A DNA stretch of 64,000 bases from a virus. A program made the position numbers and the translations under genes. The notes beneath the pieces are model-generated. The model was not told where the DNA came from. It did not search any database and was given only the letters and a program-made list of their open reading frames with translations. Positions 1-64,000 of the stretch are shown here, in pieces (positions within the stretch are counted from its first letter, which is position 1; every line of letters begins with the position of its first letter). The stretch lies in the IMG/VR virus record IMGVR_UViG_3300045988_082835. One strand, 5' to 3'.

Positions 1-405
1 CCAACAAAGGAATACACTGGGAAAGAGCTAGATACATGGCCATATTGGGAAAGTCCTGATGGTGAGCTATGTGATTTTATTGATGCTGTACCTAAAGGAG
101 ACTTAATCACGGAAGGGTATGTTCCAATAACTAAATACTATTATAATGGCTGGAAATCAGCTATTAAAATTGGAGCATACGATAATGATAATAATTTAGT
201 TGATCTTGGCACAGTTAGCTCAGGTATTACGGATGATATGAAAAGGCTAATGACAGAGTTTCCAGGAAACTTTGTTGGACACGTAGTAGCTCTTGATTGT
301 ATGTCCATCAATAGAAAAGATCATACCCTACGACACCCTGTTTTCAAATGTATGAGGGATGATAAGGATGCTAAAGACTGTCTCATAGATGAAATTTTTA
401 AATAA
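1..405 (+). CDS. ATP-dependent DNA ligase, C-terminal OB-fold portion (5' end cut by window edge)
   Basis: Frame is open from nt 1 to TAA at 403-405. Translation ...GHVVALDCMSINRKDHTLRHPVFKCMRDDKDAKD matches the conserved ligase C-terminal motif (LRxPRF..R.DK). Confidence 0.6.
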   Translation, partial: PTKEYTGKELDTWPYWESPDGELCDFIDAVPKGDLITEGYVPITKYYYNGWKSAIKIGAYDNDNNLVDLGTVSSGITDDMKRLMTEFPGNFVGHVVALDCMSINRKDHTLRHPVFKCMRDDKDAKDCLIDEIFK

Positions 406-410
406 ATCTG

Positions 411-439
411 TTTGACACTAAAATAAAATTATTGTATTA
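411..439 (+). promoter_or_regulatory. sigma70-like promoter (TTGACA, 17-nt spacer, TATTAT)
   Basis: ttgacactaaaataaaattattgtattat lies upstream of the small CDS at 476. Confidence 0.45.
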
Positions 440-475
440 TATATTTGTAATTCAGGGATAAAGGATAGAAATTAT

Positions 476-682
476 ATGACCCGAAAATAGATGAAAAAGC
501 TCGCTAAAGAACTATATTAGTGTGAGCAAATTCACCAAAATGAATCTTCCTCAAAAGAGGAAAAATCCCGGGCTGAAAATCGAATTATGCAAATCACTAA
601 TTAGATTATGGCATTGAATGACGGGATAAATATTTTGCTAGAAATTGATGTTATGGTTCAAGATTTAGCAACACAACAATAA
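476..682 (+). CDS. hypothetical small protein (68 aa, three in-frame TAG)
   Basis: ATG with AAAGGA ribosome-binding site. Coherent ORF MTRKQMKKLAKELYQCEQ... only if TAG is sense; ends at TAA. Confidence 0.4.
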
Positions 683-712
683 ATAATATATTTTAAAGGA
701 GAATGTCTAATT

Positions 713-979
713 ATGGCAGCTATGAAAGAAAATACTCGTAAGGTTTTAGATTATTTAAAGGAAAACAATGATACTAATTTGACAGCCGCAGATGTTGCTG
801 AAGCTCTCGGTCTTGAGAAGCGTCAAGTTGATGGTATCTTTACTTCTGCGTTCCAGCGCAAGGGATTGGGCGAGCGCGTTCCCGATGAAGTAACTCTTGA
901 GGATGGTTCCCATCAGAAGGTAAAGTATCTTCGTCTTACCCAGAGTGGTCTTGATCTAGATCCCGACGCACAAGAGTAA
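713..979 (+). CDS. hypothetical protein (88 aa)
   Basis: ORF track; AAGGAG ribosome-binding site 8 nt upstream; followed by a terminator. Confidence 0.6.
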   Translation: MAAMKENTRKVLDYLKENNDTNLTAADVAEALGLEKRQVDGIFTSAFQRKGLGERVPDEVTLEDGSHQKVKYLRLTQSGLDLDPDAQE

Positions 980-984
980 TGTCT

Positions 985-1018
985 ATCGGGAAGAGTTTTA
1001 ACTCTTCCCGATTTTTTA
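985..1018 (+). terminator. rho-independent terminator
   Basis: cgggaagagtt-ttaa-ctcttcccg hairpin followed by a T-run. Confidence 0.7.
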
Positions 1019-1021
1019 ATT

Positions 1022-1933
1022 ATGATTATAGGATTATTATTAATAGCTATAATCGGGTTAATAATTTATATCTATTATCTCAAAAAGCAAACCCTTGAAG
1101 TAGTTTAGATTAACACAGATAATCAAAGAAAAAACGCTGAAATAGAAAAAGAAATAGCACATAATAGAGAAGTGTTATCTAACATAAAAAATAATATAAC
1201 ATTTGAGAACGATATTCTTTCTTCTTTATTAAAATCTTAGGAAGAAATGCGGGAAAGTGCTTAGAAACAAGCTGATGAAGCCTATTAGGCACGCGTCTCC
1301 GCACTTGTAAAATCCTACAAAGAAAAAGAATAGGAACTTTCTTTGACTTTTGATGCTAAAAATCAAGATTTGCTAAAGAAAATTTCTATTGAAGCCGGGA
1401 AATTAGCTGATTTATAGGCTAAGTAGCTTTCCTATATTTAGGCCAAATAGAGATAGGAAGAAATTGACTCTAATCAAGATTATTATCGTCTTGCTCTTGA
1501 TGAAATAGATATTAATGATATTACGTTATTGCGCGAATTACAACCAAGATTTGTAAAGAAAGAAAGTATAGATAAACTAATATGGGAAGTATATTATAAG
1601 CCAGCTTATGATATTTTAATGGCCCATTTGTTTCCCAAGGCAGTTAAATATTGCGGTATCTATAGAATAACTGATTTAACTACAGGCAAGTCCTATATTG
1701 GACAATCGGTTGATATAAAAGAACGATTTAGATAGCATATTAAATCTGCTTTAACCTATGGAAAGGTAACTAATAAGTTATACTCTGCTATGCAGAAATC
1801 TGGAGTTCATAATTTCGTGTTTGAAGTCTTAGAAGAAGTAACCAGAGACAAACTAAACGAGAGAGAAACCTATTGGATTGAGTTCTATAAGACTAAAGAA
1901 TTAGGTCTTAATGGAACTAAAGGAGGAGCTTAA
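1022..1933 (+). CDS. membrane-anchored coiled-coil protein with C-terminal GIY-YIG nuclease domain (about 303 aa, about 11 in-frame TAG)
   Basis: One frame from ATG 1022 to TAA 1931-1933 if TAG is sense. N-terminal transmembrane helix MIIGLLLIAIIGLIIYIYYL, Q/E-rich coiled coil, then C-terminal GIYRITDLTTGKSYIGQS...R..H...N..E.YWI, which matches an I-TevI-type catalytic domain. Confidence 0.5.
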
Positions 1934-2211
1934 TGTTTAGAATTATTGGTGATAGATGCACTGGAAAAACTTATCAGTTAATGCAATACGCTAAGGATAA
2001 TAATGCTATATTCGTATGTAGTAACCCTCACTCAATGAGAAGTAAAGCGGAAAGTTATGGAATTATTGGACTTAGATTTATGAATTATTCAGAATATTTA
2101 AATCACAGCAGAGGAATGAAGGATAAGATTGTAATAGATGAAGCAGAAACATTATTGCGATTGATAAACCCTTCTATGAAACTTATTGGATATAATTTAA
2201 GTGAGGAATAA
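1933..2211 (+). CDS. hypothetical protein with P-loop-like GDRCTGKT motif (92 aa)
   Basis: ORF track; start overlaps the upstream stop (taATG). Confidence 0.5.
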   Translation: MFRIIGDRCTGKTYQLMQYAKDNNAIFVCSNPHSMRSKAESYGIIGLRFMNYSEYLNHSRGMKDKIVIDEAETLLRLINPSMKLIGYNLSEE

Positions 2212-2213
2212 TT

Positions 2214-2840
2214 ATGAAGATTATTAAGCCAGATGTTGAACTTATTACACCTATTGATGGTGAAACAATCCTTAAACGAATTGAATAGTGTGGTAGAGTA
2301 TGTTATAAATCCGAGGATAAAATTACAGAAGATAGCGCTGTAAAATTCGTATAGAATATTATCAAGAGAGGCCATGAGGCGGTTCTTGAGCATTGTTCTT
2401 TTACCCTTAAATTTATTTGCGATAGAGGCGTAAGTCATGAAATTGTACGCCATAGATTGGCAGCTTATTGTTAGGAATCTACGAGATATTGTAATTACTC
2501 AAAAGATGGATTTGGAAATGAAATTACGGTAATTGAACCTTGTTATCTTGAACCAAATAGTTCAAAATATATACTATGGGAAATGTCTTGTGCGGAATCT
2601 GAAAAAAAATATTTTGAGCTTTTGTTCGAAGGCTGCACTCCACAAGAAGCAAGAGCAGTTCTGCCTAATAGTTTAAAAACTGAGGTAGTTATGACTGCGG
2701 ACTTGCGTGAGTGGCGACATTTCTTCAAGCTTCGTTGCTCTCCAGCCGCGCATCCACAAATGAGAGAAGTTGCAATCCTCGGTTTGAATAAAGTCAAGGA
2801 AAAGATTCCTGTAATTTTTGATGATATTACTCCTGATTGA
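2214..2840 (+). CDS. thyX: FAD-dependent thymidylate synthase ThyX (three in-frame TAG)
   Basis: MKIIKPDVELITPIDGE...HEIVRHRLAAYC(TAG)ESTRY. The ThyX RHRX7S motif is present with TAG at a typically Gln position. The C-terminal piece is ORF 2583-2840; ends at TGA. Confidence 0.8.
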
Positions 2841-2887
2841 CAATCTTTATTTTATATGTTATTATATGTATATAAAATAAAGAGGAA

Positions 2888-3289
2888 ATGATTATGAGTA
2901 AATGTAAAAACTTTTTAGATTATTTTGATTGGCTTGTAGCTAATTACCAAGAGCCAATCACTATTCCAGATGAAGTGCAAGAATTTTATAATATTCTTCG
3001 CTCACAGCAAGATATGCAGGTTGAGAAACCTCTCTTTACAGAAACTGGATTACAAATTCTTGAACATCTTCAAAAACATGAGGCGAAATCCTTAAAAGCA
3101 AAGGATATTGCAGATGGAATGGAGATTTCCTCAAGAAAAGTATCTGGCTCAATCAGAAAATTAGTGTCAGATGGTTTCGTAGAAAAATTTGGTTCTAACC
3201 CTGTTGTCTATACCCTGACAGAAAAAGGTAAAAACTTTGATATTGAGAAATATAAAGGAGAATTAAGTAATGAGCAAGAAAATGATTAA
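2888..3289 (+). CDS. hypothetical winged-helix-like DNA-binding protein (133 aa)
   Basis: ORF track; AAAGAGGAAATG ribosome-binding site. Confidence 0.45.
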   Translation: MIMSKCKNFLDYFDWLVANYQEPITIPDEVQEFYNILRSQQDMQVEKPLFTETGLQILEHLQKHEAKSLKAKDIADGMEISSRKVSGSIRKLVSDGFVEKFGSNPVVYTLTEKGKNFDIEKYKGELSNEQEND

Positions 3290-4226
3290 TAACACTCACA
3301 TCGAAGGGTATGTCTATGAACATAAACTTGAAAAGAAGGTTTCTGGAGAGAACTCTAAAAATCCTGGAACCGAATTTATTAATGGTATCTTGAGAATTGC
3401 CACAGACGATGATATGTTGAATGTTGTCGATGTTCATTTTAGCTATGTAACTGAGACAACTAAGAATGGTAAAGCAAATTCAACTTATGGAGTTCTTTTG
3501 AATATCATTGATGGAAAGATTGGTTCCGTAATGGAGCATGGTAAGGAAAACGCAGGAAAGATCCGCGTTGATTCCGCTATTGGGCTAAATGAGTGGTACG
3601 ATAATAACACTAATGGCCATCCTCTTGTAAGTGTCAAGAGAAATGAGGGCGGATTCGTCCATATAACTCAAGAGTTGGCAGAAGAAAAGAATCGTGCTAC
3701 TTTTGATGTCGATATGGTAATTACCGGAGTATTGCGCGCGGAAGCAGATGAAGAGCGCGATCTTCCTGAGAAGGTTACTGTAAAGGGATGCGTATTTGAT
3801 TTCCGCGGAGCACTTCTTCCCGTCGAGTTTAGCGTATATGCTCCATATGCACCGGAAAAGGCTTTGGATTACTTCGAGAATTTGGGAGCCACTTCTAGCT
3901 CTCCTGTCTTTACTAGAGTGCAGGGAATTCAGGTATCTAAGACTGTAGTTCGTAAAGTTGAGGAAGAGAGCGCTTTTGGTGACTCTAGAGTAAAAGAAGT
4001 CCGTAATTCTCAGCGTGATTTTGTAATTAACTGGGCACAGCCTGACATTTATGAGTGGGACAATGAGGAAACTCTTCTCGTATCCGAGCTTAATGAAAAG
4101 ATGGCTGCGCGTGAGGTTACTCTTGCTGAGATTAAAAAGCGTCAGGATGAGTATCAAGCAACAAAGGGTAATGCTCTAAGTGGAGCATCTACTGCCGCTC
4201 CTGCAAAGGGAGAATATAAATTCTAA
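3270..4226 (+). CDS. hypothetical protein (318 aa), possible ssDNA-binding or annealing protein given its position next to Sak4
   Basis: ORF track; no in-frame TAG; function assigned only from context. Confidence 0.35.
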   Translation: MSKKMINNTHIEGYVYEHKLEKKVSGENSKNPGTEFINGILRIATDDDMLNVVDVHFSYVTETTKNGKANSTYGVLLNIIDGKIGSVMEHGKENAGKIRVDSAIGLNEWYDNNTNGHPLVSVKRNEGGFVHITQELAEEKNRATFDVDMVITGVLRAEADEERDLPEKVTVKGCVFDFRGALLPVEFSVYAPYAPEKALDYFENLGATSSSPVFTRVQGIQVSKTVVRKVEEESAFGDSRVKEVRNSQRDFVINWAQPDIYEWDNEETLLVSELNEKMAAREVTLAEIKKRQDEYQATKGNALSGASTAAPAKGEYKF

Positions 4227-4255
4227 GAAAAGGGAGTTTATCTCCCTTTTCTTCC
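4227..4255 (+). terminator. rho-independent terminator
   Basis: aaaagggag-ttta-tctccctttt hairpin. Confidence 0.6.
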
Positions 4256-4283
4256 CAAATATTTTGATAAGGAGCGAATATAA

Positions 4284-4358
4284 ATGAGTTTGTTAGATAT
4301 TAAGCCTCATGAAGTATCAAGAGATCTGAGAGGTTATTCAGTATTCTTTTATGGTGAT
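4284..4358 (+). CDS. Sak4-like (AAA_24 / RecA-fold) recombination ATPase, exon 1
   Basis: AAGGAG ribosome-binding site; MSLLDIKPHEVSRDLRGYSVFFYGD. The reading frame ends in an in-frame TAA that is the first codon of the intron. Confidence 0.6.
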
Positions 4359-5099
4359 TAATCGTTAGCTAATATGGGTCACCTAACTCAGTGAACTATT
4401 GCTTAATAGGTGTAAAATTAATTGGTTAAACTTTTTCAATTTTCCCTTTCCTATTTTCAATAATAGTAGAAAAGAAAAAGGAGGGCTATAAAATGCCAAA
4501 AGGGAAAATTTCAAATCCGGGATGGATAACTTGCACTTGTCAGTATTGTGGAAAACAATTTCAATATTACAGAGATACTTCTGTAATTAGAAAAAGTTGT
4601 TATGAATGTATACCAGATGGTAGAAGTAATGATGCAGCTTTAATACGAAGGTTAATAAAGAAGAAAGCTGTTGAATATAAAGGAGATAAATGTGAATGTT
4701 GTGGAAAATCATATCCTTTATCAGTATATGATTTTCACCATAAAGATCCTAATTTAAAAGATTTCTCTTTAGGGGATAAGACATCTACCGTCAAATGGGA
4801 TAAAGTAAAAATAGAAATAGATAAGTGTATATTAGTATGTGCAAATTGCCATCGTCAAATCCATAGTGGAGATATTAAGTTAAATCAAGACCAGGAGGAA
4901 ATGCCTGCTAATAATTTTGCTAACAGGGAAACAGCTAACGGCAATCCTGTGCCAAGCCTCAAACAAGAGGAAGGTTAAGAGACTATCGAAAACCTATAAT
5001 AGAGTGAGTAGAGTAGAATGGAGATAAGCACCATTCGAAGCGCTGAGATCGTACTTTATAAGTATGATAAGATATAGTCCGGGGTTATCCGCTCACCCG
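4359..5099 (+). mobile_element. group I intron (741 nt) carrying an HNH homing endonuclease gene
   Basis: Exon 1 ends in U. Internal guide GUCACC (4378-4383) pairs with exon GGUGAU to form P1 with a G.U at the splice site. UGG (4375-4377) pairs with CCA at the start of exon 2 (P10). The conserved R (aGAGACUA, 4978-4985) and S (AAGAUAUAGUCC, 5069-5080) core elements form P7. The last intron nucleotide is G. Confidence 0.65.
4493..4978 (+). CDS. HNH homing endonuclease (intron-encoded)
   Basis: ORF track; AAAAGGAGG ribosome-binding site; zinc-ribbon CxxC pairs and an HH...CANCH motif. Confidence 0.75.
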   Translation: MPKGKISNPGWITCTCQYCGKQFQYYRDTSVIRKSCYECIPDGRSNDAALIRRLIKKKAVEYKGDKCECCGKSYPLSVYDFHHKDPNLKDFSLGDKTSTVKWDKVKIEIDKCILVCANCHRQIHSGDIKLNQDQEEMPANNFANRETANGNPVPSLKQEEG

Positions 5100-6005
5100 C
5101 CAAAGAGTGGTAAAACCACTATCGCAAGTAAGTTTCCAAAAGCACTTTTGCTTGCTTTTGAGAAAGGCTATAATGCATTACCTGGAGTATACGCCTAGCC
5201 AATTAATAGCTGGGGTGAATTTAAGAAACTGTTTAGTGAATTAAAAACTCCAGAAGTACAAGAAAAATTCCAAACTATTGTAATTGATACCGCAGACATT
5301 GCGTACGGATACTGCGAAAAGTTTATTTGTAGCAGAGAAGGCGTTGATACTATTGGTGATATTCCTTATGGAAAAGGGTATGCGCTTGTAAGTTCAGAGT
5401 TTGACGAAGCGATTCGTAAAATTCTACAACTTAACTATGGTCTTATTCTTATTTCTCACGCAAAAACAAAGACAGAAAAGAACGCAAAAGGAGAAGACAT
5501 TGCCTCATAGATTGTTCCTACTCTGGATAATAGAGGAAGATTAATTTGTGAGAGAACTTGTGATATTATCGGATATTCTCGTTCTGTTACTAATGAATCT
5601 GGAGGAACAGAAACAAGACTCTTTATGCGTGGAACTCCGCAGTATGTTGCCGGTTCTCGGTTCAAGTATGTACCAGAGTCTATCGAATTTACATATGATA
5701 ATCTTGTAAATGCAATTTCTAACGCCATTGATAGACAAGCAGAAGAAACTGGTGGACAGTATATTACAAACGAGGCAACTCAAGTTGTAACAGAGGATGT
5801 AACTTATGACTTTGATACATTAATGAGTAAGTTTAACGACCTGGTTGGAGATCTTATGTCTAAGAATCAATCTAACGCTGGGAAAATTACATCTATTGTA
5901 GATAAATTTTTGGGCAAGGGTAAAAAAGTTGGAGATTGCACTCCAGACCAAGCCGAACAGTTAGATTTGATTGTTCATGAATTAGAGGAATTATCCAAGA
6001 ATTAA
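5100..6005 (+). CDS. Sak4-like recombination ATPase, exon 2 (two in-frame TAG)
   Basis: Splicing gives ...FFYGD|PKSGKTTIASKF..., a canonical GxxxxGKT Walker A. The rest resembles AAA_24/Sak4 proteins; ends at TAA 6003-6005. Confidence 0.6.
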
Positions 6006-6102
6006 AATATAAGGAAGGAGAGAAAATTCTCCTTCCTTGATTTTTTATCTATTTTATGATATAATATTTATATAAGATTGTTATGAAAGGAGAGCGTAAT
6101 GT

Positions 6103-6636
6103 ATGGCTAAACACATGGTAAAATGTTTTTACTGTGGAGAAGTATTTGATGCATCAACTACACCATACGTTAAACCAAATTCAAGACGTTACGCTCATAA
6201 GACCTGTGCGCAAACGGCCGAGGAAAATAAAACGCAAGAAGAAAAGGATAGACAACTATTAGAAAATTATATAAAGAAGTTATTTGGAATTAACTGTATT
6301 TCTCCAAAAATTAAAAAACAAATTGAAACCTTTAGAAAAGATAATAATTATTCATATACTGGAATGTATAAAACTTTAAAATACTTTTTTGAGATAAAAG
6401 GTAATTCTATTGAAAAGGCTAATGGAGGAATAGGAATAGTTCCTTTTGTCTATGATGAAGCATATCTTTATTGGAGAGCATTATGGGAAGCAAGAGAAAG
6501 AAATGAGCAAATAGATATAGGAAAGTTTATTTTGCCTGTAAGAGAAGTCCATATAGAACCTCCTCAACGGCAACCAATGAAACATATACGAAAGCTATTT
6601 ACTTTCTTAAATGAGGAGGAAGCGCATGAAGAGTAA
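6103..6636 (+). CDS. hypothetical zinc-finger protein, possible helicase loader
   Basis: ORF track; CxxC...HxxC N-terminus; 3' end overlaps the dnaB start. Confidence 0.4.
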   Translation: MAKHMVKCFYCGEVFDASTTPYVKPNSRRYAHKTCAQTAEENKTQEEKDRQLLENYIKKLFGINCISPKIKKQIETFRKDNNYSYTGMYKTLKYFFEIKGNSIEKANGGIGIVPFVYDEAYLYWRALWEARERNEQIDIGKFILPVREVHIEPPQRQPMKHIRKLFTFLNEEEAHEE

Positions 6637-8164
6637 TTATATAGATACAGCGGCGATTACTTAGGTAATTGGATGTGTATTCAATAATGCTTCTATTCTT
6701 GATGATACAGATAAGTATATAATTCATGAAGATGACTTCCAAGAAGATTTTCATAAGATAATTTTCGGTAGTATCTATAATATCCATCTAACAGGTAGTC
6801 AAGTTAATATAGACGCGATTATAGATTATCTAGCAAACAGACCAAAGTTTGACGCCATATTTAAGCAAAACAAGGGTGTAGAATATCTCCTTGAAGCATC
6901 GCAAAGTGCAAGGCAAGATACTTTTAATTATTATTATAATAGATTAAAGAAGTTTACTTTGTTAAGAGCATATAGCAATTTTGGTCTTGATGTTAGCTAT
7001 CTTTATGATCCAAATAATATTCTCGATACCAAAAAACGCCAAATGCAAGAAGATTGGCTGGATAATACTAGCTTAGTTGAAATAGCTCATGCTATTGATA
7101 CAAAAATAGATGAAATCAAAAGTAAGTACATAGAAGATGATCTTGGATTAGGCTATCAAGCCGGAGACGGAATCAATGAACTTATTAGTGATTTAGAACA
7201 GCATCCCGAAGTTGGTATTCCACTATATGGCCCGTTAATTAATACAGTAACAAGAGGAGCAAGATTGCGAAAATTTTATTTGCGGTCGGCGGCTACGGGA
7301 ACCGGTAAAACTAGATCTATGATAGCGGATGCGTGTAATTTTGCGTGCAATGAAATCTATCATGATCAATTTGGATGGATTAAAAACGGAACCTCTCAAC
7401 CAACCTTATTTATTGCTACAGAATAGGATAAAAGCGAAGTCCAAACAATGATGTTAGCTTTCCTATCTGATGTAAATGAAGAACATATTCTCAATGGTCA
7501 ATATTTTGAGGGTGAAAAAGAGAGGGTATTAAAGGCCGCAGAAATAATTAAACGCAGTCCAATTTGGATAGAAGAATTACCAGATTTTTCTTTACAAGAT
7601 GTAGAGAATAAAATAAAAAAGAATATTAGAGAAAATGAAGTTAAATATGTCCTTTTCGACTACCTTCAAACTTCGCTTAAAATTCTTGAAGAAATCAGTA
7701 AGAAGTCTGGAGGAATCAGATTAAGAGAAGATAATATCTTATTTATGCTCTCCACGAGATTGAAAGACTTAGCCAATAAATATGGTATATTTATTATGTC
7801 TGCAACTCAACTAAACGCCGATTATTAGAGTAGTGAAACACCAGATCAAAATCTATTAAGAGGCGCAAAAAGTATGGCCGATAAAATAGATGTTGGTATG
7901 ATTCTACTAAGTGTTACAGACGAGGACTTAGTTAAGTTAGATCCAATACTAGATAGTAACAAGAATTTATTGCGTCCGAATCTAAAATTATCTATCTATA
8001 AAAATAGACGAGGTTCGTATAAAGGAGTATATCTATGGTGTTCTGCTAACTTAGGAACTTGTAGAATCTTACCACAATTTTGCACTAATTGGAGACATGA
8101 GATGGTGAGCATTGAAGATATTCGAGTGATTGTCGATGAAGGGCCAGCAGCTTGGGAAAAATAA
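6626..8164 (+). CDS. dnaB: DnaB-like replicative helicase (three in-frame TAG)
   Basis: GAGGAGG ribosome-binding site. DnaB N-terminal domain (DFHKIIFGSIYNIHLTG...IDAIIDYLA) and RecA-like C-terminal domain (GTGKTRSMIADAC, LFIATE). ORF-track pieces 6959, 7448 and 7874 share one frame; ends at TAA. Confidence 0.8.
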
Positions 8165-8355
8165 TGGAGGAATATATTATGAAGAATAGTCAAGGTTTAG
8201 AGTACAGAATGAGCAAGAAAATGTTTAATGAGCTTCTTTCAAGCAGAACAGAGGAAGAAAAGAAGCAGAATCCTTATGCTTATGTAACACAAATTATCAA
8301 TGAGCAATTTGGATTAAAAGGAACAGTAAATAAAGTATCTTTCTATGATGCTTAA
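8152..8355 (+). CDS. hypothetical small protein (true start possibly ATG 8179)
   Basis: ORF track; GGAGG ribosome-binding site before the 8179 ATG. Confidence 0.4.
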   Translation: MGKIMEEYIMKNSQGLEYRMSKKMFNELLSSRTEEEKKQNPYAYVTQIINEQFGLKGTVNKVSFYDA

Positions 8356-8357
8356 TT

Positions 8358-9461
8358 ATGTCAAGATACTATGATAAAGATGAGTTAAAGAGTAAACTTG
8401 AATTAGAACAAATTTATGATTTACTCGAAGCGTGGGGTGGTGAGCCTGAATATGTAGATGGCGGGCTCATCTCCCAAACTATATGTCATAATCTCCCCGG
8501 TGAAGGATCGAGAAAGCTATATTATTACGAAAATACAAAACTTTTTAGATGCTATACTGGATGTATAGATCCTACTTTTGATATATTTGATTTATGTATA
8601 AAAGTTAAAAAAAAGCAAGAAGATAAGAAATGGGAATTGTATAATGCTATGGATTATATAGCAGGATACTTTGGTTTTAACGGTATAGAGCTAGAAGATG
8701 AAAAAGAAGAATTAGAAGATTGGGACATATTTAGAAGGCATAATATTCAACCTCCAAAACCCAAACAACCTATTTCTTTGAAGGAATATAATCCAATTAT
8801 TCTTACTCGTTTTGCTTATCCTAGAATTTCAGGATGGGAAGCTGAGGGAATTTTACCCGAAGTTAGTAGAAGAAATTTTATTGGCTATTATCCTGGCGGA
8901 GGACAAATAACAATTCCTCATTTCGATATTAATAATAGACTAGTTGGGATAAGAGGGAGAACATTATCTTCTGAAGATGCAGAAAGATATGGTAAATATA
9001 GACCACTTATGGTGAATAGATAGCTATATAACCATCCTTTGAGTATGAATTTGTATAATCTAAACCATAGTAAAGAAAATATAAAAAAAGTAAAAGCCGC
9101 AATTATATTTGAATCAGAGAAGAGCTGTCTTATGTATCAGTCTTATTATGGATATAATAATGATATATCTGTAGCTTGTTGCGGAAGTAGTGTATCTAGT
9201 TATCATATAGATTTACTTAGGTCTTTAGGAGTTAATGAAATTATAATTGCTTTTGATAGACAATTTGTTGAAATTAGCGACGATGAATTTAAGCGATTAA
9301 AAGCAAAACTAATTCATATTTATAATAAATATAGTAAAAATGTTCGTATATCAGCTATATTTGATAAAGGAATGATTTTGCCATATAAAGCAAGTCCTAT
9401 AGATAAAGGGCCACAAATCTTTGAGAAGCTATTAAACGAAAGGATAATCCCTTATGAGTAA
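8358..9461 (+). CDS. dnaG: DnaG-type primase (zinc-binding domain plus TOPRIM; one in-frame TAG at 9021)
   Basis: CHNLPGEGSRKLYYYENTKLFRCYTGC zinc ribbon. ORF pieces 8358 and 9039 share one frame and are joined by a TAG. A TOPRIM-like IIFESEKS...VACCG motif follows. Confidence 0.7.
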
Positions 9462-9738
9462 AGAAGTTCTAAACTTAGTACCTGCTATTAAATCAATAGA
9501 AAAAGAGCTAAATGAATTAGCGCAGAGATATAATAAGAAAATTCAACCATATTTAGATAGTTTAGAAAAACTTAGAGAAATAAATCAAGCTTGTGAATAT
9601 TGTAATGGCACAGGCCATGTTCTAAGAAGTAGATCTTGCGCCGAGGATGATAGACCAGACCCTAATGATCTAAGTGATTATATTAAATGTAGGGGTTGTA
9701 ATGGAACAGGACTAGCACATCAAAATAAAAGGGAGTGA
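9454..9738 (+). CDS. hypothetical zinc-ribbon protein (94 aa)
   Basis: ORF track; CEYCNGTG and CRGCNGTG motifs. Confidence 0.45.
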   Translation: MSKEVLNLVPAIKSIEKELNELAQRYNKKIQPYLDSLEKLREINQACEYCNGTGHVLRSRSCAEDDRPDPNDLSDYIKCRGCNGTGLAHQNKRE

Positions 9739-9744
9739 TAAAGA

Positions 9745-11481
9745 TTGGAGTATTCATTAATAAATCCAAGAAATTAGAATTATAGTGCTTTAGAGCAAGT
9801 ATTAGTTAATAGGGGTATTTAGTATAATGATATATAGCATTATTTAACAGTATCAGAAAAAGATAATTTATCCCCCTTACTTCTCAATAACATTGAGGAC
9901 GCTGCTAAATTAATTATTAAACATATTTTAAAAGACGATTCTTACATCTATATCTAGGTAGATAGCGACTGCGATGGATATACTTCTTCTGCATTGTTAT
10001 TAAACTACCTTCATGCACAATTTCCTTCGGCCATTAACAAGTTTATTTATAACTTTCATTCTGGCAAGATTCATGGAATAAAACCAGAGTTAATCCCCGA
10101 AAATGTTTCACTTGTTATTGCGCCAGATTCTAGCTCCAATGATTATCAAGAGCATGAAGAACTAGCTAATCGCGGAATTGACGTACTGGTCATAGACCAT
10201 CACTTAGCAGATAAAGTATCCGAATATGCCTGCGTTGTTAATAATCAGCTTTGCGATTATCCAACAAAATCATTATCTGGTGTAGGAGTAGTTTATAAGC
10301 TATGCCAATATATGGATAGTATTTGCGGAACCGCATATGCGGACGATTATCTTGATATTGTAGCAACTGGTCTTGTTGGAGACATGATGGATATTCGAGA
10401 TTTTGAAACTCATTATCTTATCCAGTAGGGGCTATAGAGATCGAGTCTCCGCAATCCATTTATTAAAGGTATGGCTGATAAAAATGTTTATTAGTTAGGG
10501 AAAGGAGATTTAACTCCTATAGGAGTAGCGTTCTATATTGTTCCTCTTGTTAATGCTATTACTCGTGTGGGTACTCAAGACGAAAAGTAGATTCTATTTG
10601 AAAGTATGCTTGAATGGAAAGCATATGATCTTATTCCTTCTACTAAACGAGGATGTAAGGGACAAGAAGAAACAAGATTAGAACAAGCACTAAGAGTTTG
10701 TACTAATGTTAAAAATCGTTAGACTAGAACTAGAGATGCAGAAGTTGAATGTATAGAGAATATAATCTAGGAAAATAATCTTCTGGAGCATAAAGTTCTG
10801 GCAATTAAATTAGATAATATGTCTATTGATAGAGGTATTACTGGGTTAATTGCTAACGAGTTAATGAGTAAATATAAACGACCTGTAGTTCTTCTTTCTA
10901 AAACAGAGCATGAAGGATTGGAGGCTTGGGAAGGGTCTGCTAGAGGATATGAAAAATCTAAAATGAAAGACTTTAGATAGTTTGTTAAAGAATCAAACTT
11001 AGTATTCCTCGCCGAAGGACACGCCAATGCTTTCGGTTTTGGTATTTATGATAAAGATTTTGAAAGTTTTATTTCATGGTCAGATAAATAGCTAAAAGAT
11101 ATAGAATTTTCTCCAAGTTACAAGGTAGATTTTATTTACTCTATGTCAGATATTAATTCTAAGGATATTCTCGATTTAGGCGATGCAAAATATCTTTGGG
11201 GTCAAAATATCGACGAGCCGCTTATCGCGGTGGAAAATGTTGCAGTAACAAATGATATGATTGGTCTCATGTCACGAGACAAGAATCCTACTTTGAAGAT
11301 TCAATTACCAAATGGAGTTACTTGCATCAAGTTTAAATCAAGCGAAGAGGAGCTAGATAATTTATCTAGCGAATTAGGTTGCGTGAGTATAAATTTGATT
11401 GGTAAACCAGAAGTAAATAGATACTTCGGTAGTGTGACACCACAAATTATTATTACAGATTATGAAATTATAAGTAGATAG
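9745..11481 (+). CDS. recJ: RecJ-like DHH/DHHA1 ssDNA exonuclease (TTG start, about 9 in-frame TAG)
   Basis: One frame joins ORFs 9994 and 11143. Motifs DSDCDGYTS, VLVIDHH and GHANAFGF (DHHA1) are present. Confidence 0.7.
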
Positions 11482-11499
11482 AAGTATTACTTTTAATGA

Positions 11500-12303
11500 T
11501 TGCGCAACCTCTTACTAAAGGAGGAAACAATCACAATGAGACGTTTTATGAGTATTATACTAAGTTTAATCATTTTATTATCTATAATGTGTAGTTGCAA
11601 TAGTCCTTTCATTTCTATTGCATCAGCATATTCAGTACCGTATAACAGCAGTATTAGTTATACCTATAATGATTTAGATACATTGGTTGAGCTTATTGCG
11701 GAACAAATCTCTAATATGAACGCCGCACATCAAATGGCCGATGCTGCTAGACAGTTAGGCTATTCTGAAAATCATGATGTTATCGAACTAGCCGTGAATG
11801 AATATGATAAGGCGAATGAGCTAAGACAATCTTATCAAGATGTATATGATAACCTCATGGAACATTGGCATCAAAAGGAAGAAGAGTACCCAGTGGCAAC
11901 ATATATTTGGAGCTATTTCAAAGACTTAGGTTATAACGATCAAGTTTGTGCGGGCATACTTGGTAATATAATGGCTGAAGTTGGTGGTAATACATTGAAC
12001 ATTCAATATGAATTAAGCAATTCTTCATATTATGGAATGTGTCAGTGGAATAAAGCGTATTCTGAGGTTTGGGGAGCCTCATTAGAAGAGCAATGCAATT
12101 ATTTGGAAAATACTATTGAATATGAATTTAATACATTCGGTCACGCCTATAAGAAAGGGTTTGACTATAATGATTTTCTAAATATGACAAGTATAACTGA
12201 TACCGCTTTGGCATTTGCGAAATGCTATGAGAGGTGTGGATCTGGAAGTTATACGACAAGACAAAATAATGCAATTATCGCGTATAATTATTTTGTAAGC
12301 TAA
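11500..12303 (+). CDS. secreted or lipoprotein peptidoglycan hydrolase, Phage_lysozyme2-like
   Basis: Signal peptide with lipobox-like LSIMCSC. CAGILGNIMAEVGGN...GMCQW resembles the tail-tip lysozyme family. Confidence 0.5.
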   Translation: MRNLLLKEETITMRRFMSIILSLIILLSIMCSCNSPFISIASAYSVPYNSSISYTYNDLDTLVELIAEQISNMNAAHQMADAARQLGYSENHDVIELAVNEYDKANELRQSYQDVYDNLMEHWHQKEEEYPVATYIWSYFKDLGYNDQVCAGILGNIMAEVGGNTLNIQYELSNSSYYGMCQWNKAYSEVWGASLEEQCNYLENTIEYEFNTFGHAYKKGFDYNDFLNMTSITDTALAFAKCYERCGSGSYTTRQNNAIIAYNYFVS

Positions 12304-12312
12304 AATAAATAT

Positions 12313-12348
12313 CTGCGGGCTGGCCGGAACCTAGACGACCGCCCGCAG
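12313..12348 (+). terminator. stable GC hairpin; putative terminator or regulatory stem-loop
   Basis: ctgcgggc...gcccgcag 8-bp GC stem; only a weak T-tract follows. Confidence 0.4.
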
Positions 12349-12485
12349 GAAACTAAAATGGTTTTAACTATTTTTCGAGGTAAAATCGTCGGTTACGCGG
12401 TTTTATAAAATTTTTGGACAAATCCTACGAATTATACTATAATAATATTCAGATAAGATATAAGAAAATAGGAGGAATTATTATT

Positions 12486-13013
12486 ATGGTAAATAAATGT
12501 GTTGTATGTGGGAAGGATTTTGAGGCCATAAAATCCACAAAGAAATATTGCAGTAATGATTGCATGAATGCTGCCAGAAGAGCTAGATATGGAGAACGAC
12601 AAATTTAGATGGTTACTAATTCAATGGATTTACATAATAAAAGCTGTCTTATTTGTGGGAAAGATTTTACGCCTAAAACCCCCGCCGCGAATAATCGTCA
12701 ATGCTGTTATAATTGTATGCCAGATGGAGTTCAACTAACTAGAGGAATGTTTCTAGCTAAAATAAAAGAGCACCTAGGTGGAAGATGTATAAAATGTGGA
12801 TACGATAAATGTTTAAAAGCTCTAGAATTTCATCATTTAGATCCCTCTAAAAAAGATTTTACTATTAGTAACGATCATTTTAAGTTAAAAGAAGCGGTTG
12901 AAGAAGTAAAAAAATGTATTTTAATATGTTCTAATTGTCATAAAGAATTACATGATAATTTATGGACTATAGATGAACTAAATCTTGAAGAAAAGGAGGA
13001 AGTAGAACCATGA
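12486..13013 (+). CDS. HNH homing endonuclease (free-standing; one in-frame TAG at 12606)
   Basis: AGGAGG ribosome-binding site. Zinc ribbons followed by HHLDP...CSNCH, paralogous to the intron HNH. The TGA stop overlaps the ATG of the helicase gene. Confidence 0.7.
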
Positions 13014-14190
13014 CTCTAACTAACATGCAAGAGCAAGGTTTGAAAATCGCTGTAGCCCGATACAAAGCTCATGAGCCCTATACTTGTATCGCTGGCTACG
13101 CCTGACCGGAACAGGGAAAAGCACCTTAATTAAATTTATTGTGGCTGCTCTTAATATGTATGAGGAAGAGGTTGCTTATATCGCTTTTACTGGAAAGGCT
13201 TCAGAAGTACTGCGAGAAAAAGGGTGTCCTAATGCTCAAACCGCGCATAGATTACTTTATTATAGTAAACAAATGCCTAATGGTAAGTTTGTTTATAAAC
13301 CTCGGCCACATATTGAATATAGTCTTATTGTTGTAGACGAGGTATCTATGTTACCTATTGATATGTGGGAATTGTTACTTTCTCATGGAGTATATGTTAT
13401 TGCTTGCGGCGACCCGTTTCAGTTGCCGCCTGTAGACAAGACTAAAGAAAACCATATACTCGACAGTCCGCATATTTTCTTAGATGAGGTAATGAGACAA
13501 GCTAAAGAAAGTGATATTATTGTTACGAGTATGAATATCAGAGAAGGCAAATCAATCGTTCCAATGCGAGGAAATGATACTCAAATATTTAGAAAGCAAG
13601 AACTTGTAGCTGGAATGTACGGTTGGGCCGATGAAATTCTTGTTGCGACAAATAAGAATAGATTTGATATAAATTAGTTTATGAGACTTGATGCCGGAAG
13701 AAGCTCAGAACCAGAAAGAGACGATAAAGTTATTTGTCTAAGAAATACGTGGGATATTTGTTCTGTTAAAGATGAAAACCCTCTTATCAACGGCACAATA
13801 GGTTACTTAAAAGATTTCTCTCTAGTTACTATGCAGTACAAAACTCTTACTGAATCTTTTACGGCTCAAATACTTCTTTCTAGTATTGAGACAACCTCTG
13901 GAGACACCTATCTTGATGTTCCTATTGATTATAATTCGCTTTTAACAGGTAAGAAAACTTTTACTCCACAGCAAGAATATTATCTTAATAAAAGAAAGGA
14001 TAATCCACCTCTCCCAATAGAGTTTAACTATGGGTACGCAATCACTACTCATAGAGCCTAGGGTTCACAATGGGACAATGTATTGGTTATAGAGGAAAAT
14101 TTTCCTTTCGATAAAGAAGAGCATGCTAGATGGCTTTATACCGCCTGCACTAGAGCAGCAAAGAAACTAACATTGATTTTAAAGAAATAA
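13010..14190 (+). CDS. Dda/RecD-like SF1 helicase with an apparent -1 frameshift at about 13102 (two in-frame TAG)
   Basis: N-terminus MTLTNMQEQGLKIAVARYKAHEPYTCIAGYA in frame 2 hits TGA. LTGTGKSTLIKF..AFTGKAS..VVDEVSM..CGDPFQLPPV...YAITTHRAQGSQWDNV...TACTRAAKKL continues in frame 1. Confidence 0.6.
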
Positions 14191-14232
14191 TATAGTATAA
14201 TATATTATATAGTAATATAAGAGAGGTATAAT

Positions 14233-17200
14233 ATGAGCTATTTTAATAATCATAGTCATACAGAGTTCTCTAATTTAAGACTTTTGGATTGCATAAATAA
14301 ACCAGAAGAGCTGATTGATAAAGCTATTGAAGTTGGATTAACGGGAATAGCTATCACGGACCACGAATCTCTCTCCGCGCATATGAGAGTAAATAAATAT
14401 GCGAAAAAAATCAAAGAAACTAATCCCAGTTTTGTTATAGCTCTTGGTAATGAAATCTATCTTACAGATACTAGAGATTTAGGACAAAGATACTATCACT
14501 TTATCTTAATTGCTAAAGACGAAATTGGTTATAGGGGACTAAAGGAGTTATCTTCTATCGCCTGGATGAATGGTTATTATGATAGAAGAATGGAAAGAGT
14601 TCCTTTGCTTAAATCAGAATTAAAAGATGTAATGCAGAGATTTAAAGGGCATATTATTGGCACTACTGCTTGTATTGGCGGTGAATTAGGTCAATCCATT
14701 TTAAATCTAAATAATTGTGAAGAAATAAAAGATGAAGTAAACGCAAAGCGTTATCATCAACAGATTGTAGATTTTATTACTTTCTGTATAGATGTATTTG
14801 GTCAAGATGATTTTTATATTGAGTGCGCACCAGCGTCATATCCTGACCAGATTATTGCAAATAAAAGAATGTTAAAAATTGCAGAAGCGTTCTCTGTTAA
14901 TATGTGTATCGGCACAGATGCCCACTATCTAACAAAAGAAGATAGATATGTCCATAAAGCATATTTAAATTCTAAGGGCGGAGAAAGAGAAGTCGATAGC
15001 TTCTATGAATTTACTCGTCTTATGGACGAAACTGAAACTAGAGAATTACTTCGTTTGAGCTATGAAGATAATATTATTGATTGGATTTTTAATTGCTCAA
15101 ACGAGATTAAAGATAAAATAGAATTTTACTCTCTGGAAAAGCATCAGTCTATTCCAGAAGTAGAAGTAACTGATTACCCTCCTACTGCATGGTGGGGAAC
15201 TAACAATGATTATGCAGATGAAATGTCTAAGTATCCAATCCTAAAATCACTTTTCACTTCCGATAATATTCAAGAGCGTTATTGGATAAATGAATGCTGG
15301 AAAGCGCTAGAAGCAAAAGGTATTGATTGGATTGATAGACCAGAATATCCAGAAAGACTTGAAGAAGAAGCAAGAGTAAAGAGAGTGATTGGAGAGAAAT
15401 TACAAACTTGTATGTTCGCTTATCCAAATACATTAAAACACTATGTTGATTTGTTTTGGGATTGCGGAAGTACGGTAGGTGCGGGTCGAGGTTCGGCTTG
15501 TGCAGCTCTTAATCATTATCTTCTTGGAATTACTCAGCTGGATCCAATCGAATGGGATCTTCCTTTCTGGAGATATATCAATGACAAAAGAACAGAACTT
15601 GGAGATATTGATTTGGACTTGGCTCCATCTAAGATTCAAAAAATCTTTGCTGAAATCAGAAAAGAACGAGGAGAATTAGGGCTAGTCCAAGTATGTACCT
15701 TCGGAACTGAGGGAACTAAATCTGCCATATTGACAGCCTGTAGAGGTTATAGATCTGACGATTATCCAGAAGGTATTGATGTTGATATGGCTCAATATAT
15801 GAGTTCCCTAATTCCGCAGGAAAGAGGCTTCTTGTGGCCCATTGAGGACGTCGTTAATGGAAACCCAGAAAAGGGACGTAAAGCAGTTACTACATTTGTA
15901 AATACTGTAAATCAATATCCCGGTCTTCTAGATATTATTACTAGAATTCAAGGGCTTGTAAATAAACGTTCTAGTCATGCATCCGGCGTTATTTTGTTTG
16001 ATGAAAATATTTTCGACAGTGCCGCAGTTATGAGAACACCAAAGGGTGCATTAATTACTCAATGGGATTTGCATGACCAAGAGGCTGCTGGTTCTGTTAA
16101 GTATGACTTTCTCTTAACAGCAGTTCAAGATATTATTATCCAAGCTGTTGAATTACTACAAGAAGATGGAGTTATCGAAAAAGATTTAACTTTAAGAGAA
16201 GTATATAATAAATATCTTCATCCATCTGTCTTGCCTCAAGATGATAAAAAAATGTGGGATGCTTTAGCTAATGGTGATGTTCTTGGATGTTTCCAATTTG
16301 ACTCAAGCGTTGGTGCACAAGCCGCGAAGAAGATTAAACCTCAAAATCCGCATGAGATGGCTGACGCGAATGGATTGATGCGCCTAATGACTTCCGAAAA
16401 AGGTGCTGAAACTCCAATGGAGAAGTATGTTCGATTTAAGAATAATATTTCTCTTTGGTATCAAGAAATGGACAGAGAAGGATTAACAAAAGAAGAACAA
16501 AGGATTCTCGAACCGCATTTCTTACGTTCTTATGGTGTTCCTCCTAGCCAAGAACAAATGATGACCATGTTACAAGACGAGAATATCTGCGGATTTACTC
16601 TTGAAGAAGCGAATGCTGCAAGAAAAATTGTTGGTAAAAAGCAAATGAATAAAATCCCAGAACTTAAAGAAAAGGTCTTAAACTCTGCGAAATCTCCCGC
16701 GTTAGGACATTATGTCTGGACTTATGGCATCGGCCCGCAAATGGGTTATTCGTTCAGTATTATCCATGCTCTTGCTTATAGTTTTGTTGGTATGCAAACT
16801 CTGTATCTTGCTACTCATTTTAATCCGGTATATTGGAATACGGCGTATCTGATTGTAAATAGTGGTGCTATTGATGAAGAAGAAGGAGAACAATCAGATT
16901 ATACAAAGATTGCAAAAGCAATAGGAGAAATTCGTAATGCAGGAATTAAGGTTTCCCTTGTGGATATTAATAATTCTGACTTTGGATTTAAGCCAGATGT
17001 AAAAAATAACTAGATTCTTTTCGGATTAAAGGGTTTGTCAAATGTTAATAATGAACTGATAAAAACTATTGTAGATAATCGACCCTATGTATCTCTTGTT
17101 GATTTCTATAACAGAGTTCATCCTAATAAACAAGCAATGATTTCTTTAATTAAAGGTGGAGGATTCGACCAGTTTAGTTCACGTATGGAGGCTATGATTC

Positions 17201-18135
17201 AATATATATGGATTACCTGCGATAAGAAAAAGAGAATTACTTTACAAAACCTTCCTGGGTTAATGAGATATGATCTTATCCCCTATGAAGAAAAGTTTGT
17301 GATGCCGAAAAGAGTGTATGAATTTAATAGGTATCTAAAAGCAGAGTGTAAAGATCCTTACAATGTAGCAAAATATAAACTCGACGAAAGAGCAATCACC
17401 TTTCTCGTTGAAATTGATTGCGAGGATCTATTGGAAACAGATAATCTAGCATGGTATATTGACATAAAAGCCTGGGATAAAATTTATCAAAGTTACATGG
17501 ACGTATTTAGAAATTGGATCTCTGAAAATAAAGAAACGATTTTAGATAATTTAAACACCACCATCTTTATGGAAGATTGGAAAAAGTATGCTTCAGGGAA
17601 CATATCTTCTTGGGAAATGGAATCTCTATGTTTTTATTATCACGACCATGAGCTAGCGAATATTAACAATAGCAAATATGGATTTGTAGACTTCTTTAGC
17701 CTTCCAGAAGAACCTCAAGTAGATAAAGTATTTAAAAAAGGTGCTTCTTTAATTCCTATTTATAAACTGCATAAAATCTGCGGGACGTGCATTGCAAAAA
17801 ATAAGGTGAAGAGTACTGTATATCTTCTTACAACAACTGGAGTAGTAGCAGTTAAATTCAGACAAGAATACTTTGCTTTGTTTGATAAACAAACCTTCCA
17901 AAGAAACGCAGATGGAACAAAGAGAGTTGTAGAGAAGTCTTGGTTTAATAGAGGTAATATGATTGTTGTGCAAGGGATTAGACGAGGCGATGAATTTGTA
18001 ACAAAGAAATATGCAAGTTCTGGAGGCCATCAACTTTATCACATTGATGAAATTATCAATGGAACAGATCTAATCTTGAGAAGCGAAAGAAAACAAGGAG
18101 AAGATGAAGATGAAGATAGTAGCATTAATGGGTGA
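14233..18135 (+). CDS. dnaE: DNA polymerase III alpha subunit, DnaE-like (PHP domain N-terminus), read through a TAG at 17011-17013
   Basis: ORFs 14233-17013 and 17035-18135 are in the same frame, separated only by TAG. The PHP motif HSHTEF...ITDHESL is present; ends at TGA. Confidence 0.75.
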
Positions 18136-18655
18136 AGCAGGAGGCGGTAAGGATACTATTCTCCATAGAATTATGGAGAAGTATCCTTCCTATTTCAATG
18201 AAATTATTAGTTGTACGACTCGACCTCCTAGGCAGGGAGAGAAAGAAGGAGTTAATTATCACTTCTTATCCGTTGAAGATTTTATTAGAAAAATCTTAAA
18301 TGGAGATATGCTAGAGGCTACTGAATTTAATGGTTGGCACTATGGAACAGATAGTCAAAGTCTAACAATAGATAAGATAAATATAGGAGTATTTAATCCA
18401 GAAGGAGTTAGATGCTTACAGGAAGATGAAAACATTGAACTGTATGTATTTTATGTGCGGGCCGCGGGTAAGTAGCGTCTTTTAAGATAGCTGAATAGAG
18501 AAGAAAATCCTGATGTAGACGAAATAATTAGAAGATACAAAGCGGATACAGAAGATTTTAGTTTTCTTAATGATATAAAATATATAACTCTTTAGAACAA
18601 TACCTTAGATGATATTGATATAGCTGTTGATACTATATTTGGACAATTCTATTAA
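18104..18655 (+). CDS. gmk: guanylate kinase family nucleoside-monophosphate kinase (two in-frame TAG)
   Basis: GEAGGGKDT P-loop and CTTRPPRQGEKEGVNYHFLS motif. The frame continues past the TAG at 18473 to TAA 18653-18655. Confidence 0.6.
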
Positions 18656-18721
18656 ATAATTATATTAGAAATCACAATATATAGTGTTCAACAAAAAATA
18701 TATTACAAGGAGTTGTATTAT

Positions 18722-20902
18722 ATGTTACAAATAAAGAAAAGAAATGGTATAGTAGTTCCATTTGATAGAGAACGGATTATCAACGCTATCAATAAAGCCT
18801 TCATCGAAGTAGATGGAGAATTATATGAAGATGATACTGCAAATGATATTGCAGATGAAATTAAGTATGCAGTAAAAACTTCTGACGATGTGGTTTCTGT
18901 AGAAAAAATTCAAGACATGGTGGAAGATTTTCTTATGAAGTCTGAGCGGAGAGACGTTGCTAAAGCATACATTAGATATAGATATAAAAGAGAAATTGCC
19001 AGAAAAGGGCAAGACGATTTTATGAAAGCCTTTTCTGCCAAAGTGCAGGGTTCAGATATAGAGAATCAAAATGCTAATGTTGATGAAATGTCATTCGGCG
19101 GAAGAGTTGGTGCAGCTTCTGATTTGCAAATGAAGAAGTACGCTCTTGATTATCTTGTATCTAATAAATCACGCGCAAACCATGAGAATAATGAGATTTA
19201 TATTCATGACTTAAATGCTTATGCAGTAGGTATGCATAACTGTCTTTCTATTCCTTTTGATGATTTGCTTGCAAAAGGATTCAATACAAGACAAACTGAT
19301 GTACGACCAGCGGGTTCAGTAAATACAGCTTTTCAACTTGTTGCTGTAATCTTTCAGCTTCAAAGTTTACAGCAGTTTGGTGGCGTTTCTGCTACACATC
19401 TTGATTGGACTATGATTCCTTATGTAAGAAAAAGTTTCTATAAACATTATATGGATGGATTGACATATATCGAACAAGTCATTAGCATGGATGATAGATT
19501 AAATAATCAACTGTCTATTGAAGATCCTATCTATAAGGAATTTAAAGGCGCATATTCATATGCTATCGCTATGACAGAAAAGGAAGTTCATCAAGCGGTT
19601 GAGGGAATGTATCATAATCTAAATACTCTTCAATCTCGTTCCGGCAATCAACTTCCATTTACTTCTATTAACTATGGAACTTGTACTCTTCCAGAAGGAA
19701 GAATGGTTACTAAAGCTCTTCTGGAAGTCTCTATTGAAGGACTTGGTAGACTTCACAAGACTTCAATTTTCCCCTGTGGAATTTTCCAATGTATGAAAGG
19801 TGTAAATAGGAAGCCTGGAGATCCAAATTACGATTTATTTAGATTAGCATTAAAGTCTACTGCCACTAGATTATATCCTAATTATGCTAATGTAGATTGG
19901 TCTGGCAATGCCGGATATGATGTAAACGATCCAAGTACATATTTCTCTACAATGGGATGTAGAACTGCTAATGGATTCGATATTAACGGCTTAAAGCAAC
20001 AGAAAGACGGTAGAGGAAATATCTGTCCTGTTACTATTATAATGCCAACAATAGCAATGGAAGCTAATGGTGACGTAGAAACTTTTATGAAACTTTTAGA
20101 TATTAAGATCGAAGAAGCGAAAGATATGCTTCTTGAAAGATTTGAATATATCTGTGCGCAACCTGCGGATTCGGCAAAATTCATGTATGAAAATGGCTTA
20201 ATGGCTGGATATGATGGAATTTCTACTCGAAGTGCTTTACAACATGGCACATTGAGTCTTGGGCAGATTGGATTGGCAGAAACTTTACAAATTCTTATTG
20301 GATGTGATCATACTGAGCCAGAGGGCATGAAATTAGCAAAAAGAATAGAGCAGTTATTTAAAGATAGATGCGCAGAGTATAAAGAAAAATATAGACTTAA
20401 TTTCGGAGTATATTATACTCCAGCCGAGAATCTTTGCTATACCTCTCTTAAAAAATTCCGTGATAAGTATGGTATCATTCCTAATGTAAGCGATAGAGAG
20501 TTCTTTACTAATTCTATGCACGTACCAGTATGGCACCAACTCTCTCCATTTGATAAAATTGATATTGAAAGTCAATTAACTGGATATTCTTCTGCTGGTT
20601 GTATTACTTATGTTGAGTTAGATACTGGCATGGAAAAGAATATTGATGCTATGGAGACATTAGTAAATTATGCTATGGATAAAGATATTCCATACTTTGC
20701 AATAAATGTTCCATGTGACACCTGCCTAAATTGCGGATATACTGGCGAGTTTAATGATAAGTGCCCTCAGTGCGGTAGTAAAGAAATTCAACAGTTAAGA
20801 AGGGTAACAGGCTATCTAACTGGTAACTACAAGACCGCCTTTAATAAAGGAAAGCAGGATGAAGTAAACAATAGAGTTAAACATGTGGGGTATATGGAAT
20901 GA
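18722..20902 (+). CDS. nrdD: anaerobic ribonucleoside-triphosphate reductase NrdD (class III)
   Basis: ATP cone at the N-terminus, C-terminal CxxC...CPQCGS zinc site and glycyl-radical RRVTGYL motif. There is no in-frame TAG. Confidence 0.8.
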   Translation: MLQIKKRNGIVVPFDRERIINAINKAFIEVDGELYEDDTANDIADEIKYAVKTSDDVVSVEKIQDMVEDFLMKSERRDVAKAYIRYRYKREIARKGQDDFMKAFSAKVQGSDIENQNANVDEMSFGGRVGAASDLQMKKYALDYLVSNKSRANHENNEIYIHDLNAYAVGMHNCLSIPFDDLLAKGFNTRQTDVRPAGSVNTAFQLVAVIFQLQSLQQFGGVSATHLDWTMIPYVRKSFYKHYMDGLTYIEQVISMDDRLNNQLSIEDPIYKEFKGAYSYAIAMTEKEVHQAVEGMYHNLNTLQSRSGNQLPFTSINYGTCTLPEGRMVTKALLEVSIEGLGRLHKTSIFPCGIFQCMKGVNRKPGDPNYDLFRLALKSTATRLYPNYANVDWSGNAGYDVNDPSTYFSTMGCRTANGFDINGLKQQKDGRGNICPVTIIMPTIAMEANGDVETFMKLLDIKIEEAKDMLLERFEYICAQPADSAKFMYENGLMAGYDGISTRSALQHGTLSLGQIGLAETLQILIGCDHTEPEGMKLAKRIEQLFKDRCAEYKEKYRLNFGVYYTPAENLCYTSLKKFRDKYGIIPNVSDREFFTNSMHVPVWHQLSPFDKIDIESQLTGYSSAGCITYVELDTGMEKNIDAMETLVNYAMDKDIPYFAINVPCDTCLNCGYTGEFNDKCPQCGSKEIQQLRRVTGYLTGNYKTAFNKGKQDEVNNRVKHVGYME

Positions 20903-21372
20903 AGTATGCAGGTATTATAAAAAATGACTTTGCTGCTGCTCCCGGAGTATCCTTGAGTTTCTTTACTCAAGGATGCCCCCATAGATGTAAAGGGTGTCAT
21001 AATCAAGAGACTTGGGATTTTGATAGTGGCAGAGAATTTACTCATGAAACTCTTAATTCAATCTTAGAAGGGCTAACTGCTAATGGAATTAAGAGAACTT
21101 TATGTATAATGGGCGGCGAACCATTATGTCCAGAAAATACATTTTTAACCCATCTAGTAATACAAACCGCAAAGGAGACAATTCCTGATTTGAAGGTTTA
21201 TCTATGGACTGGATACTTGTATGAAGATTTAAGAAAAACAACAGATACAGTTATTTAGAATATACTTCAATTAACTGATGTGCTAATTGATGGGCCATAT
21301 ATTGAAAATGAAAGAGATATTACAGAGCCTCTAAGGGGTAGTCGTAATTAGAAGATAATCTACCTAAAATGA
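20899..21372 (+). CDS. nrdG: anaerobic RNR activating enzyme NrdG (radical SAM; two in-frame TAG)
   Basis: CPHRCKGC motif. Continues past the TAG at 21256 to ...LIDGPYIENERD..RGSRNQKII; ends at TGA. Confidence 0.75.
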
Positions 21373-21401
21373 TTTTCGTAAAAAGTATTTTTGGAGGAAT
21401 A

Positions 21402-21911
21402 ATGATAGCAATAGCAAGCTATATCTATTTGTCTGTTGGTGGTATAGTTGGAGCTATTATGTTTTCCATTGGTTTATTAACCATACTAAATATGTAGTTT
21501 AAGTTGTTTACTGGTTCAGTTGGTTATATCAAGAGCAAAAATGATATAAAAGACAATCTTATTATTTTATCAGGAAATATCATTGGAGCGTGCGGGATTT
21601 TAGCTTTTCCGCACGCAGCAGCTCTATCTTTGGTCTCTGCTAAGATTGCAGTTCCGCTATATCTAGTTTTCCTAAAAGGAATTGTTTGTGGTATATTTAT
21701 ATATTCGGCAGTATCTTCATTTAAGAGAAATAAAGATTATATGGTGCCAGTTTGTGTAACAGGCTTTATATTATTCGGTGGAGAACATTGCATTGCCGAT
21801 CTTTGTTATGCCTTGGCCGCTGGTGTGCTTTCTATTGATATAATATTATTTCTAATAGTAGTTACATTGGGTAATTCTATAGGAGCAATAATTGTTGACA
21901 GAATACAATAA
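21402..21911 (+). CDS. hypothetical polytopic membrane protein (about 169 aa, one TAG)
   Basis: GGAGG ribosome-binding site; about four hydrophobic helices. Confidence 0.4.
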
Positions 21912-21947
21912 TTATGATATTATATTAAAAGAAAAGGAGGGCTAGAT

Positions 21948-22292
21948 ATGACTTTATATGAGTTAAATCAAGCTGGATATGCTTCTCTTCCAAAAATGAC
22001 AAAAGCCGAGCTAGATACGGCTAAAGAAGATATTATCACATTTTTAAAATCTCACAACTCACAATATTACATGATGCTTAATCATGATAATAAATACTTC
22101 ACTTTATTTGTTTATGAAAATAATATAGACGTAGAAAAAATGGCACGTGAGATTATCTCAGTCTCCAAGTCTCTTGGAGAAATTAAATCAATAGAAGTAA
22201 ATGGAGATATTATAGAAATTTGGATTCTATATGAAGGCAAATGTGATATGTACGCATTTTTCGACTATGCAAAAGGGGTGATACAAGTATGA
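21948..22292 (+). CDS. hypothetical protein (114 aa)
   Basis: ORF track; AAGGAGG ribosome-binding site. Confidence 0.5.
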   Translation: MTLYELNQAGYASLPKMTKAELDTAKEDIITFLKSHNSQYYMMLNHDNKYFTLFVYENNIDVEKMAREIISVSKSLGEIKSIEVNGDIIEIWILYEGKCDMYAFFDYAKGVIQV

Positions 22293-22555
22293 CAAATAGC
22301 ATTATTGTTAATTATGATCCATTCGCGATGGAATCTACTGTATATATCCTAGAAGATGGATTGCAAAAACAAATGAAAGTATGCTCTGATATTAACGGCC
22401 TGGCGGAAACTCTGGTTGGACTTTCTTACGGAAACAATATATATAGCATACTAATTCATGCCCCTCTTGCAATTACAGGGGAAATAAAGAATTTTGTGCG
22501 AGATTTAGAAGCAAGTATGTATTCAAATAATAAAATTACAGTTGAGGGAATTTAA
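22289..22555 (+). CDS. hypothetical protein (88 aa)
   Basis: ORF track; start overlaps the upstream stop. Confidence 0.4.
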   Translation: MTNSIIVNYDPFAMESTVYILEDGLQKQMKVCSDINGLAETLVGLSYGNNIYSILIHAPLAITGEIKNFVRDLEASMYSNNKITVEGI

Positions 22556-22799
22556 TATGGTTTATAATTTAAAGTCTACAAATACTTATAGAGTGCCAAC
22601 CGTAGAAGATGCACTTAGACTGCGGAAATGGCTAGAAAAGACGGCAGTAGGAGAGTTAACCTCATTTAAATATGCTACTAAGTATATTAAGCAAAAGGGA
22701 GAAATAATTGAGGAGTATCAACTCGTTACTGCTACAATGACTATCGACAATGAAAAAGAACCAGAAGGCGTTATGCCAATTACTATTACGGAGGAATAA
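22542..22799 (+). CDS. hypothetical protein (85 aa)
   Basis: ORF track. Confidence 0.4.
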   Translation: MREFNMVYNLKSTNTYRVPTVEDALRLRKWLEKTAVGELTSFKYATKYIKQKGEIIEEYQLVTATMTIDNEKEPEGVMPITITEE

Positions 22800-22800
22800 T

Positions 22801-23367
22801 ATGAGCGTATATTTCGAGAAAGTAAGTCGTTTTAATGACATTGATCTACCTATACCAACTCGCGCAACCGCAAATTCCGCAGGCTATGATTTTGTAGTTG
22901 CAGAAGATGTCGTTCTTCCTCCAATGAATTTTTTAACTTCTAAGATTCAAGATCATGTTTTTGAAAAAAATGCTGACAAGGATTTTTATGGGTTCGTAGA
23001 CCCATTTACTCTTGATGATATGGCTAATCTTACTAAAGAATTAAAATCCAAGATTACGCTAGTATCAACAGGAATGAAATGTCATTTAAATCCTGGGTAG
23101 TATTTAGAATTAAGCGTCCGCAGTTCTACTCCTCTTAAACACTGGATTATTTGCGGGAATAGCGTAGGTATTATTGATGCTGACTATTGCGATAATCCCG
23201 ATAATGAAGGAGAGATTTTCTTTCAACTCGTTAATCTATCTCCTTTTGCTATCCAACTGAAGCGAGGAGATAAGATTGGTCAAGGTATTATTAAAAGCTA
23301 TGGGATTACAGATAATGATGCTGCGACTGGAGAAAGACTTGGCGGATTTGGAAGCACTTCTAAATAA
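22801..23367 (+). CDS. dut: dUTP diphosphatase (one in-frame TAG at 23098)
   Basis: GGAGG ribosome-binding site. ATANSAGYDF, RSS, GIIDADYCDN and GGFGSTSK dUTPase motifs are present; ends at TAA. Confidence 0.75.
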
Positions 23368-23396
23368 TTCTCCAACTTTGGTCAAAATTTATTAGT

Positions 23397-23440
23397 AATC
23401 CTCCTTATATTTTTATATTAAATATAAGGAGGATTTTTTT
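23397..23440 (+). terminator. rho-independent terminator
   Basis: aatcctccttatattt...aaatataaggaggatt hairpin plus a T7 run. Confidence 0.65.
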
Positions 23441-24106
23441 ATGAAAAAATATAAAGTTTATTTATTTATTTTCCCCAATGGAAAATTTTATTGTGGATAT
23501 ACATCCTAGACCCTTTAGCGTAGATGGGATAATGGAAATGGATATAAAAAATGTCCATTGGTATATAAAGCTATTTAGAAGTATGGATGGGATAATATAA
23601 CTAAAAAATTAATATTTGATTCCGATATTTAGGAAGAGGCTTTAAACAAAGAAAGATAGGTAATCAAAGAATTAAATTTAACTAATCCAAATTATGGATA
23701 TAACTTAGATGAAGGCGGTAGACCGCATGGAGGTTCTAATTTTTTAACCGAAGAAGGAAGAAAAAAAATTTCTGAAGCAGGGAAAAAGAAATGGCAAAAT
23801 CCAGAATTTAGATAGTATATGAGTGAGATATCTAGAAAAAGAATGTTAGGAACTCATTTATCAAAAGAAACAATAAATAAAATTCAAGAAACAAGAAAGA
23901 TCAATGGAGTAAAAATGCCATCGAATGCTAAAATAGTGCAATAGTTAGATCCATTAACAGAAATAGTGATAAAAGAATTTCCATCTGGAGGCGCTGCCGC
24001 AAGAGAAGTAATGGGAGAAACAAAAGGTGGAGCAAATATTTTAGCGGTATGTCGGGGGAAAAGAAAAAGTGCATATGGATATAAATGGAGGTTTAAGCAT
24101 GAATAA
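23441..24106 (+). CDS. GIY-YIG homing endonuclease with NUMOD3-like repeats (free-standing; about 8 in-frame TAG)
   Basis: MKKYKVYLFIFPNGKFYCGYTS(Q)TL(Q)RRW GIY-YIG core. GGSNFLTEEGRKKISEAGKKKW and GTHLSKETINKIQETRK repeats follow. Confidence 0.6.
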
Positions 24107-24581
24107 AAGATTATTAGCTCTCGATTAGAGTTCAAAGACCACGGGTTACGCGGTCTTTGAAGATAATAAGTTAAAAACATTTGGTAAATTTGTTGTCGAA
24201 GATAGTAATATAGATACTAGATTAGTAAAGATAAGACAAAAGATAAAAGATCTTATTATCTAGTTTAATATAGATGAAGTCGTTTTTGAAGATATACAAT
24301 AGCAAAATAATGTATCTAATAATGTATAGACCTTTAAAATTTTAGCGGAGGTCTATGGAGTTATTTCCGAATTATTAGAAGAAGAGAAAATACCTCATTC
24401 AACGATTTTATCTACTTCATGGAAATCTCTTCTTGGGATAAAGGGTCGCACTAGACCAGAATAGAAAAAAAATGCCCAGGATTATGTGTTAAATAACTAT
24501 GGTACAAAACCAACTCAAGATGAAAGTGATGCGGTTTGTATCGGCCTTGCGCATATAAAATAGAATTAGTGCGCTTGGTAA
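24099..24581 (+). CDS. ruvC: RuvC-like Holliday junction resolvase (about 7 in-frame TAG)
   Basis: MNKRLLALD(Q)SSKTTGYAVFED...DESDAVCIGLAH; ends at TAA. Confidence 0.55.
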
Positions 24582-24594
24582 TTGGTCCAAATAA

Positions 24595-24650
24595 AAAAAT
24601 CCTCCTTTCTTAACTTTAAAATACTTTGAGAAGTTAAGAAAGGAGGATTT
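24595..24650 (+). terminator. rho-independent terminator
   Basis: aatcctcctttcttaact...agttaagaaaggaggatttt hairpin. Confidence 0.6.
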
Positions 24651-24651
24651 T

Positions 24652-25083
24652 ATGTTTACATTTATAGCAGAACATATAGTAGAAATTCTGTTTGGTCTAA
24701 TTTCCGCAGGTGCTTTGGCTTTTTGTAGATATTTATATAAACAATTAATAGCTTACAAAAAGATGTTACAAGAGAAAGAGAATGATGATATAGCTGAATT
24801 GATTGACGAAAAGTTGAAACCTGTAGTAGAAGATATTGAAGAACTTCGAAGATATATACAGAGGATTGAAAACAAAGAAAATCAAGACTTGACCTTAATT
24901 ATAGCTTCGTATAGATTTCGACTTGTTCAACTGTGTAAAATATATATCAAACAAGGATATATGACGCAAGATCAATATGACCAGTTAACAGAATTTTATA
25001 AACTCTATACCTCTCTTGGCGGAAACGGTTAGGCGAAAGAATATTACGAAAAAGCGATTGAGTTAGAAATTAAATCTGTATAA
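24652..25083 (+). CDS. hypothetical membrane-anchored coiled-coil protein (one TAG)
   Basis: ORF 24652-25032 plus an in-frame continuation to TAA; N-terminal transmembrane helix. Confidence 0.45.
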
Positions 25084-25084
25084 T

Positions 25085-25120
25085 AAAAAAAATGGGGAAC
25101 TCTTAATTGAGTTCCCCATC
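25085..25120. terminator. bidirectional terminator between convergent gene blocks
   Basis: atggggaactc-ttaatt-gagttccccat hairpin flanked by an A-run and a T-run. Confidence 0.6.
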
Positions 25121-25429
25121 CTTCTTTAAACGATTGAAAATTGAGTTAGTCATATTTATTATCTCTTGACCATAAGTTGCTATCAAATCTGCTAGCAATT
25201 CCTCTTGTTCAAATGATAATTCTATCCCATAACTAAACATTGCAGCGTGTGTTAATTCATGACATAAAACTTTTTTCATCATCGTTGAAGATAATTCTTC
25301 ATTGATATAAATACCTTTAGTTTTGCTATCGCAAGCTCCTATTGTTAATTGACCATCACTTCTAATTAACATAGGATGAATAGGAGAAGTTAAGAATAAT
25401 TTCCATTCTTCTCCATTTATATTAAGCAT
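25103..25429 (-). CDS. ImmA/IrrE-family HExxH metallopeptidase-like protein
   Basis: ORF track; VLCHELTHAAMFSYG motif. Confidence 0.5.
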   Translation of the reverse strand: MLNINGEEWKLFLTSPIHPMLIRSDGQLTIGACDSKTKGIYINEELSSTMMKKVLCHELTHAAMFSYGIELSFEQEELLADLIATYGQEIINMTNSIFNRLKKDGELN

Positions 25430-26024
25430 GGTTTAAAGAAGATATTTTTGTAGCAAGAGCAGAGATCTTTTTCTCTAGGAGCTGTCTTTCTTCTGGACTT
25501 GCATCATCAATCATTTCTACTAAATCCTCACTTAATTCTTTCATATATTTGTCCAATTCTCTAATTTTAGTATCCTTGTCTTTATGCAATTCTTTTGATT
25601 CCATATACATACGACGAGTAATTGGACTGCGGCCTTCGCGAGAATCTCTTAGTTCCATGGGATATTCTCTTTCGTTGTAATAGATTGGTTTTTCTCCATA
25701 TCCTTTACGACTACCTGACATATCCTCCATGTATCTGCCTTGAGAATCTCTAGAGCGAGGATAATACATTCTACCCCATTCATTTCTGTCCATATCTCTA
25801 TCGGGTAAATAATATGGAGGAGTAATTGGAATGTAATACTTTCTATGTTCTTCATCTTTCTCTTCCATTGCTTTTACAATAGAACAGTAGTACATTGCCT
25901 GCTCTAAATCTTTTATCATATCAATAGCTTCGCCTAATTCATGAGTGTCTACATTATGAATATCACTTAGCTATGATTGAACACACCCAATAAGAGTTTC
26001 TTTCATATGTTTAAGTCTTTCCAT
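25422..26024 (-). CDS. hypothetical Tyr/Arg-rich protein (about 200 aa, one TAG)
   Basis: ORF 25422-25919 extends in frame upstream across a TAG to the ATG MERLKHMKETL with a GGGTGG ribosome-binding site. Confidence 0.4.
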
Positions 26025-26026
26025 AA

Positions 26027-26449
26027 TTAAGCCACCCTTTCAATAATTAAATTTGCATTTTGGACGTCAATAGTCTGAGTAGAAACATTTTTTACTGCAA
26101 TTTCAAAGCAACATCCTCTTGGCACATCAATAAATATAGAACTTGCTACATTATTATAATCTCCTACCGCCGCCGGAGTAGAAATCATAGTAGTAGAAGC
26201 TACCCCTTCTCCATTGATAGCAATAGCTAAAGAAATTGGACCTGCTGTTCCACCTGCGGCGATTGCAATATTACCGCTAAAATGAGCTTTATATCTAGCT
26301 CTGCATTGAGTAGATGTATTACCTTTTAGTGTTACTAGTCCACTTCCAACGCGATGTAGTAGGCTGTTGGAACAGCCTACTACCGCATCGGTAAAAAGGA
26401 CATTTTGATTAGCTTGTACTGTTTGTACGGCATTCGCAATAATTTCCAT
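26027..26449 (-). CDS. hypothetical beta-rich protein (140 aa)
   Basis: ORF track; no in-frame TAG. Confidence 0.45.
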   Translation of the reverse strand: MEIIANAVQTVQANQNVLFTDAVVGCSNSLLHRVGSGLVTLKGNTSTQCRARYKAHFSGNIAIAAGGTAGPISLAIAINGEGVASTTMISTPAAVGDYNNVASSIFIDVPRGCCFEIAVKNVSTQTIDVQNANLIIERVA

Positions 26450-26477
26450 TGAACCAAATCTCTCCTTTTAATTTAAA

Positions 26478-27383
26478 TTAACACCCGCAATTACTCATGC
26501 TATAGCAACAGTTGGGGTTTGGTACTACATAAGCGGGAATTGGATTATCACGTCCTAATCTACGAATAAGCTCCGCAGTTTGAGCTTCTTGGTTAGCTGT
26601 AATAAAGTTATTTTGAGCTTGTTGAGAAGCAGCGAGACGAAGGGCCTGATTCTCGTTTTGCAAATCAGAGATTTTCTCCTGGCAGAGATAATCAAGAATT
26701 GCACGAGTTCCAGCATTTTGACTGTCAATAATATCACGAGTATTATTGGCCATAGAAGTCTGTAGTGCATTAGTATTAGTCGCTAGATTGTAGTTGACGT
26801 CGGCAAAACCTCTCTCAATCTGACGACCAGTCTCGCAGCAACAATCTGCAATTTGACGAGAAATAGCATTTTGATTTGTGAGATTATCAAAACTTGCTTG
26901 CTGAATTGCAGATTTTGTATCACAACAACAGTTAGAAAGCTGTGTAGCTAAAGCATTTTGACCCTGCATTAAAGCTACATTAGTGCTATTGAAACCTTGC
27001 TGTGTCTGATATCCAAGATTGCATACTGCGTTGTCTACTCCATGGAAACCATTTGTTAAAGCATTATTTAAAGCATATGTGCTATCACAGATTCCCTACT
27101 GGATAGAATTAATTCCAGACTGTAGATTTTGGAAAGCAAAACCTTCATTAATGTCTGCGCGAGTTGCCCAACCTTGACCAGAAGGAGAACCCAGACCATT
27201 ACTGTTGGCTCCATATCCACCAAAACCGCCAAATCCATTTCCCCATCCAGAGAAGCAGAATAAGAATAGAATTATAATCCACCAAGCTCCTCCGTCGTTC
27301 CAAATTCCGCCATTGTTACGATCATTGCCACCTGTAGCAGCAGCAATATCAGCTAAAGAGTATCCATTGTTAGAATTGAACAT
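26478..27383 (-). CDS. hypothetical Gly/Asn-rich protein with a transmembrane segment and repeated Cys-triplet motifs (about 301 aa, one TAG)
   Basis: ORFs 26478-26969 and 27096-27383 share a frame, joined across a TAG. AAAGGAGGAAC ribosome-binding site. WWIIILFLFCF transmembrane segment; NCCCDT and DCCCET repeats; CCYSMSNCGC at the C-terminus. Confidence 0.5.
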
Positions 27384-27408
27384 TTAAGTTCCTCCTTTAA
27401 GAAAATTA

Positions 27409-27642
27409 TTAAAGGCCGAGCATTTTCTTAAAGTCAGCAAACTCCTTGTCATAATTTAATCCTCTTTGGGATAAAAGATTTCTAGCTATTTGTTCAATCT
27501 CTTCGGTTTTATTCTATTTGGCAAGATCTAACAAATTAGCTCCAAACGGATTATTCCCCATCTAACTTTCTAATATATTTAGAGTTAGCTATTGAGGATT
27601 CTATCCATTCCTAATCATTTGAATTAACTACATTGGATTCAT
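27409..27642 (-). CDS. hypothetical small protein (about 77 aa, about 6 TAG)
   Basis: Frame reconstructed manually; TAAGGAG ribosome-binding site; MNPMQLIQMIRNGQNPQQL... Confidence 0.35.
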
Positions 27643-27654
27643 TTTATCGGCTCC

Positions 27655-28080
27655 TTAAAAATCTAATTTTGGCTTTGATTCCTGCTATTGCGCTGTAGGC
27701 TATTTATTTGCCTATGGCGCAATTTTTTCTTTTAATTGAGCAAGTACGGTTTCAAATTCTTCTCTAGTAACAAACTAAGAAGGATTGACAACTGTTTCAA
27801 TCGGAATATTTTTTAATTCATAAACATTAAGTGTTGAAGTTCCATCTAAATTTATCTATTTTGTATATATTTTTTTATTAGCTAAATCAGGAAAGAAAAA
27901 TACAGAACCATCAAAGTCAATGCTAGTTGCCTTTACTTCTTCTATTGAAGAAACTGGGCGACCTTTAATTCCAATCTAGGGCTATTCCACATAGGGCATT
28001 CTTTGTTGCGGAGCATAAGGGATTGCCGCATACTAAGGTTGCTATTGTTGTGGTATATAGTATGGATAATTAACTGCCAT
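27655..28080 (-). CDS. hypothetical Gln/Pro/Tyr-rich protein (about 141 aa, about 9 TAG)
   Basis: AAAGGAGGTAAAACTATG; MAVNYPYYIPQQQQPQYAAIPYAPQQRMPYVEQPQIGIKGRPVSSIEEVK... Confidence 0.4.
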
Positions 28081-28124
28081 AGTTTTACCTCCTTTAAAAT
28101 ATTCCCTTGGCCTTTCATTATTAT

Positions 28125-28176
28125 ATAAAATTTTGGCAAAGATAATTTTACTATTTTGCCAAAATTTTTGCCAATT
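28125..28176. promoter_or_regulatory. cluster of TTGGCAA/TTGCCAA dyad motifs (operator or recombination-site candidate)
   Basis: ttttggcaaa-N14-tttgccaaaa perfect dyad plus tttttgccaatttta. Confidence 0.35.
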
Positions 28177-28187
28177 TTAGTATAAAA

Positions 28188-28214
28188 ATATAATGGGGCA
28201 TAGTAACCCCATTA
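28188..28214 (-). terminator. terminator hairpin after the holin gene
   Basis: aatggggca-tagtaa-ccccatt followed by a T-run on the minus strand. Confidence 0.5.
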
Positions 28215-28216
28215 TA

Positions 28217-28606
28217 TCATGATGCTCTATTTTCATTAACCGCGGCTTCAATGAGATTAGTTAGGTAAGTATTTAAGTCGCCAGTTGTCTCAATAATATA
28301 TTGTTTTGCATCAGATGATAAGATCTCTAATACAGATTCCATAGTCTTATCAAATGCAATTTTTTGAGCCTCAGCATCAAAAGCACCTTGTTCTTTTAAG
28401 CTATTAACATAAGTCTGATTTGTAGCTATTACACATTTAGTAATAGTATCAAATATCATAGTGGTGTATTTCTAAGCTGTTTCATTCTCTGTCTTAGAAT
28501 TTAACTCATCTCGTTTAGCAGAGAGGAAATCTATGAGATATTTTGTTAAAATACCAAGCAGAGGAAGAATACAAAGCTAGAATATTTGAATAACAATTTC
28601 AGGCAT
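28217..28606 (-). CDS. putative holin (LL-H-like; N-terminal transmembrane helix, about 129 aa, two TAG)
   Basis: ORF 28217-28459 extends upstream in frame to the ATG MPEIVIQIFQLCILPLLGILTKYL with an AAAGGAGGAAT ribosome-binding site. Confidence 0.45.
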
Positions 28607-28657
28607 ATTAATTCCTCCTTTATATTATATATAAAACAAGAGGAAGATGGTTTAACT

Positions 28658-29285
<628 letters not shown>

Positions 29286-29289
29286 ATCA

Positions 29290-29352
29290 CCTCATAGATA
29301 TTTGAGAAATTGGCAATTTTATTTATTAATAATTGCCCAAAAATTTGGCAAT
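29290..29352. promoter_or_regulatory. TTGGCAATT repeat and dyad cluster immediately upstream of the recombinase gene
   Basis: aaattggcaatttt, aattgcccaaaaatttggcaatt, ccgcaattag. Confidence 0.35.
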
Positions 29353-29390
29353 TCCGCAATTAGATTTTTATATTATTTTATTATATAATA

Positions 29391-30071
29391 TATTTATAAA
29401 GAATAAGATTGTTCTTGGGATAATATAGATAGCATATTTTGAGCTAGATCGTCTGGTAAGTTTTCCGCTGAATAAGAGATATTTTCTATCTCTTCTCTTG
29501 ATGTAGAGCGTCTAATCCAAGTTAATAAATGATTACATAAAGTTGTATGATAGAGTTTATGCTATATGACAGATTGAGAAATATTCTTAATTTCCTCTGC
29601 TGTAAACATACGACAAAGGCTTTTATCCGCATGATAAGGATAAACAGAAGCTCCCTACTAAACAGCTGCCAATGCTGTTGTTAAGTTAATCTAGTCTGTT
29701 TCTTGTAAAGAGAAATGTTCTATTCCCTTTGAAGTGGTAATATCCATTCCTTCTATTATAGCTTTATTACAATAACTAGAGATTTGCTTTTCTTTTAATA
29801 GTTTTATATTTGGGAGTCTATCTTGCTCTATTTCTTCCTCCGTGCGTTCCATCGCCTAGCCGTCCACTAGCTTGTATCGGGGAATTCCATCGTTGATATA
29901 GATAGACTCTGGAAAATAGTTACCCTAAGCATGGTAATATTTATCGCCAAATCCGCTGTCAATCTCCGTGCCCCAGTCGGTGGAGACAAAGGCGGAGCTA
30001 TTGACGGCGGTAATGCGGCCTTGCTCGTCTGTCTGAACATAGACGATGTATGGTTCGAGTGTGTAGTCCAT
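29391..30071 (-). CDS. tail fibre assembly / chaperone-like protein (GC-rich N-terminal part, AT-rich C-terminal part with TAG)
   Basis: GAGGTGA ribosome-binding site; MDYTLEPYIVYVQTDEQGRITAVNSS...; frame reconstructed manually. Confidence 0.4.
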
Positions 30072-30083
30072 GGTGGTCACCTC

Positions 30084-31073
30084 TTATAGTTCGGCGGAAA
30101 GTGTAATCTTTGCCGTGCTGTTATTACTTCGTAAGAGCTGGGTAACTTGATTTGCTGGGCACCCAGACAATCCGTTGATTATCATGCTCACTGCGTTTGA
30201 GGACATCTGCTGGACGAAGAAATTTGATGCACCCGCTTCTACATTTATAAGTTGCCCATCGCCTCTCAGAAGCCAATTCCCTGCGGATGCGCATGTCGGC
30301 ATAATCCGCATCGTAGTAGGTGTTGGTATTGTGATTTCCGCCTCTGTTTCCGAAAAGAACGAACCAACCCCAATATTTGAAAACAATGTGTTGAATCCAG
30401 GCAAAACCAGTAGATACCTCTGGCACCGAGCCAGCTCCCCGGCATAATCCGGCGTCTCAAAGAGCTTCCAATTACTCTCCTCGTCCTGGTAAGCGAGGGT
30501 TTGGGTGGAGCCAAGCTCCAGCTTAGATGCTTGCAGGAGTACGCTGTTGCCTGCCGAGACGATAGCGCTACAAAAAAACCTGTCCGCCGTATTGTCATAA
30601 TTAAACTGGACAAATCCAAACGGTTTGATAATGTTTATGATATTTGTCCACGCACTCGGTTTTTCTTCCGGGGCAGACGTGGACATCGATAGCAGGTCTC
30701 CATCAACCAGTCCAGAGAGGCAAACTGTTTCTCCCAATAGACGGTCATTTGGAATGCCCAAAAATTGAATAAATTCCAGATTCCCTGTTGTAGCAGTTAA
30801 AGTGATTCCATCGCTGCCCAGGATTGCAGTGCCTTCCCCACTCAGCTTCCATCTGTCTATGAATCCCCCTGAACCGGCATGGCTCGTCTCCCCCCTCTGG
30901 TTAATGGGGAACTGCCCACCGCCCTGCTGGGAGCCGCCGCCCACGAAGTACCAGTTGTCCAGAAGGTTCCGGTTCGGTCGCCCACCGATGTTGCGGAGAG
31001 TTTTTTGGTAGTTGCTTAGGTTAGATAACTCCTTATTTGCTCCTTTAATCTAACCCTATAAAATACAATTCAT
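30084..31073 (-). CDS. tail fibre / receptor-binding protein with a compositionally foreign, TAG-free C-terminal 300 aa
   Basis: ORF 30084-30944 is 286 aa with no TAG and high GC. It extends in frame upstream across two TAGs in AT-rich sequence to the ATG MNCIL(Q)G(Q)IKGANKEL with an AAAGGAG ribosome-binding site. Confidence 0.5.
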
Positions 31074-31103
31074 AGCATAATTCTCCTTTCATCTAAAACT
31101 TTT

Positions 31104-31118
31104 GAAAAAGTACACTTT
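31104..31118. repeat. inverted repeat, left copy (hix-like dyad AAAGT-AC-ACTTT)
   Basis: Perfect 15-bp reverse-complement match to 31266-31280. Confidence 0.6.
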
Positions 31119-31265
31119 ACTGAACTTGGTCAAACATATATAATCAATCTATACTCTTTTTCAAGTATATTTGAAAAGAGTAAGATACTCACTTTTGGGA
31201 AAAGGGTTTCTTACCCTTTTCCCAATTTTTTGTTATCTAGGAAGAAAAAGTATTTTTCCTGTTAA

Positions 31266-31280
31266 AAAGTGTACTTTTTC
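31266..31280. repeat. inverted repeat, right copy (16-bp perfect palindrome aaaaagtgtacttttt)
   Basis: Perfect 15-bp reverse-complement match to 31104-31118. Confidence 0.6.
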
Positions 31281-31398
31281 TCGGAAATTGTTTATGGCTT
31301 TCTAAAAGACTGGAGCGAAGATCGCTTCCATCCTCGACCTTCTATCTAGTAGTTTAGATTTGTTTGAAACAATAGCTAGATAGAAGGAGGTAAATAAT

Positions 31399-33162
31399 TT
31401 GCCTAAATGTATTTTAGCTGAATAGGGTGGAAAAGGTGGAGGTTCTCTTTCTCTTGTAAAAATTGAAGTAACCACTCCCCCTACTAAAACGAGCTATCTT
31501 GCTGGTGATACTTTTAATCCCGCGGGAATGGTAGTCACCGCATCTTACGGCATGGACGGCGTTATTGTAACAACAGCAGAAGTAACTGGGTATCAAGTTA
31601 CTCCAAACCCTTTAACTGATGGGGTTACTAAAGTAACAATTACTTACTCTGAATTAGGAGAAACTTGTTAGACCACTCAAGACATTACTGTTATTCATAA
31701 ACTTCTTAGTATTTAGGTTACTACTAACCCAACTAAGACAACTTATGAATATGGAGACACTCTCCAAACAACAGGAATGGTAGTTACAGCAAGTTATTCT
31801 AATAGTACATCATCCGCGGTTACCGGGTATAGTTGCTCTCCAACGTCATTAACTGCGGTTGGCACCTAGAAAATTACTGTTTCTTACACAGAAAATGGAG
31901 TAACTCAGTCTGCTTCTTTCAATGTTACTGTTGAAAGAAAATCGGCGCCGAAACCAACATGGAAGAATAATCTTACCTATACTGGTAGTAGCCAATCAGT
32001 AAGTGGTGCTTCCTATTGGAATAACTTTAATACCACTTATATGACGATTGGCGGGACAACTTCCGCGACTAACGCTGGAACCTATACTGCTACTTTCACA
32101 CTAAATAGTAATTATAGATGGGCCGATGGAACTACATCAAATCTTGATGTAAATTGGACTATTAATAAAGCTGCTGGAAGTTTAACAGTAAATCCGACTT
32201 CTGTAGCTCTTGATGGAGATAACTATAGTGCCGGTGTAAAGGTTACCATTACTCGTTCTGGAGATGGAGCTATTAGTTATAGTCCAACTAGCGTTTCTGG
32301 TTTAACTTTGTCTTTAAGTGGAAATGTTCTTACAATTAAAGGTGATGGCAGTACGGCTATTTCTTCTACTACTATTACTATTAAAGTCGCAGAGGGAACC
32401 AACTATATAGCCCCAGGAAATAAGACTGTTACTGTAACAGCTAGCTATTGGGAGTGGGGTTCTGAAACTACTGTTGGTGATGCTAAATGGTGGGCTGGAT
32501 TAAAAACATGGGCTGCTAAAGCGTCATCTGGAGAGCGAAAAAATTGTGTAGGCAAGAAGAAACTCGTAAGTCTTTCTTCTGCGGTCCTCGGGGGAAATGC
32601 TGCTACTATGATTTGTATAGGTGCAGATTAGGATGGTACTGGTACTTTAACTTTCTAGACTGCGGGAACCTTGCCAAACGATCTTTAGTTTGGTGATAAT
32701 GCAATCTGGATTGGTTCAGATGCTAGAAAGCAATGTCAAAATTTCTATAACTACTGTAGTGCTAAAGCATCCATTAAAACCGTAAGTAAAGGTACTTGTC
32801 CTAATTATGGAAGCAGAAATGAAAGCGTAACTTATAATAATGAAACTGTATGGTTGCCCTCGGAAAGAGAAATGGGATTAGATTCTTATTCTCCTATCTC
32901 CACTTCTAATAGTACAACTTCTAAAGCCGAGTGTACTAAAGGGTATAACGCACCCTATAGTTATTACACAAGTAATAGTAAACGTGTTAAATATTATATG
33001 AATGCCAATGGTACGTTAACGAGTAACACGAACTGGTATTGGGAACGGTCCCGTTACTACAACAACTCGAGCAACGTTTGCCTTGTCGACTACGATGGGT
33101 CTGCGAACGACAACAACTACTACTACAGCAACGGGCTCGCGCCGGCTTTCGTTATCGGATAA
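31399..33162 (+). CDS. DGR target protein: Ig-like (Big_2) repeats with a C-terminal C-type-lectin-like variable region (TTG start; several TAG)
   Basis: AGGAGG ribosome-binding site. ORFs 32041 and 32854 are in the same frame. The C-terminus ...WYWERSRYYNNSSNVCLVDYDGSANDNNYYYSNGLAPAFVIG is encoded by the variable repeat. Confidence 0.7.
33046..33145 (+). repeat. DGR variable repeat (VR)
   Basis: 100 bp matching the template repeat at 33769-33868 with 10 mismatches. Every mismatch falls at a template-repeat adenine, in AAC codons. Confidence 0.8.
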
Positions 33163-33182
33163 CACAATAAAATAACAATTCG

Positions 33183-33206
33183 GGACAGTTAAGATTAAAT
33201 TGTCCA
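33183..33206 (+). other. hairpin downstream of the VR (candidate DGR target-recognition stem-loop)
   Basis: ggacagtt-aagattaa-attgtcc. Confidence 0.35.
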
Positions 33207-33243
33207 ACTAAAATTTTATATATTCAAGTGAGGGAGATTTTAA

Positions 33244-33738
33244 ATGTCTGTAAAAGTAAAAGATAGACACATATCAAAGCAAGATTGTCTTTATAAAGCA
33301 CGCGACTTAATGGGATATATTTTAGTCTTGACTCGTCCTAGAGAATATGATAAGGATGGAAAACAAATTTGCAAGCCTGGACTGCTTGGAGAGGGTCAAC
33401 CTCTTCAAGCGTTCGGGTATGATATAATTAAGTGCGGAAAGGGCTTACATGCTTGTTGTTATGAGGCGTGTAAGATAAATTTGAAAGACAAAGAAACCCT
33501 TGCAAAGAGAAATGACTATCATAATAAAGCACTAGAATATTGTGATAGTATATTTCGACAAATCGACCTATGTATTTATTAGTATGCTCAGAACAGCAAA
33601 AAGAAGAGACGCTCTTTTGAACATCTAGCTAGATTGACAAAGAGAGTAAAAGAGTCAATCCAAGATAGAAAGAATAGAGATAAACTTATAACAGAGCATA
33701 GATATTCAGCTCCTAAAAGATATAGGAGAGGTCGATAA
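33244..33738 (+). CDS. avd: DGR accessory variability determinant (Avd)-like protein with a highly basic tail (one TAG)
   Basis: Lies between the target gene and the template repeat. ORF 33244-33582 continues in frame to ...KKKRRSFEHLARLTKRVKE...RYRRGR. Confidence 0.55.
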
Positions 33739-33768
33739 TATTTTTCTGCGGTTAAGTTCTGTATCTTT

Positions 33769-33868
33769 CGGTCCCGTAACTACAACAACTCGAACAACGT
33801 TTGCAATGTCAACAACGATGGATCTGCGAACAACAACAACTACAACAACAGCAACGGGCTCGCGCCGG
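33769..33868 (+). repeat. DGR template repeat (TR)
   Basis: Adenine-rich (AAC-rich) donor sequence. The overlapping ORF 33801-34022 is spurious. Confidence 0.8.
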
Positions 33869-34179
33869 ATTAGATGGAGCTATCATGTTGCGAGTTAAGC
33901 TGCGGAGCAGCGCAAACGAGCAACGCCTAAATAGTACCCCAGAGTATATTATTATCCATCTAATTAAGGTTTACTCTGGATTGCACTCACTTTATGTGGG
34001 GAAGAGATTGAGAGACCATTAAAGAGCTTTGCTCTACAACTATCGAATAATATACTATAGGTAGATCTGCCTTTTCATCTAAGGAGAACTTAACCATTTC
34101 ACTGAAAAAGTGGATAAAGTAAGACTGTAGACGTGGAGCTCGAGTAGCTACCACTATAGCTACATGATAAGGAGAAAGT

Positions 34180-35397
34180 ATGTCTGAAATAAAACAAGAT
34201 ACTGCTTTCGAGTGTTTTTGTAGTTTTGACGCTATGTATGATGCGTCTTATAAGGTATGTCGAAACGTTCGATGGAAAGATAGTACAATTAATTTTGAAG
34301 AGAATAGGATAGAAACAATTTTAAAAACAGAAGCTGACCTGCGAGCGTGTGAATACGAACAGCTTGTGTTTAGTTGTTTTTCGATAATCGAACGAGGCAA
34401 GCCAAGAGACATAAGAGCGTGTCATATCAACGACAGATTGGTGCAAAATGCATTATGTGAACAAGTTTTGCTACCAGAATTAACTCCTAGATTTATCTAT
34501 GATAATTGTGCAACCCTAAAAGGAAAGGGAATAGACTTCGCTCTGAAAAGGGTTAAGAAACATCTTCAATAGGCTCATAAAGAGTATGGGTTAGGAAAAG
34601 ATTTTTATGGATTAAGAATTGATATACAAAAATATTTTGATTCTATTGACCATGAATCTTTAAAGAAAGCAGCTAAACGACTAATAAAAGATAAACTTGT
34701 TTATTAGTTATGTTGTTACTTAATAGATACATTTTCTTTTAAGCTAACAAAAGATACTTCACCTATGCCAAATAAAATATATTACACAAGTAAACGACAC
34801 AAGTATGAAAGAGTTAATGTTACTCATTTCTAGCCTGGTCGTAAGTATTATGAATATGAAAGAAAGAGCCTAGGATTAGGAAGTCAAACATCACAATTAT
34901 TCGCATTGCTAGCATTGAACGAAATTGACCACTTCATAAAAGAAGAGTTACATATTAAGTATTATGGTCGTTATATGGATGATTTATACTTACTCCATAA
35001 TGACAGTAAATACTTGGCCGAATGTGAGAGACAAATAGAAATTCGCTTAAATAAACAAGGATTAAAGATGAATAAGAAGAAAACTACTATCACTAGAATT
35101 TCTCCTATTCACGAAGACGGTAAACGTCATGCTCCTTTTAAATATTTAAAGTGGAATTTTCATCTCACAGAAACTAATCATATAATACAACTTCCTTTCA
35201 AGAAAAAAGTAGCTCATTAGTGCAGAAAATTAAAGAAAATGCAAGCTTTATGGTTAGCTAATAAAATTTCAACTGAAGAAGTTTAGAAATCTTATTAGGG
35301 TTGGAGAGCACATATTTCTAAAGGAACTTGCTTTTATATAATTCAGGACATGGACAATTATTTTCGTTCATTATTCAAAGGAGTTGAAATAAAGTAA
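34180..35397 (+). CDS. DGR reverse transcriptase (about 5 in-frame TAG)
   Basis: ORFs 34180 and 34906 are in the same frame. RT motifs FYGLRIDIQKYFDSIDH and YGRYMDDLYLL (YxDD) are present. AAGGAGAAAG ribosome-binding site. Confidence 0.75.
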
Positions 35398-36059
35398 TGT
35401 ATATTCTATTAAATAGAGAGAATGTAGTAGTTGATATTCTTTCAGAAGCACGTTACATTAAACTGCAATCCTCAAACGGTATTGTCGTTGCCTGCGAGGA
35501 AGAAGAGGGAACTGGGGTTATCGGCTCAGACAGTGATACTCATTACACTCTAGTCAAAGCCGATGTATTAAATCAACCTAATGCTGTTACAGTATTAGAG
35601 TTAGAAACAATTCCATCAGATGTCATTCCTAACTATTCAAAATATAATCAAGAAGATGGTACTTTCATCGCTGATTTAAATTAGGCAAAATATGATAAAC
35701 AAGAGGAAAACAAGAAACTATTCGCAGAGTATCTTGCTACCCACCCATTAACTTGGGTTGATGGAAAAGAATATGGAATTACGTAGGAGGACCAGTCTGA
35801 GATTAGTTTGAATCTCAATCAATATTAGGTGGCGGTAGCTGCTGAAGTAGAAAATCCTACGCTTGAGTGGCACGCTAGACACGAAGAGTGCGTACCATGG
35901 ACTTTAGAGCAATTATCTGCTCTAAGTTTAGCTATTTCTAATGCGGTATATCAGAAATATCATTTAATGCAAGAATATAAAACCTAGATATTTGGAGCTA
36001 ATTCGATAGATGAATTGAAAGCTATTGAGTTGAATTATGAAGATACCGACAGTGAGTAA
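35397..36059 (+). CDS. tail fibre assembly-like protein (about 220 aa, about 5 TAG)
   Basis: ORF 35397-35684 continues in frame. The C-terminal region TLEWHARHEECVPWTLEQLSALSLAISNAVYQKY is of tail-fibre-chaperone type. Confidence 0.4.
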
Positions 36060-36495
36060 AAATATAATTCTATTCGTAGTGGGAGGAACTCTATATTACA
36101 GTATAGAGTTCCTCTATAAAACTTTTATTAGCCTTGGAGTTTGTCATTGGTCTATGTTTTTGCTAGGTGGCTTATGCTTTCTATTAATTGGACTAATGAA
36201 TGAGAATATTCTTTGGGAAGAATCTATCTTAACTCAAGGAGTAAAAGGATCTTTAATTATAACTGCTTTAGAATTAATTTTTGGATTAGTTTTAAATATA
36301 AGACTAGGTTTAGGTATTTGGGATTATTCTAACATTCCACTTAACTTTATGGGGCAGATTTGCTTGCCCTTCTCTATTGCATGGTTCTTCTTGAGCCTTT
36401 TAGCAATAGTGTTAGATGATTACCTTAGATGGAAATGGTTTGGAGAAGAAAAACCGCATTATCACTTATACAGTAGACCTCCTTGCGAGGAATAA
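36037..36495 (+). CDS. hypothetical four-helix membrane protein (152 aa)
   Basis: ORF track. Confidence 0.45.
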   Translation: MKIPTVSKNIILFVVGGTLYYSIEFLYKTFISLGVCHWSMFLLGGLCFLLIGLMNENILWEESILTQGVKGSLIITALELIFGLVLNIRLGLGIWDYSNIPLNFMGQICLPFSIAWFFLSLLAIVLDDYLRWKWFGEEKPHYHLYSRPPCEE

Positions 36496-36545
36496 AAAAA
36501 ATAGGGAGAACCTTAATTAAAAGGTTCTCCCTATTTTTTTTTATT
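36493..36545. terminator. bidirectional terminator
   Basis: atagggagaacctt-aattaa-aaggttctccctat flanked by an A8 run and a T9 run. Confidence 0.7.
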
Positions 36546-37323
36546 TTACATCAATAATAACAATAGCAATATCGCTTTCTGGTTTATCTTTTGTGTAGAA
36601 AGTGATTCCAGATCCTACAGTTGCATCAGCATGATCAATTTTACTATATTCCTCTAAATTAGAAGTATAAGTAATGATAGGTGGCACATTTCCCGCTTTT
36701 CCGCAAGTTAAAGCAGTATTAGAGTATGTCTATGTATACATATCTCCGTTCAATACCCATGATGCCGCGGCAAGAGTGGTTGTATAAGCTACAGATGTGC
36801 TACCAGTAATTTGGTTATCTGTTTCTGACTTGCTATATACATCCAAATTAGTTCTGGCTCGCGCGGCTGTCGTGCCTCCAGTTCCTCCAACCTAGATTGG
36901 AAGTGTACCAAATGTAGGTGCACCCGCAGTAATCGCGTATAAAGCACCAGCACCTTGTAAACCAGCCACACCATTTTCCGCATTTCCGATTACTAAACTG
37001 CCGGCTGCAATTTCAATCATTTTTAATGCTTCTGTTCCATTTCCTACTAGCAAAGCATTAACAGTTAATGTATCATGTCCAGTTCCACCCTACGCTACAG
37101 TAGCAGTCATATTTTTAAGAAAAATGTCGTCAATATCAATTTCAGTAACATTATTCTTTAAAACTTGAGCAGCATAGGCATTGACCTGTAGACGTCCGCC
37201 CTCTATATTACTTACATCAATAAATAAATTTCCTGTGTCCTCGCAGAAATAGGCGTATCCTTCATGAAGAGGTACATCATTAAGATCCTCTTCTGCGCCT
37301 TTAAAAATCTTAAATAAAGCCAT
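36541..37323 (-). CDS. tail fibre-like protein (260 aa, three TAG)
   Basis: ORF 37090-37323 (AAGGAGG ribosome-binding site) continues to ...VGGTGGTTAARARTNLDVYSKSE..., matching the GGTGATTAAGAR(A/T)NLG motif of phage fibres. Confidence 0.5.
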
Positions 37324-37356
37324 TTTAGGCCCTCCTTTATACTCTCTAAATATAAA

Positions 37357-39267
37357 TTAAGGTATTAAATCACTAAAACTTCCCCAAGATAGTAATTCTT
37401 CAATCTATGTTGCAGAATATGTCTATCTATCCTTATTTGTAATAGTTCCACCTATTAAGCTATTAATATAGTGAATACTGTAAGTTTTATTTGTTACTTC
37501 TCCACCATCTTCACTATTATAACTATTATCAATAAGGTTAGAAATACCGCCAGTTAGCTAGACTCTTCCCCACACTCCATCTGCGGCTTTATAATACCAG
37601 TAAGAAGTTTCTTGGTTAGTTTCATATTCTACCCACGTAATAGAGAAAATATCCTACGCGCTAATTTCTCCATCATAGTTTTCTTCAATATAATCTACAC
37701 CATTCTATAAAGAATCTTTTAGCGTGTCTGTCTCATTTATTGTGTAGCTCTTAACGATATTAAGAGCCTCGCCAACAGGGCCTTTTAAATTGCCGGAATT
37801 TTTCTCCCATATACCAGAAGAATTTAATTCATATATATCTCCGGTTTCTGTATTTAAATATAAATCTCCAGCTTTCGCACCCTCAATAACAGTAGATGTT
37901 GTTGAATCAGAAATCTAAGTTCCAGAGTATAATTTTGATCCTCTAGGAATCTTAAAATCAATATTTATAGTGTCATCTGCTGTAATTTCATTGGATACAG
38001 AGCCAGTTTCGTCAATTCCAACAAAAGCAAATGAAGTAGTGTATTTAACCGCGGATGGCAGCCCAAAAACTAGCTTCCAGGCAGTTTGTTCTTCGTTAGT
38101 AAACTCCCTTGTAACCGTAGGGATTGTCGGCTCAAACTCAGAACCTTTATCTGTATATGGCTTTAATTCTGTAACTTCTATAGTAGGAAGAGGAGACTAA
38201 ATACAAGCTATATACTAAAAAGTACAAGTGGTTCCAGTTTTATTGATTACTTTATAAATAAAACCGGTTGGTGCATTAATGTAATAATCACCAACATTAT
38301 AATCCACAAAAGAATCATTAGTTTCTTCGTAAGTTCCTTCTGTTCTCTCGCCTAGTAACTCGCCATAGTAAAATTTAACCGCTTCTGGTAAACTAAATTT
38401 CAATACTGGCGCATTAATATTCGAATCATCCATTACTACAGATGGATTCTCCTCGGGTCCCACTACCGTAGTTTCTGGATCTCCCATCACCTAACTTTGA
38501 GGCAAGAAGAAATTAATAATTGGATTGTTTATATCATCAAAATTTATTTCAAATCTAGGTTTTTCATTAGCATCTAAAGTTGTAGTAATACCTTCCTATA
38601 ATGACTAAGATACAGGTAGATAAAACTTAATTGCCGGTTTGTTGATAGAATAATCTCCTGAAACTTCTAAAGATACTCTTGGATTTTCACCTACATCTAA
38701 TAATTCTACTAATGCAGTATTAATTACCTAAGATTGCGGTAAGGACAACTTTAAGCTAGGATTATTTATATCGGTCGTGTCTAAAGACGCTTCTGGAAGT
38801 TCATTACAATCCAGAATAGTAGTCTCTCCTAACTAGATATTCTAACTCTATGGTAACTGAAAAGTAAGCCAAAGTCTATCTAGATCGGTATTATCCCAAA
38901 CCACGTTTGGATCTTCATCTGCATCCAAGACTTCTGTGTCATTTAAGCTAATTCTTGGTGTATTACCAGTCATGGAAGCTATCATCTTATAGTATAGGCC
39001 GCCCGCAGATCCGCTTCCATCTTTATCATTATAACATTTTTGCCAAAGAGTAGAGTTATAGCTTTTCCCATAATTCTATAAATCTTCATTCTTATAAATA
39101 TCATAGTTTGTATCGCTTGGCAAACCATATGATACAACAACGAGATCACCTGGGAAGATAGAAGATGTCCAACCCTTTGATAAATCTCTATCCATCTAAT
39201 ATTTGCTAGTAAAGATTTCCTTAATATCAAAATCTCTACCTTTAGGTCCTCCATAGAAACTTTCCAT
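37357..39267 (-). CDS. tail/baseplate structural protein with five tandem repeats of about 35 aa ending ...L(P/S)(Q/V)SQ (636 aa, many TAG)
   Basis: AAGGAGGTG ribosome-binding site; MESFYGGPKGRDFDIKE...; contains ORF 38215-38490 in frame. Confidence 0.4.
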
Positions 39268-39281
39268 AGTTTGACACCTCC

Positions 39282-39872
39282 TTATACATAGATAAAATCA
39301 ATAATAACATTATACAAATCCTAATAGTTCTCTGGAGCATCAATATTATCAGGATTGGGTAACACATATATACCGTTTACACCCTAATTATACAAACTTA
39401 ATGCTGTCTAATAAGCCTCTATATAGGTAGTCTAAATATTATTATATGAATCCCAGTAAGCTCTATATCCCTCTGGATCTGTATCCGGGTCTGGCATAAC
39501 TGGATTTTCTTTATAAAATTGTTCCAAATCGTCTGCTCGTTTTTTATCCGCAGCCTACATTCCTTCAGTTCCCTACTCAATCGCCTACTAGGAGGCTTCT
39601 TCATCTTTTTCATACTTTCTAGGTCTAATAAAATACATATTAGTAATAGCTATGTCATCATCTAGTTCATATATTCCAGTTCTACCAACCATAATAGTCT
39701 TTGATTCATTCATAACTATTTTTGTGCCGGCAGGAGCCTATACCCCAACTTTATTAAATTGAGAGGCTCCTACCTAGGCAATAATATCACTAAATATATT
39801 CTACCCACTAGAGACGTAGCTACCACTGTTATTATCTATTACATTATAATATACTTGACCAACAGTTGGCAT
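39282..39872 (-). CDS. hypothetical structural protein (196 aa)
   Basis: AGGAGGAGTAGGAGATAATG; MPTVGQVYYNVIDNNSGSY... Confidence 0.35.
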
Positions 39873-39884
39873 TATCTCCTACTC

Positions 39885-40088
39885 CTCCTTATACTCTCGT
39901 TAATACTTCCGTTGCAGTAATGCTCATAGTTCCATTATAAGCAAGAGGCAAAGTAAACTGAGTTATCTAGTAATTTCCACTAATGCCGCTATCTTTATCT
40001 TCAATATAGAGAATATTATTTGGCTCCATATAATACTTTGGTAAGCAAGTAATAGATATGGTTGTATTATAATTTAAATTCTAATACA
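39885..40088 (-). CDS. hypothetical small protein (about 67 aa)
   Basis: Manual translation MLY(Q)NLNYNTTISITCLPKYY... Confidence 0.25.
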
Positions 40089-40104
40089 ACATTTCTCTAA
40101 TCTT

Positions 40105-41793
40105 ATCAAAACAACTCGCATTAGTAGAGCTTATTGAAAATAAATCATAGTATTCAGAAGTAAGAACAAAAAATCTCTAACCTATCCCTCGATATTCTGC
40201 TATCAAGTCCTAATCAAGTCCTTCAATAAAAATAATATCAGGGGCTTCCATATTATATACGGAAGTTATATCAGAACCATTAACCACTTTAGTCCTTCTG
40301 CCTATTTCATTTATTGAATATTTTCCCATCTCTGAACCCGTATCTATAAAATCTAACCAATAGTTCAAATTTTCTGGATTGTTAAAAACATCAGGGTTCC
40401 AATGATCGTATTCATCCCATTTCTCATTCAATGGATCATATAAATTACGCCATTCCGCGATTAATTCGGAATCATAGTAGTTATCATATACGCTATTAGT
40501 TACCTGCGCATTTAATGCTCTACGGTACAGCTCTTCTCGCCACTCATCACATGGAGACCCGATTAATTTTGTTTCATATCCAGATACAGAGTAATCACTA
40601 GCTATATTATTAAAATCATATCTTACTATTAGTCCAGTTTCTTTATCACTAATAGCCCACATATAATACCCAGCCAAATCTATAATAGGTTTGGTATCAA
40701 TAGCTAAATGGTATCTAATGTCCACTTCTACATCAGATGTAGTTTTTCTTTTACCCCAAACATAAAAATCATTTTTAATATTATCAAACTTTGGACTGCG
40801 GGTTATCGCAGTCGTGGTATCAAGCTCGGTTAAAGAATATAAGAATTTAGCATTATTATAACTCTTTACATAGTTTGCTGGCGTAAGTTCAGTTAAAGGG
40901 CTTCCAGTATTAAGATAGTTCTTTATCTCCTAAAAGATAAAACGACCGTTTATATCATAGAAATATTCAAAATTTCCAAGAACATCCACTATCTTATCTA
41001 GTAATGCAGTTACAGTATCACCAGCATCTAAAATCAATTCACCGGGATATGTAAATTCTGTTTCTTTATATCCAGCATCCTATCCATAGCTTACCATACG
41101 CGGGAAGTCTGAGCTGGGAGAGAAATCCATACTCTCATAATTATTACTAAAATATACTGGTTTGTCACCAATATACTTAACCAACATTTTACAGGTTTCC
41201 TCTATATCTGTAATAATTATATTCTCTATAGCTTCCCCTCCCCAGTGGTTTACCGCTTCATATATAATCTGGAATATGGTCGGATATACAATCTCTATAT
41301 CTCCATCATTCTTCTATATGTAACTTTCATGGAGGGTAATAGAACCTGGAAAGGTACCTCCCGCAGTTCCATCTAATAAACACATCTTATCTTTTCCATT
41401 TATAGAAATTGTCCATCCAGAAGTCGATCTTGCTATTGATGCATTAGACAAGACAAATAGTCCGCAAGGAAACCAAATTATATCTCCATAACTAGAATAA
41501 GATCTTAAGGGGTTATTATATCCAACAAACACTTTAACCTTTTTGTTTATCGAAATCTCGTTATCTATATTCTCTATATCGCTATTATTTCCATCGGCTA
41601 GCATAGTTAAACTAATTGTTCTGCGCACTGAAGATGAACCATTAACACTTAAACTTCCTGCTGTTATGCGACCTTGTATCTCTCTAATAGGTTTTTCATC
41701 GAAAGAAAGCAAAATAATTTTCGCATAATGGGTTTTAATGTTTAACTTATCAAGGGCAGTAAGAAATTCCATATCGTTTAAATAATCAAACAT
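40105..41793 (-). CDS. tail/baseplate protein (562 aa, about 6 TAG)
   Basis: ORFs 41314-41793 (AAGGTGGAA ribosome-binding site) and 40210-40725 share a frame and are joined across TAGs. Confidence 0.4.
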
Positions 41794-41797
41794 AATA

Positions 41798-44575
41798 CTA
41801 TTCCACCTTCATACGCATTTGATTTGTTAAACACTTATAGTTTATTACACAGAATTGAGCGCTTTCTAGAGCGATATATTTAATCATATTATCCAATGGG
41901 TTAAGTGTATATCTCCCTGTGGGACCGATTTTTACAGTAATAGGATTACTTCCATCAGCATTTGAGCTAAGAAGAATAGTAGTTCCTTCGTCTGCTTCTA
42001 TATCGAACAAAGTAATATCACTAAAAGTGTAATAAATCTCTCCGTCTGTTAGCCGTCCATCGCTACTTAATTCAAAGTGTGTATTATATATAAGCTCAAC
42101 TTGCTTTTGTGTCTCTTCTTTTATTATCTCGTAGATATTTACCGTTTTATATAGATTAAAAGTCGTATTATCAACAATAATATCTCCTTGTTTATCCCTA
42201 ACTAGAAATTTTTCCATATTCGCAGGAACATTACTAAATATGCGATATGTGTCACTATTCTTATAATCATAGTTATAAAACTTTAAAACACCATCTGTTC
42301 CTGTAAATATTCCAGAAATCTAACCCCAAATACGAGAAGCATCAATAGCAGAAACAACTCCCACTGAAACATCTTCAACCTAATTTAACTGACAAACATA
42401 ATTCACAATAATAGGAACTGTTGATGCAGATAGAGATAGAGAATTAACATTCTCACTTAAATGATACATTCTACCTGGTGCAACTAAGATCCTTGAACCA
42501 TTAACATTAATTTCAATAGTCGCAGATTCAGGCCCATTAAGAGCAAGAATTAAATTTTCACATTCCTCAATCTATCTATCATACTCAGAAGTATCTTCTT
42601 CATTACCTGCGGCTTCCGCTCTAAGAGCTTCTAATTCTAGTAGCTACGCGGTTAGATCTATCTTTGGGTATTGTTCAACTAGGATATCAGTAACCTAAAC
42701 TAAGTTTAGTTTATACCCTCCACCTATGCTAACCTCTTCCTATTCTCTTATCTTTGCGTATAAGTCTATATTTCGACCATAAATTCCGCTTATCTGCCCA
42801 AAGGAATTTATTCTATCTTCGCTTGCTAAACTCTCAAATTCACCAATATCAATTATATTAACTTCATTTAAATTTTCTATGGTGTTCTCTAATACTTCAT
42901 ATGCCGTAGCAGAAAAAGAATAGAGCATGCGGCCGACCGTATTATTCGGAGTCAAAGAAATATTAAGCAAGCCTATAACTATATTCCCTTCGGTTGGAGA
43001 CTTAAATAATTTATAGTTAAAATCATTTAAAAATTCTTCTACCTTTTCTCTAAAAGCTCTTTCAATGAAAACATTATCATCTGTTAAATCAGTTGAAATA
43101 GATAATTTACTCTCATTAGTTGAGACTTCTGAATGAGTTGTCTATCTCTCTTGACATTTTCCTCTAACCACATTTTTGATAGTAAACTTATCTTCTGGGA
43201 TTGCAAGTTTGCCATTATAATAAAGGCCATCATCATCTAGAGAGAAGAATGTCTAATATTCATCCATCTAAAAACTAATCAAACCAGAAATAGGAAATTC
43301 TGCATAGTAAGCATTACCATTCTAAATTAAATGAGGGTATTTATCTCCTAAAGTATCCTATTTACTTCTTAAAGTGGTATGTTTAAAGCTGGATAAGGTT
43401 TGATTGAGTGATAGTTTTAACTATACTCCATCTCTATAAATATAGCTGTGCTCAAAATCAACACTACGACCTTGGTTAGAGGTTTCATATACCTAGGAAG
43501 TCCGCAATCCTGCGGAGTTCTCTTGCTATATAGCGTATTTGTATCTAATTCCGCTTTCAATAATAAAATCGGTATAGATTAGTGAATCGTTCAAAACCTA
43601 ATTAGAAAATTTAAGATACTTCAAATCTTCCCATATCTAATAATTATCTTTCTCTGAACTTCTAGTTATTACATAACTTCCACTTAATCCATCTTTTGCT
43701 GTGCAAAAAATCTTTATACAACCATTCTCTTTGCAATATATATCGCTATCTTCAACTCTTATAGATACTCCTTCTAAATCACCTAGATAAGTTCGACTAA
43801 CAGAAAAATTATACTAATCAGACTCTCCCTCATAACCATTGACGGTAATAATAGAGTACACAACAGTATAATCTTCACTATTAGTTAATACTGTTTTAAA
43901 TCTATGAGTATCTGTATTATTAATAGAGCCATTATGCTAGATCCACCCAGAGCTTTCGATTAAATCACTGAGATCCTACGAAGAACCTTTGTATAAATCA
44001 AATTTATATTTATCCAATAATTCATTACTACTAGATTCAATCTTGTAACTGCCAATAAATAGCGGTGTTAAAGTTGCTTCTACTCGTTCTGTAGATATAA
44101 CATCTTCTCGCTTTGCCTCGTCGTTTTCTATAATAATAGTCGGAGTATCTATCGCTTTAATTACCATTACAGTAGACCATTCAGAGAAAGCTCCTTCATC
44201 TATTTGCTATTGTTTCCATGTTGCAAATTCATCTACCGAGGTATACATAGGATTAATTCCAAAGCGCATCTGCACTTTATATAAATACCCTGGCTACCAA
44301 GATTCGAACAATTCATTTTTATTGATTGATACAAAATACTAATTGCCCAGGGAACCAATAGCAGAGGGTGCTTTATAGATTGTCCCATCTGGGTATTGAT
44401 TTGTATTAACAATGCTTTTATTATTCGACTAACGCACTATTCTTACCTATATATGTCCTATATCATTAAAAGATGTAATTGACTGTAAGGTAAAATAGAT
44501 TTGATATACATTCACACTGGCTAGAAACGCTGGCTATGTGCTCTACAGAGTAGGCGGGTAAATACTAATTGGCAT
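41798..44575 (-). CDS. large tail protein (about 925 aa, many TAG)
   Basis: Continuous frame if TAG is sense; contains ORFs 41798, 42740 and 43976; GGAGG ribosome-binding site at 44580. Confidence 0.4.
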
Positions 44576-44640
44576 AGTTAACGCCTCCTTTTTCTCATCT
44601 AAGATATTTAAAAAATCTTATATCATTAATAAAGATAATT

Positions 44641-44676
44641 GGCCAAAAGGCTGACGAGTTTTATTCCTCGTCAGCC
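44641..44676 (-). terminator. rho-independent terminator
   Basis: ggctgacgag-gaataaaa-ctcgtcagcc plus a T-run on the minus strand. Confidence 0.6.
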
Positions 44677-45032
44677 TCCACCATAAAGTATAGAATATTC
44701 ATAACCTTTAAAGGAATATCATATCCCTACAAAATATCAATAGAAAAGGTAGCTAATGGAACGCTAGTATTTACAGCTAATAAGTTATTTAGTTCTTTAT
44801 TCGCCGCGTCTCTTTTCTCTTCTGGGATTGAATAAGTAATATCGTCTACTTGTTCTCCATACCTTTCAATAATTTTCTTGCGCTCATTATAAATATCCTC
44901 AGCAATAGAAGAAAGAATTTTTAAATTTCTTATCACCGAATATGACACACTTGCGGGAAGGCATGATTGATCTTGAACTATATTACTTAATCCCTCGGTT
45001 ATTTCTAAAATATCCTTGTTTGACATTTTCAT
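44661..45032 (-). CDS. hypothetical protein (123 aa, one TAG)
   Basis: ORF 44727-45032 plus read-through; AAAAGGAG ribosome-binding site. Confidence 0.4.
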
Positions 45033-45052
45033 AATTAAAACTCCTTTTTCTC

Positions 45053-45793
45053 TTATGGCGAAACTGCGTCAGCTAGTGCTTCAAATAATGCAGCACTAAT
45101 CAAAGTTCTATCTGCGGTAACTTTTGAAGTCCCGCAAGCCGATGCCATAGAATTATAAATACTTGCGGTTATCCAATCACCCCTTGAAACTTTTAAATAA
45201 TCATATGAAGAATACTAATTTGATTGACTGCGCCAACTTTTATATTTACCAACCTAATCAGCTAATTCATTCCAGTTAGCTGCGGTGGCATAATCCGCTA
45301 TATAATCCCCCGGACTGCATCCAAAAGAAAAACCAGTTGGTTGCGTATATACAGTTACACTATCTGATGCAGAACCTAAGCTAACTGTTGTTCTAGATGT
45401 AGTTGGACCAGTTGTTGTTGTTACATCTTCATAAATTGGTTTTCCATTTTCGTCTTTTCCAACCTCTTGTCTATGAGTGGACCATCTAGTTACAGTAGTG
45501 GTTTTTGTGCATCTAGCACTCAACGTCCCTCTTACCGTATTTGCCCTGCCCGCAGTTAAACCAGTAAAGGTATGAGTTGGTTCTTTAGAGCTAGAAGTTC
45601 CTCCATCACTAAAACTCCAACTCCATACTGTATTACTATAAGAGATAGTAGTTCTAGAACCATTTTTACTATCTCCGGTTGTGGTTGTTCCAGAATCGCT
45701 TGGATATACCCATCCTACCGCAGTACAACTTATTGAAGCATATCTCTATCCAACACTAGAATAAGAGGGAGAGTGTAAGGTTACAGAACCCAT
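45053..45793 (-). CDS. hypothetical Thr/Ser-rich structural protein (246 aa)
   Basis: AAGGAGTG ribosome-binding site; contains ORF 45254-45523. Confidence 0.35.
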
Positions 45794-45806
45794 ATATAAT
45801 CACTCC

Positions 45807-48800
45807 TTATGCAAACTAGGCATAAATACCTTTCTATCCAGATTTTGGTACATTCATGTTGAAATTTTCTGCATTTACCCAGATACCTGCTCCCTCAGCA
45901 TTTAAAGCTATATTTCTTGCAGACTAAAGAATAATACTCTATCCCTAATCAAGTGTCCTAATACCAATATTGTCAGTAACACCATCATCATCTCTACCTG
46001 GTACATATCCTAAAAATCCAAGATAAGTATTCCAGCGACCATGATCATTATAATATATTTGTACCTATTCTGTCTATACTAAGCCGTTAAACAATCTTGT
46101 AGTACCATTCTCTAATCCATCTTCACTAATAGTCCACCCGCCGATTTCGCCATTATCACAGGTTAAAGTAGTCGCATTAATATCTCCACTAATATCTACG
46201 TTATCAGATTCAAAATCCTCACATACAATCCTACCATTTGAATATAGAGTGGTTCCGCCTCCAGAGATTCTACTTGGACTAATAGTCCACCCGCCGATTT
46301 CGCCATCGTCTGCATAAATAGAGCCATTAATCGTTGCATTTTTACACTACATCTCACCTGAACTGGTAACATAAAAATAAGAAGAACCAGAGAAAACAGG
46401 TCTATCTGCTGTGCTGCTAGAACTAGCTCCAGCCCAGAAACGATAAGTTCCTGAACTTGCTATACCGGTTCTATAATTATCACTAGTTAACTTATTAGAA
46501 GAAAGAATCCAACCTCCAATATTTCCCTATTTAGCAGTAATTAATCCGCCTTTAGAAACAGAAAATTTAGCACTTGATGCTGTAGCACTTCCTGCCCAAA
46601 TAGCAAAATCATTATTATTAGTAGGAGTAGAAGTATTGGTTGGAGATTGGCTATTTAATTCAACTCTCGTTGAGCCAGAGCCGCTATATAGTCTATTGGT
46701 TTCAATAGTCCAACCATTAGATCCTGTTTTCGTTCCTCCAATTTTACCAGAAGAGGCGTAAATAGTCCCTGAAACTTCTGCATTGGTTGCTTTTACAGTT
46801 CCATTATATTTTACTGTAAAAGCTCCTCCGCCAATCTTTATAGCTTCGGTAGATCCATCTGCTTTAAGATCAGCAAGAGTAATAGTCATTCCATTAGAGG
46901 CATCCCCACCTTCTTCTGAAGAATTCCCTCCACCATAAATCTTCGCTGAAGTTCCATCAATAATGATCTATCCTCCACCACTTTTAGCTCCAAAAAACGC
47001 TGTTCCATTTTCCATTAAACCAAAAGTATTAACTCCAGCTTTATAACCATATAAACCTATTTTATCTTGAACGCTATCTTTTCCCATAACTACACCAGTA
47101 AAACGATTAAAACTATCTTTCTCTCCTGCTCCAATCTATGGAGCTAAGATATACTAACCATTTTCTTCATCAATTTGTAGCTATGTGCCATCCCATCCAT
47201 TTATTAGCTCATTGCCATATGTATCAAGATATAAAATAACGGGATGGTAGATATATTTTCCTTCGTATTCACATTTTAATAAAGCAATATTATTATCTTC
47301 AAAAATAAAACTAGATGCAGGTTCAAGATAATAAAGATTATCTTTTTCTTCAACTGTTAAAATTTCTTTTACAAGAGAAGAAATATTACGACTATAATCC
47401 TAATTATTAACAATAAATTCAATGTTATTGCTATAAAAGGATGGATTAACACCAGACGCAGTATATTTAATATAAGAAGGAATAGAACTAATATCAATAT
47501 TATTTAATTCATCATCACTAAAATTAACAGCAACATCAATAGGGTAATTACAGTAAATTTCATAGGCTCTATTATTCTTATTGTCATTAATAGTTACCTA
47601 AACTTTTACATATCCGCCTGCGGGATTTGAGATCAACTATGTTGTACCACTTGCTATTTTGCGGTCATCATTCTCGCCTTCCCGCAATTCAATATTAACA
47701 CCAGTCCATTTATAAGATAGGGTGTAATTACCATTATTATTGATTAATTCTCCATCTTTATATACATAGCATCTTATAGGTAATTCATTTACCCAAGATT
47801 CATCTCTATAAACTAATGGAGTTAATCCAGATAGTTTCAATCCAGTGTCAGGATCAAATGGTCTAATAGCACTTACGTATGTAGTACCATTTGTACCCTA
47901 ATCACCATCTTTTAAGAACAGAATTTCTTTTCGGAAAGAATATTCTTGCTCATCCATAGTGATTATACGAACTAAGATAGTATTATTGTTAAAATTAACT
48001 TTATACTTCTACTTAATAGTATAATGTAAAATATTACTATTGTCAACCCAGAGGTTTTCAATCATAGACTCGCTAGGATTATATCTTGAATTAGTAATAT
48101 CTTTTCCATCTGGACCAATCCATTCTACTTTATAAGAAGTTCCTACACCATCTTTCCAAGTTAAAACAACTTGAAGAGTACGTTCTTTTTCAGCGTCTTC
48201 AATAGCTATATCTCCATTTGCATCATATCTGAATGTATCTTCTCCATTATAGGTAATTGTTACATCTTCTTCAGAAGAGCTATTTGTGACAAGATGTTCT
48301 AATACAGAGATAATCTCGGTATGTTCTTTATTATAAACTCCACAAATAAAAGTGACAGAAGAGTACAATAACAAATTAGTAACTGTGATGGAATTTTGCT
48401 ATAATCCAACTGCTGTATAGCTTCCATCTGGATAAAGCATATACCAATCTCCAATAAGAACGGTGTTATCCGCATTGTTCTAAATTTGAATGATAATATC
48501 TTCTCCTACTGTTGTTTGTTTAAGCTGAAAATCATAGTTACTTGTTAAATTATATATCATTACTTCCGCACTCAATGTTACGCTATCATTATATATAACC
48601 ACTAATTTATACTACTTCTAATGTTTCACTTGCTCAGCCTTAAGTGTCATCGTATTGCTCTCGGACGCTGTGACGGGAGCCCATCCTACACCACCATTTT
48701 TATCGTAAGAATCGCTACCTAACAAAACACTTACATCTCGCTCAAACCACTTACATTTACAAGTTTGTTCATCTATTATATTATCGCCCTAATAAATTAA

Positions 48801-49727
48801 TCGACCAACTAAATCAAGAGAAGAGATCTCGTTGGTAAATGAATTTCCTTGCGGGGTCGAAATATCTAAATAATATAAATTATCTGTTAAATCTTTCTAT
48901 TCAACAAACTAAATCTCTATATCCTTTACAAAAATGTTAGGTACAGTTCTATTCTCTTTATCTGTAACTACACCAGATTCCACATAACGATCATAGACAA
49001 AATTTTCTTCAAATAACTTAATCTATTTAAGTCCAGTTAAATAATTTTTTTGAGCCTTAATAACCACAGATTGCGGGCTGTAGACCTAAAAGCGATAGGG
49101 ATCTCCATTAAAAGAACTTAAATCAAGCTTATAAGAAACTATATCTCCGCTCTTTGTAAAAAACTATATATCTAAACCATAATTTCCTTTGGTATGTTCA
49201 CAATGGAAAGTAGTTAAGAAAGAGGCTTTTATTCTAATAAGCTCATTGTTATTTGCATACTATTGGAATAGTCCATGATATCCTTCTTCATTACCACTAT
49301 AAATAATCTACTAACTTAAATCACTATCTGCTGGTGCGCCTGCTACGACGCCCCTTTCCGCATCTTTGTCATAATCATACATTGTATCAAATGTTGGGCT
49401 TTTTTCTATTATTGAATTAGAAAGCGACAGCATCTCTCCATATGATAATGATTGTTCATTTGTCTTACAAACAATTCTTTTTCTTGCAGATAAATCATCC
49501 TGGGGAATAGTAACATATACAGTATCCCCTACTTTATACTGCTTTTTTACATCATCCGCAAAAGCAGAAACTATATTTCCAGAATATTTAACTTTATACT
49601 CTCCGCTATCAAGATTAACAATACTACTAATCTCTGCTGAAATAGTCTTATCATAAGTTAATTTTGATAGTGCTTTATCAACTAGAATATCTATCGTCTA
49701 AAAGATAGATTCAGAAGCAGTATTCAT
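45807..49727 (-). CDS. giant tail protein (1306 aa) with a C-terminal beta-helix-like GGWTIS repeat region
   Basis: AAAAAGGAGG ribosome-binding site at 49735. Single frame (length divisible by 3) containing ORFs 48009, 47637 and 46527. Repeats GEIGGWTIS. Confidence 0.5.
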
Positions 49728-49755
49728 TATTTATCCTCCTTTTTCTCATAGGGAT

Positions 49756-49780
49756 AATAGGGGAGGAAATCTCCCCTATT
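49756..49780 (-). terminator. hairpin after the tape measure gene (terminator or attenuator)
   Basis: aataggggag-gaaat-ctcccctatt. Confidence 0.4.
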
Positions 49781-52700
49781 ATTCTTTTCTTCTATTCGCC
49801 CATTGAGTAGCATCATCCGCCAAACTACGAATAGCATCTTGAATTTCATCAGAAGATGTCGCATTGGGGAATTCAACTCGTTCAATATTTATATTTGGCT
49901 AAACCACATTATCTGTCGGCGCAATCTAGGTATTAGTTCCCAATCTAGATGCCATAATACTAGAAATAGATAGTGCGTTCCCGTCAAGAGTTTTCTCAAT
50001 AGAGGCTATAAAACTAGGTCCAAAGGCTCTCATAGCAGAGACCGCCGCCAAGATATTTTTCGTATCCTCTTGATTTAAAACTAACTCTTTTTCATGTAAG
50101 AAAGCTAATTTAGCATTATCAAATTCTCCAGTATATCCTCCAGTATCGAAGCCACTTATCTAACTTTCTTTTAGCCATCCATAAGCGGAATTATTGGACT
50201 GTACATGGATTGGATAAGGTCTACCCTTAGCTATGTTTGTTATTCTAACCTTTTTACCTGGACCGCGTCTACCAGCAGGATCAGTGCCATAAGAATCATG
50301 ATAGTAAGTTCCACCAGTATAAATAACTTCATCTCCTACTTCGGGGATTCCATTACCTCCTCCAGTTCCACTACTGGAAGATCCACTACCACTATTGCCT
50401 GAGCTACCTTTATCAGTATCAGAAGATTGACTTGAATCAGAAGAAGGCAAGTCATCTTTATCTATACTTCCTGCGCTTTCTATTGTGTTACCAGCAGCTC
50501 TAGCGGCTTCTTCAAGCGCTCTTATATATTCTCTGACTGAATCGGCCATATCTAAATACTCTTGACTTAAATCTTGAATAGTGCTTATCTATTCTAACAT
50601 CTAAGTAACGGCATTTGATCCAGCCTCAGAGCACAAATCAGTAGAAGTTGAAACATCGTCGATATAATCTTTTAAATCATCGAGACTTGTTCCAGTCTAA
50701 TCGGCTACTCCAGAAACAGTAGTTTGATAATCTTCCATCGCTCCGCTAGCTTCATCCATTGCATTAGATAAAAACTCTTCAAAGTTACCAGCATTAGCGG
50801 TCATATTGGCTAAGTCTTTCGCAAATACATTATCAAATAGGTCAATAAGTTTTGTATTACTTCCTACTATATCTTGAATCTACTCGTTATCTGATAGTAA
50901 CAAATCAATAATGCTAGAGCCAGAGTTAGCTATAATATCTTGAATTTCTTGACTTGTAATTCCAGTTAGGTCACTTACCTCGTCTCCCGCAACAATAGCC
51001 ATATCAATTAAAGCTTTATTGCCGGCTTCGGTCATATCCTTAATAGCGATCTATTTTTCGCTCTCTAAGTCCTTAACCTTCTGCGTATAATAAGAATAAA
51101 TTTCTTGCGCGCGAGCAGATCTTTCTTCATCAGTCAAGGTCATATCAGAATAGATTTCTTTTATCTTATCTTGACACTCTTGCCAAGTAGAAATAATCTC
51201 TCCTGTAACATCCTCTACCTGTTGCTTTGCTATATTATACCATTCGTTCTCCGCATCAAGTAAATTCTGCTCTGCGTCAGCTATCTGGCTCGCATCTGCG
51301 GTGTATTGATAATTCCAGTTACCTTGACTATCTCTCACTAGTCTAAGTTGATTTTTCGCATTTTGAGCATCTTCAAGTGCCATCTAAGCCTAAAGAACAT
51401 TATACTTAGCTTCGAGAATTTCTAAATCGTATTCAGATAAGGTATTGTTCTCTCTACGTATATCAATTTCCTCTTGTAGCTATTTTAACTAATCTTTCAT
51501 CTTAGAGTTAGTAGCCTTATCAATATCCTGTTGTAGTTTATTATACCAAGAAGATACCTCATACGCTTCATTTACTTTATCTAAATATCTATCCTCTTGT
51601 TCGATATAATGATCGAATTTGTCTTGTAGTAGATCTAATCCTACTCCACCAGAAACAGCCTATCCAAATTCATATACTGCTCTTTCAATAGCTTGAGTAT
51701 ACATCTCCTAAGCAGTCTCCATAGCAGCTTGCGCGGAACTTAACATAGCCTCTTGTGCTTCATTAAATTCTTCTAGTAGAGCATCTCTATTAGCTTTTAA
51801 ACCATCATATGCAGGATCGGTTTCATCTCCGCCTAATGCATCTAATGCAGCTTGAGCTTCCAATAGTTCTTGACGGATTCCGTCATACCATTGTTTATTC
51901 AGCTATGCATTGGCGACCTAAGCCTTCATAGTTTCTTCGCTTACTTCTTGAAGCTATTCAAATCCTTCTTCGGTCTTATATGTAACTCCCTAAAGAGCAT
52001 ATAATTCTTTGATGAGCCCTAGAACAGATTCATTATGATCAAGCTAATCAGTAAAAGCAGCAAATCTTTCTGACGCGGCATCTAATGCATCTGGTAGCAT
52101 TTCTTCAAGACCTTCTACCCAATCAAGCAAAGCCTCTGCGGTAGAAATCATTTTACCTTGTAAGTCAGATAACTTACTTACAATCTCATCAATATTAGTC
52201 GCATCTGTGGCATTAGCTAATTCTTCCTGATAACTTTTAAGGGCTTCTTCATAGCTCTTGATGATTTCAATGTTCTCGTTCATACTGTTTTTATCAATAC
52301 GAGCGACTTCCATTCCATGAGTTAGCTCATCACCAAAAGATTCTGCTATTTGTCTTGTTAGCTCATTAACCGCATCTTTAGCATCTTTTATATCTATCGC
52401 AACTTCAAGTTTATATTCAATCTAATTTAATCTATTATCTGCAATATTTCTTTCTAGCTCTTCTTGCTCATCTTTTACATCTTGAATCTTGTCAAGAGTT
52501 TCTTCATATTGAGCTAAAGCGTCCTAACGAGCCTAGAATAATTCATCAGCAACTTCTTTTTGTAATTGCCAACTATCATATTCTGCCTATCTAGCCTCCT
52601 ATTCATCTTTAGTAAGACTGCTAAACATTAATAAGAAAGCGTTGTAATCGGTTAAGAAGTTATTATTATAATCATCAACAATAGATTGAAGAACGTCTTG

Positions 52701-55700
52701 ATAACCTTCAATTTCTCCATTTTCATCAAAAGTAAGAGAATTGTTGAATAATCCTTGAAGGTCTGATCTATCTTTCTCAAGATAGGTCTCAGCCTCATCA
52801 AGCATCTTATTATAATTAGCTTGCTGTTTTTCTAACTCTTGAAGCTCTTTCTAATAAGCCTATAATTTCTTCGCTCCATATGCTCTATCTATATTATTAC
52901 CAATATCATCTAATAAATTATTCTAATTCTCAATCTCACGAGTTATTTCATGGTATCTATCTTCTATATCTTCAAGAGTTTTTTCATCTTCGGCATCATA
53001 TTTTGTACCTTCGTTATCTCCGCCAGAATCTTTATTTCTAATATTGTCTGTTGCTATTCTATTCGGATCTAATGCTCCATCAGGATCAAATGCAAATGGC
53101 TCCTAACCATAATCAAAAATACCATTCTATCCAGATCCCGTACCCTAAGAAGATAAATATGAACCAGCTTCTTTTAGAGCATTAGTAAAATTACCAATAG
53201 CATCTCCGCCCTCGCCGGAAATTTTTAATCCTAGAGTGGGAAGCTCAAAAGGAAGATCCGCTTTGCCAGCTAGCCAATCATCTATCTATAATTTTCCCCA
53301 TGATTTTACATATGGAGTAAAACCTAAATCATATTCAAAATTAGAAATTAAATCTCCTAGTGCTGTTAGAACAGCCCCAGCCGCCTATGAAGTTGAGCTA
53401 ATTGTATTAGCACTCTCGGACATAGTAGAATTAATAACGGCTCCAGCGATACTAGCATCAGTGGACATTGCTTGCATTAAAGCATCGGCGCTTGTATCTA
53501 GTCCATTTGCTAGCGTTACTCCCTAATCAAGAACACCCTAGAGAATCCTTTTATAAGATTCGTTATTAGTCTATTCTAGTCCTACGAGCTATTGTCCAAT
53601 ACTTGATACCATTGCCTAAAATTCTGTCGCAGTAGTATCGAAATTATTATCAATGGTAAAATCTATCGCTCCAAAGCTATCAGCATAGTTTAATAAGTAA
53701 TCGTAATTATCTACTAAACTATTTACAATTCCCATCATGTCTTGGGCATCGCTCACTTGTTTTTCCCAAGTATTTAAATTAGATATATCAGACATGGTTC
53801 TGGCATATTCTTCCTCAGAAATTGTAGTTTGATCTACTCCATCTTTGAGTTCCCAAACTCCGTCTGTATTTTTTGTAATATTCTAATTTAATTTAGACTA
53901 AGCCGTAATTAATGCTTTCGTGGCAGCGATTGTTCCCTCATAGTAATCATCCATATTGATGGTTCCAGATTTAAACTTTTTATTTAAATCTATCAGTCCA
54001 TCCCCTATAGACCCGGTTGCAGCGACCAAAGTAGCTTCATATAAATCAGTTTCTTCTATATTATCGTCAATTTCTTCGTTTAATCTATGAAAGCCTGCAT
54101 TTATATTACTTAATCTTTTATTAATCGTATCAAAATATTCTTGGGCAGATATTGCCCCCTCCTGATACGCTTTCGCATTATCACTAAGGGCCTATGTTCT
54201 CTCTTTAAACAATTCTACATCAGTTTCACTTGTAAACGTATAATCATTTATTGCATTTGAATCACTGGCTCGCGATACTAATTCATCCCACATATTAATA
54301 TAATTCTAGAGATAATCAGTATTTACCCCATATTTTTCTTTCATAGATTCTATTGTAGCATCAAGAATTTGCTCTTCTTGTCGTTCAGAATCTAAAAATG
54401 TCTAAAGAGACTAATTTGTTAGTTTATACGCATCTCCAACTTTAACAATATACTAAGCATATCTTTCATCTGCATTAATGAGTTCTTGAACTTGATCCAT
54501 GGTTAGATAGCCTTCTTGATCCTTATATGACTATAAGGCAGATTCAAGAGCACTCTAACTATTATTTAATTCTTCCAATATAGATTTTAAGTCGTCTATT
54601 CCCTTTACATTTATATTTATTTCATTAATTTTATAATTATCTAAAAATTCCTATAATTCTTCAACCGCATCAAAATTATCTATATTGACATCCATAAGGA
54701 TTTCCCAATCCTCATTTGATAGAGAATCAAAATCAAAATCACTAAATTTACTTTCTACTTTTTCCTTTGCTTCATCTACTCTGCTATCTACAAAAGTTAA
54801 AAACTCATCTACGCTGACTCCAGCTAACATTAATTCATTTTTAATGGATTCTGTTATCAAACCAGAGGCTGCACTAATATCACTACTAGCCAAAGTGCTA
54901 TAAAGCTAAGTAGAAATCTATTTAACTGATTGGTTATCTAAAATTGGTTTTAATATAACCTCTTCATATTCACTTTGACTGCCATAAAGATTTTTACGAA
55001 TAAGAGATAACTGCTCCTGCATTGAAGCTATCATTTCTGGATTATACTCAATAACCCCGTCAGTAACAGATTTAATATATGCAGCATAATCATCTTCTGC
55101 TTGCTATATAGCTTCAGAATTGTCAGTTACCCACTGTGCCGTAATCTATTCATTTTGAGTAACCCAATCTTGATACTCTACTAAGTAATCACGATAGGCA
55201 TCAGAATTTTTATCAAGGCCCTAAGTAATACTATTAAACCAAGTGTCTGCATCTACGTACTAATCTTTATAAGTATATCTATTCTATTCAAGTACAAATT
55301 GAGCATTTGGATCATTTAAATCCATGCTCTATTCTAACTCTTTAAACCAGTCCTAGTCTCCATTGTATTCATTCCAACTTCTCCACTAGGTTAAATCTGG
55401 TCCTCCTGCCAAACTCTTAGTAGATTTATCATAATTCTCTTCGATAGTTTTTGCCTAGGCTTTTTGCGCTTCTTCTGTTAACTTCTCTTGTAACTCAACC
55501 TATCTCTACAAAGAAGATTCTGCCTATTTAAGTTTTTCTAATTCTTCTTGTTCGACTATACTTAAAGAATCCTAATTATTTAATTCTTCTATTCTATCTT
55601 TCGTTGTCTATAATTCAGAATTTAAAGATTCTAATGCAGATTTCTAATCCTCATAAGCCTAGGTAGCACTAGATATTTTTTCTCTAGCCTCTTCTTCCGT

Positions 55701-58478
55701 AACAATAATGAGAGAAATAACATTAACAAGTAAGGTTACTCCCAAAGTGATTAACCCAATAAGTGGTAAAGCAGTTGAGATAGCCGCACCAACAGTAGTA
55801 ATACCAGCAGCCGCAGTTTTAGCTGAAGCTCCAACTGTTAAATACGATATTGCAGTTAAACTATTTTGTAATGCCTGCTTTTTAAACAAGGTAGAGATTG
55901 TTGGTAATAACATTCCAAAGTTAGTAAGAATAACTGTAAAATCTTCAACAGTAAACTCTCCCTCTTTCACAGAATTTGTAAAAGTAGAGAACATGGAATT
56001 AATACTTGTCATTCCCATTGTAACTTGCGATAAAGTGGTTCCTACTTTAACCAATGTCTCAGCCCAGTCTAAAGTAGCATATCTGTTATTCTTTAACCCC
56101 TCACTAATTTCTTTTGTTTTCTACTGTAATAATTCTAATCCCTATCTAAAAGCCTCAGCACTAATTTCATTATTCTTAAAAGCTGCTACAAGACCACTTA
56201 GATCATTTTTAAATTTAACAGAACCATCACCTAAAGAAGTAATAACTCTATTTAATGCAGCAACGTCTGATTCTGCCCCTTTTAATGCTTCCTAAAACTA
56301 CTAAGAGGTAGTAAGATATTCTATTATCTCCTAATTTGTTGCATCTTGAGCACCTTCAAAAAGATTTAGGCTTCTTACTAAATTAATAGTTTCTTGAGAG
56401 ATTTCATTGGTTCCAGAACCAACTAATTTCTATACTTGCTAAAACTTAGAAAGACTTACGCTCGCCACTTTTAATTTGTCAATTAAACTCTAAAGGGCTT
56501 GCTAATTTGTCTTTGAACTATAGAGAATTTCTGTTTCTATGTCCTCATAAAAAGAAAATTTATTTTCATCTTCTAACACAAGCGCCGATAGTAGATTATC
56601 CTTCCATTTTTTATTGGGAACTAAACGCTCAGACAAACTATTTGTATAAGCTGTAATAAGTTCATCTGATTTGCTAACCTACTACCCAATTAAATTAACC
56701 TATGTCTATAAAACCTTTACTCTATCTAAATCTTGTTGTAAAATACCAGCCTAGCGCTCAGATAGTTGTGTGGCCGCAGCGGACGCTTCTCCTTCAAGCT
56801 AAACAATCTAAGCTTGAGTATTTACCATCTATCCCTAAATAGTATTATCAAGTGCGGATTTCGCGATAATATCAGCCATCTATGCGGCTTCAGTTCTCAA
56901 AGTTTGCGCTCTATCCTTTTCTCTCTATCCGATAATACCAAGATTAGAAGCAATATCTCTCATTCCTTGCGCAATCTTATCACCAAAAGCCTTATTCATC
57001 AGTAAAGCAGTTGTTGCTAAAACGCCAGACATTCCGCCTAAACCATCAATAATATCAGCAGTTGTACTTAAAATAGGACTAAGAACATCATCTACCCCAA
57101 TATAAAAATCAGGATTTATTAAACTATCATAAATATCTTCCGCGGATGCTCTTACTCTATCTCTTGCCGCCTCCCAAGATTCAGCATAAATATCTGCTTG
57201 TTCTTGTAGAGATCCTTCTGCTCCATAAGAACTCTCCAAATTTTCCTAGAAGAAATCCCAGTTATCCATAAGAGCAATAAGACGAGTATATTGACGTACT
57301 CCAGCTACAGTCTGTGCTAATGCAATCTATTGATCATTAGATAGAGTTTCCCATTTCTCTCCCATTTCATCTAATAAAGTATCCATAGTCTTGATTTCTC
57401 CATTAACGTCAAAGATGTTAATTCCAACTTTATCAAGAGCCTAAGAATATTTATTTAGAGTAGTTCCATCATCAAGTGTTTCTCCAAGATTTAAGCCCTG
57501 AATACGTGCAAATAATGTTCTAAATGCAGTACCTACAGTATTCGCAGATTCACGAGTTGTAGCAGTAACAGTAGCAAGCGCAGACGCGGCATACTCATAA
57601 CTCAAACCTACCGTCTCTGCAACTGCGGCAAACTGCTAGATACCTTCTGAAATTTCATCAGAGCTTGATGCAGTATCTGCACCTAAGCGCACCATGACGT
57701 CTGCATAATACTCAAGACTTTTACTTCCATCATAGAAGTTATTCCATACCGCAGTTAACTAGTCAGATGCAGTCTAAGCGCTAACACCCGCGGCGTTTGC
57801 CATTTTTATAGTAGTTTCAGTTCTATCTAAAACTTCCTACTCAGTAAGGCCCTACTGATAGTAAATCAGAGCTGCGTCAGTATAATCTACTGTAGTTGTA
57901 CTCAATGCCTTAGCTGCTTCGTTAGCCTACTTAGCAAAAACAGCCATATCCTCGGCAGAATTTTCAGTAACTATACGAATGTTTGTCAGAGATTCATTTA
58001 AATCTTTTGCATAACCATAAGCTGTCTCTAAAGAGCCAATAAAACCCTATAAAGTGCTTGCTGTAATCTACCAACGAACCGTATTTTTCATTGTAATCCA
58101 CAAATCAGACATTAACTTATTAGTTCTGATTAACGGAGTTTCCGCCGCCATAATAGCCTGAGAAAGATTTAAGAATGTTTCTTGCCCCTAAATTCCCAGT
58201 TTGCTTAGTTGATTATAATAGTCTGTTAAAGTCTTTCCGCTTTTTACTAAACTATCATTAAAAGCAGTCAAATCTAACTTACCTGAATTTCCATTAGTAG
58301 CCATCTAAAGATTACGGCTCAATTCAAGGGCCGCCAAAGATGCCTACTGAAGTTCACTAGAAATAGATGGCTAATTGCCTAATTTCTATAAACTATTTAT
58401 AACTTCATTAACAGAGGTTTTTAGCTGACTCGCGTCAGCGGTAAACCCAATCTAATAGTTTAATCTTTTATTAGCCAC
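49779..58478 (-). CDS. tail tape measure protein (about 2900 codons, dozens of in-frame TAG; GTG start)
   Basis: All seven ORF-track fragments between 50160 and 57239 lie in one frame. Extended coiled coils, a transmembrane block (55659-56054) and a C-terminal motif are all of tape-measure type. Stops between fragments were not all checked. Confidence 0.55.
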
Positions 58479-58588
58479 AGTCCTTTTCCTCCTTTATCTC
58501 TACGATAAAACAAATAAGGCTCTTGAGAATTATATCTTCTCAAGAGCCTTTTAATTCTCTATCTAATTTGTAAATTTTATTAGATTTA

Positions 58589-59119
58589 TTAATCTTTTCC
58601 AACCACATCTTTAATTACTGATAGTGTTTCAAGATTTTCACCATTCTTAATCTTTTCTAGCATATCAGTAATATATGTATCAAGACCAGAAGCATTTTTA
58701 TTCATCATCTGAATAATGCCGGCCGCAGAACTATTATATCTTGAAATATCGCTTATAGTATCCTTAACTAAATCCTCAATAAAAGATAGTTCCTCCACCG
58801 GAATAATATCACGAATTGCATCAATTACACCGTTTGTCTCAAGAGTGTCATAGGTTTTTGCGATATTTTCATGCACATCTTCTGGCTCAAAAGTAATTCC
58901 GCCATACCATCTGCATATAGCAATAGCAAAATAGGTCTCCACTCTAACTGGACTAAAACAGCCAGTTGCCTCATCTATTGATAAATCAGTGACAAACATA
59001 ATAAGATTTGTTTTATCAGCAATAGGAAGATAATTAGCCACAGACAAAATCTTATCTGCTCCAACCTTTACTTCTGTATATTTAACTTTAGGCTCAAGCC
59101 CCAAATCTTTAAAAGTCAT
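58589..59119 (-). CDS. tail assembly chaperone (gpG-like) candidate
   Basis: ORF track; lies immediately upstream of the tape measure gene. Confidence 0.4.
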   Translation of the reverse strand: MTFKDLGLEPKVKYTEVKVGADKILSVANYLPIADKTNLIMFVTDLSIDEATGCFSPVRVETYFAIAICRWYGGITFEPEDVHENIAKTYDTLETNGVIDAIRDIIPVEELSFIEDLVKDTISDISRYNSSAAGIIQMMNKNASGLDTYITDMLEKIKNGENLETLSVIKDVVGKD

Positions 59120-59182
59120 TGTAAAATCTCCTTTATCTCATTTATATTTTTATTATACTAGAAAAATTAACTATTGTCAAGT

Positions 59183-60619
59183 TTAATATGCGTATTTAGA
59201 TAGTATATTATTATTTAAAGTTGCTGCAATAGTTAATTTATTTATAACTCCATTGACTATATTACTACGGGTGATTGCATCTAATATGTTTGCTCCAGAA
59301 TTGCCATACCACTTATTACCCAGAGCGCCTTCTCCACCAATAGAAACCACTTCATGAGCACTATTTCTAACAATATCATCACAGATATTATTAATAATTC
59401 GCTAGATTGAAAATACTCTACCATTAACTATAATAAACTATCCTAAATGACCCTTCTATGAACTAAACTCACTAGACTGAATCCACTAATTAAAGAAGGA
59501 CGCTGCAACAGAAGCCCGTATATTATTAAACGATTCTTCAAAATCAGCTCCAGTATATCTATGAGCAATCATATTATAAGCAAGATACTTCTCTGGCTAA
59601 CCAGAAAAATATTCTCCAACATTCATACTTGAAGAAGCAGAAATTTTATTCTAAGACATTTTCTTATTTTGCCATCTTGCATTTACATTTGTCCCTATCT
59701 CTATATTAAAAGTCTGATTGCCCTTGGTTACTTGCAAACTAAAGGTATCATTATTAAATATATTTGTAGTACCTTTAGACTTAGAGACATTATTCTATCC
59801 TTTATCAACCCATCGCAATTTTCCACCAGATTGCGCGATTACCTTATCTAATATACTATCCGCGGTATTAACTCCTATTGATATACCCTCTGCAACTATC
59901 GCCTAACTAATCTAATTTCCAATAACCCTTCTAAATATATAAGCAATAGTATTAGCAAAAGAACGAGAGTTTACTGATCCCTATTCACTTAAACGAGTAA
60001 CAGCCCTGTTTAAAGAATCTATTACATCTTTTGCGATATTTATATCTCCTTTGCCAACAGCCATAACATAACTTTGCTATGCCTAATCTATCTAAAAGCT
60101 AGTTCCTATTAGCTATCTTCCAATCTATGTTAAAGCATCAAGAACATTAACATTTATCATATTCGCTTTCGTTAAAGCTGATATAAGTAACCTAAAGAAA
60201 TCATTCACTCTCTATATTTCCGGTGTACCAGTTGATAACAAGTTATTAAAGCTTCCAACCTATTGCAATATAGTATTATAGTTTTCAAAATCTACCTATC
60301 CACCAGCTAATTCAATACCCTCATTAATACCGGCGGCAATCTAATCAAGAGTAGAGTCTAATAGGGTTCCTATCTCTAGATCACTTAGAATCTTTAATCC
60401 ACTGGCTGCGGAAGGCGCTTTTAGCTGCATCTATTCTTGAATTGAGGAGATCTAAGCCTCAATTCCCGCGGTCTATGCTTTATTTACTGCCTATTGATAC
60501 TATGCGCTGAATAAGGTATTCGCTGATTCTACGTCGCCATATTCTCTCAAATGGCTACTGTGATATACAATATAGTTAATAGACCAACGCTAAACATAAT
60601 CATAAATATCAATATCCAT
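59183..60619 (-). CDS. structural protein with extreme TAG density (about 35 TAG in 478 codons)
   Basis: AAGGAG ribosome-binding site; length divisible by 3; MDIDIYDYV(Q)RWSINYIV...; no ORF-track entry at all. Confidence 0.35.
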
Positions 60620-60635
60620 AACTCCAATTACTCCT

Positions 60636-60673
60636 TATAAAAAGAAAAAGGGAGGACATTAAGTCCTCCCTTT
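60636..60673 (-). terminator. rho-independent terminator
   Basis: aaagggaggac-atta-agtcctcccttt plus a T-run on the minus strand. Confidence 0.6.
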
Positions 60674-60676
60674 AGA

Positions 60677-62071
60677 TTAAATTCCGTCATCCTCGGTGAC
60701 AGAGACTAACTTATTGCGAATGCTAGTCTTAGCTTTTGCTGCGGTAGATGTAGCAAAGCTAAGTTTGTTGTTAATGGTATAACTCTTTTCAAAATCACCA
60801 TTAATCTTATTAATCTTTGCGGTAATAGGAGTTGCCTGATCTTCGCTGGTAAGAATTACAAGCAATCCTTGAGCCAACTCTTCGCCACTAACGGTTTGAG
60901 TCTTTGTATTACCTTCAATTCTTGGGTCTGTAGAGAAGTATTTCTCATAAGCTGGGTTTGTAGTTACCACATTATATTGGGTGCTATCGCTCTCTACTGG
61001 AATTTGTAGGCTGATCTGAGCAGCTTCTGCGATAGTATCGCCACAGGCCTCAGTATCATAAGCTTTTCCTGTTACATTACCGGTAACATCAAGCTCTGCG
61101 GCTGTAGCACTATTAGATACGAAACTTACAGTCACATCAGCAGCTTCGCTCTCATAAGTGCCTACATTCTCAGAACATGGCTCACGAGTTTCCTCGGTCT
61201 CGCCGCTTTCATCAGTAATTACTTGAATTGCAGCCAATACCTTATGGGTTTGGTCGAACTTGGTGTAATCAGGGAAAGCATCCATTGTAAAGGTGAAGGT
61301 AGAAGGATCTCCGTTAGCTGCCATGCTGAATGTGAAGTTACTCTGAACTTTACAGTTAGGAATGATAAATTCAGCAGGCATATCCACGCCATCGCTCTCA
61401 CGACGGAATAGAGTTGAAGCCTCAAGATAATAGTTACCACCAAACTTATCAGCAGTAATTTCAATCATTTGTGCTCCACCGGTACGTTTTACATAGTAGT
61501 CAACTAAAACAATGGTTCCCGCAGGAAGTACACCCGCATGAGAATAACAAGTTAAAGTTGTTTTGCCATCTTCTGTGTAACTTACAGAAACAGGAATACA
61601 AGGCTCGGCATTAACCTGACCATCATCACCTAAAACCATCACAAAGATGTCGGCAGAACGATGATACATTTCATTATCATGGTCAGTAAATCCATTCCAG
61701 CAAGCCTTGTCTGGAACAATAATAGTATTGGCAGTCTCAACTTCAATCTGAGAAGTCTGGTGAACATAGATAGGAGCTTCTTTTGTTGCATCAAGTAGGC
61801 CAGCACCAGAAAGAATAGAGAAGCTTTCTGGAGAGAGTAGAGCATCTTCCATTGTAAAGGTTAGAGTACGCTCACCTTCCCAAGCAATCAATCTAGAATA
61901 TCCACGTCCGCCCTGCGCATATACTGTTGTTGCAGCACCCTCAAGAGTAGAGGTTCTTAAAGTGTCGAAATATAAAACTGGTTCATTTTTGTAGAACTTA
62001 CGATTACCAAGGGTTTGATAACTCTTCGCACGAAGCACTACATCGCAAATCTCACGAATACCAAAACGCAT
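60677..62071 (-). CDS. major tail protein candidate (464 aa, no TAG)
   Basis: ORF track; TTAAGGAGG ribosome-binding site. Lies after three connector-sized genes and before the chaperone and tape measure genes. Higher GC than its neighbours. Confidence 0.45.
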   Translation of the reverse strand: MRFGIREICDVVLRAKSYQTLGNRKFYKNEPVLYFDTLRTSTLEGAATTVYAQGGRGYSRLIAWEGERTLTFTMEDALLSPESFSILSGAGLLDATKEAPIYVHQTSQIEVETANTIIVPDKACWNGFTDHDNEMYHRSADIFVMVLGDDGQVNAEPCIPVSVSYTEDGKTTLTCYSHAGVLPAGTIVLVDYYVKRTGGAQMIEITADKFGGNYYLEASTLFRRESDGVDMPAEFIIPNCKVQSNFTFSMAANGDPSTFTFTMDAFPDYTKFDQTHKVLAAIQVITDESGETEETREPCSENVGTYESEAADVTVSFVSNSATAAELDVTGNVTGKAYDTEACGDTIAEAAQISLQIPVESDSTQYNVVTTNPAYEKYFSTDPRIEGNTKTQTVSGEELAQGLLVILTSEDQATPITAKINKINGDFEKSYTINNKLSFATSTAAKAKTSIRNKLVSVTEDDGI

Positions 62072-62085
62072 GAGCTAATTCCTCC

Positions 62086-62811
62086 TTAATTTTTAGGATG
62101 TATATCTCGCATCCATGATTCAACTGGTTTATCCGGTTTGCCGCCTGCAAGACGAATCCGCAGATCAACATCCCATTCAATAAATGCATTATATCTTTCC
62201 ATCAAGTCAAATATCTAAAACATATTGAGATTAAGGCAATCCTCCAAGCTCATTGTCTAAGATCCAACTGTTAGGATAGATACATAACGTGTTAAAACAC
62301 TTTCATTATTTCCCTTATTCTTTATTTCCGCTACTTTACGACGTCCCCGCATTAACTTCTCTGCTATTTCTTTTGCTCTATCATTCGCAGGATTATAGAT
62401 AACATTATTACCTTGAAATATGCTATTTACACATAAGACCTCTTTTAATGTATCTTGGAAAATATCAAAGTTATTATCATCTATCAAAATAGGTTGCTTT
62501 TCATTCTATTTTGTTAAAATAATAGAATTTCTCGTAAATAGTGGTATATAGTCAGGAAATAATAACGTAAGAAGCATGATAATTGCATCTTTCTTATCCT
62601 TATCCTAAGATTGTTCTAACACCTTCATCAATACTTGAAAATTAGTTAAGGATGATGAAAGAATTTCGTCCTATATTAATGATTCTTTGTCTAAACAAAG
62701 ATATTGAACTGCCATAAAAAATTTTGTCTCGCCTATAAGAGCTATTTCTTTAATGGTGGGAACATGAATAATAAGTTGTAATTCAGGAATGGGAATATCA
62801 ATCCCAGCCAT
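62086..62811 (-). CDS. head-tail connector / tail completion-sized protein (241 aa, about 5 TAG)
   Basis: Contains ORF 62257-62487; length divisible by 3. Confidence 0.35.
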
Positions 62812-62827
62812 TAAAGCTAATCTATAA

Positions 62828-63364
62828 TCAGACAAGTGGATTTACCTTATCCTCATTACCACGAATTGCAAGATAGGTAAGAGACAAACCGGCAAACTCT
62901 TCATCATAAATATACGGAACAGCGGATACAAATTCAAGTTCTCCTATCCCAGTTAAATGAGTTTTATCCAACATTGAATCTATCTCTCCGGCTATCCTAT
63001 AAGGACGCAAATCATAATCTCCTAAATCCCAATTATCATAATGACATATAATATCTATTCCAAAGGTATTATCTCTATATTCAGGATTAGTAGAATTTCT
63101 AACCATCGTACCATAAATTAATCGCAAATATGATTTTTCTGGCCTATCTACTTTAATTTTAGGCACAGGAGAAATTTGCTATGTTTCAATCATTTCCTTT
63201 ATCATATCTCCGGTAACCGCAGGTTTACTTTTCCAATCTCTAGTATTATAAGCTAATAACTTTAAAACATTCTAATTAGAAAGTATCCTCTCCATAATCA
63301 ATGAAGCGTCTTTCTAAATTCCCAATAAACTAGATTTAGGATATTCATAGGTATTCTTTTTCAT
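62828..63364 (-). CDS. connector-sized hypothetical protein (178 aa, two TAG)
   Basis: ORF 62828-63166 extends upstream to the ATG MKKNTYEYPKSS with an AAGGGGTGA ribosome-binding site. Confidence 0.4.
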
Positions 63365-63376
63365 TAATTTCACCCC

Positions 63377-63945
63377 TTAGAACAAAGACTCTACCACAAT
63401 AACTTTTTCTAGCGTAATATTTTCTTTTTCCCATATTAGAGTGAATTGACCATGAGTAGATTTATTCCATACTAAATCTACTGCTTTATTTCCATTCGGA
63501 CATAAAGTTACAGGGAAATCTTTTTCTAGTATTGACCAAGTTCCATTAGGTTCTTCAACAGAATAAGTCTCTTTTATTAAGGGCTTAATGAAAGTTTCAC
63601 CTAATATTCCACTTTCTGGAGTAGGATCAACAGGCTCAAAAACTAATCCATCTTTCATACTATTCTCAATATCGTCTGTATCTCTATTGATATAGTCCTC
63701 TTCTGCATTGACTTCAATAACATTTCTCATGCTAATATCGTCTGGAGCCTAGACTTTCCAGCACCGTCCCGCAAATAGAAATTCTTTATATCTATCAAAA
63801 GCATGAATTGTTTTCTCATTTCTTGGCATGAGGATATTTAAACTTAAATTAGGTTTATCTAATCTCTCTTGATTTTTCTGAATAGATTCTATCTAAGTTT
63901 CAACTGGCCCTCTAATTGCCGCCCATGTTTCACACCATTTTCCAT
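63377..63945 (-). CDS. connector-sized hypothetical protein (about 189 aa; start approximate)
   Basis: ORF 63377-63730 extends upstream across two TAGs to the ATG MENGVKHGRQLEG. Confidence 0.35.
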
Positions 63946-64000
63946 CCTAATCTTTAAATTTAATCTTATATCTACAACGTCTTATTTCTCCTCTAAAGTA

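Follow-up and report, generated by a model that had tools for sequence, protein, structure and literature searches.

The 64,000-nt stretch of viral DNA analysed here (the window) has reading frames interrupted by TAG throughout, which raises the question of whether TAG is a stop codon in this phage or a sense codon, and if the latter, which residue it encodes. This TAG-interrupted pattern is genuine, and chance falls far short of explaining it. The window represents ~45% of the ~141-kb genome of an SPbeta-like siphovirus that very probably decodes TAG as Gln (translation table 15) in a presumed Bacillota host using the standard code. This phage is very common in human-gut metagenomes. For gut phages, good documentation of TAG-to-Gln recoding already exists, and the phage described here is an added one of the same sort.

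Coding Density and Conserved Domains

Stop-to-stop ORFs with a minimum length of 100 aa account for 53% of the window under table 11, compared to 95% with TAG as sense and 59% with TGA as sense. Similarly, when non-overlapping genes are picked greedily, table 11 yields 100 ORFs with a median of 100 aa that take up 60% of the window, and TAG as sense yields 61 ORFs with a median of 201 aa that take up 95%. TGA and TAA as sense give 64 and 79% respectively, with TAA producing shorter and more numerous ORFs. The rise from 60 to 95% is specific to TAG reassignment, and is what an earlier note on this DNA, which had claimed a genome-wide reassignment of TAG most likely to Gln, had asked of the comparison with table 11. 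The ORFs predicted with TAG as sense (Table 1) end at TAA (53) or TGA (9), also as that note had described. Public-collection gene tables already read these contigs with TAG as sense, and call the tape measure as a single gene with a PhageMin_Tail match.

Table 1. Features of the window, with TAG read as a sense codon.
Feature	Position	Strand	Remarks
Whole window	1..64000	.	62 ORFs; 354 in-frame TAGs in 45 ORFs
ThyX	2214..2840	+	Pfam Thy1, 5e-47; TAGs at 2286, 2352, 2472
DnaB-type helicase	6611..8164	+	TAGs at 6662, 7424, 7826; both DnaB domains (N- and C-terminal) share the frame
Primase-like gene	8358..9461	+	Weak Toprim match, below Pfam cut-off; sole TAG at 9021
RecJ-like exonuclease	9745..11496	+	13 TAGs, across which DHH, DHHA1 and RecJ_OB keep the same frame
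DNA polymerase III alpha (DnaE/YorL-like)	14233..18135	+	1300 aa; only TAG at 17011, within HHH_6 match
NrdD anaerobic ribonucleotide reductase	18713..20902	+	729 aa; TAG 0, CAG 10, CAA 21
Small serine recombinase	28658..29359	-	Sin/Bin3-like, 4e-35; 7 TAGs
Diversity-generating retroelement	31360..35397	+	Itself in the recoded code
Retroelement target gene	31360-33162	+	8 TAGs
Retroelement VR	33046-33148	+	
Retroelement TR	33769-33871	+	
Retroelement reverse transcriptase	34180-35397	+	6 TAGs
Tail/baseplate/fibre block	36541..49727	-	8 ORFs, TAG-rich
Tape measure protein	49779..58478	-	2899 codons; TAG 103, CAA 79, CAG 21
Late protein without assigned function	59183..60619	-	478 aa; 25 TAGs vs 10 CAA+CAG
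Tail tube protein	60677..62071	-	YomU_Tube; phrog_2729; TAG at 0/15 Gln codons, neighbours TAG-rich

PHROG and Pfam domains are unbroken across the TAGs, which were entered as X in the protein family searches. Pfam matches span TAGs in ThyX, DnaB, RecJ, DnaE and others; the TAGs lie inside conserved domains, in frame, and not at gaps or ends. The gene-by-gene readings of the earlier note were likewise borne out for DnaE and the primase-like gene, each interrupted by one TAG, and for DnaB, interrupted by three. The tape measure is indeed a single frame of roughly 2900 codons, but the seven fragments previously counted fall far short, since a TAG stop would cut it into 104 pieces, 14 of which have at least 60 aa. 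In the adjacent tail/baseplate/fibre block, 32, 27 and 17 TAGs are found in ORFs of 1306, 929 and 636 aa respectively. On the other hand, 17 of the 62 ORFs have no in-frame TAG (NrdD, a YorF-like gene, the tail tube and 14 others), so the statement that the standard code would fragment every essential replication and structural gene was too strong.

The Residue Encoded by TAG

At ~81% nucleotide identity, TAG swaps with CAA and CAG like a synonymous codon. Relatives at 99% identity keep TAG at 275 of 281 sites. When 133 TAGs of the window are compared with a relative at 81% nucleotide identity (L003), 74 are TAG in both, 19 are opposite CAA and 10 opposite CAG, followed by AAA (6), GAG (4), AAG (3) and GAA (3). 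In the reverse direction, TAGs of the relative at this identity stand opposite CAA (31) and CAG (10) in the window, and the same exchange between TAG and CAA/CAG is seen in the early region. An empirical-substitution likelihood placed Gln first in all five comparisons with relatives, two of which use the standard code; the combined log likelihoods are -435.5 for Gln, -625.0 for Lys and -651.6 for Glu, with Trp far lower. Gln is the best-fitting residue, and the decoding of TAG as Gln is supported for this phage at the level of its DNA.

Comparison of the tape measure with 32 standard-code loci gave log likelihoods of -289.5 (Glu), -290.4 (Gln) and -293.8 (Lys), and fails to separate these residues because conservation at these sites is poor and a single mutation leads from TAG to CAG, GAG or AAG; the codon-level comparison with closer relatives resolved Gln from Glu and Lys. 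Alignments with PDB homologues were informative for the serine recombinase and ThyX only. In the former, three of the seven TAGs match Gln in Sin/Bin3, including both Gln of the N-terminal motif YARVSSxDQNLxRQ. In ThyX, the TAG at 2472 does fall at the usual Gln of the RHR...Q.S motif as previously noted, with Gln in Mycobacterium/Corynebacterium-type (actinobacterial) structures and Glu in the Thermotoga structure. For Dut, PDB homologues vary at the TAG site, with E, T or C; the TAGs of NrdG fall outside the part aligned with PDB homologues.

A Suppressor tRNA Upstream of the Window

No tRNA was found in the window, in ~20 kb upstream (L084-L090) or in ~8 kb downstream (L001). However, one canonical 75-nt tRNA(CUA), of the kind that the earlier note had proposed to look for elsewhere in the genome, is present ~27 kb upstream of the window in IMG/VR contig 075249 (L156 11984-12058), which is 99-100% identical to the window over their overlap. 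ARAGORN detected this tRNA, and its score against Rfam tRNA is 60 bits; it belongs to a cluster of ~30 tRNAs on the early-gene strand. With density, codon exchange and likelihoods, it agrees with the reassignment of TAG to Gln that the note had put forward. All five recoded contigs that were sampled at this slot have it, and it is absent from the slot in at least 11 loci, only two of which are from contigs shown to be standard-code by their tail module (112927 and 3300024272_001728). Close to the suppressor, the phage encodes a Thg1-like 3'-5' polymerase and a set of genes for RNA repair. No release-factor gene was found in the ~110 kb of genome examined, and the ORFs inspected around the tRNA cluster included neither a release factor nor an aminoacyl-tRNA synthetase.

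The tRNA(CUA) is 68% identical to the phage's own tRNA-Trp and 69% to its tRNA-Gln(UUG), has an unpaired position 1:72 and discriminator G73, and its anticodon loop (CUCUAAA) differs from that of the phage tRNA-Trp (CUCCAAA) by the middle anticodon base only. Its origin appears ambiguous between Trp-like and Gln-like (the B. subtilis reference tRNAs used in one comparison are not reliable), and the amino acid that it carries cannot be read from its sequence. The E. coli amber suppressor su7 is a tRNA-Trp whose anticodon is changed from CCA to CUA and which inserts Gln. The suppressor found here resembles su7 in its tRNA-Trp anticodon loop with a changed middle base and in its G73, but unlike su7 it is overall no closer to tRNA-Trp than to tRNA-Gln. 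ARAGORN reports it as "tRNA-Pyl", a naming convention for a CUA anticodon that we rejected as an identification: the cloverleaf of the tRNA is canonical, having G18G19 and a T-loop of the standard type, unlike tRNA-Pyl.

Alternative Readings of TAG

If the TAGs were real stops, the window would be a decaying, pseudogenised or mis-assembled element, or its genes would be made as fragments. Table 11 does fragment the sequence, and the GenBank record of Phage Phass-1, in which genes are still fragmented, is annotated in that manner. Yet the frames are broken by TAG only, with runs of 2905, 1308 and 1305 codons free of TAA and TGA; identical TAGs are kept in independent assemblies from many samples; the public collection has one gene product of the window in 2623 of its blocks; and substitutions at TAG sites fit a constrained sense codon, so that this reading is already effectively refuted. 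It is also very unlikely that TAG is a sense codon for Trp, Lys/Glu or pyrrolysine. The near-identity of the suppressor and tRNA-Trp anticodon loops would favour Trp, but su7 inserts Gln with just such a loop, and the codon comparisons exclude Trp: TAG is opposite TGG at 0 of 133 sites in L003 (TGG is not among the listed substitutions) and at 1 of 42 in another relative (L146), while TGG itself is conserved at 44 of 45 positions. For Lys and Glu, the roughly equal occurrence of E, Q and K at tape-measure TAGs in distant standard-code relatives is outweighed by the frequent two-step exchange of TAG and CAA (19 and 31 events at 81% identity) and by a combined likelihood favouring Gln by 190 (Lys) and 216 (Glu) log units. 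Pyrrolysine is suggested by the ARAGORN output, against the cloverleaf of the tRNA(CUA), and no pyl genes were seen.

Alternatively, there may be no code switch, with a host that itself reads TAG as Gln and a phage that matches it. Relatives in GTDB genomes are phage-sized contigs in Oscillospiraceae, Eubacterium, Clostridia and other MAG bins, a spread over many taxa. Decoding of TAG as Gln is not known from any bacterium. A matching host code also sits poorly with the phage's own tRNA(CUA), which two standard-code contigs of the group lack, with TAG use graded by gene class, and with the standard code of relatives whose tube protein is 70% identical. In addition, standard-code hosts are predicted for TAG-recoded phage clades (bioRxiv 10.1101/2021.08.26.457843). 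We consider this explanation highly improbable, and a phage-encoded reassignment of TAG to Gln is taken as the basis below.

Graded Use of TAG and a Proposed Mechanism

The share of TAG among Gln codons is 19% for early/replication genes, compared to 49% for late genes (Fisher p = 2e-18). The reassignment is thus genome-wide, as the earlier note had it, in that most ORFs contain TAG, but its use is graded and some genes are free of it. Across many independently diverged recoded lineages, the high-copy tail tube and major capsid avoid TAG (2% of Gln codons vs 30% elsewhere), and the avoidance in the tail tube is repeated in 24 recoded relatives. Avoidance in the most abundant virion proteins suggests a translational cost of suppression. 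RecJ and two GIY-YIG genes are TAG-rich exceptions in the early block, and a clean early/late switch is therefore oversimplified.

We propose that the tRNA(CUA) supplied by the phage from its tRNA cluster would be made early, charged with Gln by host enzymes, and would outcompete release factor 1 at UAG. With sparse TAGs, most early/replication proteins could be made, at least partly, before suppression sets in, while the low-copy late proteins (tape measure, baseplate, fibres, portal and terminase), with about half of their Gln encoded by TAG, would make full-length virion assembly dependent on the suppressor; this timing control follows a published model. The avoidance of TAG in the tail tube and major capsid would then reflect suppression that falls behind ordinary decoding in speed or efficiency. 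A further, rather unlikely, possibility is that TAG acts as a graded, copy-number-sensitive expression dial, with 5'-end maturation of the suppressor by the Thg1-like and RNA-repair enzymes as the switch for the alternative code. Low-copy virion proteins are loaded with TAG.

Comparison to Known Phages

The phage shares with SPbeta, which uses the standard code, and with large siphoviruses of the Enterococcus phage EF1 type, the YomU tube, YomV, YomW, YonB, YonD, YorF and YorH families (precomputed Pfam matches YomU_Tube, YomV_2nd, YomW, YonB, YonD_N, YorF and Phage_SPbeta_YorH) and a YorL-like DnaE, the region of which has nucleotide matches to yorL of Bacillus phage SPbeta. By these virion and replication families, it can be assigned to the SPbeta-like large siphoviruses. 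Its tube protein is ~40% identical to that of Enterococcus phage EF1, in which no recoding of stop codons was seen (Babkin et al., 2023, PMC10607447).

The named phage closest to it is Phage Phass-1 (OQ749652) of the proposed Phassvirus group, placed by NCBI in the "Caudoviricetes code 15 clade". Phass-1 is a human-gut siphovirus of ~136 kb with a tape measure of ~3150 aa and 36 tRNAs including tRNA-Sup-CTA, and TAG is Gln in its TerL, its tape measure and ~41 ORFs, no in-frame TAG being reported for its major capsid or its DnaE; Phassvirus members share 80-86% nucleotide identity (PMC10607447). Both phages contain DnaE, NrdD/NrdG, ThyX and Dut, and one Phass-1 tRNA-Sup-CTA shares 84% identity with the present suppressor. 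In contrast to Phass-1, DnaE has one TAG in the present phage. The present phage differs at the level of genus at least and falls outside Phassvirus, because similarity at the nucleotide level is lacking (Phass-1 was not listed by distant-mode blastn with the 6.7 kb DnaE-NrdD region), the tube proteins are only 53% identical, and the suppressor genes are placed differently (three in Phass-1, two of them beside NrdD, compared to one found here and none beside NrdD).

TAG-recoded clades of gut phages include crAss-like, Lak, Sapphire, Agate and others (Borges et al., bioRxiv 10.1101/2021.08.26.457843), and there is proteomic proof of TAG recoding in crAss-like phages (PMC9523058). Common to the clades of Borges et al. 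and the present phage are TAG as Gln, suppressor tRNAs, enrichment in structural genes, variable use in replication genes, and close relatives on different codes. As in those clades, the standard-code relatives are AT-rich and prefer TAA (TAA 133, TGA 28, TAG 14). However, no "code change module" of RF2 and aminoacyl-tRNA synthetase was seen in the parts examined here, and lysis genes do not stand out clearly as the set with most recoding.

Implications

Annotation of this widespread phage calls for table 15, without which two thirds of the genes come out broken. Its SPbeta-like lineage is well sampled, and recoded and standard-code relatives with tail-tube proteins 52-70% identical coexist in it, which suits it to the study of how stop codons come to be captured. 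The strong avoidance of TAG in the most abundant virion proteins provides a measurable clue to a possible cost of suppression.

TAG Is Read as a Sense Codon

The earlier note had proposed a genome-wide reassignment of TAG, most likely to Gln, and coding density bears out the recoding itself. For stop-to-stop ORFs of 100 aa or longer, coverage of the window is 53% under the standard code and 95% when TAG is read as sense, with 59% for a TGA-sense control. By a second measure, a greedy non-overlapping gene set, coverage was 60% under table 11 (100 ORFs, median 100 aa), 95% with TAG as sense (61 ORFs, median 201 aa), 64% with TGA as sense (106 ORFs, median 103 aa), and 79% with TAA as sense (119 ORFs, median 117 aa). 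Once TAG counts as sense, there are frames of 2905, 1308, and 1305 codons free of TAA and TGA, and because these two codons together make up ~4-5% of off-frame triplets, such frames cannot be due to chance. In total, 354 in-frame TAG codons occur in 45 of 62 ORFs, which terminate at TAA (53) or TGA (9); the gene tables that the public collection provides for these contigs already treat TAG as sense.

The TAGs that the earlier note placed in DnaE (17011), in a primase-like gene (9021), and in DnaB (three) are correctly located, and Pfam matches are continuous over the TAG sites, as its description of domains running in frame across TAG implied. Two of its details require correction: the tape measure contains 103 TAGs and would be broken into 104 pieces rather than seven, and not every essential gene is interrupted, as NrdD, the YorF-like gene, and the tail-tube gene, among others, have no TAG.

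Genome Organization

The window (G+C 34.7%) corresponds approximately to positions 13,381-77,380 of the ENA metagenome contig ERZ1310451 NODE_29 (141,359 bp), to which it is 100% identical over a 13.3-kb overlap. It is also 99-100% identical, where compared, to IMGVR_UViG_3300045988_075249 (132,915 bp, referred to as contig 075249). In the public assembly collection, 2623 blocks list one small protein of the window, and the phage is therefore very common. Its genes mark it as an SPbeta-like large siphovirus.

Features of the window and of related loci (designated by L-numbers)
Feature	Location	Strand	Remarks
Replication and nucleotide-metabolism genes	1 to ~25 kb	+	DNA ligase (end of gene), ThyX, YorF-like, AAA_24 ATPase, DnaB, primase-like, RecJ, RecD-like helicase, DnaE, NrdD, NrdG, Dut
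GIY-YIG gene	1022-1933		11 TAGs; Pfam-confirmed
161-aa gene, HNH-like	4493-4978		Sequence inspection only; missing from L084, L087, L089
GIY-YIG gene	23441-24106		7 TAGs; sequence inspection only
Late genes	from ~25 kb and 36.5-64 kb	-	Tail, baseplate, 2899-aa tape measure, YomU-type tail tube
Sin/Bin3-type small serine recombinase and two adjoining genes, within late block	28658-31073	-	Adjoins two genes of no assigned function (29394-30080, 30084-31073)
Island with diversity-generating retroelement	31.4-36.5 kb	+
Complete diversity-generating retroelement	31360-35397	+
Retroelement target gene	31360-33162	+	Ig-like repeats; C-terminal variable region VR 33046-33148
Template repeat TR	33769-33871
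Reverse transcriptase	34180-35397	+	YMDD motif; 6 TAGs
Tail-tube gene	60677-62071	-
YonB-type major capsid gene with neighbours	L001 4497-6856		Just outside the window
Extra GIY-YIG/NUMOD gene	L088 12615-13277
RNA-repair-type gene set	L112 3081-9551; L090 1816-8049		Between tRNA cluster and window
tRNA cluster	L200 1-18472 and L156 1-13000		Contig 075249, upstream of window
tRNA(CUA)	L156 11984-12058
Long-arm CUA suppressors	L114 979-1069; L138 2396-2484; L082 12445-12532		L082: Phass-1

In the retroelement, VR and TR (103 nt each) are 89% identical, with all core mismatches at TR adenines. The serine recombinase may act as an invertase for switching between tail-fibre variants. The content of homing-endonuclease-type genes differs between nearly identical genomes.

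The Amino Acid Encoded by TAG

In a protein alignment to 32 standard-code loci, most of what was sampled belonged to the poorly conserved tape measure; this alignment ruled out Trp and hydrophobic residues but did not separate Glu, Gln, and Lys. Codon comparison with close relatives was decisive for the residue that TAG is predicted to encode. In L003, a recoded relative with 81% nucleotide identity, 133 window TAGs are matched by 74 TAG, 19 CAA, and 10 CAG codons, followed by 6 AAA, 4 GAG, 3 AAG, and 3 GAA; in the reverse direction, the TAGs of L003 correspond to CAA (31), CAG (10), and GAA (7) in the window, and window CAA codons correspond to CAA (47), TAG (31), and CAG (11) in L003. TAG and CAA are thus exchanged as freely as synonymous codons, despite the two nucleotide changes required, and the early region gave the same pattern. 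When amino-acid substitution was estimated from the codon alignments and each candidate for TAG was then scored, Gln ranked first in all five likelihood comparisons, two of them against standard-code relatives (L151 and L010), with a combined logL of -435.5 for Gln, -625.0 for Lys, and -651.6 for Glu.

Homologues of solved structure point to the same residue. Of the six serine-recombinase TAGs that could be aligned, three correspond to Gln in Sin/Bin3, two of them being the Gln residues of the N-terminal motif YARVSSxDQNLxRQ, and the ThyX TAG at 2472 falls on the motif Gln. The Dut site is variable in such homologues, and the TAG sites of NrdG lie outside their coverage. Together, codon exchange with CAA/CAG, the likelihoods, and the motif positions support the assignment to Gln made in the earlier note.

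A Suppressor tRNA Upstream of the Replication Module

No tRNA gene was found in the window, in the ~20 kb upstream, or in the 8 kb downstream. By walking along contig 075249, we located a cluster that lies upstream of the replication module, on the same strand, and comprises ~30 tRNAs, a tmRNA, and a ROOL RNA. The tmRNA (Rfam 120 bits) encodes the tag peptide DNDYFENYLAA, and the ROOL RNA (350 bits) is positioned between the two tRNA-Gln genes of the phage. A single tRNA in the cluster, ~27 kb upstream of window position 1, has the CUA anticodon that the earlier note had suggested looking for elsewhere in the genome. It is 75 nt long, with a canonical cloverleaf, an encoded CCA end, and 60 bits against the Rfam tRNA model; its discriminator base is G73, and its 1:72 position is unpaired (C:U here, U:U in relatives at ~81% nucleotide identity). 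Among the phage's own tRNAs, it is 68% identical to tRNA-Trp, whose anticodon loop it shares with the middle anticodon base changed, and 69% identical to tRNA-Gln(UUG). It would be charged by host enzymes; the parts of the genome that were examined showed neither a release factor nor an aminoacyl-tRNA synthetase.

The presence of the suppressor tracks recoding. All five recoded contigs sampled at its slot carry it, and the same Ser-Leu-Cys neighbourhood occurs with no suppressor in at least 11 loci, two of which (contigs 112927 and 3300024272_001728) have a demonstrably standard-code tail module. In some related phages, CUA suppressors measure 88-91 nt and have a long variable arm, and two sit directly 3' of a tRNA-Ser(UGA) gene; these suppressors may carry an amino acid other than Gln.

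The RNA-repair-type gene set encodes an RNA ligase, a Thg1-like 3'-5' polymerase, an AAA_33 kinase, two metallophosphatases, and an RlaP-like nucleotidyltransferase, and the same stretch contains a DUF2828/DUF7788 protein and a weak vault-repeat protein. A link between the Thg1-like enzyme and the unpaired 1:72 position of the suppressor is conceivable but speculative.

Uneven Use of TAG Across Genes

TAG accounts for 19% of Gln-family codons in the early plus-strand block, 28% in the retroelement island, and 49% in the late minus-strand genes (early vs. late, Fisher p = 2e-18), with RecJ (13 TAGs) and the two GIY-YIG endonuclease genes as TAG-rich exceptions in the early block. The tail-tube gene uses TAG for none of its 15 Gln codons, although its neighbours are TAG-rich, and TAG is likewise absent from the major capsid gene (0/13 Gln codons) and its two neighbours (0/8 and 0/3). 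Across 24 recoded relatives, the TAG share of Gln-family codons is 2% for the tube gene (5 of 236) and 30% for the remainder of the same loci (1868 of 6127). We infer that, in the virion proteins made in the most copies, a slower or leakier codon is selected against.

Comparison with Known Recoded Phages

TAG-to-Gln recoding in gut phages is already established, and the present phage is a further case. Borges et al. surveyed such recoding (bioRxiv 10.1101/2021.08.26.457843), metaproteomics has proven it in crAss-like phages (PMC9523058), and it has been described for a group of SPbeta-related siphoviruses of ~136 kb typified by Phass-1 (PMC10607447), which NCBI places in the "Caudoviricetes code 15 clade." Among named phages, Phass-1 is the closest relative, with tube proteins 53% identical, and its tRNA-Sup-CTA genes include one with 84% identity to the tRNA(CUA) described here; tRNAscan-SE assigns a Phass-1 suppressor to Gln, although which of the three suppressors is meant is not stated (Babkin et al., PMC10607447). 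However, Phass-1 has no detectable nucleotide similarity to the present phage in the DnaE-NrdD region and carries its suppressor genes at a different location, and the present phage is therefore not a Phassvirus.

Tail-module relatives in IMG/VR with tube proteins 52-70% identical (L010, L017, L022-L033, and others) are a mixture of standard-code and TAG-recoded phages, the former ending their genes at TAA (133), TGA (28), and TAG (14). In published cases, too, the code is patchy among relatives, standard-code relatives prefer TAA stops, and TAG is enriched in late genes. What this analysis most usefully adds is that high-copy virion proteins avoid TAG lineage-wide, together with where the single suppressor lies and its odd acceptor end.

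Follow-up and report, generated by a model that had tools for sequence, protein, structure and literature searches.

In the 64,000-nt stretch of viral DNA analyzed here (the window), positions 4359-5099 very probably constitute an IA-type mobile group I intron, predicted to splice and to encode an active endonuclease, and inserted into the Walker A codons of a phage gene for a Sak4-like recombination/annealing ATPase. The insertion site in the Sak4 Walker A motif is apparently new, while the kind of element, an HNH-bearing selfish group I intron, is well known. That phage genes for DNA metabolism are invaded at conserved motifs by HNH-bearing group I introns is textbook knowledge (PMC3984707, PMC2504315), and the understanding of group I intron function is unchanged by this finding. 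Full-text literature searches found no description of an intron in a Sak4-like gene; both terms co-occur in a single paper, an SPP1 genome annotation. The Sak4 Walker A codons would thereby join the list of conserved phage sites colonized by homing introns.

Exact removal of the insert joins the two exons (Table 1) into a frame encoding a 326-aa Sak4-like AAA_24 protein, with the predicted ligated junction ...TATGGTGAT|CCAAAGAGT. This spliced product matched Pfam PF13479 with 135.3 bits (cutoff 27, E = 3e-39) over profile positions 2-195 of 195 and phrog_124 at 9e-52, in line with the Sak4-like ATPase proposed in the initial annotation of this DNA. An alignment to AAA_24 proteins, suggested there as a check, was free of gaps at the junction in comparison with 19 homologues. 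The intron breaks the gene within the Walker A codons, exon 2 starting with CCA AAG AGT GGT AAA ACC (P-K-S-G-K-T). Walker A, GDPKSGKT in the context YGDPKSGKTT, is intact in the joined product and absent without splicing, which bears out the claims that splicing restores the motif and that the unspliced downstream ORF has no proper P-loop.

Under the standard code exon 2 is not an open frame, since it contains two in-frame TAG codons (5196-5198 and 5508-5510). Both align with Gln in the homologues, with CAG and CAA at these positions in locus L239, and a 2904-aa ORF of the window holds 103 TAG codons, all of which suggests that this phage reads TAG as glutamine (genetic code 15). The Sak4-like gene would read through only with this probable recoding. 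No tRNA genes were found in the 64-kb window, so no suppressor tRNA was seen. The initial annotation had overlooked the two TAG codons and the apparent stop-codon recoding. Read with the standard code and without splicing, an essential-looking recombination gene breaks up into four apparent pieces (exon 1, the HNH gene and an exon 2 cut twice by TAG), and automatic annotation will miss it or call it a pseudogene. Several database entries for homologues are N-terminally truncated ORF calls, and at least one, P0050 (locus L008), derives from an intron-bearing allele.

The spliced product is 51% identical to a protein of Enterococcus phage VRE9_1, which shares the gene order phrog_2367/YorF-like, Sak4, phrog_4680/YorH-like and DnaB helicase; its Sak4-like gene is uninterrupted, however, as in most homologues. 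Between the window and L239, 138 codons of the Sak4-like gene carry only synonymous differences and 60 carry amino acid changes, a sign that purifying selection acts on both exons where the intron is present.

The intron was placed with the intron-free DNA alleles of loci L004, L005 and L009 and of phage VRE9_1; exon 1 is colinear with the intron-free alleles of L004, L005, L009 and L003. L004, at 95% aa identity the closest of the intron-free alleles, runs uninterrupted through the insertion site: window positions 3203-4357 match L004 1765-2921 and window positions 5100-6514 match L004 2923-4343. The uninterrupted site reads …TTCTATGGGGACCCTAAGTCTGGTAAAAC…, with TATGGGGACCCTAAGTCT around the insertion point. 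BLAST against the intron-free alleles put the break at 4357/4358 to 5099/5100. A boundary shifted by 1 nt (4358-5098), which preserves the frame and is permitted by homology, was rejected because it violates the rules of a U before the splice site and a terminal G.

With the boundaries thus set, the first intron codon is TAA (4359-4361), in frame with exon 1. P1 comprises 6 bp between GGUGAU (4353-4358) and GUCACC (4378-4383) with a U4358.G4378 wobble at the 5' splice site and is kept in loci L201 and L239, P10 pairs UGG (4375-4377) with the CCA of exon 2 (5100-5102) over 3 bp only, and the final base G5099 is the omega G. The initial annotation had named each of these features, and all were located as described. 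The pattern GCCAAGCC...GGAAGGT occurred once in the window and in none of 100 shuffles, and a search of the window for a second intron of the same class found none.

Removal of 741 nt, a multiple of 3, leaves the exons in frame, as would also be expected if the insert were an intein or were skipped by ribosomal bypassing instead of RNA splicing. We consider the probability of this negligible: the insert starts with TAA in the exon frame, and its length far exceeds the known bypass of about 50 nt in T4 gene 60. The in-frame stop codons effectively refute removal at the protein level or during translation.

Table 1. Features of the interrupted Sak4-like gene and its intron (window coordinates).
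Feature	Position	Strand	Remarks
Exon 1 of Sak4-like (AAA_24) gene	4284..4358	+	25 codons; ATG at 4284; end ...F-Y-G-D
Group I intron, 741 nt	4359..5099	+	Placed by intron-free alleles and group I rules
Internal guide sequence	4375..4383	+	Read from sequence; identical in L201 and L239 copies
P3 5' strand CUCAGUG	4387..4393	+	Pairs with CGCUGAG 5041-5047
Hairpin A, CUAUU-GCUU-AAUAG	4396..4409	+	Between P3 5' strand and GUGU motif
Hairpin B 5' strand AAAAUUA	4414..4420	+	Pairs with UAAUUUU 4912-4918
Predicted HNH endonuclease ORF, 161 aa	4493..4978	+	Shine-Dalgarno AAGGAGG 4478-4484; TAA stop 4976-4978; no TAG codons
Hairpin B 3' strand UAAUUUU	4912..4918	+	Followed by GC, then J3/4 (UAA, 4921-4923)
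P4-P5-P6 domain	4923..4975	+	P4 4923-4928/4945-4950; P6 4951-4953/4973-4975; P6a 4957-4960/4967-4970
P7 5' strand, R element GAGACUA	4979..4985	+	G4979 and G4981-A4985 pair with U5075-C5080; A4980 bulged; G-binding pair G4981-C5079
P7.1 and P7.2 (IA-type extension)	4986..5036	+	Split by conserved GAGUAGAGUA
P3 3' strand CGCUGAG	5041..5047	+	Class covariation
P8 hairpin	5048..5068	+	5048-5054/5062-5068
S element AAGAUAUAGUCC	5069..5080	+	J8/7 (AAGAUA) and P7 3' strand (UAGUCC)
P9, single short stem	5082..5098	+	GGGU 5082-5085/ACCC 5095-5098, then terminal G; read from sequence
Exon 2 of Sak4-like gene	5100..6005	+	301 codons and stop
Terminator-like hairpin with T-run	6010..6039	+	Directly 3' of Sak4-like gene

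The helices of the ribozyme were tested by covariation in a phage intron class of more than 100 members, the sequences of which were collected with patterns derived from the window. IMG/VR contributes more than 100 loci to this class and bacterial genomes 64 stretches, and the annotated recA/UvsX intron of Bacillus phage 0305phi8-36 is among its members; a search of a species-representative set of bacterial genomes for an identical copy of the intron found none. Covariation was drawn from the wider class and not from the intron's own lineage, because the three orthologous copies are nearly identical.

The closing pair of P7, the guanosine-binding helix, covaries and was formed in 112 of 113 sequences, as AU (73), GC (30), UA (7) or CG (2). 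P7 is built from the R and S elements, as the initial annotation had stated; the HNH ORF, however, is not flanked by them as claimed there, since both lie downstream of it. R starts 1 base past the stop codon of the ORF, and R and S together enclose P7.1, P7.2, the P3 3' strand and P8. In P7.1 (4992-4996/5000-5005, with a possible extension 4986-4987/5006-5007) the two outer pairs covary, in P7.2 (5016-5021/5031-5036) all 6 pairs covary and the helix is 91.8% paired, and P8 is 86.4% paired with changes on both sides of 6 of its 7 pairs. Taken together, 87.9% of cells in P7, P7.1, P7.2 and P8 were paired, compared to 61% after shuffling and 29-40% with slid partners, at a covariation score of 0.595 versus 0.15. 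An all-against-all covariation screen proved too permissive and gave mostly noise, while a stricter filter recovered these same four helices.

P3 was fully paired at 4 variable positions in 91 of 98 class members, compared to 4% in cross-sequence controls. P2 is absent, which is unusual: only UAA (4384-4386) separates P1 from the P3 5' strand, whereas the relatives L068 and L026 possess a P2 with a GNRA loop. Hairpin A has a flush stem in 94 of 95 class members, shuffled versions forming mostly 0-1 bp. Hairpin B, a 7-bp helix made up entirely of A and U that closes the loop holding the HNH gene, is supported by the class test; its stem abuts the conserved motifs GUGU and GCUAAC, an arrangement shared by L068, L083 and L001. 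A literature search for a 'P3.1/P3.2' nomenclature yielded nothing useful, and for this reason these two extra hairpins were left unnamed. P4 was paired in 99.3% of cases versus 23-44% with partners slid, and 2 of its 6 pairs covary. P5 is minimal, consisting of two Watson-Crick pairs (C4932-G4941 and G4934-C4939) around an A.G, and P6a is supported by the class hairpin test. At the place of P9, locus L008 has AACGU/ACGUU.

Minimum-free-energy folds contained a competing helix, CACCUA (4380-4385)/UAGGUG (4407-4412), that would sequester part of the guide. Such folding, with or without the ORF, was not used for the model, because it cannot represent the P3/P7 pseudoknot. The location of P7.1 and P7.2 between the P7 5' strand and the P3 3' strand reportedly defines the IA group in Michel and Westhof's classification. 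A single P9 with G5099 directly following it is a trait of IA3, for which one P9 stem and a short 3' end are the criterion (PMC2504315). The intron is assigned by its sequence to the IA type, with a mix of IA1 and IA3 features.

Rfam, proposed in the initial annotation as a means of verifying the intron, gave a divided result. No match was obtained with the whole window at the gathering threshold; in E-value mode RF00028 matched with 27.1 bits (E = 1.1e-4), compared to a gathering score of 50. In this alignment the P4-P6 region was placed with high posterior probability, and P1, P2 and P3, the 5' third, were misplaced inside the ORF. The P3 derived from it (UUUUG at about 4914-4919 with CGAAA 4987-4991) was rejected: the true P3 3' strand adjoins P8 and covaries with the strand upstream of the ORF, and within the class UCGAAA is conserved as a segment that is single-stranded or flanks P7.1. 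Only 2 of 13 class members tested with RF00028 passed the gathering score (L187 with 78.5 bits, L173 with 53.1 bits), and 11 were missed. In L187 the model paired the P3 3' strand with that of hairpin B, which implies that the sub-threshold score reflects the architecture of the model. Since RF00028 misses most tested members of the class, surveys of phage metagenomes relying on Rfam will undercount introns. The group I identity claimed in the initial annotation is upheld by the boundary rules, the sub-threshold RF00028 match, homology to an annotated phage intron and the class covariation.

The ORF lies in the loop of hairpin B between P3 and P4, continues through P4-P6 and stops in J6/7, so that the hairpin B 3' strand, J3/4 and P4-P6 double as coding sequence for residues from about 140 to 161. 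Several class members carry ORFs in P8 and not in hairpin B. The predicted protein matched phrog_2255 at 2.2e-26 (aa 12-138), in agreement with the HNH assignment of the initial annotation, and eight other HNH phrogs as well; matches in the PDB to the LtrA En domain and McrA were weak, and the score against Pfam HNH (PF01844), 19.1 bits, was below the cutoff of 21.4. The sequence contains CECCG...FHHKD...N...CANCHRQIH, which we take to represent the catalytic HH...N...H motif and both CxxC pairs.

Phage genes split by free-standing endonuclease genes are known, and the ORF comes with a Shine-Dalgarno sequence and a stop codon of its own. It is nevertheless highly unlikely that such an HNH gene divided Sak4 into a split gene or pseudogene without RNA splicing, the intron likeness being a relic, even though the Rfam gathering score was not reached. 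About 250 nt of non-ORF sequence form a complete, covariation-backed group I core, and the boundaries conform to the rules for the U.G pair and the terminal G. Exon 2 itself lacks a start codon or ribosome-binding site from which a complete P-loop could be translated; the sole nearby ATG (5064) is within the S element and would yield HPPKSGKT. Moreover, the HNH ORF of L239 is frameshifted, yet its ribozyme is intact with a single, pair-preserving substitution, and the purifying selection on both exons in intron-bearing genomes likewise argues against a disrupted gene.

The intron is present in loci L201, L239 and L008 and absent from L004, L005 and L009. Two related phages, L201 (contig IMGVR_UViG_3300045988_084596, 146 kb) and L239, have this intron at the identical position with more than 99.7% identity (1 and 2 differences, respectively), although their exons differ by 14-25%. 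Across 4350-5794 the window and L201 differ at one position, A5017G. The identical flanks are asymmetric, extending over 9 nt on the 5' side and 695 nt on the 3' side, in exon 2; exon 1 has 8 differences in its 75 nt. Both ribozyme substitutions, A5017G and C5041U (in L239, giving a G.U pair), keep pairing. Asymmetric exon co-conversion tracts have been described for such introns (PMC2504315). The one-sided 695-nt exon tract together with the near-identical intron is, as far as sequence comparison can tell, the footprint of recent homing, which would make it a clean natural case of very recent intron transfer between phages 14-25% apart.

A real group I intron that only splices, its HNH protein being inactive or off-target here and the near-identity resulting from ordinary recombination among co-infecting relatives, is somewhat unlikely. 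Introns regularly pass through a stage at which they lose the endonuclease gene (PMC2504315), which the frameshift in L239 would fit, and both the sub-threshold Pfam score and the origin of the last ~22 residues of the ORF in ribozyme core sequence, outside the HNH domain, agree with an inactive enzyme. On the other hand, the window and L201 have identical, intact ORFs that presumably retain the catalytic and CxxC residues. The identical block is moreover centred on the insertion site and strongly asymmetric, as break repair with co-conversion gives, which favours an intron that both splices and homes.

We infer both ribozyme catalysis and endonuclease activity from this anatomy. In the proposed mechanism, the guide GUCACC would form P1 with GGUGAU at the end of exon 1, and an external guanosine bound in P7 would attack after U4358. 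G5099 would then occupy the guanosine site, with P10 (UGG/CCA) positioning exon 2 for ligation of the exons into a message for the intact 326-aa protein, whose P-loop reads GDPKSGKT. Ribosomes entering unspliced RNA would halt at the TAA that opens the intron in frame with exon 1, and this halt is thought to allow the ribozyme to fold. The predicted targets of the HNH enzyme are intron-free Sak4 alleles, which it would cut or nick close to the Walker A codons, and upon co-infection repair from the intron-bearing genome would copy the intron along with flanking exon sequence.

The recA/UvsX-like intron of Bacillus phage 0305phi8-36 (ORF241, intron ORF029) belongs to the same ribozyme lineage, window positions 4942-5080 being 75% identical to it in DNA. 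It shares the succession of P3 5' strand, AAC, hairpin A, GGUGU, hairpin B, GCUAAC and P4 as well as P7.1/P7.2 before the P3 3' strand, is likewise housed in the gene of a recombination ATPase of the RecA superfamily, and has an endonuclease ORF as well. However, its host gene is RecA/UvsX instead of Sak4/AAA_24, its guide sequences differ, and its ORF, the 'mobile intron protein' gp29, is upstream of P3 and not in hairpin B. In the relatives L068 and L026 the insertion site is the conserved RecA segment GN|PETT(T/S)GG, in contrast to Walker A in the window. The 0305phi8-36 intron is related to the recA intron of Bacillus anthracis/cereus; it has been linked to that of B. anthracis, which was reported to splice in vitro and in vivo and was itself classed as a mix of IA1 and IA3 (PMC2504315).

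A broader proposal, which we regard as quite unlikely, is that introns with hairpins A and B between the P3 5' strand and J3/4 make up a large IA class of phages, one member of which, in TAG-recoded gut phages, moved from RecA-type genes to the Sak4 Walker A codons and spreads by homing, dragging along hundreds of exon bases including TAG (Gln) codons. If so, exon co-conversion would carry recoded codons between phage genomes, and spread of the intron would be confined to phages sharing TAG recoding.

Group I introns of Bacillus phages SPO1 and SP82 encode the HNH enzymes I-HmuI and I-HmuII, which drive homing. Enzymes of the I-HmuI type have a domain make-up unlike that of the 161-aa zinc-ribbon HNH protein of the window. 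Cyanophage Pf-WMP3 has an IA2 group I intron with the HNH endonuclease I-PfoP3I driving homing (PMC3428280). Like the window intron, those of SPO1/SP82 and Pf-WMP3 encode HNH proteins and occupy a conserved phage DNA-metabolism gene, which in their case is DNA polymerase. The intron ORFs of phage T4 encode the GIY-YIG enzymes I-TevI and I-TevII or the HNH-family I-TevIII and are located in the P6a or P9 region. Their introns, in the nucleotide-metabolism genes td, nrdB and nrdD (sunY), are of IA type with a looped-out endonuclease ORF and exhibit homing with exon co-conversion (PMC3984707). As in the window, an in-frame stop codon follows soon after the 5' splice site of the T4 introns, but these have P2 and a P3 directly beside J3/4, neither of which applies to the window intron, and their hosts are not recoded.

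The interrupted gene begins with an ATG at position 4284 (+), preceded by AAGGAG, and its first exon comprises 25 codons ending in TTC TTT TAT GGT GAT at 4358. As the initial annotation had stated, exon 1 runs directly into an in-frame TAA (4359-4361) that is the first intron codon. The frame resumes at 5100 with CCA AAG AGT GGT AAA ACC and closes with TAA at 6003-6005, joining of 4284-4358 to 5100-6005 yielding a protein of 326 aa with TAG translated as Q. The in-frame stop codons of the insert exclude an intein or translational bypass. Assignment of the host gene as Sak4-like was borne out, with Pfam AAA_24 (PF13479) covering the spliced protein over the entire profile (3e-39) and PHROG 124 'Sak4-like ssDNA annealing protein' matching at 9e-52. 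A database search returned thousands of homologues, the top one 95% identical and likewise 326 aa long. Enterococcus phage VRE9_1 encodes an uninterrupted Sak4-like protein with 51% full-length identity in the same gene order as the window (phrog_2367, Sak4, phrog_4680, DnaB).

Alignment of the spliced product to homologues, which had been proposed initially, gave a gap-free junction in 20 sequences, with F22, G24, K27 and G29-K30-T31-T32 invariant. The closest intron-free allele, L004, is contiguous in DNA across the insertion (window 4357 and 5100 correspond to L004 2921 and 2923), as are loci L003, L005-L007 and L009. Protein homology alone also permits a 1-base shift (4358-5098, giving YGEPK), which was rejected as it lacks both a U ahead of the 5’ splice site and a terminal G. 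We chose 4359-5099 because it is the sole option with both features, in line with the earlier claim that the intron ends in G (G5099). Five database 'Sak4' ORF calls (P0043, P0048, P0050, P0055, P0079) are N-terminally truncated and start within or just past Walker A; P0050 comes from the diverged intron-bearing allele L008, and P0043 traces to L009, an intron-free allele in which gene calling settled on a late start. The Sak4 stop codon is directly followed by a strong terminator-like hairpin (13 bp and a T-run) within 6010-6065, overlapped by a promoter-like site of the next gene (TTGATT, 17-nt spacer, TG-TATAAT).

Judged from its sequence, the insert is a mobile group I intron of the standard kind, equipped with a putative HNH endonuclease gene (PMC3984707), and the predicted fold includes two extra hairpins, A and B, between the P3 5’ strand and J3/4.

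Structural elements of the intron model (window coordinates)
Element	5’ strand, position or sequence	3’ strand	Strand	Remark
P1	4353-4358	4378-4383	+
P10	4375-4377	5100-5102	+
J1/3	UAA			no P2
P3	4387-4393 (CUCAGUG)	5041-5047 (CGCUGAG)	+
Hairpin A	4396-4400	4405-4409	+
Linker A to B	GUGU
Hairpin B	4414-4420	4912-4918	+
Linker after B	GC
J3/4	UAA
P4	4923-4928	4945-4950	+
P5				minimal
P6	4951-4953	4973-4975	+
P6a	4957-4960	4967-4970	+
J6/7	UAA			also HNH ORF stop codon
P7	G4979 and 4981-4985	5075-5080	+	A4980 bulged
P7.1	4992-4996	5000-5005	+
P7.2	5016-5021	5031-5036	+
P8	5048-5054	5062-5068	+
J8/7	AAGAUA
P9	5082-5085	5095-5098	+
Terminal G	5099		+

This fold is backed by covariation among phage IA-type introns sharing the same layout (the class). 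P3, scored as the four variable bases before GUGAAC against the four after (C/U)GC, is fully paired in 91 of 98 members through 59 different strand combinations, compared to 4% of mismatched sequence pairs used as a control. Across a 113-sequence alignment, 87.9% of P7/P7.1/P7.2/P8 cells are paired (shuffled columns, 61%; slid partners, 29-40%), with a covariation score of 0.595 versus 0.15, and the P7 closing pair alternates between AU, GC, UA and CG with a single exception in 113. P4 is paired in 99.3% of cells and two of its pairs covary, P6a forms at least 4 flush bp in 81 of 84 distinct hairpins (2-3 bp in most hairpins with shuffled interiors), and both hairpins A and B lie flush against conserved flanking motifs in 95 members. 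Between the window and two related phages bearing the same intron, L201 and L239, A5017G and C5041U are the sole ribozyme substitutions, both retaining a G.U pair. CACCUA at 4380-4385 can also pair with UAGGUG at 4407-4412, rivalling P1 (guide sequence) and hairpin A; this helix shows up in minimum-free-energy folds.

The Rfam check proposed initially gave a mixed outcome: nothing in the window matched at gathering threshold, but in E-value mode RF00028 was recovered at 4846-5091 (27.1 bits, E = 1.1e-4), with P4-P6, R and S aligned at high confidence and the 5’ part forced into the HNH ORF. Only 2 of 13 class members tested reached the gathering score; the misses (L068, L026, L083, L136, L152, L155, L161, L167, L171, L201, L239) include compact ORF-less introns. 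The low scores arise because the model expects the P3 5’ strand to adjoin J3/4, and the two intervening hairpins are not represented in it. In L187, which scores 78.5 bits, RF00028 matches the P3 3’ strand to the 3’ strand of hairpin B in place of its true 5’ partner, a pairing impossible in L068 and in the window.

The HNH ORF (4493-4978, +, 161 aa) is preceded at 8 nt by a strong Shine-Dalgarno motif, AAGGAGG, and begins inside the hairpin B loop. Its codons from residue ~140 onward overlap the 3’ strand of hairpin B, J3/4 and P4-P6; PHROG HNH profile matches end at residues 138-141. The claim that R and S flank this ORF is therefore wrong, since it runs from the hairpin B loop through P4-P6 and ends at J6/7. 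Reading frames that extend into the core of an intron have precedent (PMC3984707, legend to Figure 2). Its central part (4670-4864) shows 71-73% DNA identity to each of the 15 Lak megaphage (Prevotella phage) records, which are unannotated. In L239 the ORF is frameshifted by a 1-nt deletion aligned to window 4545 while the ribozyme is intact; the endonuclease gene is apparently in decay there. A gene split without RNA splicing is contradicted by this retention of the ribozyme beside a decaying endonuclease gene, by the covariation-backed intact ribozyme in the window, and by exon 2 having no start of its own.

Two in-frame TAG codons occur in exon 2 (5196-5198 and 5508-5510) and were absent from the initial annotation, whose observation was otherwise largely correct and whose interpretation is supported. 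Both positions are Gln in the closest homologues, and CAG and CAA in L239. With TAA and TGA alone as stops, long ORFs tile the window, which also encodes DnaB helicase, DNA polymerase III alpha and the anaerobic ribonucleotide reductase NrdD. One 2904-aa ORF contains 103 in-frame TAG codons, other large minus-strand ORFs 27-32 and replication genes 0-3; TAG-rich examples are 49779-58493 (-), 45807-49730 (-) and 41786-44617 (-). L201, L239 and L005 have in-frame TAG codons as well. This codon usage indicates that TAG serves the phage as a sense codon. No suppressor tRNA was seen in the window because no tRNA gene was found within its 64 kb.

L201 (IMGVR_UViG_3300045988_084596, 86% identity) and L239 (IMGVR_UViG_3300029726_000071, 75%) are syntenic with the window and have the same intron at the same site, the 741-nt intron differing by 1 base in L201 and by 1 base and a 1-nt deletion in L239. 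Window and L201 are the same throughout 4350-5794 except at 5017, divergence returning from 5795, and exon 1 differs at 8 of 75 nt. The shared tract, which includes both Sak4 TAG codons, is interpreted as a one-sided co-conversion product that extends 9 nt 5’ and 695 nt 3’ of the insertion site. All three intron-bearing alleles read TATGGTGAT before and CCAAAGAGT after the insertion point, where the closest intron-free allele has TATGGGGAC and CCTAAGTCT, every difference being synonymous. Between the window and L239, 138 codons show synonymous-only differences versus 60 amino-acid changes, implying that the spliced frame is under selection in intron-bearing genomes. Locus L008 (1-110; logan SRR30347327_271840) carries a diverged intron 3’ end (P7.2 GAAGAGG/CCUCUUC, P9 AACGU/ACGUU) at the same Walker A site of a 71% identical Sak4 gene, and the site has therefore been occupied longer than recent spread implies. 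A full-text literature search found no report of an intron at the Walker A site or in the Sak4-like family; by this search, insertion site and gene family are apparently unreported for such introns, in a phage that apparently recodes TAG. The case is chiefly of value for annotation and for its clear homing footprint.

In DNA, window 4942-5080 shares 75% identity with Bacillus phage 0305phi8-36 at a site annotated 'UvsX-like recombinase; coding region interrupted by a mobile intron', which lies immediately downstream of that phage's 'mobile intron protein'. That intron corresponds to the recA intron of Bacillus anthracis/cereus, which mixes IA1 and IA3 features and was reported to splice in vitro and in vivo (Tourasse and Kolsto, PMC2504315). 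Two IMG/VR pattern scans found at least 120 and at least 119 stretches, so the class is large; in bacterial genomes it occurs mainly in Bacillota. L068 and L026, the nearest relatives without an ORF among the matches listed, split a RecA-type gene between GVMYGN and PETTSGG, and the L083 intron splits ribonucleotide reductase after NPC. In these relatives the guide fits the local exon (e.g. GGAAAU/GUUUCC in L068), and thus the window intron is a lineage member retargeted to Sak4. Long hairpin B inserts are rare among the members listed (the window, L201 and L239, L198, L206), others having ORFs in P8. The insertions in L198 and L206 (276 and 663 nt) may be independent ORF invasions of the hairpin B loop. 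Loci L260 and L283, from a 147-kb contig of an uncultured Oscillospiraceae MAG (CANROC010000007.1), comprise at least three class introns within ~8 kb, a density suggestive of a phage or prophage heavily colonised by introns.

Follow-up and report, generated by a model that had tools for sequence, protein, structure and literature searches.

Uneven use of a TAG codon reassigned to glutamine in a phAss-1-like gut phage

The viral sequence IMGVR_UViG_3300045988_082835 raises the question of why TAG, read as an amino acid, is frequent in some genes of a phage and missing from others. The original prediction for this locus held that TAG is sparse in early genes, extreme in late genes and absent from a few, and attributed the pattern to amber recoding that gates late-gene translation while highly expressed genes are kept free of the recoded codon. 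We analysed a stretch of 64,000 nucleotides of this phage (hereafter the window), its upstream context and its relatives.

Genetic code and suppressor tRNA

Under the standard code, 32% of the window lies in open reading frames of 150 aa or more; when TAG is read through, the figure is 90%. TGA read-through brings coverage to only 35%, and recoding of TGA or TAA was rejected. The phage is a TAG-to-Gln (code 15) recoded member of the Caudoviricetes, and about two thirds of its genome is missed by standard gene callers, including a 2841-codon tape-measure gene (TMP) with 98 TAGs. Compared with a 92% relative, TAG codons of the window correspond to TAG (71), CAA (19) or CAG (10), with no other codon exceeding a count of 6; conversely, TAG codons of the relative correspond to CAA (31) and CAG (10) in the window. 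For each ortholog group, the percentage of Gln in standard-code relatives equals that of CAA, CAG and TAG combined in recoded ones (TMP, 6.2% versus 6.1%; portal, 4.5% versus 4.6%; TerL, 3.9% versus 3.9%). TAG sites aligned to more distant standard-code relatives are enriched in Q, E and K. We rejected Glu and Lys as the encoded residue; both the exchanges with CAA and CAG and the constancy of Gln content point to Gln. Peptide evidence for Gln at TAG exists for crAss-like phages only (PMC9523058).

No tRNA was found in the 64-kb window or the first ~100 kb of fetched context, and an Rfam search of the window returned no match. A candidate suppressor tRNA(CUA) was identified by ARAGORN on the near-identical contig IMGVR_UViG_3300045988_075249 (L266:1325-1399 of that contig; Infernal score 60 bits), in a position ~27.8 kb upstream of the window start; the contig is 95-100% identical to the window, and the tRNA itself lies outside the window. 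The closest public contig differs from the window by one 745-nt insertion and 1-5% substitutions. Genes adjoining tRNA(CUA) lack TAG, and the tRNA is present at the syntenic site in many recoded relatives and absent from relatives identified as standard-code. Derivation of the suppressor from phage tRNA-Gln genes has no clear support, as its identity to these genes (69% to tRNA-Gln(UUG) and 55%) is no better than that to other tRNAs. The suppressor tRNAs carry a conserved 1:72 mismatch. Speculatively, this mismatch and the Thg1-like and RNA-ligase genes of the phage may hint at a maturation step controlling suppressor activity; a tie between the Thg1-like gene and recoding is weakened because the gene is also present in a standard-code relative. 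A motif check of 121 kb, which is a weak test, detected no release factor or class I aaRS (‘code-change’ genes).

Distribution of TAG among genes

We expressed TAG usage as the TAG share, that is, TAG as a fraction of Gln-family codons (CAA, CAG and TAG); the classes ‘early’, ‘late’ and ‘abundant’ were assigned from gene function, synteny and codon bias. The window contains 332 TAGs among 19,769 codons. Usage is strongly non-uniform, as had been proposed: per-gene in-frame counts depart from a uniform density (chi2 = 270, df 57, p = 2e-29), and they do so inside the Gln codon family as well (chi2 = 235, p = 1e-23). Sorted by module, the TAG share is 0.08 in the upstream tRNA/auxiliary region, 0.17 in replication genes, 0.38 in lysis genes and 0.55 in the 20 late genes of low copy number; five virion genes, among them those of the probable major tail protein and the probable major capsid protein, have 40 Gln-family codons in all, none of which is TAG. 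The early-versus-late difference is also seen in 10 recoded relatives, and the gene-by-gene pattern is repeated in 24. The description of late TAG usage as extreme holds only in a relative sense, since the in-frame density of late genes equals the off-frame density (28 versus 25-33 TAGs per 1000 codons), with corresponding values of 7 versus 20-27 in replication genes and 0 versus 14 in abundant virion genes.

The early genes within the window are encoded on the plus strand:

1..25083, plus: replication/nucleotide-metabolism module, pooled TAG share 0.17
1022-1933, plus: GIY-YIG gene g03, TAG-rich outlier with 11 TAGs
9745-11496, plus: RecJ-like gene g14, TAG-rich outlier with 13 TAGs, TTG start at 9745
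18722-20902, plus: NrdD gene g20, 726 aa, no TAG versus 31 CAA/CAG
23441-24106, plus: GIY-YIG gene g27, TAG-rich outlier with 7 TAGs
24075-24581, plus: RuvC-like gene g28, TAG-rich outlier with 7 TAGs
within the module, plus: ThyX gene g05, TAG-rich outlier with a mid-gene TAG
within the module, plus: SSB-like gene g07, TAG-poor
within the module, plus: DnaB gene g11, TAG-poor, TAGs at codons 18, 272 and 406
within the module, plus: primase gene g12, TAG-poor, TAG at codon 222
within the module, plus: Pol III alpha gene g18, 1 TAG in 48 Gln-family codons, at codon 927

The expectation that replication genes carry 0-3 TAGs each fails for g03, g14, g27 and g28. NrdD is free of TAG as stated, although it is 726 rather than 729 aa long and lies outside the interval (25103-60619) for which the pattern had been described.

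These numbers bear on the model of Borges and Yutin, in which in-frame TAG is kept by selection in late structural and lysis genes, untranslatable until a suppressor tRNA changes the code. Such a temporal gate accords with the climb in TAG share from auxiliary through replication and lysis to late genes, with its early-versus-late component in the 10 relatives and with the TAG-free genes surrounding the suppressor tRNA. The GIY-YIG homing endonucleases of the early module, with TAG shares of 0.58 (g03) and 0.70 (g27), are a parallel to the intron endonuclease of Borges et al., and the model has been published for other phage clades. However, mid-gene TAGs in Pol III alpha, DnaB, primase and ThyX, together with the 13 TAGs of the RecJ-like gene, speak against it; the former imply that suppression is already needed for replication. 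Lysis genes provide arguments in both directions: TAG accounts for 10 of 23 Gln codons in the endolysin and for the only Gln codon (1/1) of the holin-like gene, but the endolysin share (0.43) is below the late-gene mean of 0.55.

Beyond the replication module lie a minus-strand block and a retroelement:

25103..31073, minus: g30-g38, mixed block, TAG share 0.26, with TAG-poor g32 and g33 and tail-fibre-like g37 and g38
28658-29359, minus: serine recombinase gene g36
30084-31073, minus: g38, tail-fibre-like, two TAGs in all, at codons 6 and 8
30084..30983, minus: C-terminal 300 codons (31-330) of g38, the ‘foreign tail-fibre segment’, GC about 50%, 16 CAA/CAG and no TAG
31528..36495, plus: diversity-generating retroelement and neighbouring genes, TAG share 0.31

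The foreign tail-fibre segment is TAG-free, in agreement with the original prediction, both TAGs of g38 lying upstream of it. Inverted repeats at the recombinase and tail-fibre genes were unconvincing, and we rejected an invertible segment there. The g38 segment suggests a mosaic origin of the uneven usage, whereby TAG-free genes would be recent imports from standard-code genomes in which TAG has not yet accumulated. Its GC3 is 0.53 versus 0.25 genome-wide, several TAG-free genes of the auxiliary region use CAG only and have a GC3 of 0.4-0.5, and the inserted HNH-like gene g08 has no TAG. As a general account this is very unlikely, as the replication genes are TAG-poor despite native AT-rich codon usage (GC3 about 0.25), and the capsid and tail genes belong to the syntenic family core, lack TAG in 21-22 of the 24 divergent recoded relatives and show equal codon bias in standard-code relatives.

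The remainder of the window encodes tail and head proteins:

36541..58304, minus: g44-g52, tail/baseplate module, TAG 43-79% of Gln-family codons in most genes
49779-58304, minus: tape-measure gene, 2841 codons, 98 TAGs
58589..59119, minus: g53, chaperone-like, PHROG 30570, no TAG, pooled family TAG share 0.12
59183..60619, minus: g54, 478-codon gene flanked by those of the tail protein and the chaperone-like protein, 25 TAGs in frame, making up 71% of Gln codons
60677..62071, minus: g55, probable major tail protein, 464 aa, no TAG, 8 CAA and 7 CAG, GC 41.7%
62086..64000, minus: g56-g58, head-tail connector and structural genes, TAG share 0.40-0.75, g58 extending past the window end

Tail genes, described as carrying dozens of TAGs, have between 7 and 98 apiece (TMP 98, g51 32, g48 27, g54 25, g45 17). 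TAG positions are evenly spread along the tail/baseplate genes (KS p > 0.08). For g54, about 35 TAGs (7% of codons) had been counted; we find 25 in frame (5.2%) and 57 TAG trinucleotides over all frames. This gene is indeed invisible to a standard-code ORF track, the longest such ORF on its own strand being no more than 55 aa. Searches of PHROG, Pfam and NCBIfam returned no match for it, and the gene at its position is TAG-rich in 24 relatives (share 0.52).

We predict that g55 is probably the major tail protein. It matches PHROG 2729 ‘virion structural protein’ (E = 4e-56) and is located upstream of the chaperone-like gene and TMP, the same arrangement as in Enterococcus phage VRE9_3. Its lack of TAG (0 versus 15 CAA/CAG) is as first described, albeit at a position outside the interval to which that description referred, and pooled over 24 relatives the gene has 3 TAGs among 252 Gln-family codons. 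The absence of TAG from g53 carries little information by itself because the gene has a single Gln codon. Pooled over the same relatives, the abundant virion genes have TAG shares of 0.00, 0.01, 0.01 and 0.04, versus 0.28-0.52 for other late genes. The alternative code is needed by the 20 late genes and the endolysin, but not by the capsid gene, the tail-tube-like gene and two neighbouring genes, both here and in the 24 relatives.

From g53 to g56 (g53, g54, g55, g56), TAG-free and TAG-rich genes alternate in a single operon-like block. This alternation is hard to reconcile with an artefact, be it a chimera of a standard-code and a recoded phage, a residue other than Gln at TAG or programmed read-through of some genes only. 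Gene order and TAG pattern recur in several independent contigs and in 24 divergent relatives, on which basis we rejected chimeric assembly, and the TAG/CAA/CAG exchanges and conserved Gln content favour Gln. We regard an artefact as extremely improbable.

Near-neutral behaviour and probable avoidance of TAG

The late class is homogeneous in TAG share (p = 0.06). Its TAG/CAG ratio (6.4) is near that of the analogous synonymous pair TTG/CTG (7.2), a proxy that is itself open to tRNA selection. Relative to the 92% relative, 55% of TAG sites and 49% of CAA sites are conserved, a similar turnover. We found no sign of selection for TAG in late genes in its preference over CAA/CAG, in its in-frame versus off-frame density or in positional conservation. 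Late-gene TAG behaves like a neutral synonymous Gln codon; ‘neutral’ is only approximate, because family-pooled TAG shares vary among late genes (portal 0.28 versus 0.52 at the g54 position).

In the 24 recoded relatives, the late genes without TAG coincide exactly with those showing codon bias of the expression type, and this bias is also present in standard-code relatives, in which the TAG-avoiding virion genes likewise favour G-ending codons. Across 14 ortholog groups, the TAG share of recoded relatives can be predicted from the CAG share of standard-code ones (Spearman rho = -0.82, p = 3.5e-4). This correlation with codon adaptation supports the proposal that highly expressed genes are kept free of TAG, and the data are better explained by some genes avoiding TAG than by others being enriched in it. 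CAA/CAG ratios are alike in replication (3.7) and late genes (4.3) while the TAG share is threefold lower in replication, so that codon bias does not suffice and a further factor, independent of it, is required. Timing is the obvious candidate for this factor.

The proposal that amber recoding gates late genes is sustained in part. Recoding is real and the TAG share rises from early to late genes; the TAGs in replication genes, and their absence from bulk virion proteins, make any ‘gating’ leaky at best. The genes of the major capsid and tail proteins and two of their neighbours are ungated, and late-gene TAG has the frequency and turnover of neutral synonymous codons. Overall, a gate maintained by selection seems rather unlikely to us.

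We consider it fairly probable that the pattern as a whole reflects mutation pressure towards TAG combined with its avoidance in early and heavily translated genes and its absence from imported DNA. The phage decodes TAG as glutamine, probably via its own tRNA(CUA), and AT-biased mutation (CAG to TAG) would push decodable TAG towards roughly half of Gln codons, a level held by most low-copy late genes (tape measure, baseplate, fibres, portal, terminase and endolysin). The recoding to Gln, the tRNA and the distribution of TAG, with its conservation and its correlation with codon bias, are shown by the data, and from them we infer timing, a cost of TAG decoding and the direction of selection. 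TAG may be removed, or may fail to accumulate, in three situations. The first concerns genes with early translation, at a stage when the suppressor has yet to build up, or is doing so, in competition with host RF1 (gyrase, ligase, SSB, NrdD, Pol III and the auxiliary/tRNA region). The second concerns the virion genes with the heaviest translation (those of the major capsid and tail proteins and two neighbours), and the third recently imported DNA such as the g38 C-terminal segment. Low-copy assembly and lysis proteins would be incomplete without the suppressor, giving a leaky temporal dependence that would be a by-product and not a designed gate.

Under mutation pressure and avoidance, we tentatively suggest, at somewhat less than even chances, that TAG falls short of full equivalence to other sense codons: a measurable decoding cost would keep the genes of the major capsid and tail proteins and two of their neighbours TAG-free, the per-gene TAG share would be a sequence-only readout of the amount and timing of translation, and recoding would constrain assembly and lysis proteins of low copy number while leaving bulk virion synthesis unrestricted. 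If so, the TAG-free virion genes would have been kept that way across dozens of divergent recoded lineages by decoding cost. The 98 TAGs of the 2841-codon TMP require near-complete late read-through, which weakens the case for very costly late TAG decoding.

Relation to known recoded phages

The bacterium infected is probably a gut species of the Bacillota or Clostridia, and the phage is a large siphovirus-like gut phage of the phAss-1 / Enterococcus EF1 / Lactococcus 949 group. This membership is supported by PHROG and tblastn matches, synteny with VRE9_3 and Pol III alpha-based replication, and the shared structural module is present (portal, PHROG 35301 and PHROG 4088 capsid, followed by the PHROG 2729 tail protein, PHROG 30570 and a long TMP). 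At the nucleotide level, a megablast search with 22 kb of the sequence returned no match among INPHARED phages. phAss-1 was placed in a proposed Phassvirus-containing group, the ‘Caudoviricetes code 15 clade’, with relatives including Enterococcus phage EF1 (Babkin et al. 2023, PMC10607447). The two phages share a human-gut source, a genome of about 130-160 kb and TAG-to-Gln recoding, with tRNA-Sup(CTA) genes within a large tRNA array (PMC10607447), as well as their replication genes and a tail protein whose homologues are 48-53% identical. They are nevertheless distant, with other synteny and a GC of 43% in phAss-1 versus 35% here. Recoded proteins listed for phAss-1 include TerL and TMP, but not MCP or Pol III alpha; unlike here, that study (PMC10607447) contains no analysis of per-gene TAG share, codon bias or neutral expectation.

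The phenomenon itself is already known (Ivanova 2014; Yutin 2021; Borges 2021/22), and the phage described here is a new member of the phAss-1-like group. As standard-code and recoded relatives share gene order, this family, with about 290 relatives, is a clean natural experiment. The family comparison indicates that uneven TAG usage is largely explicable by mutation pressure and by avoidance in early or highly translated genes, which tempers the popular reading of recoding as a lysis timer. For recoded phages that have not been cultured, the per-gene TAG share may offer an inexpensive indication of temporal class and expression level.

Stop recoding has been described as regulating late genes and lysis genes (Ivanova 2014; Yutin 2021, PMC7886860; Borges 2021 preprint, 10.1101/2021.08.26.457843; Peters 2022, PMC9523058). 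Similar to the present case, the published phages combine standard-code hosts with a phage suppressor tRNA, carry recoded stops mostly in structural and lysis genes with replication genes variably recoded, have a strongly recoded homing endonuclease inside the early region, and include recoded and standard-code members at short evolutionary distances. They differ in that lysis genes are not recoded here in preference to other late genes, and that no release factor/aaRS ‘code-change module’ was detected in the 121 kb checked for motifs. In crAss-like phages the MCP itself has recoded stops and served as a recoding marker, whereas here MCP and MTP are TAG-free family-wide. The pattern also resembles ordinary rare-codon avoidance in highly expressed genes, in that TAG avoiders prefer G-ending codons (rho = -0.82). 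Unlike ordinary codon bias, however, the ‘rare codon’ in this phage is a stop codon that has been reassigned, for which one phage tRNA faces the host release factor, and a second, bias-independent depletion of TAG occurs in early genes.

Reassignment of TAG to glutamine

The window has a GC content of 34.7%. Counting open reading frames (ORFs) of ≥150 aa, coverage is 32% with standard-code translation, 90% when TAG is read through and 35% when TGA is read through; the rise from 32% to 90% indicates that TAG is a sense codon. Treating TAG as read-through, we delimited 58 genes (g01-g58), arranged as follows.

1-25083, plus strand: replication and nucleotide-metabolism module (SSB-like, DnaB, primase, RecJ-like, helicase, NrdG, dUTPase, ThyX, RuvC)
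within 1-25083, plus strand: two GIY-YIG endonuclease genes of the replication module
14233-18135, plus strand: Pol III alpha, replication module
18722-20902, plus strand: NrdD, replication module
25103-31073, minus strand: mixed gene block
31528-36495, plus strand: diversity-generating retroelement (DGR) and neighbours
36541-64000, minus strand: tail module, with the tape-measure protein (TMP) gene, then g53, g54, g55 and connector genes
49779-58304, minus strand: tape-measure gene, 2841 codons

Aligned to a relative at 92% identity (L003), the TAG codons of the window face TAG 71, CAA 19 and CAG 10 times, and each other codon at most 6 times; the TAG codons of the relative face CAA 31 and CAG 10 times. 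Since a TAG/CAA swap is a two-base change, frequent exchange is expected only between synonymous codons. Both recoded and standard-code members occur within the family, and in every ortholog group the glutamine content of standard-code members matches CAA+CAG+TAG of recoded members (6.2% versus 6.1% for TMP, 6.3% versus 6.6% for g56, 4.5% versus 4.6% for the portal and 3.9% versus 3.9% for TerL). Codon exchange and glutamine content, rather than tRNA isotype, thus argue that TAG encodes glutamine. Around the tail protein gene (loci L002-L080), standard-code and TAG-recoded members are interleaved with gene order kept; L010, whose tail protein is 70% identical, is a standard-code member, and in L056 and L058 it is TGA read-through that raises ORF coverage (from 0.80 to 0.93 and from 0.83 to 0.95).

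No tRNA genes were found within the 64-kb window. The near-identical contig IMGVR_UViG_3300045988_075249 (132.9 kb) is 100% identical to window nt 1-4354 and 95-99% identical beyond a 745-nt insertion. Outside the window, at ~8.5-28 kb of this contig (L273, L266), we identified an array of Arg, Ser, Pro, Val, Gln-UUG, Gln-CUG and Leu tRNAs and, ~7.5 kb past it, a second small cluster of Ser, Sup-CUA, Leu and Cys tRNAs. The tRNA(CUA) (Infernal score 60 bits) lies upstream of the window, ~27.8 kb from its start, among genes carrying 0-1 TAG each. A tRNA(CUA) occupies the syntenic site in many recoded relatives and is absent from relatives identified as standard-code. The suppressor tRNAs of the family have in common G73 as the discriminator base and, at 1:72, a pyrimidine-pyrimidine mismatch, which we take to resemble glutamine identity elements; sequence identity did not establish their isotype. 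A motif check of 121 kb, a weak test, revealed no release factor or class I aminoacyl-tRNA synthetase motifs. The tRNA array is followed by an RNA-repair-like set (Thg1-like tRNA guanylyltransferase, RNA ligase, kinase-like gene and phosphoesterases). The Thg1-like gene is also found in a standard-code relative, so any tie to recoding is speculative.

Distribution of TAG among genes

The window genes contain 332 in-frame TAG in 19,769 codons. Usage is strongly non-uniform, as the original prediction held (heterogeneity chi2 = 270, df 57, p = 2e-29), and remains so inside the glutamine codon family (chi2 = 235, p = 1e-23). The heavy load claimed for tail genes was found (98 TAG in TMP, 32 in g51, 27 in g48), as was the lack of TAG from NrdD (0 versus 31 canonical glutamine codons), from g55, the 464-aa probable major tail protein (0/15 glutamine-family codons), and from the foreign tail-fibre segment (the GC-rich part of g38). 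The range first given for the pattern, 25103-60619, leaves out NrdD and g55. Gene g54 (59183-60619) is indeed invisible under the standard code, with no ORF >55 aa on its own strand, but carries 25 TAG (5.2% of codons), not ~35. The proposed 0-3 TAG per replication gene suits Pol III alpha (1 TAG in 48 glutamine-family codons) and NrdD but not RecJ-like g14 (13, when the TTG start at 9745 is taken), RuvC-like g28 (7) or the GIY-YIG genes (11 and 7).

The RecJ-like exonuclease (9745-11496, plus strand; 583 aa), whose TTG start has a GGGAG ribosome-binding site, loses its DHH domain under ATG-only gene calling; it has the highest TAG content in the replication module. At 26027-27383 (minus strand) lie TAG-free g32 (PHROG 20016) and g33, which is Gly-, Asn-, Gln- and Cys-rich and has 25 canonical glutamine codons (11 CAG) versus 1 TAG. 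Codon use in both is like that of abundant virion genes, suggesting that they may be highly expressed.

Gene classes were compared on a 121-kb composite assembled from the window and its flanks.

TAG share of TAG+CAA+CAG by gene class
Upstream tRNA/auxiliary region: 0.08
Replication module: 0.17 (heterogeneous, p = 4e-15)
g30-g38 block: 0.26
DGR: 0.31
Lysis genes: 0.38 (endolysin 10/23)
20 late genes: 0.55 (homogeneous, p = 0.06)
Five virion genes (g53, g55, 178-aa gene, 350-aa capsid homologue, 229-aa gene): TAG 0/40

Per 1000 codons, TAG density is 28 in-frame versus 25-33 off-frame in late genes, 7 versus 20-27 in replication genes and 0 versus 14 in the five virion genes. What sets the classes apart is thus a shortage of TAG in some genes, with no enrichment in others. 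In late genes, TAG/CAG (6.4) tracks the analogous first-position synonymous pair TTG/CTG (7.2), TAG positions are evenly spread along genes, and site conservation versus the 92% relative is 55% for TAG, 49% for CAA, 59% for AAA and 68% for GAA. These ratios, positions and conservation values give no evidence of selection maintaining individual TAGs; late-gene TAGs act like ordinary AT-favoured synonymous codons.

A complete DGR occupies 31528-35397 (plus strand), and all differences between its repeats (11/11) fall at template adenines.

31528-33162, plus strand: DGR target gene g39, variable repeat at 33046-33148
33244-33738, plus strand: Avd-like g40
33769-33871: template repeat
34180-35397, plus strand: reverse transcriptase g41

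Within 28658-31073 (minus strand), serine recombinase g36 (true start TTG 29359; 7 TAG) adjoins tail-fibre-like g37 (DUF4376) and g38, whose C-terminal 300 codons are GC-rich foreign DNA. The three might form a fibre-switching cassette; no convincing inverted repeats were found around these genes. The 745-nt insertion (4355-5099), relative to the otherwise identical IMGVR_UViG_3300045988_075249, bears the TAG-free HNH/zinc-finger-like g08 (4493-4978), to which g16 (12486-13013) is similar; both are probably mobile endonucleases. Outside the window, a stretch adjoining the terminase region (L191 1-5000, contig ~121.9-126.9 kb) has GC3 of 0.46-0.60 and only short, unconvincing ORFs, and may represent foreign or non-coding sequence or a join made in assembly.

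Probable causes of TAG depletion and limits of gating

TAG scarcity appears to have three separable causes: codon adaptation, a bias-independent early-gene factor and foreign DNA. Across 24 non-redundant recoded relatives, with tail proteins only ~55-60% identical, the same four genes (the probable major capsid and major tail protein genes and two neighbours) are essentially TAG-free (pooled TAG shares 0.00, 0.01, 0.04 and 0.01), whereas portal, TerL, connector genes, the g54 position and TMP have pooled shares of 0.28-0.52. The four favour CAG and G-ending Lys/Glu codons, in standard-code relatives too. Over 14 ortholog groups, CAG share in standard-code members predicts TAG share in recoded ones (Spearman rho = -0.82, p = 3.5e-4). 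For replication genes, CAA/CAG is nearly equal to that of late genes (3.7 versus 4.3), yet TAG share is threefold lower; in ten recoded relatives it is 0.09-0.23 in the early region versus 0.28-0.48 in the late region. We infer that timing relative to suppressor build-up is the natural explanation. Codons 31-330 of g38 (GC ~50%) have 0 TAG, and its AT-rich codons 1-30 have two.

Under the best-supported mechanism, AT-ward mutation pressure would supply TAG, which would be avoided in genes that are early or highly translated and in DNA acquired recently; a leaky temporal dependence on the suppressor would follow as a by-product. The original interpretation, that recoding gates late-gene translation, is thus partly right: low-copy late genes would need the suppressor, but replication genes would too, and the putative bulk virion proteins are wholly independent of suppression. 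TAG interrupts Pol III alpha (codon 927/1300), DnaB (18, 272, 406) and primase (222), and ThyX has three, so replication already depends on suppression. Strict dependence is predicted for low-copy assembly proteins, terminase, portal, endolysin and homing endonucleases. Arithmetically, 98 TAGs in TMP imply very efficient late read-through (0.99^98 ~0.37; 0.95^98 <0.01). Tail length usually scales at ~0.15 nm per TMP residue, and on this basis the 2841 codons predict a tail of roughly 400 nm.

Relation to known recoded phages

The window has no nucleotide-level match in INPHARED; near-identical contigs are present in IMG/VR. The tail protein g55 and a capsid-like protein have homologues in the cultured standard-code Bacillota phages Enterococcus EF1/VRE9, Lactococcus 949 and Bacillus Sophrita, and also in phAss-1, filed by NCBI as "Caudoviricetes code 15 clade", which is reported to read TAG as Gln, to have 41 recoded ORFs and to encode three tRNA-Sup(CTA) genes (PMC10607447). 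The phage adds a member to the phAss-1-like group and shows a phenomenon that is already known. Late-gene concentration of recoding is established (Yutin 2021, PMC7886860; Borges 2021 preprint, 10.1101/2021.08.26.457843; Peters 2022, PMC9523058), and the Borges 2021 preprint reports variably recoded replication genes and close standard-code relatives; its intron endonuclease has a parallel here in the GIY-YIG genes, which are TAG-rich and lie within the early module. The link between TAG and codon adaptation may already be published. Of TerL, MCP, TMP and Pol III alpha, those listed as recoded in phAss-1 are TerL and TMP, in agreement with our result, although the pattern was not analysed in that paper (PMC10607447). 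In crAss-like phages, recoded stops occur in the MCP itself, which served as a recoding marker (Yutin 2021, PMC7886860), whereas the capsid and tail genes of this family are essentially TAG-free across its recoded members, a real difference.

Follow-up and report, generated by a model that had tools for sequence, protein, structure and literature searches.

A fibre-tip cassette shared at near-identity by a TAG-recoded gut phage and temperate phages of the standard genetic code

The DNA analysed here, a stretch of 64,000 nt referred to as the window, carries a GC-rich island in a predicted fibre-tip gene (g1) and the beginning of the following gene (g2), and this island was nearly identical to DNA of temperate phages that use the standard genetic code. 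Over 30971..29826 it aligned without gaps, across 1146 nt, with contigs L001 and L062-64 at 95.1-95.2% DNA identity, and in a core at 30759..29968 785-786 of 792 nt were identical. The rest of the window gave a single match to that temperate phage, of 108 nt and 72%. Our favored explanation, to which we assign a probability of roughly 85%, is that the cassette entered the recoded phage very recently from a standard-code temperate phage, by homologous recombination at a hot-spot locus. The preliminary description of this DNA had proposed a recent exchange of fibre tip and downstream gene with a higher-GC, standard-code phage; the near-identical segment found in L001 and L062-64 lends this proposal firm support, with the donor side argued from the evidence discussed below.

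The island and the recoded genome

Between about 29800 and 31100 the GC content of 200-nt sliding windows reached 46-61%, up from 25-36%. A maximum-likelihood two-breakpoint segmentation of 28500-32500 placed the limits at 29835/31000, delimiting an island (29836-31000) of 50.4% GC between flanks of 31.5% and 37.1%. It is the sole island of its type in the window (34.7% GC, sd 4.3% in 300-nt windows): a 300-nt scan of the 64 kb peaked at 54.7% only in this run, and other runs above 45% stayed at or below 46%. Codon usage was equally exceptional. GC3 amounted to 0.54 in the fibre part and 0.60 in g2 codons 1-82 (z = 8.7 and 10.4), as compared to 0.253 ± 0.033, and 0.35 at most, in the 44 native ORFs that served as reference. 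The sharp compositional shift noticed at the outset is thus real. The island comprises g1 codons 17-329 (gene 31073..30084, minus strand) and g2 codons 1-82 (gene 30071..29394, minus strand), and its breakpoints fall within these genes, where they match the borders of beta-sandwich domains predicted by structural modelling. From the pattern of sequence identities the island reads as a patchwork of different ages and not as the product of a single event.

The phage is of the code-15 type, with TAG read as Gln, as judged from its reading frames: the summed length of ORFs of at least 150 aa increased from 7,237 aa in the standard code to 20,310 aa with TAG read-through, compared to 8,258 aa and 15,881 aa in control calculations with TGA and TAA. 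ARAGORN found no tRNA, including a suppressor tRNA(CUA), within the 64-kb window of this genome of about 147 kb. Native genes contained on average 18 TAG per 1000 codons, and TAG made up 40% of their Gln-type codons. The 313 g1 codons homologous to standard-code phages held none, for which the probability was 0.0035 from the rate and 0.0003 from the 16 Gln codons. Since several native genes, probably early ones, are also devoid of TAG, its absence alone is weak evidence. Standard-code gene callers cut the fibre to a 286-aa ORF from an internal GTG and split g2.

The TAG codons of g2 allow the recoding to be examined position by position. At codon 49, L001 has CAG and four out of four standard-code homologues have Gln; codon 127 aligns with an invariant Gln, also present in an NCBI Agathobaculum protein; codons 138/139 correspond to QQ in two of six aligned homologues, the Agathobaculum protein being one of the two. 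Codons 72 and 170 lie at variable alignment positions. The occurrence of CAG versus TAG at a Gln position, within DNA of presumed standard-code origin, provides independent support for the assignment of TAG to Gln.

A mosaic of fibre domains and its downstream gene

Gene g1 (30084..31073, minus strand) is a read-through ORF of 329 codons followed by TAA, with its ATG at 31073 and AAAGGAGAA before it. Its native, AT-rich 5' end (31026..31073, minus strand) consists of codons 1-16, MNCILQGQIKGANKEL, and holds the only two TAG codons of the gene, codon 6 (31058-31056) and codon 8 (31052-31050). These 16 codons are identical or near-identical in the recoded contigs L002-5, L017 and L019, with both TAG retained, and similarity to standard-code contigs was absent upstream of about 31027. 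The preliminary description had counted 40 native codons with two TAG and a TAG-free C-terminal part of 286 aa. Both TAG were found, in a native part of 16 codons, and the TAG-free part extends over 321 codons, the 286-aa ORF merely starting at the internal GTG. A sigma-70 promoter scan was not enriched over shuffled sequences and gave no clear g1 promoter.

We consider g1 to be a predicted distal tail fibre or receptor-binding protein, an assignment supported by profile and fold comparisons. Its C-terminal part matched phrog_4492 'tail fiber protein' (E=1.6e-9, profile positions 798-1075 of 1096). Many of its 1653 homologues have collagen-like or YadA-stalk N-termini; P0002 and P0003 possess a 210-aa N-terminal shaft with a YadA_stalk match and, in P0003, collagen-like repeats. 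The AlphaFold model, which covers residues 17-329 with a pLDDT of 81, consists of two beta-sandwiches. Its fold matches in BFVD were 'Tail fiber protein', 'Tail protein' and 'Carbohydrate-binding, CenC-like' (E 1e-18 to 1e-10), and the PDB search gave weak CBM-like matches only (E ~1e-4), at a TM of about 0.2 that is low because the query has two domains. Gly, Ala and Ser are abundant in the protein. Only about 45 residues of the 329-aa g1 precede the first domain, and we count its attachment to the virion as a point against our best explanation. In the window g1 adjoins a DGR cassette, which puts about 5.5 kb between g1 and the tail module; this module ends at 36541, and 36541-37356 encodes a 260-aa protein resembling tail fibres. 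The g1 homologue of the temperate phage closes its tail module, directly before the lysis genes.

Four segments of g1 could be distinguished within the island. The first, a conserved box at 30880..31025 (minus strand; LSNLSNYQKTLRNIGGRPNRNLLDNWYFVGGGSQQGGGQFPINQRG), may be an older, partly AT-shifted acquisition that served as an upstream crossover anchor. It was 84-86% identical to the standard-code contigs L024 and L001 and 96.6% to the sibling L002, and blastn found it at 79-90% in Oscillospiraceae MAG loci and in the recoded contigs L017, L019 and L023. The second, predicted domain 1 (30525..30879, minus strand; residues about 64-187), appears to be an independently exchangeable block. It shared 97.7% identity with L001 and 97.2% with L024, but only 42% with the siblings L002-L004, whose flanks were 97-100% identical; the block in which window and siblings diverge, 30879..30525, coincides with the first beta-sandwich of the AlphaFold model (strands 48-171). 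The third, the inter-domain linker box (30414..30524, minus strand; KLELGSTQTLAYQDE..ELARCQRY), is a candidate internal crossover site. Its columns were almost invariant in an alignment of 70 sequences, and in L006, L007, L017, L019 and L023 nucleotide matches of 73-81% were confined to this linker, with the rest of the fibres diverged. The fourth, predicted domain 2 (30087..30413, minus strand; residues about 221-329, model strands 205-310), ends in LSAEL and lies in the 792-nt core, whose identity to the temperate phage contigs reaches 99.1-99.2%. Among the standard-code homologues P0002, P0003, P0006 and P0008, the same domain 1 was combined with different domain 2s.

Gene g2 (29394..30071, minus strand; 225 codons and TAA) begins 13 nt past the stop codon of g1 and encodes an N-terminal domain and DUF4376. 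This Pfam domain (PF14301) was detected at residues 92-186 with E=4.4e-7 and 30.8 bits, against a gathering cut-off of 25. PHROG matches were phrog_24451 (residues 10-91), and phrog_1348 and phrog_1807 'tail fiber protein'; annotations were 'unknown function' or 'tail fiber protein', and none belonged to a known tail-fibre assembly family. Nor did g2 match a known chaperone family (Tfa / Caudo_TAP PF02413, T4 gp38/gp57), the Pfam scan at E<=0.1 giving DUF4376 alone. Homologues of equal length number more than 2000. As a small gene right after the fibre, g2 has a 5' part that moves with the tip, and the position of the junction varies among relatives. The chaperone role given to this gene in the preliminary description is putative, being suggested by positional analogy only.

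Three parts of g2 seem to differ in history. Codons 1-35 (29968..30071, minus strand) are continuous with the 99% core and would form the 3' end of the latest exchange block; past 29968 the identity to L001 dropped from 100% to 73%. Codons 36-82 (29826..29967, minus strand) make up a GC-rich tract, probably older, that was 73% identical to L001 and L024 and 99% to the sibling L002. It holds TAG at codons 49 (29927-29925) and 72 (29858-29856). On its 3' side the island ends at about 29826-29835: all standard-code nucleotide matches stopped at 29826-29830, and the maximum-likelihood GC breakpoint is 29835. The remainder with the DUF4376 domain (29394..29825, minus strand) is AT-rich and native (GC3 0.21), contains TAG at codons 127, 138, 139 and 170, was 88-97% identical to recoded relatives and may act as the conserved downstream anchor. 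The view that the whole module is free of TAG therefore had to be given up, codon 49 lying inside the segment said to lack it. The gradient described for the downstream gene, GC-rich at its 5' end and TAG-bearing at its 3' end, holds for codons 1-82 and the four 3' TAG, but the GC-rich part bears TAG as well.

Probable origin and direction of the exchange

The matching contigs have the characters of a temperate phage of the standard code. In L001 TAG ends two genes and in-frame TAG is absent; L062-64 encode a tape measure protein, lysin, holin, tyrosine integrase and HTH repressor, and the longest contigs of this phage measure 55-56 kb. A second standard-code contig, L024, matched 31025..30415 at 94.1% and extended the homology to 31025. 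Homology thus ended inside both genes at the compositional breakpoints, at 31025 (L024) and 29826 (L001, L062-64). Among deposited phage genomes, a blastn search in sensitive mode with the island gave no match, and queries with the 6.8-kb locus and the replication-gene block returned only short matches of 64-79% and no close nucleotide relative. A scan of GTDB genomes pointed to Oscillospiraceae/Clostridia MAGs, not at species level, with a best match of 44% aa. The great majority of the g1 family is found on higher-GC contigs, Oscillospiraceae MAGs among them.

The fibre stop codon also differed. The window, like its siblings, has TAA at 30084..30086 (minus strand) where standard-code homologues have TAG: the junction reads CTA TAG GAGGTGACCACC ATG in L001 and L062-64 and CTA TAA GAGGTGACCACC ATG in the window. 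The fibres of L024 and L006 likewise end in LSAEL-TAG, and all recoded relatives have a TAA or TGA fibre stop. TAA is the derived state, since the TAG stop is common to three separate standard-code lineages (L001/L062-64, L024 and L006). In these the TAG sits inside the Shine-Dalgarno sequence of g2 and in frame with the g2 ATG, so that read-through would fuse the fibre and g2 proteins. Selection may have acted on the fibre stop codon.

Taken with the absence of TAG, GC3 and the distribution of the family, the stop codon points to a transfer from standard-code to recoded phage, short of proof. GC3 of the module falls within the range of the genes of the temperate phage (0.31-0.77) and is an outlier in the window at z = 9-10; five of the seven window-specific substitutions, moreover, were toward A/T. 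Composition alone does not set the direction, because the tip is also a local GC trough in L001 and L062-64, at 44-55% versus 60-68% in the flanks. Both phages could have obtained it from a third lineage, with a GC content of about 50%.

The same exchange in reverse, in which a cassette evolved or long resident in the recoded lineage was exported to the temperate phage, appears improbable, though it is the best of the alternatives. Such an export would have been possible only because the cassette happens to be without in-frame TAG. The GC trough of the tip in the temperate contigs speaks for this scenario, as does the lack of clear nesting among the window, L002 and L001, which were mutually about 99% identical over 30524..29968. 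However, GC3 at 0.54-0.60 lies 9-10 sd above the native genes of the recoded phage and inside the range of the temperate one, the TAG stop of three separate standard-code lineages makes TAA derived, native fibres of the wider recoded family hold 1-6 TAG, and the hundreds of homologues are found on higher-GC contigs and MAGs. We therefore keep import into the recoded phage as the preferred reading.

Less probable still is a host-range switch of the Mu Gin / P1 Cin type, the island being an invertible segment flipped by the adjacent serine recombinase/invertase (28658-29359; Resolvase Pfam N-terminal domain 4.8e-31, phrog_125 'DNA invertase' 1.8e-52). The G segment of Mu with Gin, the C segment of P1 with Cin, and e14 Pin are invertible fibre switches. 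The order of fibre, accessory gene and serine recombinase, the same in every relative examined, is indeed that of Mu S-U-gin, and at the 5' junction a constant part of the fibre gives way to a variable one. The defining features of these switches, inverted repeats, an alternative cassette and orientation polymorphism, were nevertheless absent. No flanking inverted repeats occurred in the window at three stringencies, and self-BLAST found none of at least 25 nt, either there or in 43 related loci, on which grounds we rejected the reading. The opposite strand carries no alternative cassette, with no plus-strand read-through ORF of at least 150 aa in 29394-31073; g1 and g2 fill the segment, with 35 nt between g2 and the invertase gene; and all relatives examined had the same orientation. 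The 99% identity to another phage directly accounts for the origin of the island.

The two remaining alternatives can be set aside. A native gene, GC-rich and TAG-free from its amino-acid content or by selection (for example for expression ahead of the suppressor), might be imagined from its Gly, Ala and Ser and from other TAG-free native genes, but it is refuted already by 786/792 nt of identity to an unrelated temperate phage, which is beyond convergence; moreover, the shift is greatest at synonymous third positions (GC3 0.54-0.60 versus 0.25), the breakpoints lie inside genes, and TAG at codons 6 and 8 speaks against suppressor-independent expression. An assembly chimera of recoded and temperate phage, joined at conserved boxes that could mislead an assembler, is just as implausible given the same junctions in contigs of at least four independent samples (L002-L005), the 329-aa chimeric protein in dozens of independent contigs measuring as much as 153 kb, and changes particular to this lineage (the TAA stop, the TAG codons and the AT-shifted edge) that the temperate phage lacks.

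Closer relatives of the recoded phage also varied at this site. L017, L019 and L020 were 88-95% identical in the flanks and carried different fibres at the same position, with 45-46% GC and GC3 of 0.46 in L017 and L019, and 41% and 0.35 in L020. In more distant relatives the fibres had 35-43% GC, GC3 of 0.24-0.36 and 1-6 in-frame TAG. The segment is thus not conserved and equally GC-rich throughout the family: close relatives have other GC-rich fibres, distant ones AT-rich ones. As to a standard-code donor for the L017 and L019 fibres, IMG/VR nucleotide scans gave short linker matches or nothing, and the protein search with the L017 fibre had a best non-self match of 67% aa, no near-identical standard-code counterpart being found. 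Recent import is for this reason demonstrated for one variant only.

These observations lead us to the following scenario. The recipient is a gut phage, so far uncultivated, with a genome of about 147 kb at 35% GC in which TAG specifies Gln, and it is distant kin of Phass-1 and of large Firmicutes siphoviruses. Its g1-g2 locus would be a recombination hot spot, where whole beta-sandwich domains may be swapped with the fibre genes of standard-code temperate phages sharing its hosts, most likely Oscillospiraceae. Candidate crossover points are the NLLDNWYF..QFPINQRG box, the KLELG..CQRY inter-domain linker, and the g2 start and ERTEEEI box; the exchange probably takes place on infection of a lysogen by the recoded phage. 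The 16 native codons at the 5' end of g1, two of them TAG, would be kept, and with them fibre synthesis would still require the phage suppressor. The donor-type TAG stop, which would otherwise be read as Gln and yield a fibre-g2 fusion, would have changed to the present TAA. Older island edges are drifting to AT, with TAG gained at a Gln position. All three features fit an adaptation to recoded translation. The adsorption specificity may thereby have been retargeted to that of the temperate phage.

Known systems and implications

Modular exchange of fibres at conserved linkers is textbook knowledge; the new detail is the crossing of a code boundary. Exchange of cassettes of fibre tip and assembly gene among Mu, P1, P2, lambda and T-even phages was reportedly described by Haggard-Ljungquist in 1992 and Sandmeier in 1994. 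The present case resembles theirs in that the receptor-binding C-terminus of the fibre travels with the 5' part of the next small gene from one phage to an unrelated one, with intragenic junctions and mosaic host-range determinants. It differs in that donor and recipient use different genetic codes, that the downstream gene is DUF4376 and not a Tfa/Caudo_TAP chaperone, and that the fibre is a short stand-alone tip (329 aa) and not a long fibre. Domain swapping of receptor-binding proteins in phages of Gram-positive hosts, such as the exchange of head domains in lactococcal 936/P335 phages, was reportedly found by Duplessis and Moineau in 2001. There, as here, beta-sandwich domains are swapped at conserved linkers, with breakpoints at domain borders (here those of domain 1). 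The two sets of proteins have no detectable sequence relationship, however, and the partners here are a recoded phage of about 147 kb and a temperate one of about 55 kb.

Gut phages with TAG-to-Gln recoding (code 15) comprise crAss-like and 'gemstone' clades (Borges et al., bioRxiv 10.1101/2021.08.26.457843; Peters et al., PMC9523058) and the Phass-1 group (PMC10607447). As in these phages, in-frame TAG in the window was concentrated in structural genes and aligned with Gln. One structural protein of the window was 53% identical to one of Phass-1, and a table of related genomes in the Phass-1 paper includes BK048656_ctOa11, a metagenomic genome of 147,880 bp and 35.33% GC (PMC10607447). A term search of 10.1101/2021.08.26.457843, PMC9523058 and PMC10607447 gave no passage on recombination, or on horizontal transfer, that links recoded phages with those of the standard code.

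A natural alternative code, then, leaves a phage open to genes from the standard-code pool. Our data provide a nucleotide-level example, which bears on the idea of recoding as a genetic firewall, and the only change that the new code would demand, from a TAG stop to TAA, is visible. The tip of this uncultivated, host-unassigned recoded family also offers a link to its host, as it is almost the tip of a temperate phage with a fibre family represented in Oscillospiraceae MAGs.

More tentatively, and with doubts that outweigh our confidence in the proposal as a whole, divergence of the genetic code might act as a one-way valve for gene flow between phages. Standard-code tip cassettes would enter a TAG=Gln phage freely once their TAG stop was converted, a change that here removed one base from the g2 Shine-Dalgarno sequence. 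After drift from CAG to TAG, as at g2 codon 49, the cassette would be barred from return. The native leader, through its TAG codons 6 and 8, could serve as a portable translational lock, making imported tips suppressor-dependent and late. If this is true, recoded lytic phages would continuously harvest host-range modules from resident prophages, and a shared tip would be a direct host-linking marker for the uncultivated recoded phage family.

Composition of the island and the genes it spans

The window is clearly TAG-recoded. The summed length of ORFs of at least 150 aa rose from 7,237 aa under the standard code to 20,310 aa with TAG read-through, compared with 15,881 aa for TAA and 8,258 aa, little gain, for TGA. 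The assignment of TAG to Gln is supported by the gene downstream of the tail-fibre tip, g2, since its TAG codon 127 lies opposite an invariant Gln in homologues and codons 138/139 opposite QQ in two of six aligned homologues, including an NCBI Agathobaculum protein. No tRNA gene of any kind was found within the 64-kb window. TAG use depended strongly on the gene (example regions 14221-20902 versus 49779-58493). The Pol III-alpha-like and NrdD genes had 0-1 TAG per 1000 codons, whereas many structural genes on the minus strand had 25-58; one of these, a 2905-aa ORF, contained 103. Such a pattern agrees with the early/late division known from recoded phages.

Overall GC content is 34.7%, and 200-nt windows, otherwise at 25-36% around this locus, reached 46-61% between about 29800 and 31100. 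When two breakpoints were fitted by likelihood over 28500-32500, the island edges fell at 29835 and 31000, with 50.4% GC inside and 31.5% and 37.1% outside, and the sharp shift reported in the preliminary description was thereby recovered. The island is unique in the 64 kb: in 300-nt windows, all other runs passing 45% GC stayed at or below 46%. GC3 was 0.54 (z = 8.7) in its g1 part and 0.60 (z = 10.4) in g2 codons 1-82, versus 0.253 ± 0.033 for 44 native ORFs; in g2 codons 83-225 it was 0.21.

The fibre-tip gene g1 (31073..30084, minus strand; 329 codons, TAA stop, ATG preceded by AAAGGAGAA) carries TAG at codons 6 and 8 only. Native genes contain on average 18 TAG per 1000 codons, making up 40% of Gln-type codons, and the lack of TAG in the 313 island codons of g1 had P = 0.0035, or P = 0.0003 over 16 Gln codons. 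A TAG-free fibre C-terminus had been noted before, rightly, but its length of 286 aa was that of a standard-code ORF from an internal GTG; the real stretch is 321 codons, and the native AT-rich 5' part comprises 16 codons instead of the 40 proposed. Nor is the whole island free of TAG, as had been claimed: this holds for the fibre after codon 8, but g2 (30071..29394, minus strand; 225 codons, TAA stop) has TAG at codons 49 and 72 in its GC-rich part.

g1 matched the C-terminal part of phrog_4492 'tail fiber protein' (E = 1.6e-9), and many of its 1653 homologues have long collagen-like or YadA-stalk N-termini. In an AlphaFold model of residues 17-329 (pLDDT 81), a disordered N-terminus is followed by two beta-sandwich domains (about 64-187 and 221-329) joined by a conserved linker with a short helix. 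Its BFVD hits (E 1e-18 to 1e-10) were predicted proteins of two kinds, phage tail fibres and CenC-like carbohydrate-binding proteins, and solved structures gave weak, CBM-like matches only. g1 may have a role in adsorption. g2 consists of an N-terminal domain (phrog_24451) and a DUF4376 domain, with other PHROG matches named 'tail fiber protein'. Pfam and PHROG profile searches returned no known chaperone family; g2 may act as a chaperone. The phage is a distant relative of Phass-1, with which it shares 53% aa in a structural protein, and of large siphoviruses of Enterococcus, Lactococcus and Bacillus; deposited phage genomes include no close relative. Its host is probably a member of the Oscillospiraceae.

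Homology to standard-code phage DNA and direction of transfer

The best protein hit of g1 (P0001, 96% aa) lies on L001, a contig of 58% GC. Window positions 30971..29826 aligned with L001 gap-free at 95.1% over 1146 nt, identity being 93% in 30975-30760, 99.1% (785/792) in 30759-29968 and 73% in 29967-29826. The core is 786/792 identical in L062-64, longer contigs of that phage, which encode a tape measure, a Gly-rich tail protein, a 343-aa fibre and a 124-aa g2-like gene, as well as an XkdX-like gene, an Amidase_3 lysin, a holin, a tyrosine integrase and an HTH repressor. This phage is temperate, and it uses the standard code, since TAG terminates two L001 genes and occurs in frame in none. 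The proposed exchange of a cassette of fibre tip and downstream gene is borne out by this shared DNA.

A second standard-code contig (L024, 55% GC) matched 31025..30415 at 94.1%, within a segment that is part of a 517-aa fibre. By this alignment the 5' junction falls close to 31026-31027, at codon 17 ('LSNLSN'), with no similarity further upstream; on the 3' side, every nucleotide match to standard-code loci stops at 29826-29830. The rest of the window gave a single 108-nt hit (72%) to the temperate phage.

Composition alone is ambiguous on the direction of transfer, because the tip is a GC trough in the temperate phage contigs as well (44-55% within 60-68% flanks). Import from a standard-code pool is favoured by several observations: module GC3 falls inside the gene range of the temperate phage (0.31-0.77) but deviates by 9-10 sd from the native ORFs of the window; the TAG stop is common to three separate standard-code lineages; in-frame TAG is absent from the island's fibre part and present in native fibres of the wider family; and the family resides overwhelmingly on higher-GC contigs, including Oscillospiraceae MAGs. 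Window-specific substitutions, although small in number, went toward A/T in five of seven cases.

A modular locus and its neighbours

The recoded siblings L002-L004 were 100% (575/575) or 99.3% identical to the window upstream of the island and 96.4-96.5% downstream. Inside, they reached 98.7% in 30524-29968 but 42% in 30879-30525, a block that corresponds to structural domain 1 and in which window and L001 are 97.7% identical. In 30524-29968 the window, L002 and L001 were pairwise 98.7-99.1% identical; two recoded siblings are thus at least as diverged in the cassette as a recoded and a standard-code phage are, and the native DNA directly downstream has diverged more than the cassette. Standard-code homologues (P0002, P0003, P0006, P0008) pair the same domain 1 with different domain 2s.

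In the recoded relatives L017, L019 and L020, flanks were 88-95% identical and synteny (fibre, DUF4376 gene, resolvase) was kept, while the fibres differed, as did the g2 codons at which the 3' junctions fall. GC content is 45-46% in the fibres of L017 and L019, which lack TAG beyond codon 8, and 41% in the L020 fibre, which has a GC3 of 0.35 and four TAG within the first 60 codons. Fibre composition is near-native in more distant recoded relatives: 42-45% GC in L021-23 and, among recoded IMG/VR contigs (about 40% GC) with a fibre ORF recovered upstream of the DUF4376 gene, 35-43% GC, GC3 of 0.24-0.36 and 1-6 in-frame TAG. The fibres are far from equally GC-rich across relatives; a strongly GC-rich composition without TAG is thus a derived and variable state, not a conserved one. 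Conserved nucleotide boxes at 31025-30880, at 30524-30414, at the g2 start and at 29850-29826, where similarity to diverged fibres returns, are plausible crossover sites. The mechanism is that of classic tail-fibre mosaicism, with tip and downstream gene moving together and domain swaps at conserved linkers.

Directly after g1/g2 lies a small serine recombinase/DNA invertase gene (28658-29359, minus strand; phrog_125, 1.8e-52; 7 in-frame TAG), and the order fibre/DUF4376/invertase was kept in all relatives examined. This might suggest an inversion switch like that of Mu Gin; however, no flanking inverted repeats, alternative cassette, orientation polymorphism or invertible segment for this enzyme were found. 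An assembly chimera is excluded because four independent samples show identical junctions and dozens of contigs of up to 153 kb encode the 329-aa form; the 786/792 nt shared with the temperate phage exclude convergent composition.

A palindromic motif, ATTGCC(C/A)AAAAATTTGGCAA, occurs just upstream of the invertase gene (29332-29351) and upstream of the 27655-28176 gene (28156-28176), with further TTGCCAA half-sites in 29300-29350; the motif could serve as a promoter or operator specific to the phage. A 301-aa protein (26478-27383, minus strand) with a Gly/Asn-rich N-terminus, a hydrophobic segment, several CC/CCC motifs and a C-terminal CCYSMSNCGC is conserved in every relative and matches no recorded family. 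On the other side, diverging from the fibre gene, lies a complete diversity-generating retroelement (31306-36059, plus strand). Its target is a 619-aa protein (Big_3, DUF6273 in relatives) with a C-terminal variable repeat (VR 33046-33148; TR 33769-33871), followed by an Avd-like ORF (33244-33738) and a reverse transcriptase (34171-35397); all 11 VR/TR mismatches fall at TR adenines. Two systems of host-range diversification thus lie side by side in this phage; L019 lacks the retroelement. The divergent intergenic region between fibre and target genes holds a perfect 13-bp hairpin (TTGGGAAAAGGGT..ACCCTTTTCCCAA, 31195-31225) followed by a T-run on the plus strand, an orientation odd for a terminator at this place. 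Between convergent retroelement-side genes and the tail module, a perfect 21-bp inverted repeat (AAAAAAAATAGGGAGAACCTT / AAGGTTCTCCCTATTTTTTTT, 36494-36541) probably terminates transcription in both directions.

Probable marks of transfer between genetic codes

In the temperate phage the gene junction reads ..GAA CTA TAG GAG GTG ACC ACC ATG..., the fibre TAG stop overlapping the AGGAGG Shine-Dalgarno of the next gene, in frame with its ATG; the window has ..CTA TAA GAG GTG... The LSAEL-TAG ending also occurs in L024 and in L006, a Clostridium MAG prophage, and the fibre stop was TAA or TGA in all recoded relatives examined. TAA is most simply taken as a derived and necessary change, because a TAG stop in a TAG=Gln phage would yield a fibre-g2 fusion. 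L002-5, L017 and L019 have kept the native leader of 16 codons, TAG codons 6 and 8 included; fibre synthesis would therefore still depend on the suppressor, although the remaining gene is standard-code. The older island edges show drift: in 31025-31000, synonymous sites are A/T in the window where they are G/C in L024, and in 29967-29826 g2 codon 49 is TAG in the window, CAG in L001 and Gln in 4/4 standard-code homologues.

Recombination or horizontal transfer found no mention in the recoded-phage papers searched by term, and a broader literature search gave no report of such an exchange, an absence that is not proof. The cross-code setting appears not to have been described previously, nor do the adjustments visible here, namely conversion of the stop codon, a native leader that keeps its TAG codons and incipient CAG-to-TAG drift. 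A fibre TAG stop within the Shine-Dalgarno of the next gene (TAGGAGG) is a common arrangement in standard-code loci (L001, L006, L008, L012, L013). By its nature, a cassette of this type is compatible with TAG suppression only after a change of its stop.

Follow-up and report, generated by a model that had tools for sequence, protein, structure and literature searches.

The prototype of the diversity-generating retroelements (DGRs) is that of Bordetella phage BPP-1. Its diversified target, like that of most phage DGRs, is a receptor-binding protein; in BPP-1, homing is promoted by a DNA hairpin downstream of the variable repeat (VR). In the RNA, a stem-loop downstream of the template repeat (TR) that is bound by Avd has been described (bioRxiv 10.1101/2023.10.23.563531). 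DGRs with DUF6273 targets are known in phages of gut Bacillota, i.e. the 'tentaclins' of nd4 and nd12 (PMC10743442) and the Faecalibacterium prophages Lelie, CP11, Roos and Pioen (PMC11792537), and Roseburia phage Shimadzu is grouped with these. Both DUF6273 targets and amber codons within DGR reverse transcriptase (RT) genes have been published before (PMC10743442, PMC11792537, PMC12386605). Most Zeta DGRs are without an Avd gene, according to the paper on Crassvirales DGRs, and the paper on the phAss-1 group of large recoded phages (PMC10607447) does not mention a DGR.

The locus described here, located in a 64,000-nucleotide stretch of viral DNA (the window), is very probably a BPP-1-type DGR in a TAG-to-Gln recoded, siphovirus-like phage of about 130-150 kb of gut Clostridia. 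It adds to a known kind of system and is not a new kind; the understanding of DGRs is unchanged. The canonical parts, i.e. RT and accessory protein, both repeats (TR and VR) and an IMH-like 3′ end rich in GC, were complete, and the cassette ran target-accessory-TR-RT along the plus strand:

31399-33162, plus strand: DGR target gene, 587 aa, an ORF under TAG = Gln with 7 in-frame TAG
32695-33159, plus strand: DUF6273 domain of the target (aa 433-586), C-type-lectin-like fold
33046-33145, plus strand: VR, with 10 differences from TR, all opposite TR adenines
33133-33148, plus strand: GC-rich VR 3′ end GGGCTCGCGCCGG and the first diverging bases, an IMH-like boundary from the VR/TR comparison
33244-33738, plus strand: accessory gene, coding for a divergent 164-aa Avd, pI 9.7, with 1 in-frame TAG
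33769-33868, plus strand: TR, non-coding, with 35 adenines and 14 AAC codons in the VR frame
34180-35397, plus strand: RT gene, 405 aa, RVT_1 E-value 5.5e-16, with 6 in-frame TAG

An earlier note had read the region as a complete DGR of classic BPP-1-type layout with YMDD in the RT, and all of these parts were located in that order. The same upstream order, target-Avd-TR-RT, was found in two of the nearest RT relatives, phages Shimadzu and nd12, the latter having in addition a small ORF ahead of TR and, 3′ of the RT, a second target. When the entire cassette was searched against annotated phage nucleotide sequences, the sole match was 96 nt within the RT. A promoter scan of the cassette returned fewer consensus matches (14) than shuffled sequences (19.8), and therefore no promoter was assigned. 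A DNA invertase gene adjoins the cassette region; the search for inverted repeats flanking it, as in an invertible segment, gave none that were convincing.

The ORF coverage of the window doubled with TAG read through, TAG was never terminal (44 of the 44 listed genes ended in TAA or TGA), and with TAG as Gln the ORFs of the RT, the Avd-fold accessory protein and the lectin-fold target were intact. Besides the 7 in-frame TAGs of the target, the accessory and RT genes contained 1 and 6, respectively; the earlier note had pointed to in-frame TAG in these two genes in calling the retroelement native to the recoded genome. At the TAG sites of the window, relatives carried TAG 69 times, CAA or CAG 35 times and other codons 15 times (CAA/CAG in 35 of 50 non-TAG cases), and the accessory-gene TAG aligned with Q. 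This exchange of TAG with CAA and CAG among relatives supports the reading of TAG as Gln. One to 11 in-frame TAGs were present in the RT of 28/28 related cassettes with a detected full-length RT, which together with the exchanges implies long residence in TAG-recoded genomes and bears out that claim; RT TAG sites were compared in closely related loci, the alignment with nd12 and Shimadzu being too divergent to inform. The 64-kb window was devoid of tRNA genes, and none with anticodon CTA was found in any related locus examined, a result of little weight as the window covers only part of the genome. As target, Avd and RT all contain TAG, their synthesis would depend on amber suppression being available.

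The target gene starts with TTG, 8 nt past AGGAGG. N-terminal Ig-like repeats (Big_3, E-value 1e-13) and the C-terminal DUF6273 domain (E-value 5e-10) were both above the Pfam cut-off, and the PHROG match was phrog_37900, of unknown function. VR codes for the final ca. 33 residues of DUF6273, i.e. the C-terminal beta-strands in its C-type-lectin fold, in agreement with the proposed lectin-like C-terminal tip, and the diversified face is presumably a ligand- or receptor-binding surface. The accompanying description of the protein as tail-fibre-like held for gene location, within the tail-fibre module, whereas at the family level the matches were limited to Big_3, DUF6273 and phrog_37900, with none to a tail-fibre family.

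It is conceivable, though on balance we doubt it, that the diversified protein is an Ig-decorated accessory adhesin, such as a Hoc-type decoration protein or tentaclin, rather than the host-receptor-binding tail fibre. It would then bind variable non-essential ligands, e.g. mucus glycans or alternative surface structures, and leave primary host recognition to the neighbouring tail-fibre-family genes. The restricted family matches of the target point in this direction, as do the tail-fibre PHROG families, which matched its neighbours instead (29394-30071, 30084-31073, 35397-36059 and 36541-37323). Published DUF6273 DGR targets with Ig domains have been read as Hoc-like adhesins (PMC10743442, PMC11792537). 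Moreover, diversification in the relatives extends to a small stand-alone DUF6273 protein, whose gene is remote from those of the tail. Against the adhesin stand the position of the target gene within the tail-fibre module and its N-terminal motif C-I-L-(Q/A)-(G/E)-Q, which in the window recurs in one other ORF, the adjacent tail-fibre-family gene, and suggests a common mode of docking to the virion; receptor binding is, furthermore, the established role of the targets in BPP-1 and most phage DGRs.

Ungapped comparison of VR with TR at an offset of 723 gave precisely the 10 differences over 100 bp that had been reported as adenine-specific (33055, 33071, 33082, 33083, 33088, 33091, 33099, 33109, 33121 and 33124), and the TR base was A at each of them; with 35 A in 100 nt of TR, the chance of this is ca. 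3e-5. A pattern of the repeat with every A read as N matched twice in the window, at VR and TR, and in 0/100 shuffles. The statement that the TR adenines sit in AAC codons was accurate for 28 of the 35 adenines, which lie in the 14 AAC codons, and for 7 of the 10 changes, but not for two changes in a single AAT codon and a silent one in the third position of GGA. The likeness extends past the repeat end to 33148/33871 and includes an 11th difference, C at 33146 against A at 33869. C33146 was fixed (18/18 VR copies collected) and therefore marks the IMH/IMH* boundary and not a mutagenised site. Divergence begins at this point, directly after the GGGCTCGCGCCGG common to VR and TR, which we infer to be the IMH by function. 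A second VR was detected in the window neither by the pattern nor by tblastn with the small target of the relatives, and the closest relative, a 133-kb contig, contained VR1 and TR and no other repeat copy.

Among eight VR1 alleles from assembled relatives, 32/36 TR-adenine columns were variable compared with 3/67 other columns (Fisher p = 7e-19). TR was identical in 8/10 related loci, the genes of which are 83-98% identical, and VR identity between genomes was ca. 80% despite 300-nt flanks of 99-100% identity, a contrast indicating that the element is active in the population. In the divergent cassettes the non-A positions of every VR agreed with the TR of the same cassette, and the mismatches, 14-25 in number, were confined to A (29/35 loci); of the other six loci, five were truncated upstream of the accessory gene and one (L043) had an internal deletion in VR. 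The DGR is thus evidently active in the population, as judged for this genome from differences among assembled relatives.

A recently silenced cassette, with parts that still look intact and relatives whose VR differences record past activity, is improbable. It would fit the reliance on assembled relatives rather than reads for within-population variation of this genome, a window VR among the closest to TR (with just 10 substitutions, where the other VR1 alleles have 13-24), and a suppressor tRNA absent from the 64-kb window. However, fresh homing with few misincorporations would likewise leave a TR-like VR, every ORF is intact under TAG = Gln, TR and the 300-nt spacer are visibly more constrained than the flanking genes, and 7/35 related contigs terminate at VR. 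Between genomes with 99-100% identical flanks the VRs differ at ca. 20 adenine positions, implying that homing took place very recently in this lineage. That the two 100-bp copies arose by ordinary duplication or recombination, with a coincidental adenine bias, has a negligible probability and was rejected: short repeats do occur in phage genomes and nothing further speaks for it, whereas 10/10 differences fall on A (p ca. 3e-5), the adenine rule is obeyed as well by 18 or more further VR copies and by 29 related cassettes, the population statistics give p = 7e-19, and the genes of a DGR-type RT and an Avd-fold protein lie between or beside the copies.

The accessory protein was predicted to be a bundle of four helices, the first two separated by a conserved beta-hairpin insertion of ca. 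20 aa, with a strongly basic tail at the C-terminus and a near-invariant Cys/His cluster. It has the Avd fold with undetectable sequence similarity to Avd, matches no family model, and belongs to a small, separate family (26 representatives among 1.84 billion clusters). The Avd-like basic protein that had been proposed beside TR is accordingly recovered in its fold, its pI of 9.7 and its position. The structure models were made on close homologs, P0001 and P0089, which are 92% and 71% identical to the proteins of the window, respectively. The RT contains LGSQTSQ (LGxxxSQ) and YMDD, as in DGR-clade RTs ([ILV]GxxxSQ in motif 4, YxDD in motif 5), and an insertion of ca. 35 aa before LGxxxSQ relative to nd12 and Shimadzu. 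Its best solved relative was the bRT of BPP-1 (8ub7_A, E-value 9.5e-15), and the nearest phage RTs sit in DGR cassettes.

The TR-RT spacer of ca. 300 nt was 98-99.7% identical where avd was ca. 90% and RT ca. 89% identical. Its fold comprised 52 pairs, 98% paired in related loci, of which 25 showed compensatory changes (9.5±1.8 in shuffles, 0/500 reaching this number; 4-8 when slid). With about six independent lineages behind the covariation, independent compensatory events are modest in number. The following elements were delineated:

33750-33760, plus strand: 5′ strand GGUUAAGUUCU of an 11-bp duplex bracketing TR, the perfect complement of 34085-34095
33870-33879, plus strand: 5′ strand UUAGAUGGAG of helix P1, directly 3′ of TR, from RNAalifold and pair counts
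33887-33924, plus strand: three-part stem-loop just 3′ of TR, 13 pairs with 9 compensatory, positioned as the BPP-1 Avd-binding stem-loop
33925-34062, plus strand: variable inserted RNA domain, closed by GCCUA (33925-33929) with UAGGU (34058-34062)
34073-34082, plus strand: 3′ strand UUUUCAUCUAA of P1, last base A34082, followed by an invariant GGAG
34085-34095, plus strand: 3′ strand AGAACUUAACC of the TR-bracketing duplex, exactly 2 nt (GG, 34083-34084) from P1
34100-34125, plus strand: short stem-loop CAC-UGAAAAA-GUG and then an A-rich unpaired stretch (helix 8, 3/3 pairs covarying)
34126-34164, plus strand: long 3′ stem-loop with interior loops (helices 9 and 10, 12 pairs with 7 compensatory)

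In the relatives, 98% of cells of the TR-bracketing duplex were paired, with compensatory changes at 4/10 pairs, and by analogy its 33750-33760 strand corresponds to the avd:Sp 'cPRT Stop' duplex of BPP-1. P1 was 99.6% paired, with compensatory changes in L055 and L057, the two short-spacer relatives from which the inserted domain is missing. Strand 33870-33879 would be the template strand of a template:primer-type duplex, and 34073-34082 the candidate cis-priming strand with A34082 as the candidate adenosine (compare Sp47-56 and A56 of BPP-1). The 34100-34125 stem-loop is placed as the BPP-1 stem-loop with A-minor adenosines; that at 34126-34164, which stops just before the RT ribosome-binding site, is placed as the bRT-binding one. 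Rfam gave no match at the gathering threshold in the window, and none at E ≤ 1 in 33700-34250.

On the BPP-1 model, the RNA transcribed from about 33740 to 34170 would fold with TR looped out between the adjacent duplexes 33750-33760:34085-34095 and 33870-33879:34073-34082, the Avd-like protein binding the stem-loop at 33887-33924 and the RT that at 34126-34164. Primed in cis by the terminal adenosine of the primer strand (about A34082), cDNA synthesis would begin at about A33869, and the RT would copy TR, misincorporate opposite adenines and halt just short of the upstream duplex. VR would then be replaced by the cDNA, with the GC-rich GGGCTCGCGCCGG setting the 3′ boundary of the transfer, to yield up to about 1e20 variants over ca. 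19 residues, located on the C-terminal face of the lectin-fold DUF6273 domain.

We tentatively consider, without favouring it, that the DGR ribonucleoprotein of this lineage is a variant shaped by co-evolution, and that the genetic code of the phage itself gates the activity of this ribonucleoprotein. The hairpin insertion, Cys/His cluster and basic tail of Avd could here form an extra protein-RNA module with the ca. 140-nt RNA domain, which lies between the putative Avd-binding stem-loop and the primer strand. Under such gating, the need of RT (6 TAG), Avd (1) and target (7) for amber suppression would confine homing to late infection, which, if true, coincides with many genome copies available for packaging.

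The locus represents a clean, population-supported active DGR in little-studied large TAG-recoded phages of gut Clostridia. Two of its three proteins would escape gene calling under the standard code and searches with family models, because 6 TAGs interrupt the RT and no model matches the Avd, and DGR surveys therefore probably undercount such elements. From the covariation comes independent comparative support that a very distant DGR has kept the RNA architecture seen by cryo-EM in BPP-1, including even the gap of 2 nt that separates primer duplex and 11-bp stop duplex. The enlarged Avd and the RNA insertion offer a natural variant for structure-function work or the engineering of DGR-based mutagenesis tools.

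Compared with the prototype BPP-1 DGR (mtd-avd-TR-brt), the gene order is the same, the TR/VR differences are A-specific and concentrated in AAC codons, the GC-rich 3′ end common to VR and TR is followed by divergence (IMH/IMH*), VR occupies the C-terminal end of a domain with C-type-lectin fold, the accessory protein has the Avd fold, and the closest solved RT is bRT. The order of RNA elements is likewise shared, i.e. post-TR stem-loop, template:primer duplex, 2-nt gap, 11-bp duplex with a segment upstream of TR, short stem-loop with A-rich tail, and long 3′ stem-loop. In contrast to BPP-1, the accessory protein has 164 aa with a hairpin insertion and basic tail (122 residues in the solved Avd chain 8ub7_B), the RT has 405 aa with the ca. 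35-aa insertion (328 aa in the bRT chain), the spacer of ca. 300 nt includes the inserted domain of ca. 140 nt, and the upstream duplex strand is in the avd-TR intergenic region and not inside avd. The target is DUF6273 with Ig-like repeats instead of Mtd, all three genes require TAG = Gln, and the hairpin 3′ of VR is not conserved: an 8-bp hairpin is present downstream of VR in the window (33183-33205) and disrupted in several related lineages.

The nearest annotated RTs are those of the Bacillota phages whose DGRs target DUF6273 (tblastn identity 31-35%; 37-39% in the RT alignment with nd12 and Shimadzu). These phages share lectin-like DUF6273 and Ig-like domains with VR at the C-terminal end of DUF6273, Avds that are also invisible to Pfam, and pairs of large and small DUF6273 targets, which occur in the relatives of the window as well. 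They differ in genome size (30-55 kb), in their standard code, and in accessory proteins without the extra hairpin insertion; the lectin domain, C-terminal here, is at the N-terminus in tentaclins. The Crassvirales Zeta DGRs are similar as recoded-phage DGRs with in-frame TAG within the RT gene, GxxxSQ and a lectin-type target, but these phages of Bacteroidota are another order, the present phage being a relative of the phAss-1 and Enterococcus EF1-like large phages of Clostridia, and the accessory gene, lacking in most Zeta DGRs, is always present in the DGRs here. To the phAss-1 group, or 'Phassvirus', the relation is only distant at the DNA level and the cassette has no nucleotide match there, yet a capsid-region protein is related with 53% identity, and the group is alike in its genome of ca. 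133-136 kb, TAG = Gln, recoding concentrated in virion genes, and Clostridia as the suggested hosts (PMC10607447).

Comparison of the variable repeat (VR, 33046-33145) with the template repeat (TR, 33769-33868) at an offset of 723 gave 10 mismatches, and the TR base was A in all of them, as the earlier note had described. The similarity runs three bases beyond the 100 bp, and an eleventh mismatch, C at 33146 versus A at 33869, lies in this extension. With 35 adenines in the 100 nt of the TR, the chance of 10/10 mismatches at A is ~3e-5. When A was written as N, the TR pattern matched two sites in the window, VR and TR, and 0 of 100 shuffles. VR and TR have a common GC-rich end, GGGCTCGCGCCGG, after each copy of which the sequences diverge, and because position 33146 was C in all 18 VR copies collected, 33146/33869 is read as an IMH/IMH*-like boundary between the common end and the differing sequence. 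In the VR frame the TR holds 14 AAC codons, and these account for 28 of the 35 adenines. Of the 10 VR substitutions, seven were in AAC codons, two in one AAT codon, and one was a silent GGA to GGG change. The computed coding capacity of the TR is about 15^15 x 4^4 = 1.1e20 peptide variants, predicted to map to the C-terminal strands of the target's lectin-fold domain.

Searching with the TR pattern in which A was masked gave 2 + 4 viral and 17 metagenome stretches. The TR was unchanged in 8 of 10 loci. Across eight alleles of one and the same target, variation affected 32 of 36 columns opposite a TR adenine, versus 3 of 67 other columns (Fisher p = 7e-19), and these three all fall within the repeat's first nine bases. 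VR identity was only ~80% between loci with 300-nt upstream flanks 99-100% identical. A wider set of 35 cassettes was found via the accessory protein; in 29 of these the VR tracks its own TR with 14-25 differences, at adenines only, and of the remaining six, five are truncated upstream and one (L043) has an internal deletion in the VR. The possibility raised in the earlier note, that VR variation might be absent or not specific to adenines, was thereby answered in the negative, as far as assemblies allow.

Seven of the 35 viral contigs (L026, L027, L037, L044, L046, L047 and L057) start or end at most ~250 nt from the accessory gene, i.e. at the VR. Such breaks fit within-sample VR heterogeneity, but the TR/VR repeat itself could also break assemblies. 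The lectin-fold part just upstream of the VR (32701-33045) had 75-77% identity among close relatives and was partly unalignable, far below the 93.6% identity of the rest of the target gene to that of the related locus L001; this divergence points to possible extra scaffold diversification or recombination beyond the DGR.

In relatives, a second VR was present in a small stand-alone DUF6273 protein of ~180-200 aa, without in-frame TAG and in a different genome region, with homology to the same TR beginning at approximately TR position 20. Examples of the second-VR gene, each with VR homology to the same TR, are:

L013, 7059-7673, minus strand
L019, 2912-3526, plus strand
L016, 11287-11892, minus strand, ~7 kb from a 13-tRNA array

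It was further present in L003, L006, L010, L011, L015, L018, L020 and L021, and on one contig together with the TR in OFLZ01000046.1, OGNP01000003.1 and IMGVR 091188. The gene was found neither in the window nor in the 133-kb contig of the closest relative.

The spacer between TR and reverse transcriptase (RT) was 98-99.7% identical in loci with ~90% identical accessory and ~89% identical RT genes, and is thus under stronger constraint than the coding sequence. Folding of 28 distinct spacers with RNAalifold resulted in 52 predicted pairs with 98% of cells paired. Changes on both sides were found for 25 pairs, versus 9.5±1.8 in shuffles (0 of 500 reaching 25) and 4-8 with the partners slid. 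The predicted RNA layout around the TR reproduces that seen in the ribonucleoprotein from Bordetella phage BPP-1 (bioRxiv 10.1101/2023.10.23.563531), with the following elements:

33750-33760 : 34085-34095, 11-bp TR-bracketing duplex whose 5′ strand lies upstream of the TR, 98% paired, 4 of 10 pairs compensatory; BPP-1 counterpart, "cPRT Stop"
33870-33879 : 34073-34082, duplex of the bases just after the TR with a distal strand ending in A; BPP-1 counterpart, the template:primer duplex
33887-33924, stem-loop directly 3′ of the TR; BPP-1 counterpart, Avd-binding
34100-34125, A-rich single strand preceded by a short stem-loop, in a BPP-1-like position
34126-34164, long interrupted 3′ stem-loop; BPP-1 counterpart, bRT-binding

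Exactly 2 nt separate the template:primer-type duplex from the 11-bp duplex, as in BPP-1. The main difference from the BPP-1 RNA is an inserted domain of ~140 nt at 33925-34062, which is absent in relatives with short spacers. By analogy, we infer a priming adenosine at approximately A34082, a first templated base at approximately A33869, and the stop site. In Rfam, no family matched the window or the spacer region.

The hexamer AAGGAG at 34081-34086 was invariant in 28/28 distinct spacers, also in the most divergent ones; it takes in the last bases of the primer strand, crosses the 2-nt linker and reaches into the stop duplex. It resembles a ribosome-binding site, but since no start codon follows, it more probably belongs to the RNA core. 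Downstream of the VR, a hairpin is present in the window (33183-33205), without conservation in the relatives. At the same position, ~35 nt past the VR stop codon, the motif GGGACAGT-N-AGATTAAA is kept across divergent cassettes, even in those with hairpin potential lost, and may serve as a regulatory element or promoter of the accessory-TR-RT transcript.

The RT of the cassette was identified as:

34180-35397, plus strand, RT gene with 6 in-frame TAG codons, RVT_1 match, and motifs LGSQTSQ and YMDD

Among solved structures, the BPP-1 enzyme bRT (8ub7_A, E 9.5e-15) was its best match, and the nearest annotated RTs in tblastn were those of phage nd12, Roseburia phage Shimadzu and Faecalibacterium phages, at 31-35% identity. 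Phages nd12 and Shimadzu have target, Avd and TR upstream of the RT, as in the window, and nd12 has an additional target after the RT. Compared to the RTs of these two phages, the window RT has a ~35-aa insertion directly before LGxxxSQ (34690-34860, residues ~185-225, holding one TAG), and a second insertion of ~8 aa near residue 313. The accessory protein (33244-33738) has 8 Cys in 164 aa; C64, H69, C72, C100 and C110 are near-invariant throughout the family, and these residues could form a metal site. BPP-1 Avd is not known to have such a site.

The window has a G+C content of 34.7%, and long-ORF coverage doubled when TAG was taken as sense, read-through giving a 2841-aa ORF with 98 in-frame TAGs (49779-58304). 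All 44 listed window genes end in TAA or TGA. At the TAG sites of the window cassette genes, 10 close loci had TAG 69, CAA/CAG 35 and other codons 15 times; conversely, the window has CAA/CAG at 12 of 24 TAG sites of the relatives, and the accessory-gene TAG is opposite Q in most homologs. On the basis of this codon exchange, the alignment to Q and the lack of genes ending in TAG, the reading of TAG as Gln in this phage is well supported. In-frame TAGs, 1-11 each, were present in 28/28 full-length RTs detected in the 35-cassette set. No tRNA genes were found in the 64-kb window.

TAG made up 12-50% of Gln codons in the three cassette genes, 50-79% in most tail genes, and only 0-2% in the polymerase, NrdD and the capsid-like ORF. 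Usage is uneven inside the late module: the capsid-like ORF 60677-62071(-) of 464 aa and its neighbour 58589-59119(-) of 176 aa are TAG-free, and in adjoining structural genes TAG accounts for 42-75% of Gln codons, with 25 TAGs in 59183-60619 and 98 in 49779-58304. Since all three cassette genes need amber suppression, the DGR can act only with suppression available, and we hypothesise that this requirement may confine diversification to late infection.

The earlier description of the target as tail-fibre-like stood in part. The target returned no tail-fibre family match, whereas neighbouring genes did, which keeps a Hoc- or tentaclin-like adhesin as a live alternative; against this adhesin, and for the tail-fibre-like reading, the N-terminal motif of the target is common to the adjacent tail-fibre-family gene. 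In the window, this motif, C-I-L-(Q/A)-(G/E)-Q, is present in two ORFs only, the target (31408, +) and the divergently transcribed 30084-31073(-) (at 31067, -), and P0126, a distant target homolog, begins with MSLKCILQGQ. The motif may represent a common virion-docking peptide.

The tail-fibre-family genes adjoin an intact DNA-invertase-family serine recombinase (28658-29281(-); phrog_125, E 1e-29). It has the catalytic motif YGYARVSS, begins at a non-ATG codon and contains several in-frame TAGs. This arrangement suggests a possible host-range switch by inversion beside the DGR. No convincing inverted repeats flank the invertase. A 21-nt inverted repeat (27526-27546 / 35991-36011; 90% complementary, marginal significance), without verifiable resemblance to known invertase sites, encloses an 8.4-kb block that comprises the invertase, the tail-fibre-family genes and the complete DGR cassette. 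In related loci L007, L008 and L009, with 91-95% identical flanks, an unrelated sequence of ~1.28 kb takes the place of segment 29396-31044, in which the tail-fibre-family ORFs 29394-30071(-) and 30084-31073(-) lie; this is read as a module swap of putative receptor-binding genes adjoining the DGR target. The convergent genes 36037-36495(+) and 36541-37323(-) are separated by a perfect inverted repeat of 21 nt (36494-36541), with a loop of 6 nt and A and T runs on either side. It resembles a bidirectional terminator at which the plus-strand block with the DGR would end.

Replication genes in the window include a DnaE-type polymerase, NrdD and DnaB. A capsid-region protein has relatives in large siphoviruses of Enterococcus, Lactococcus and Bacillus, and in phAss-1, a TAG-recoded gut phage (PMC10607447). 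Related contigs of 68-149 kb were binned with Eubacterium, Oscillospiraceae and Clostridia MAGs, which is a weak hint of such hosts.

All features that could be tested mark the element as a canonical BPP-1-type DGR. Amber codons within DGR RT genes have been reported for Zeta crAss-like phages (PMC12386605), and DUF6273 targets, pairs of large and small DUF6273 targets, and Avds escaping family models are already known from DGRs of gut Bacillota phages. The lineage itself appears to be new, in its host group of large TAG-recoded phAss-1-like phages (the one paper found on this group, PMC10607447, makes no mention of a DGR), its small Avd subfamily with a hairpin insertion at residues ~30-50, and its enlarged spacer.
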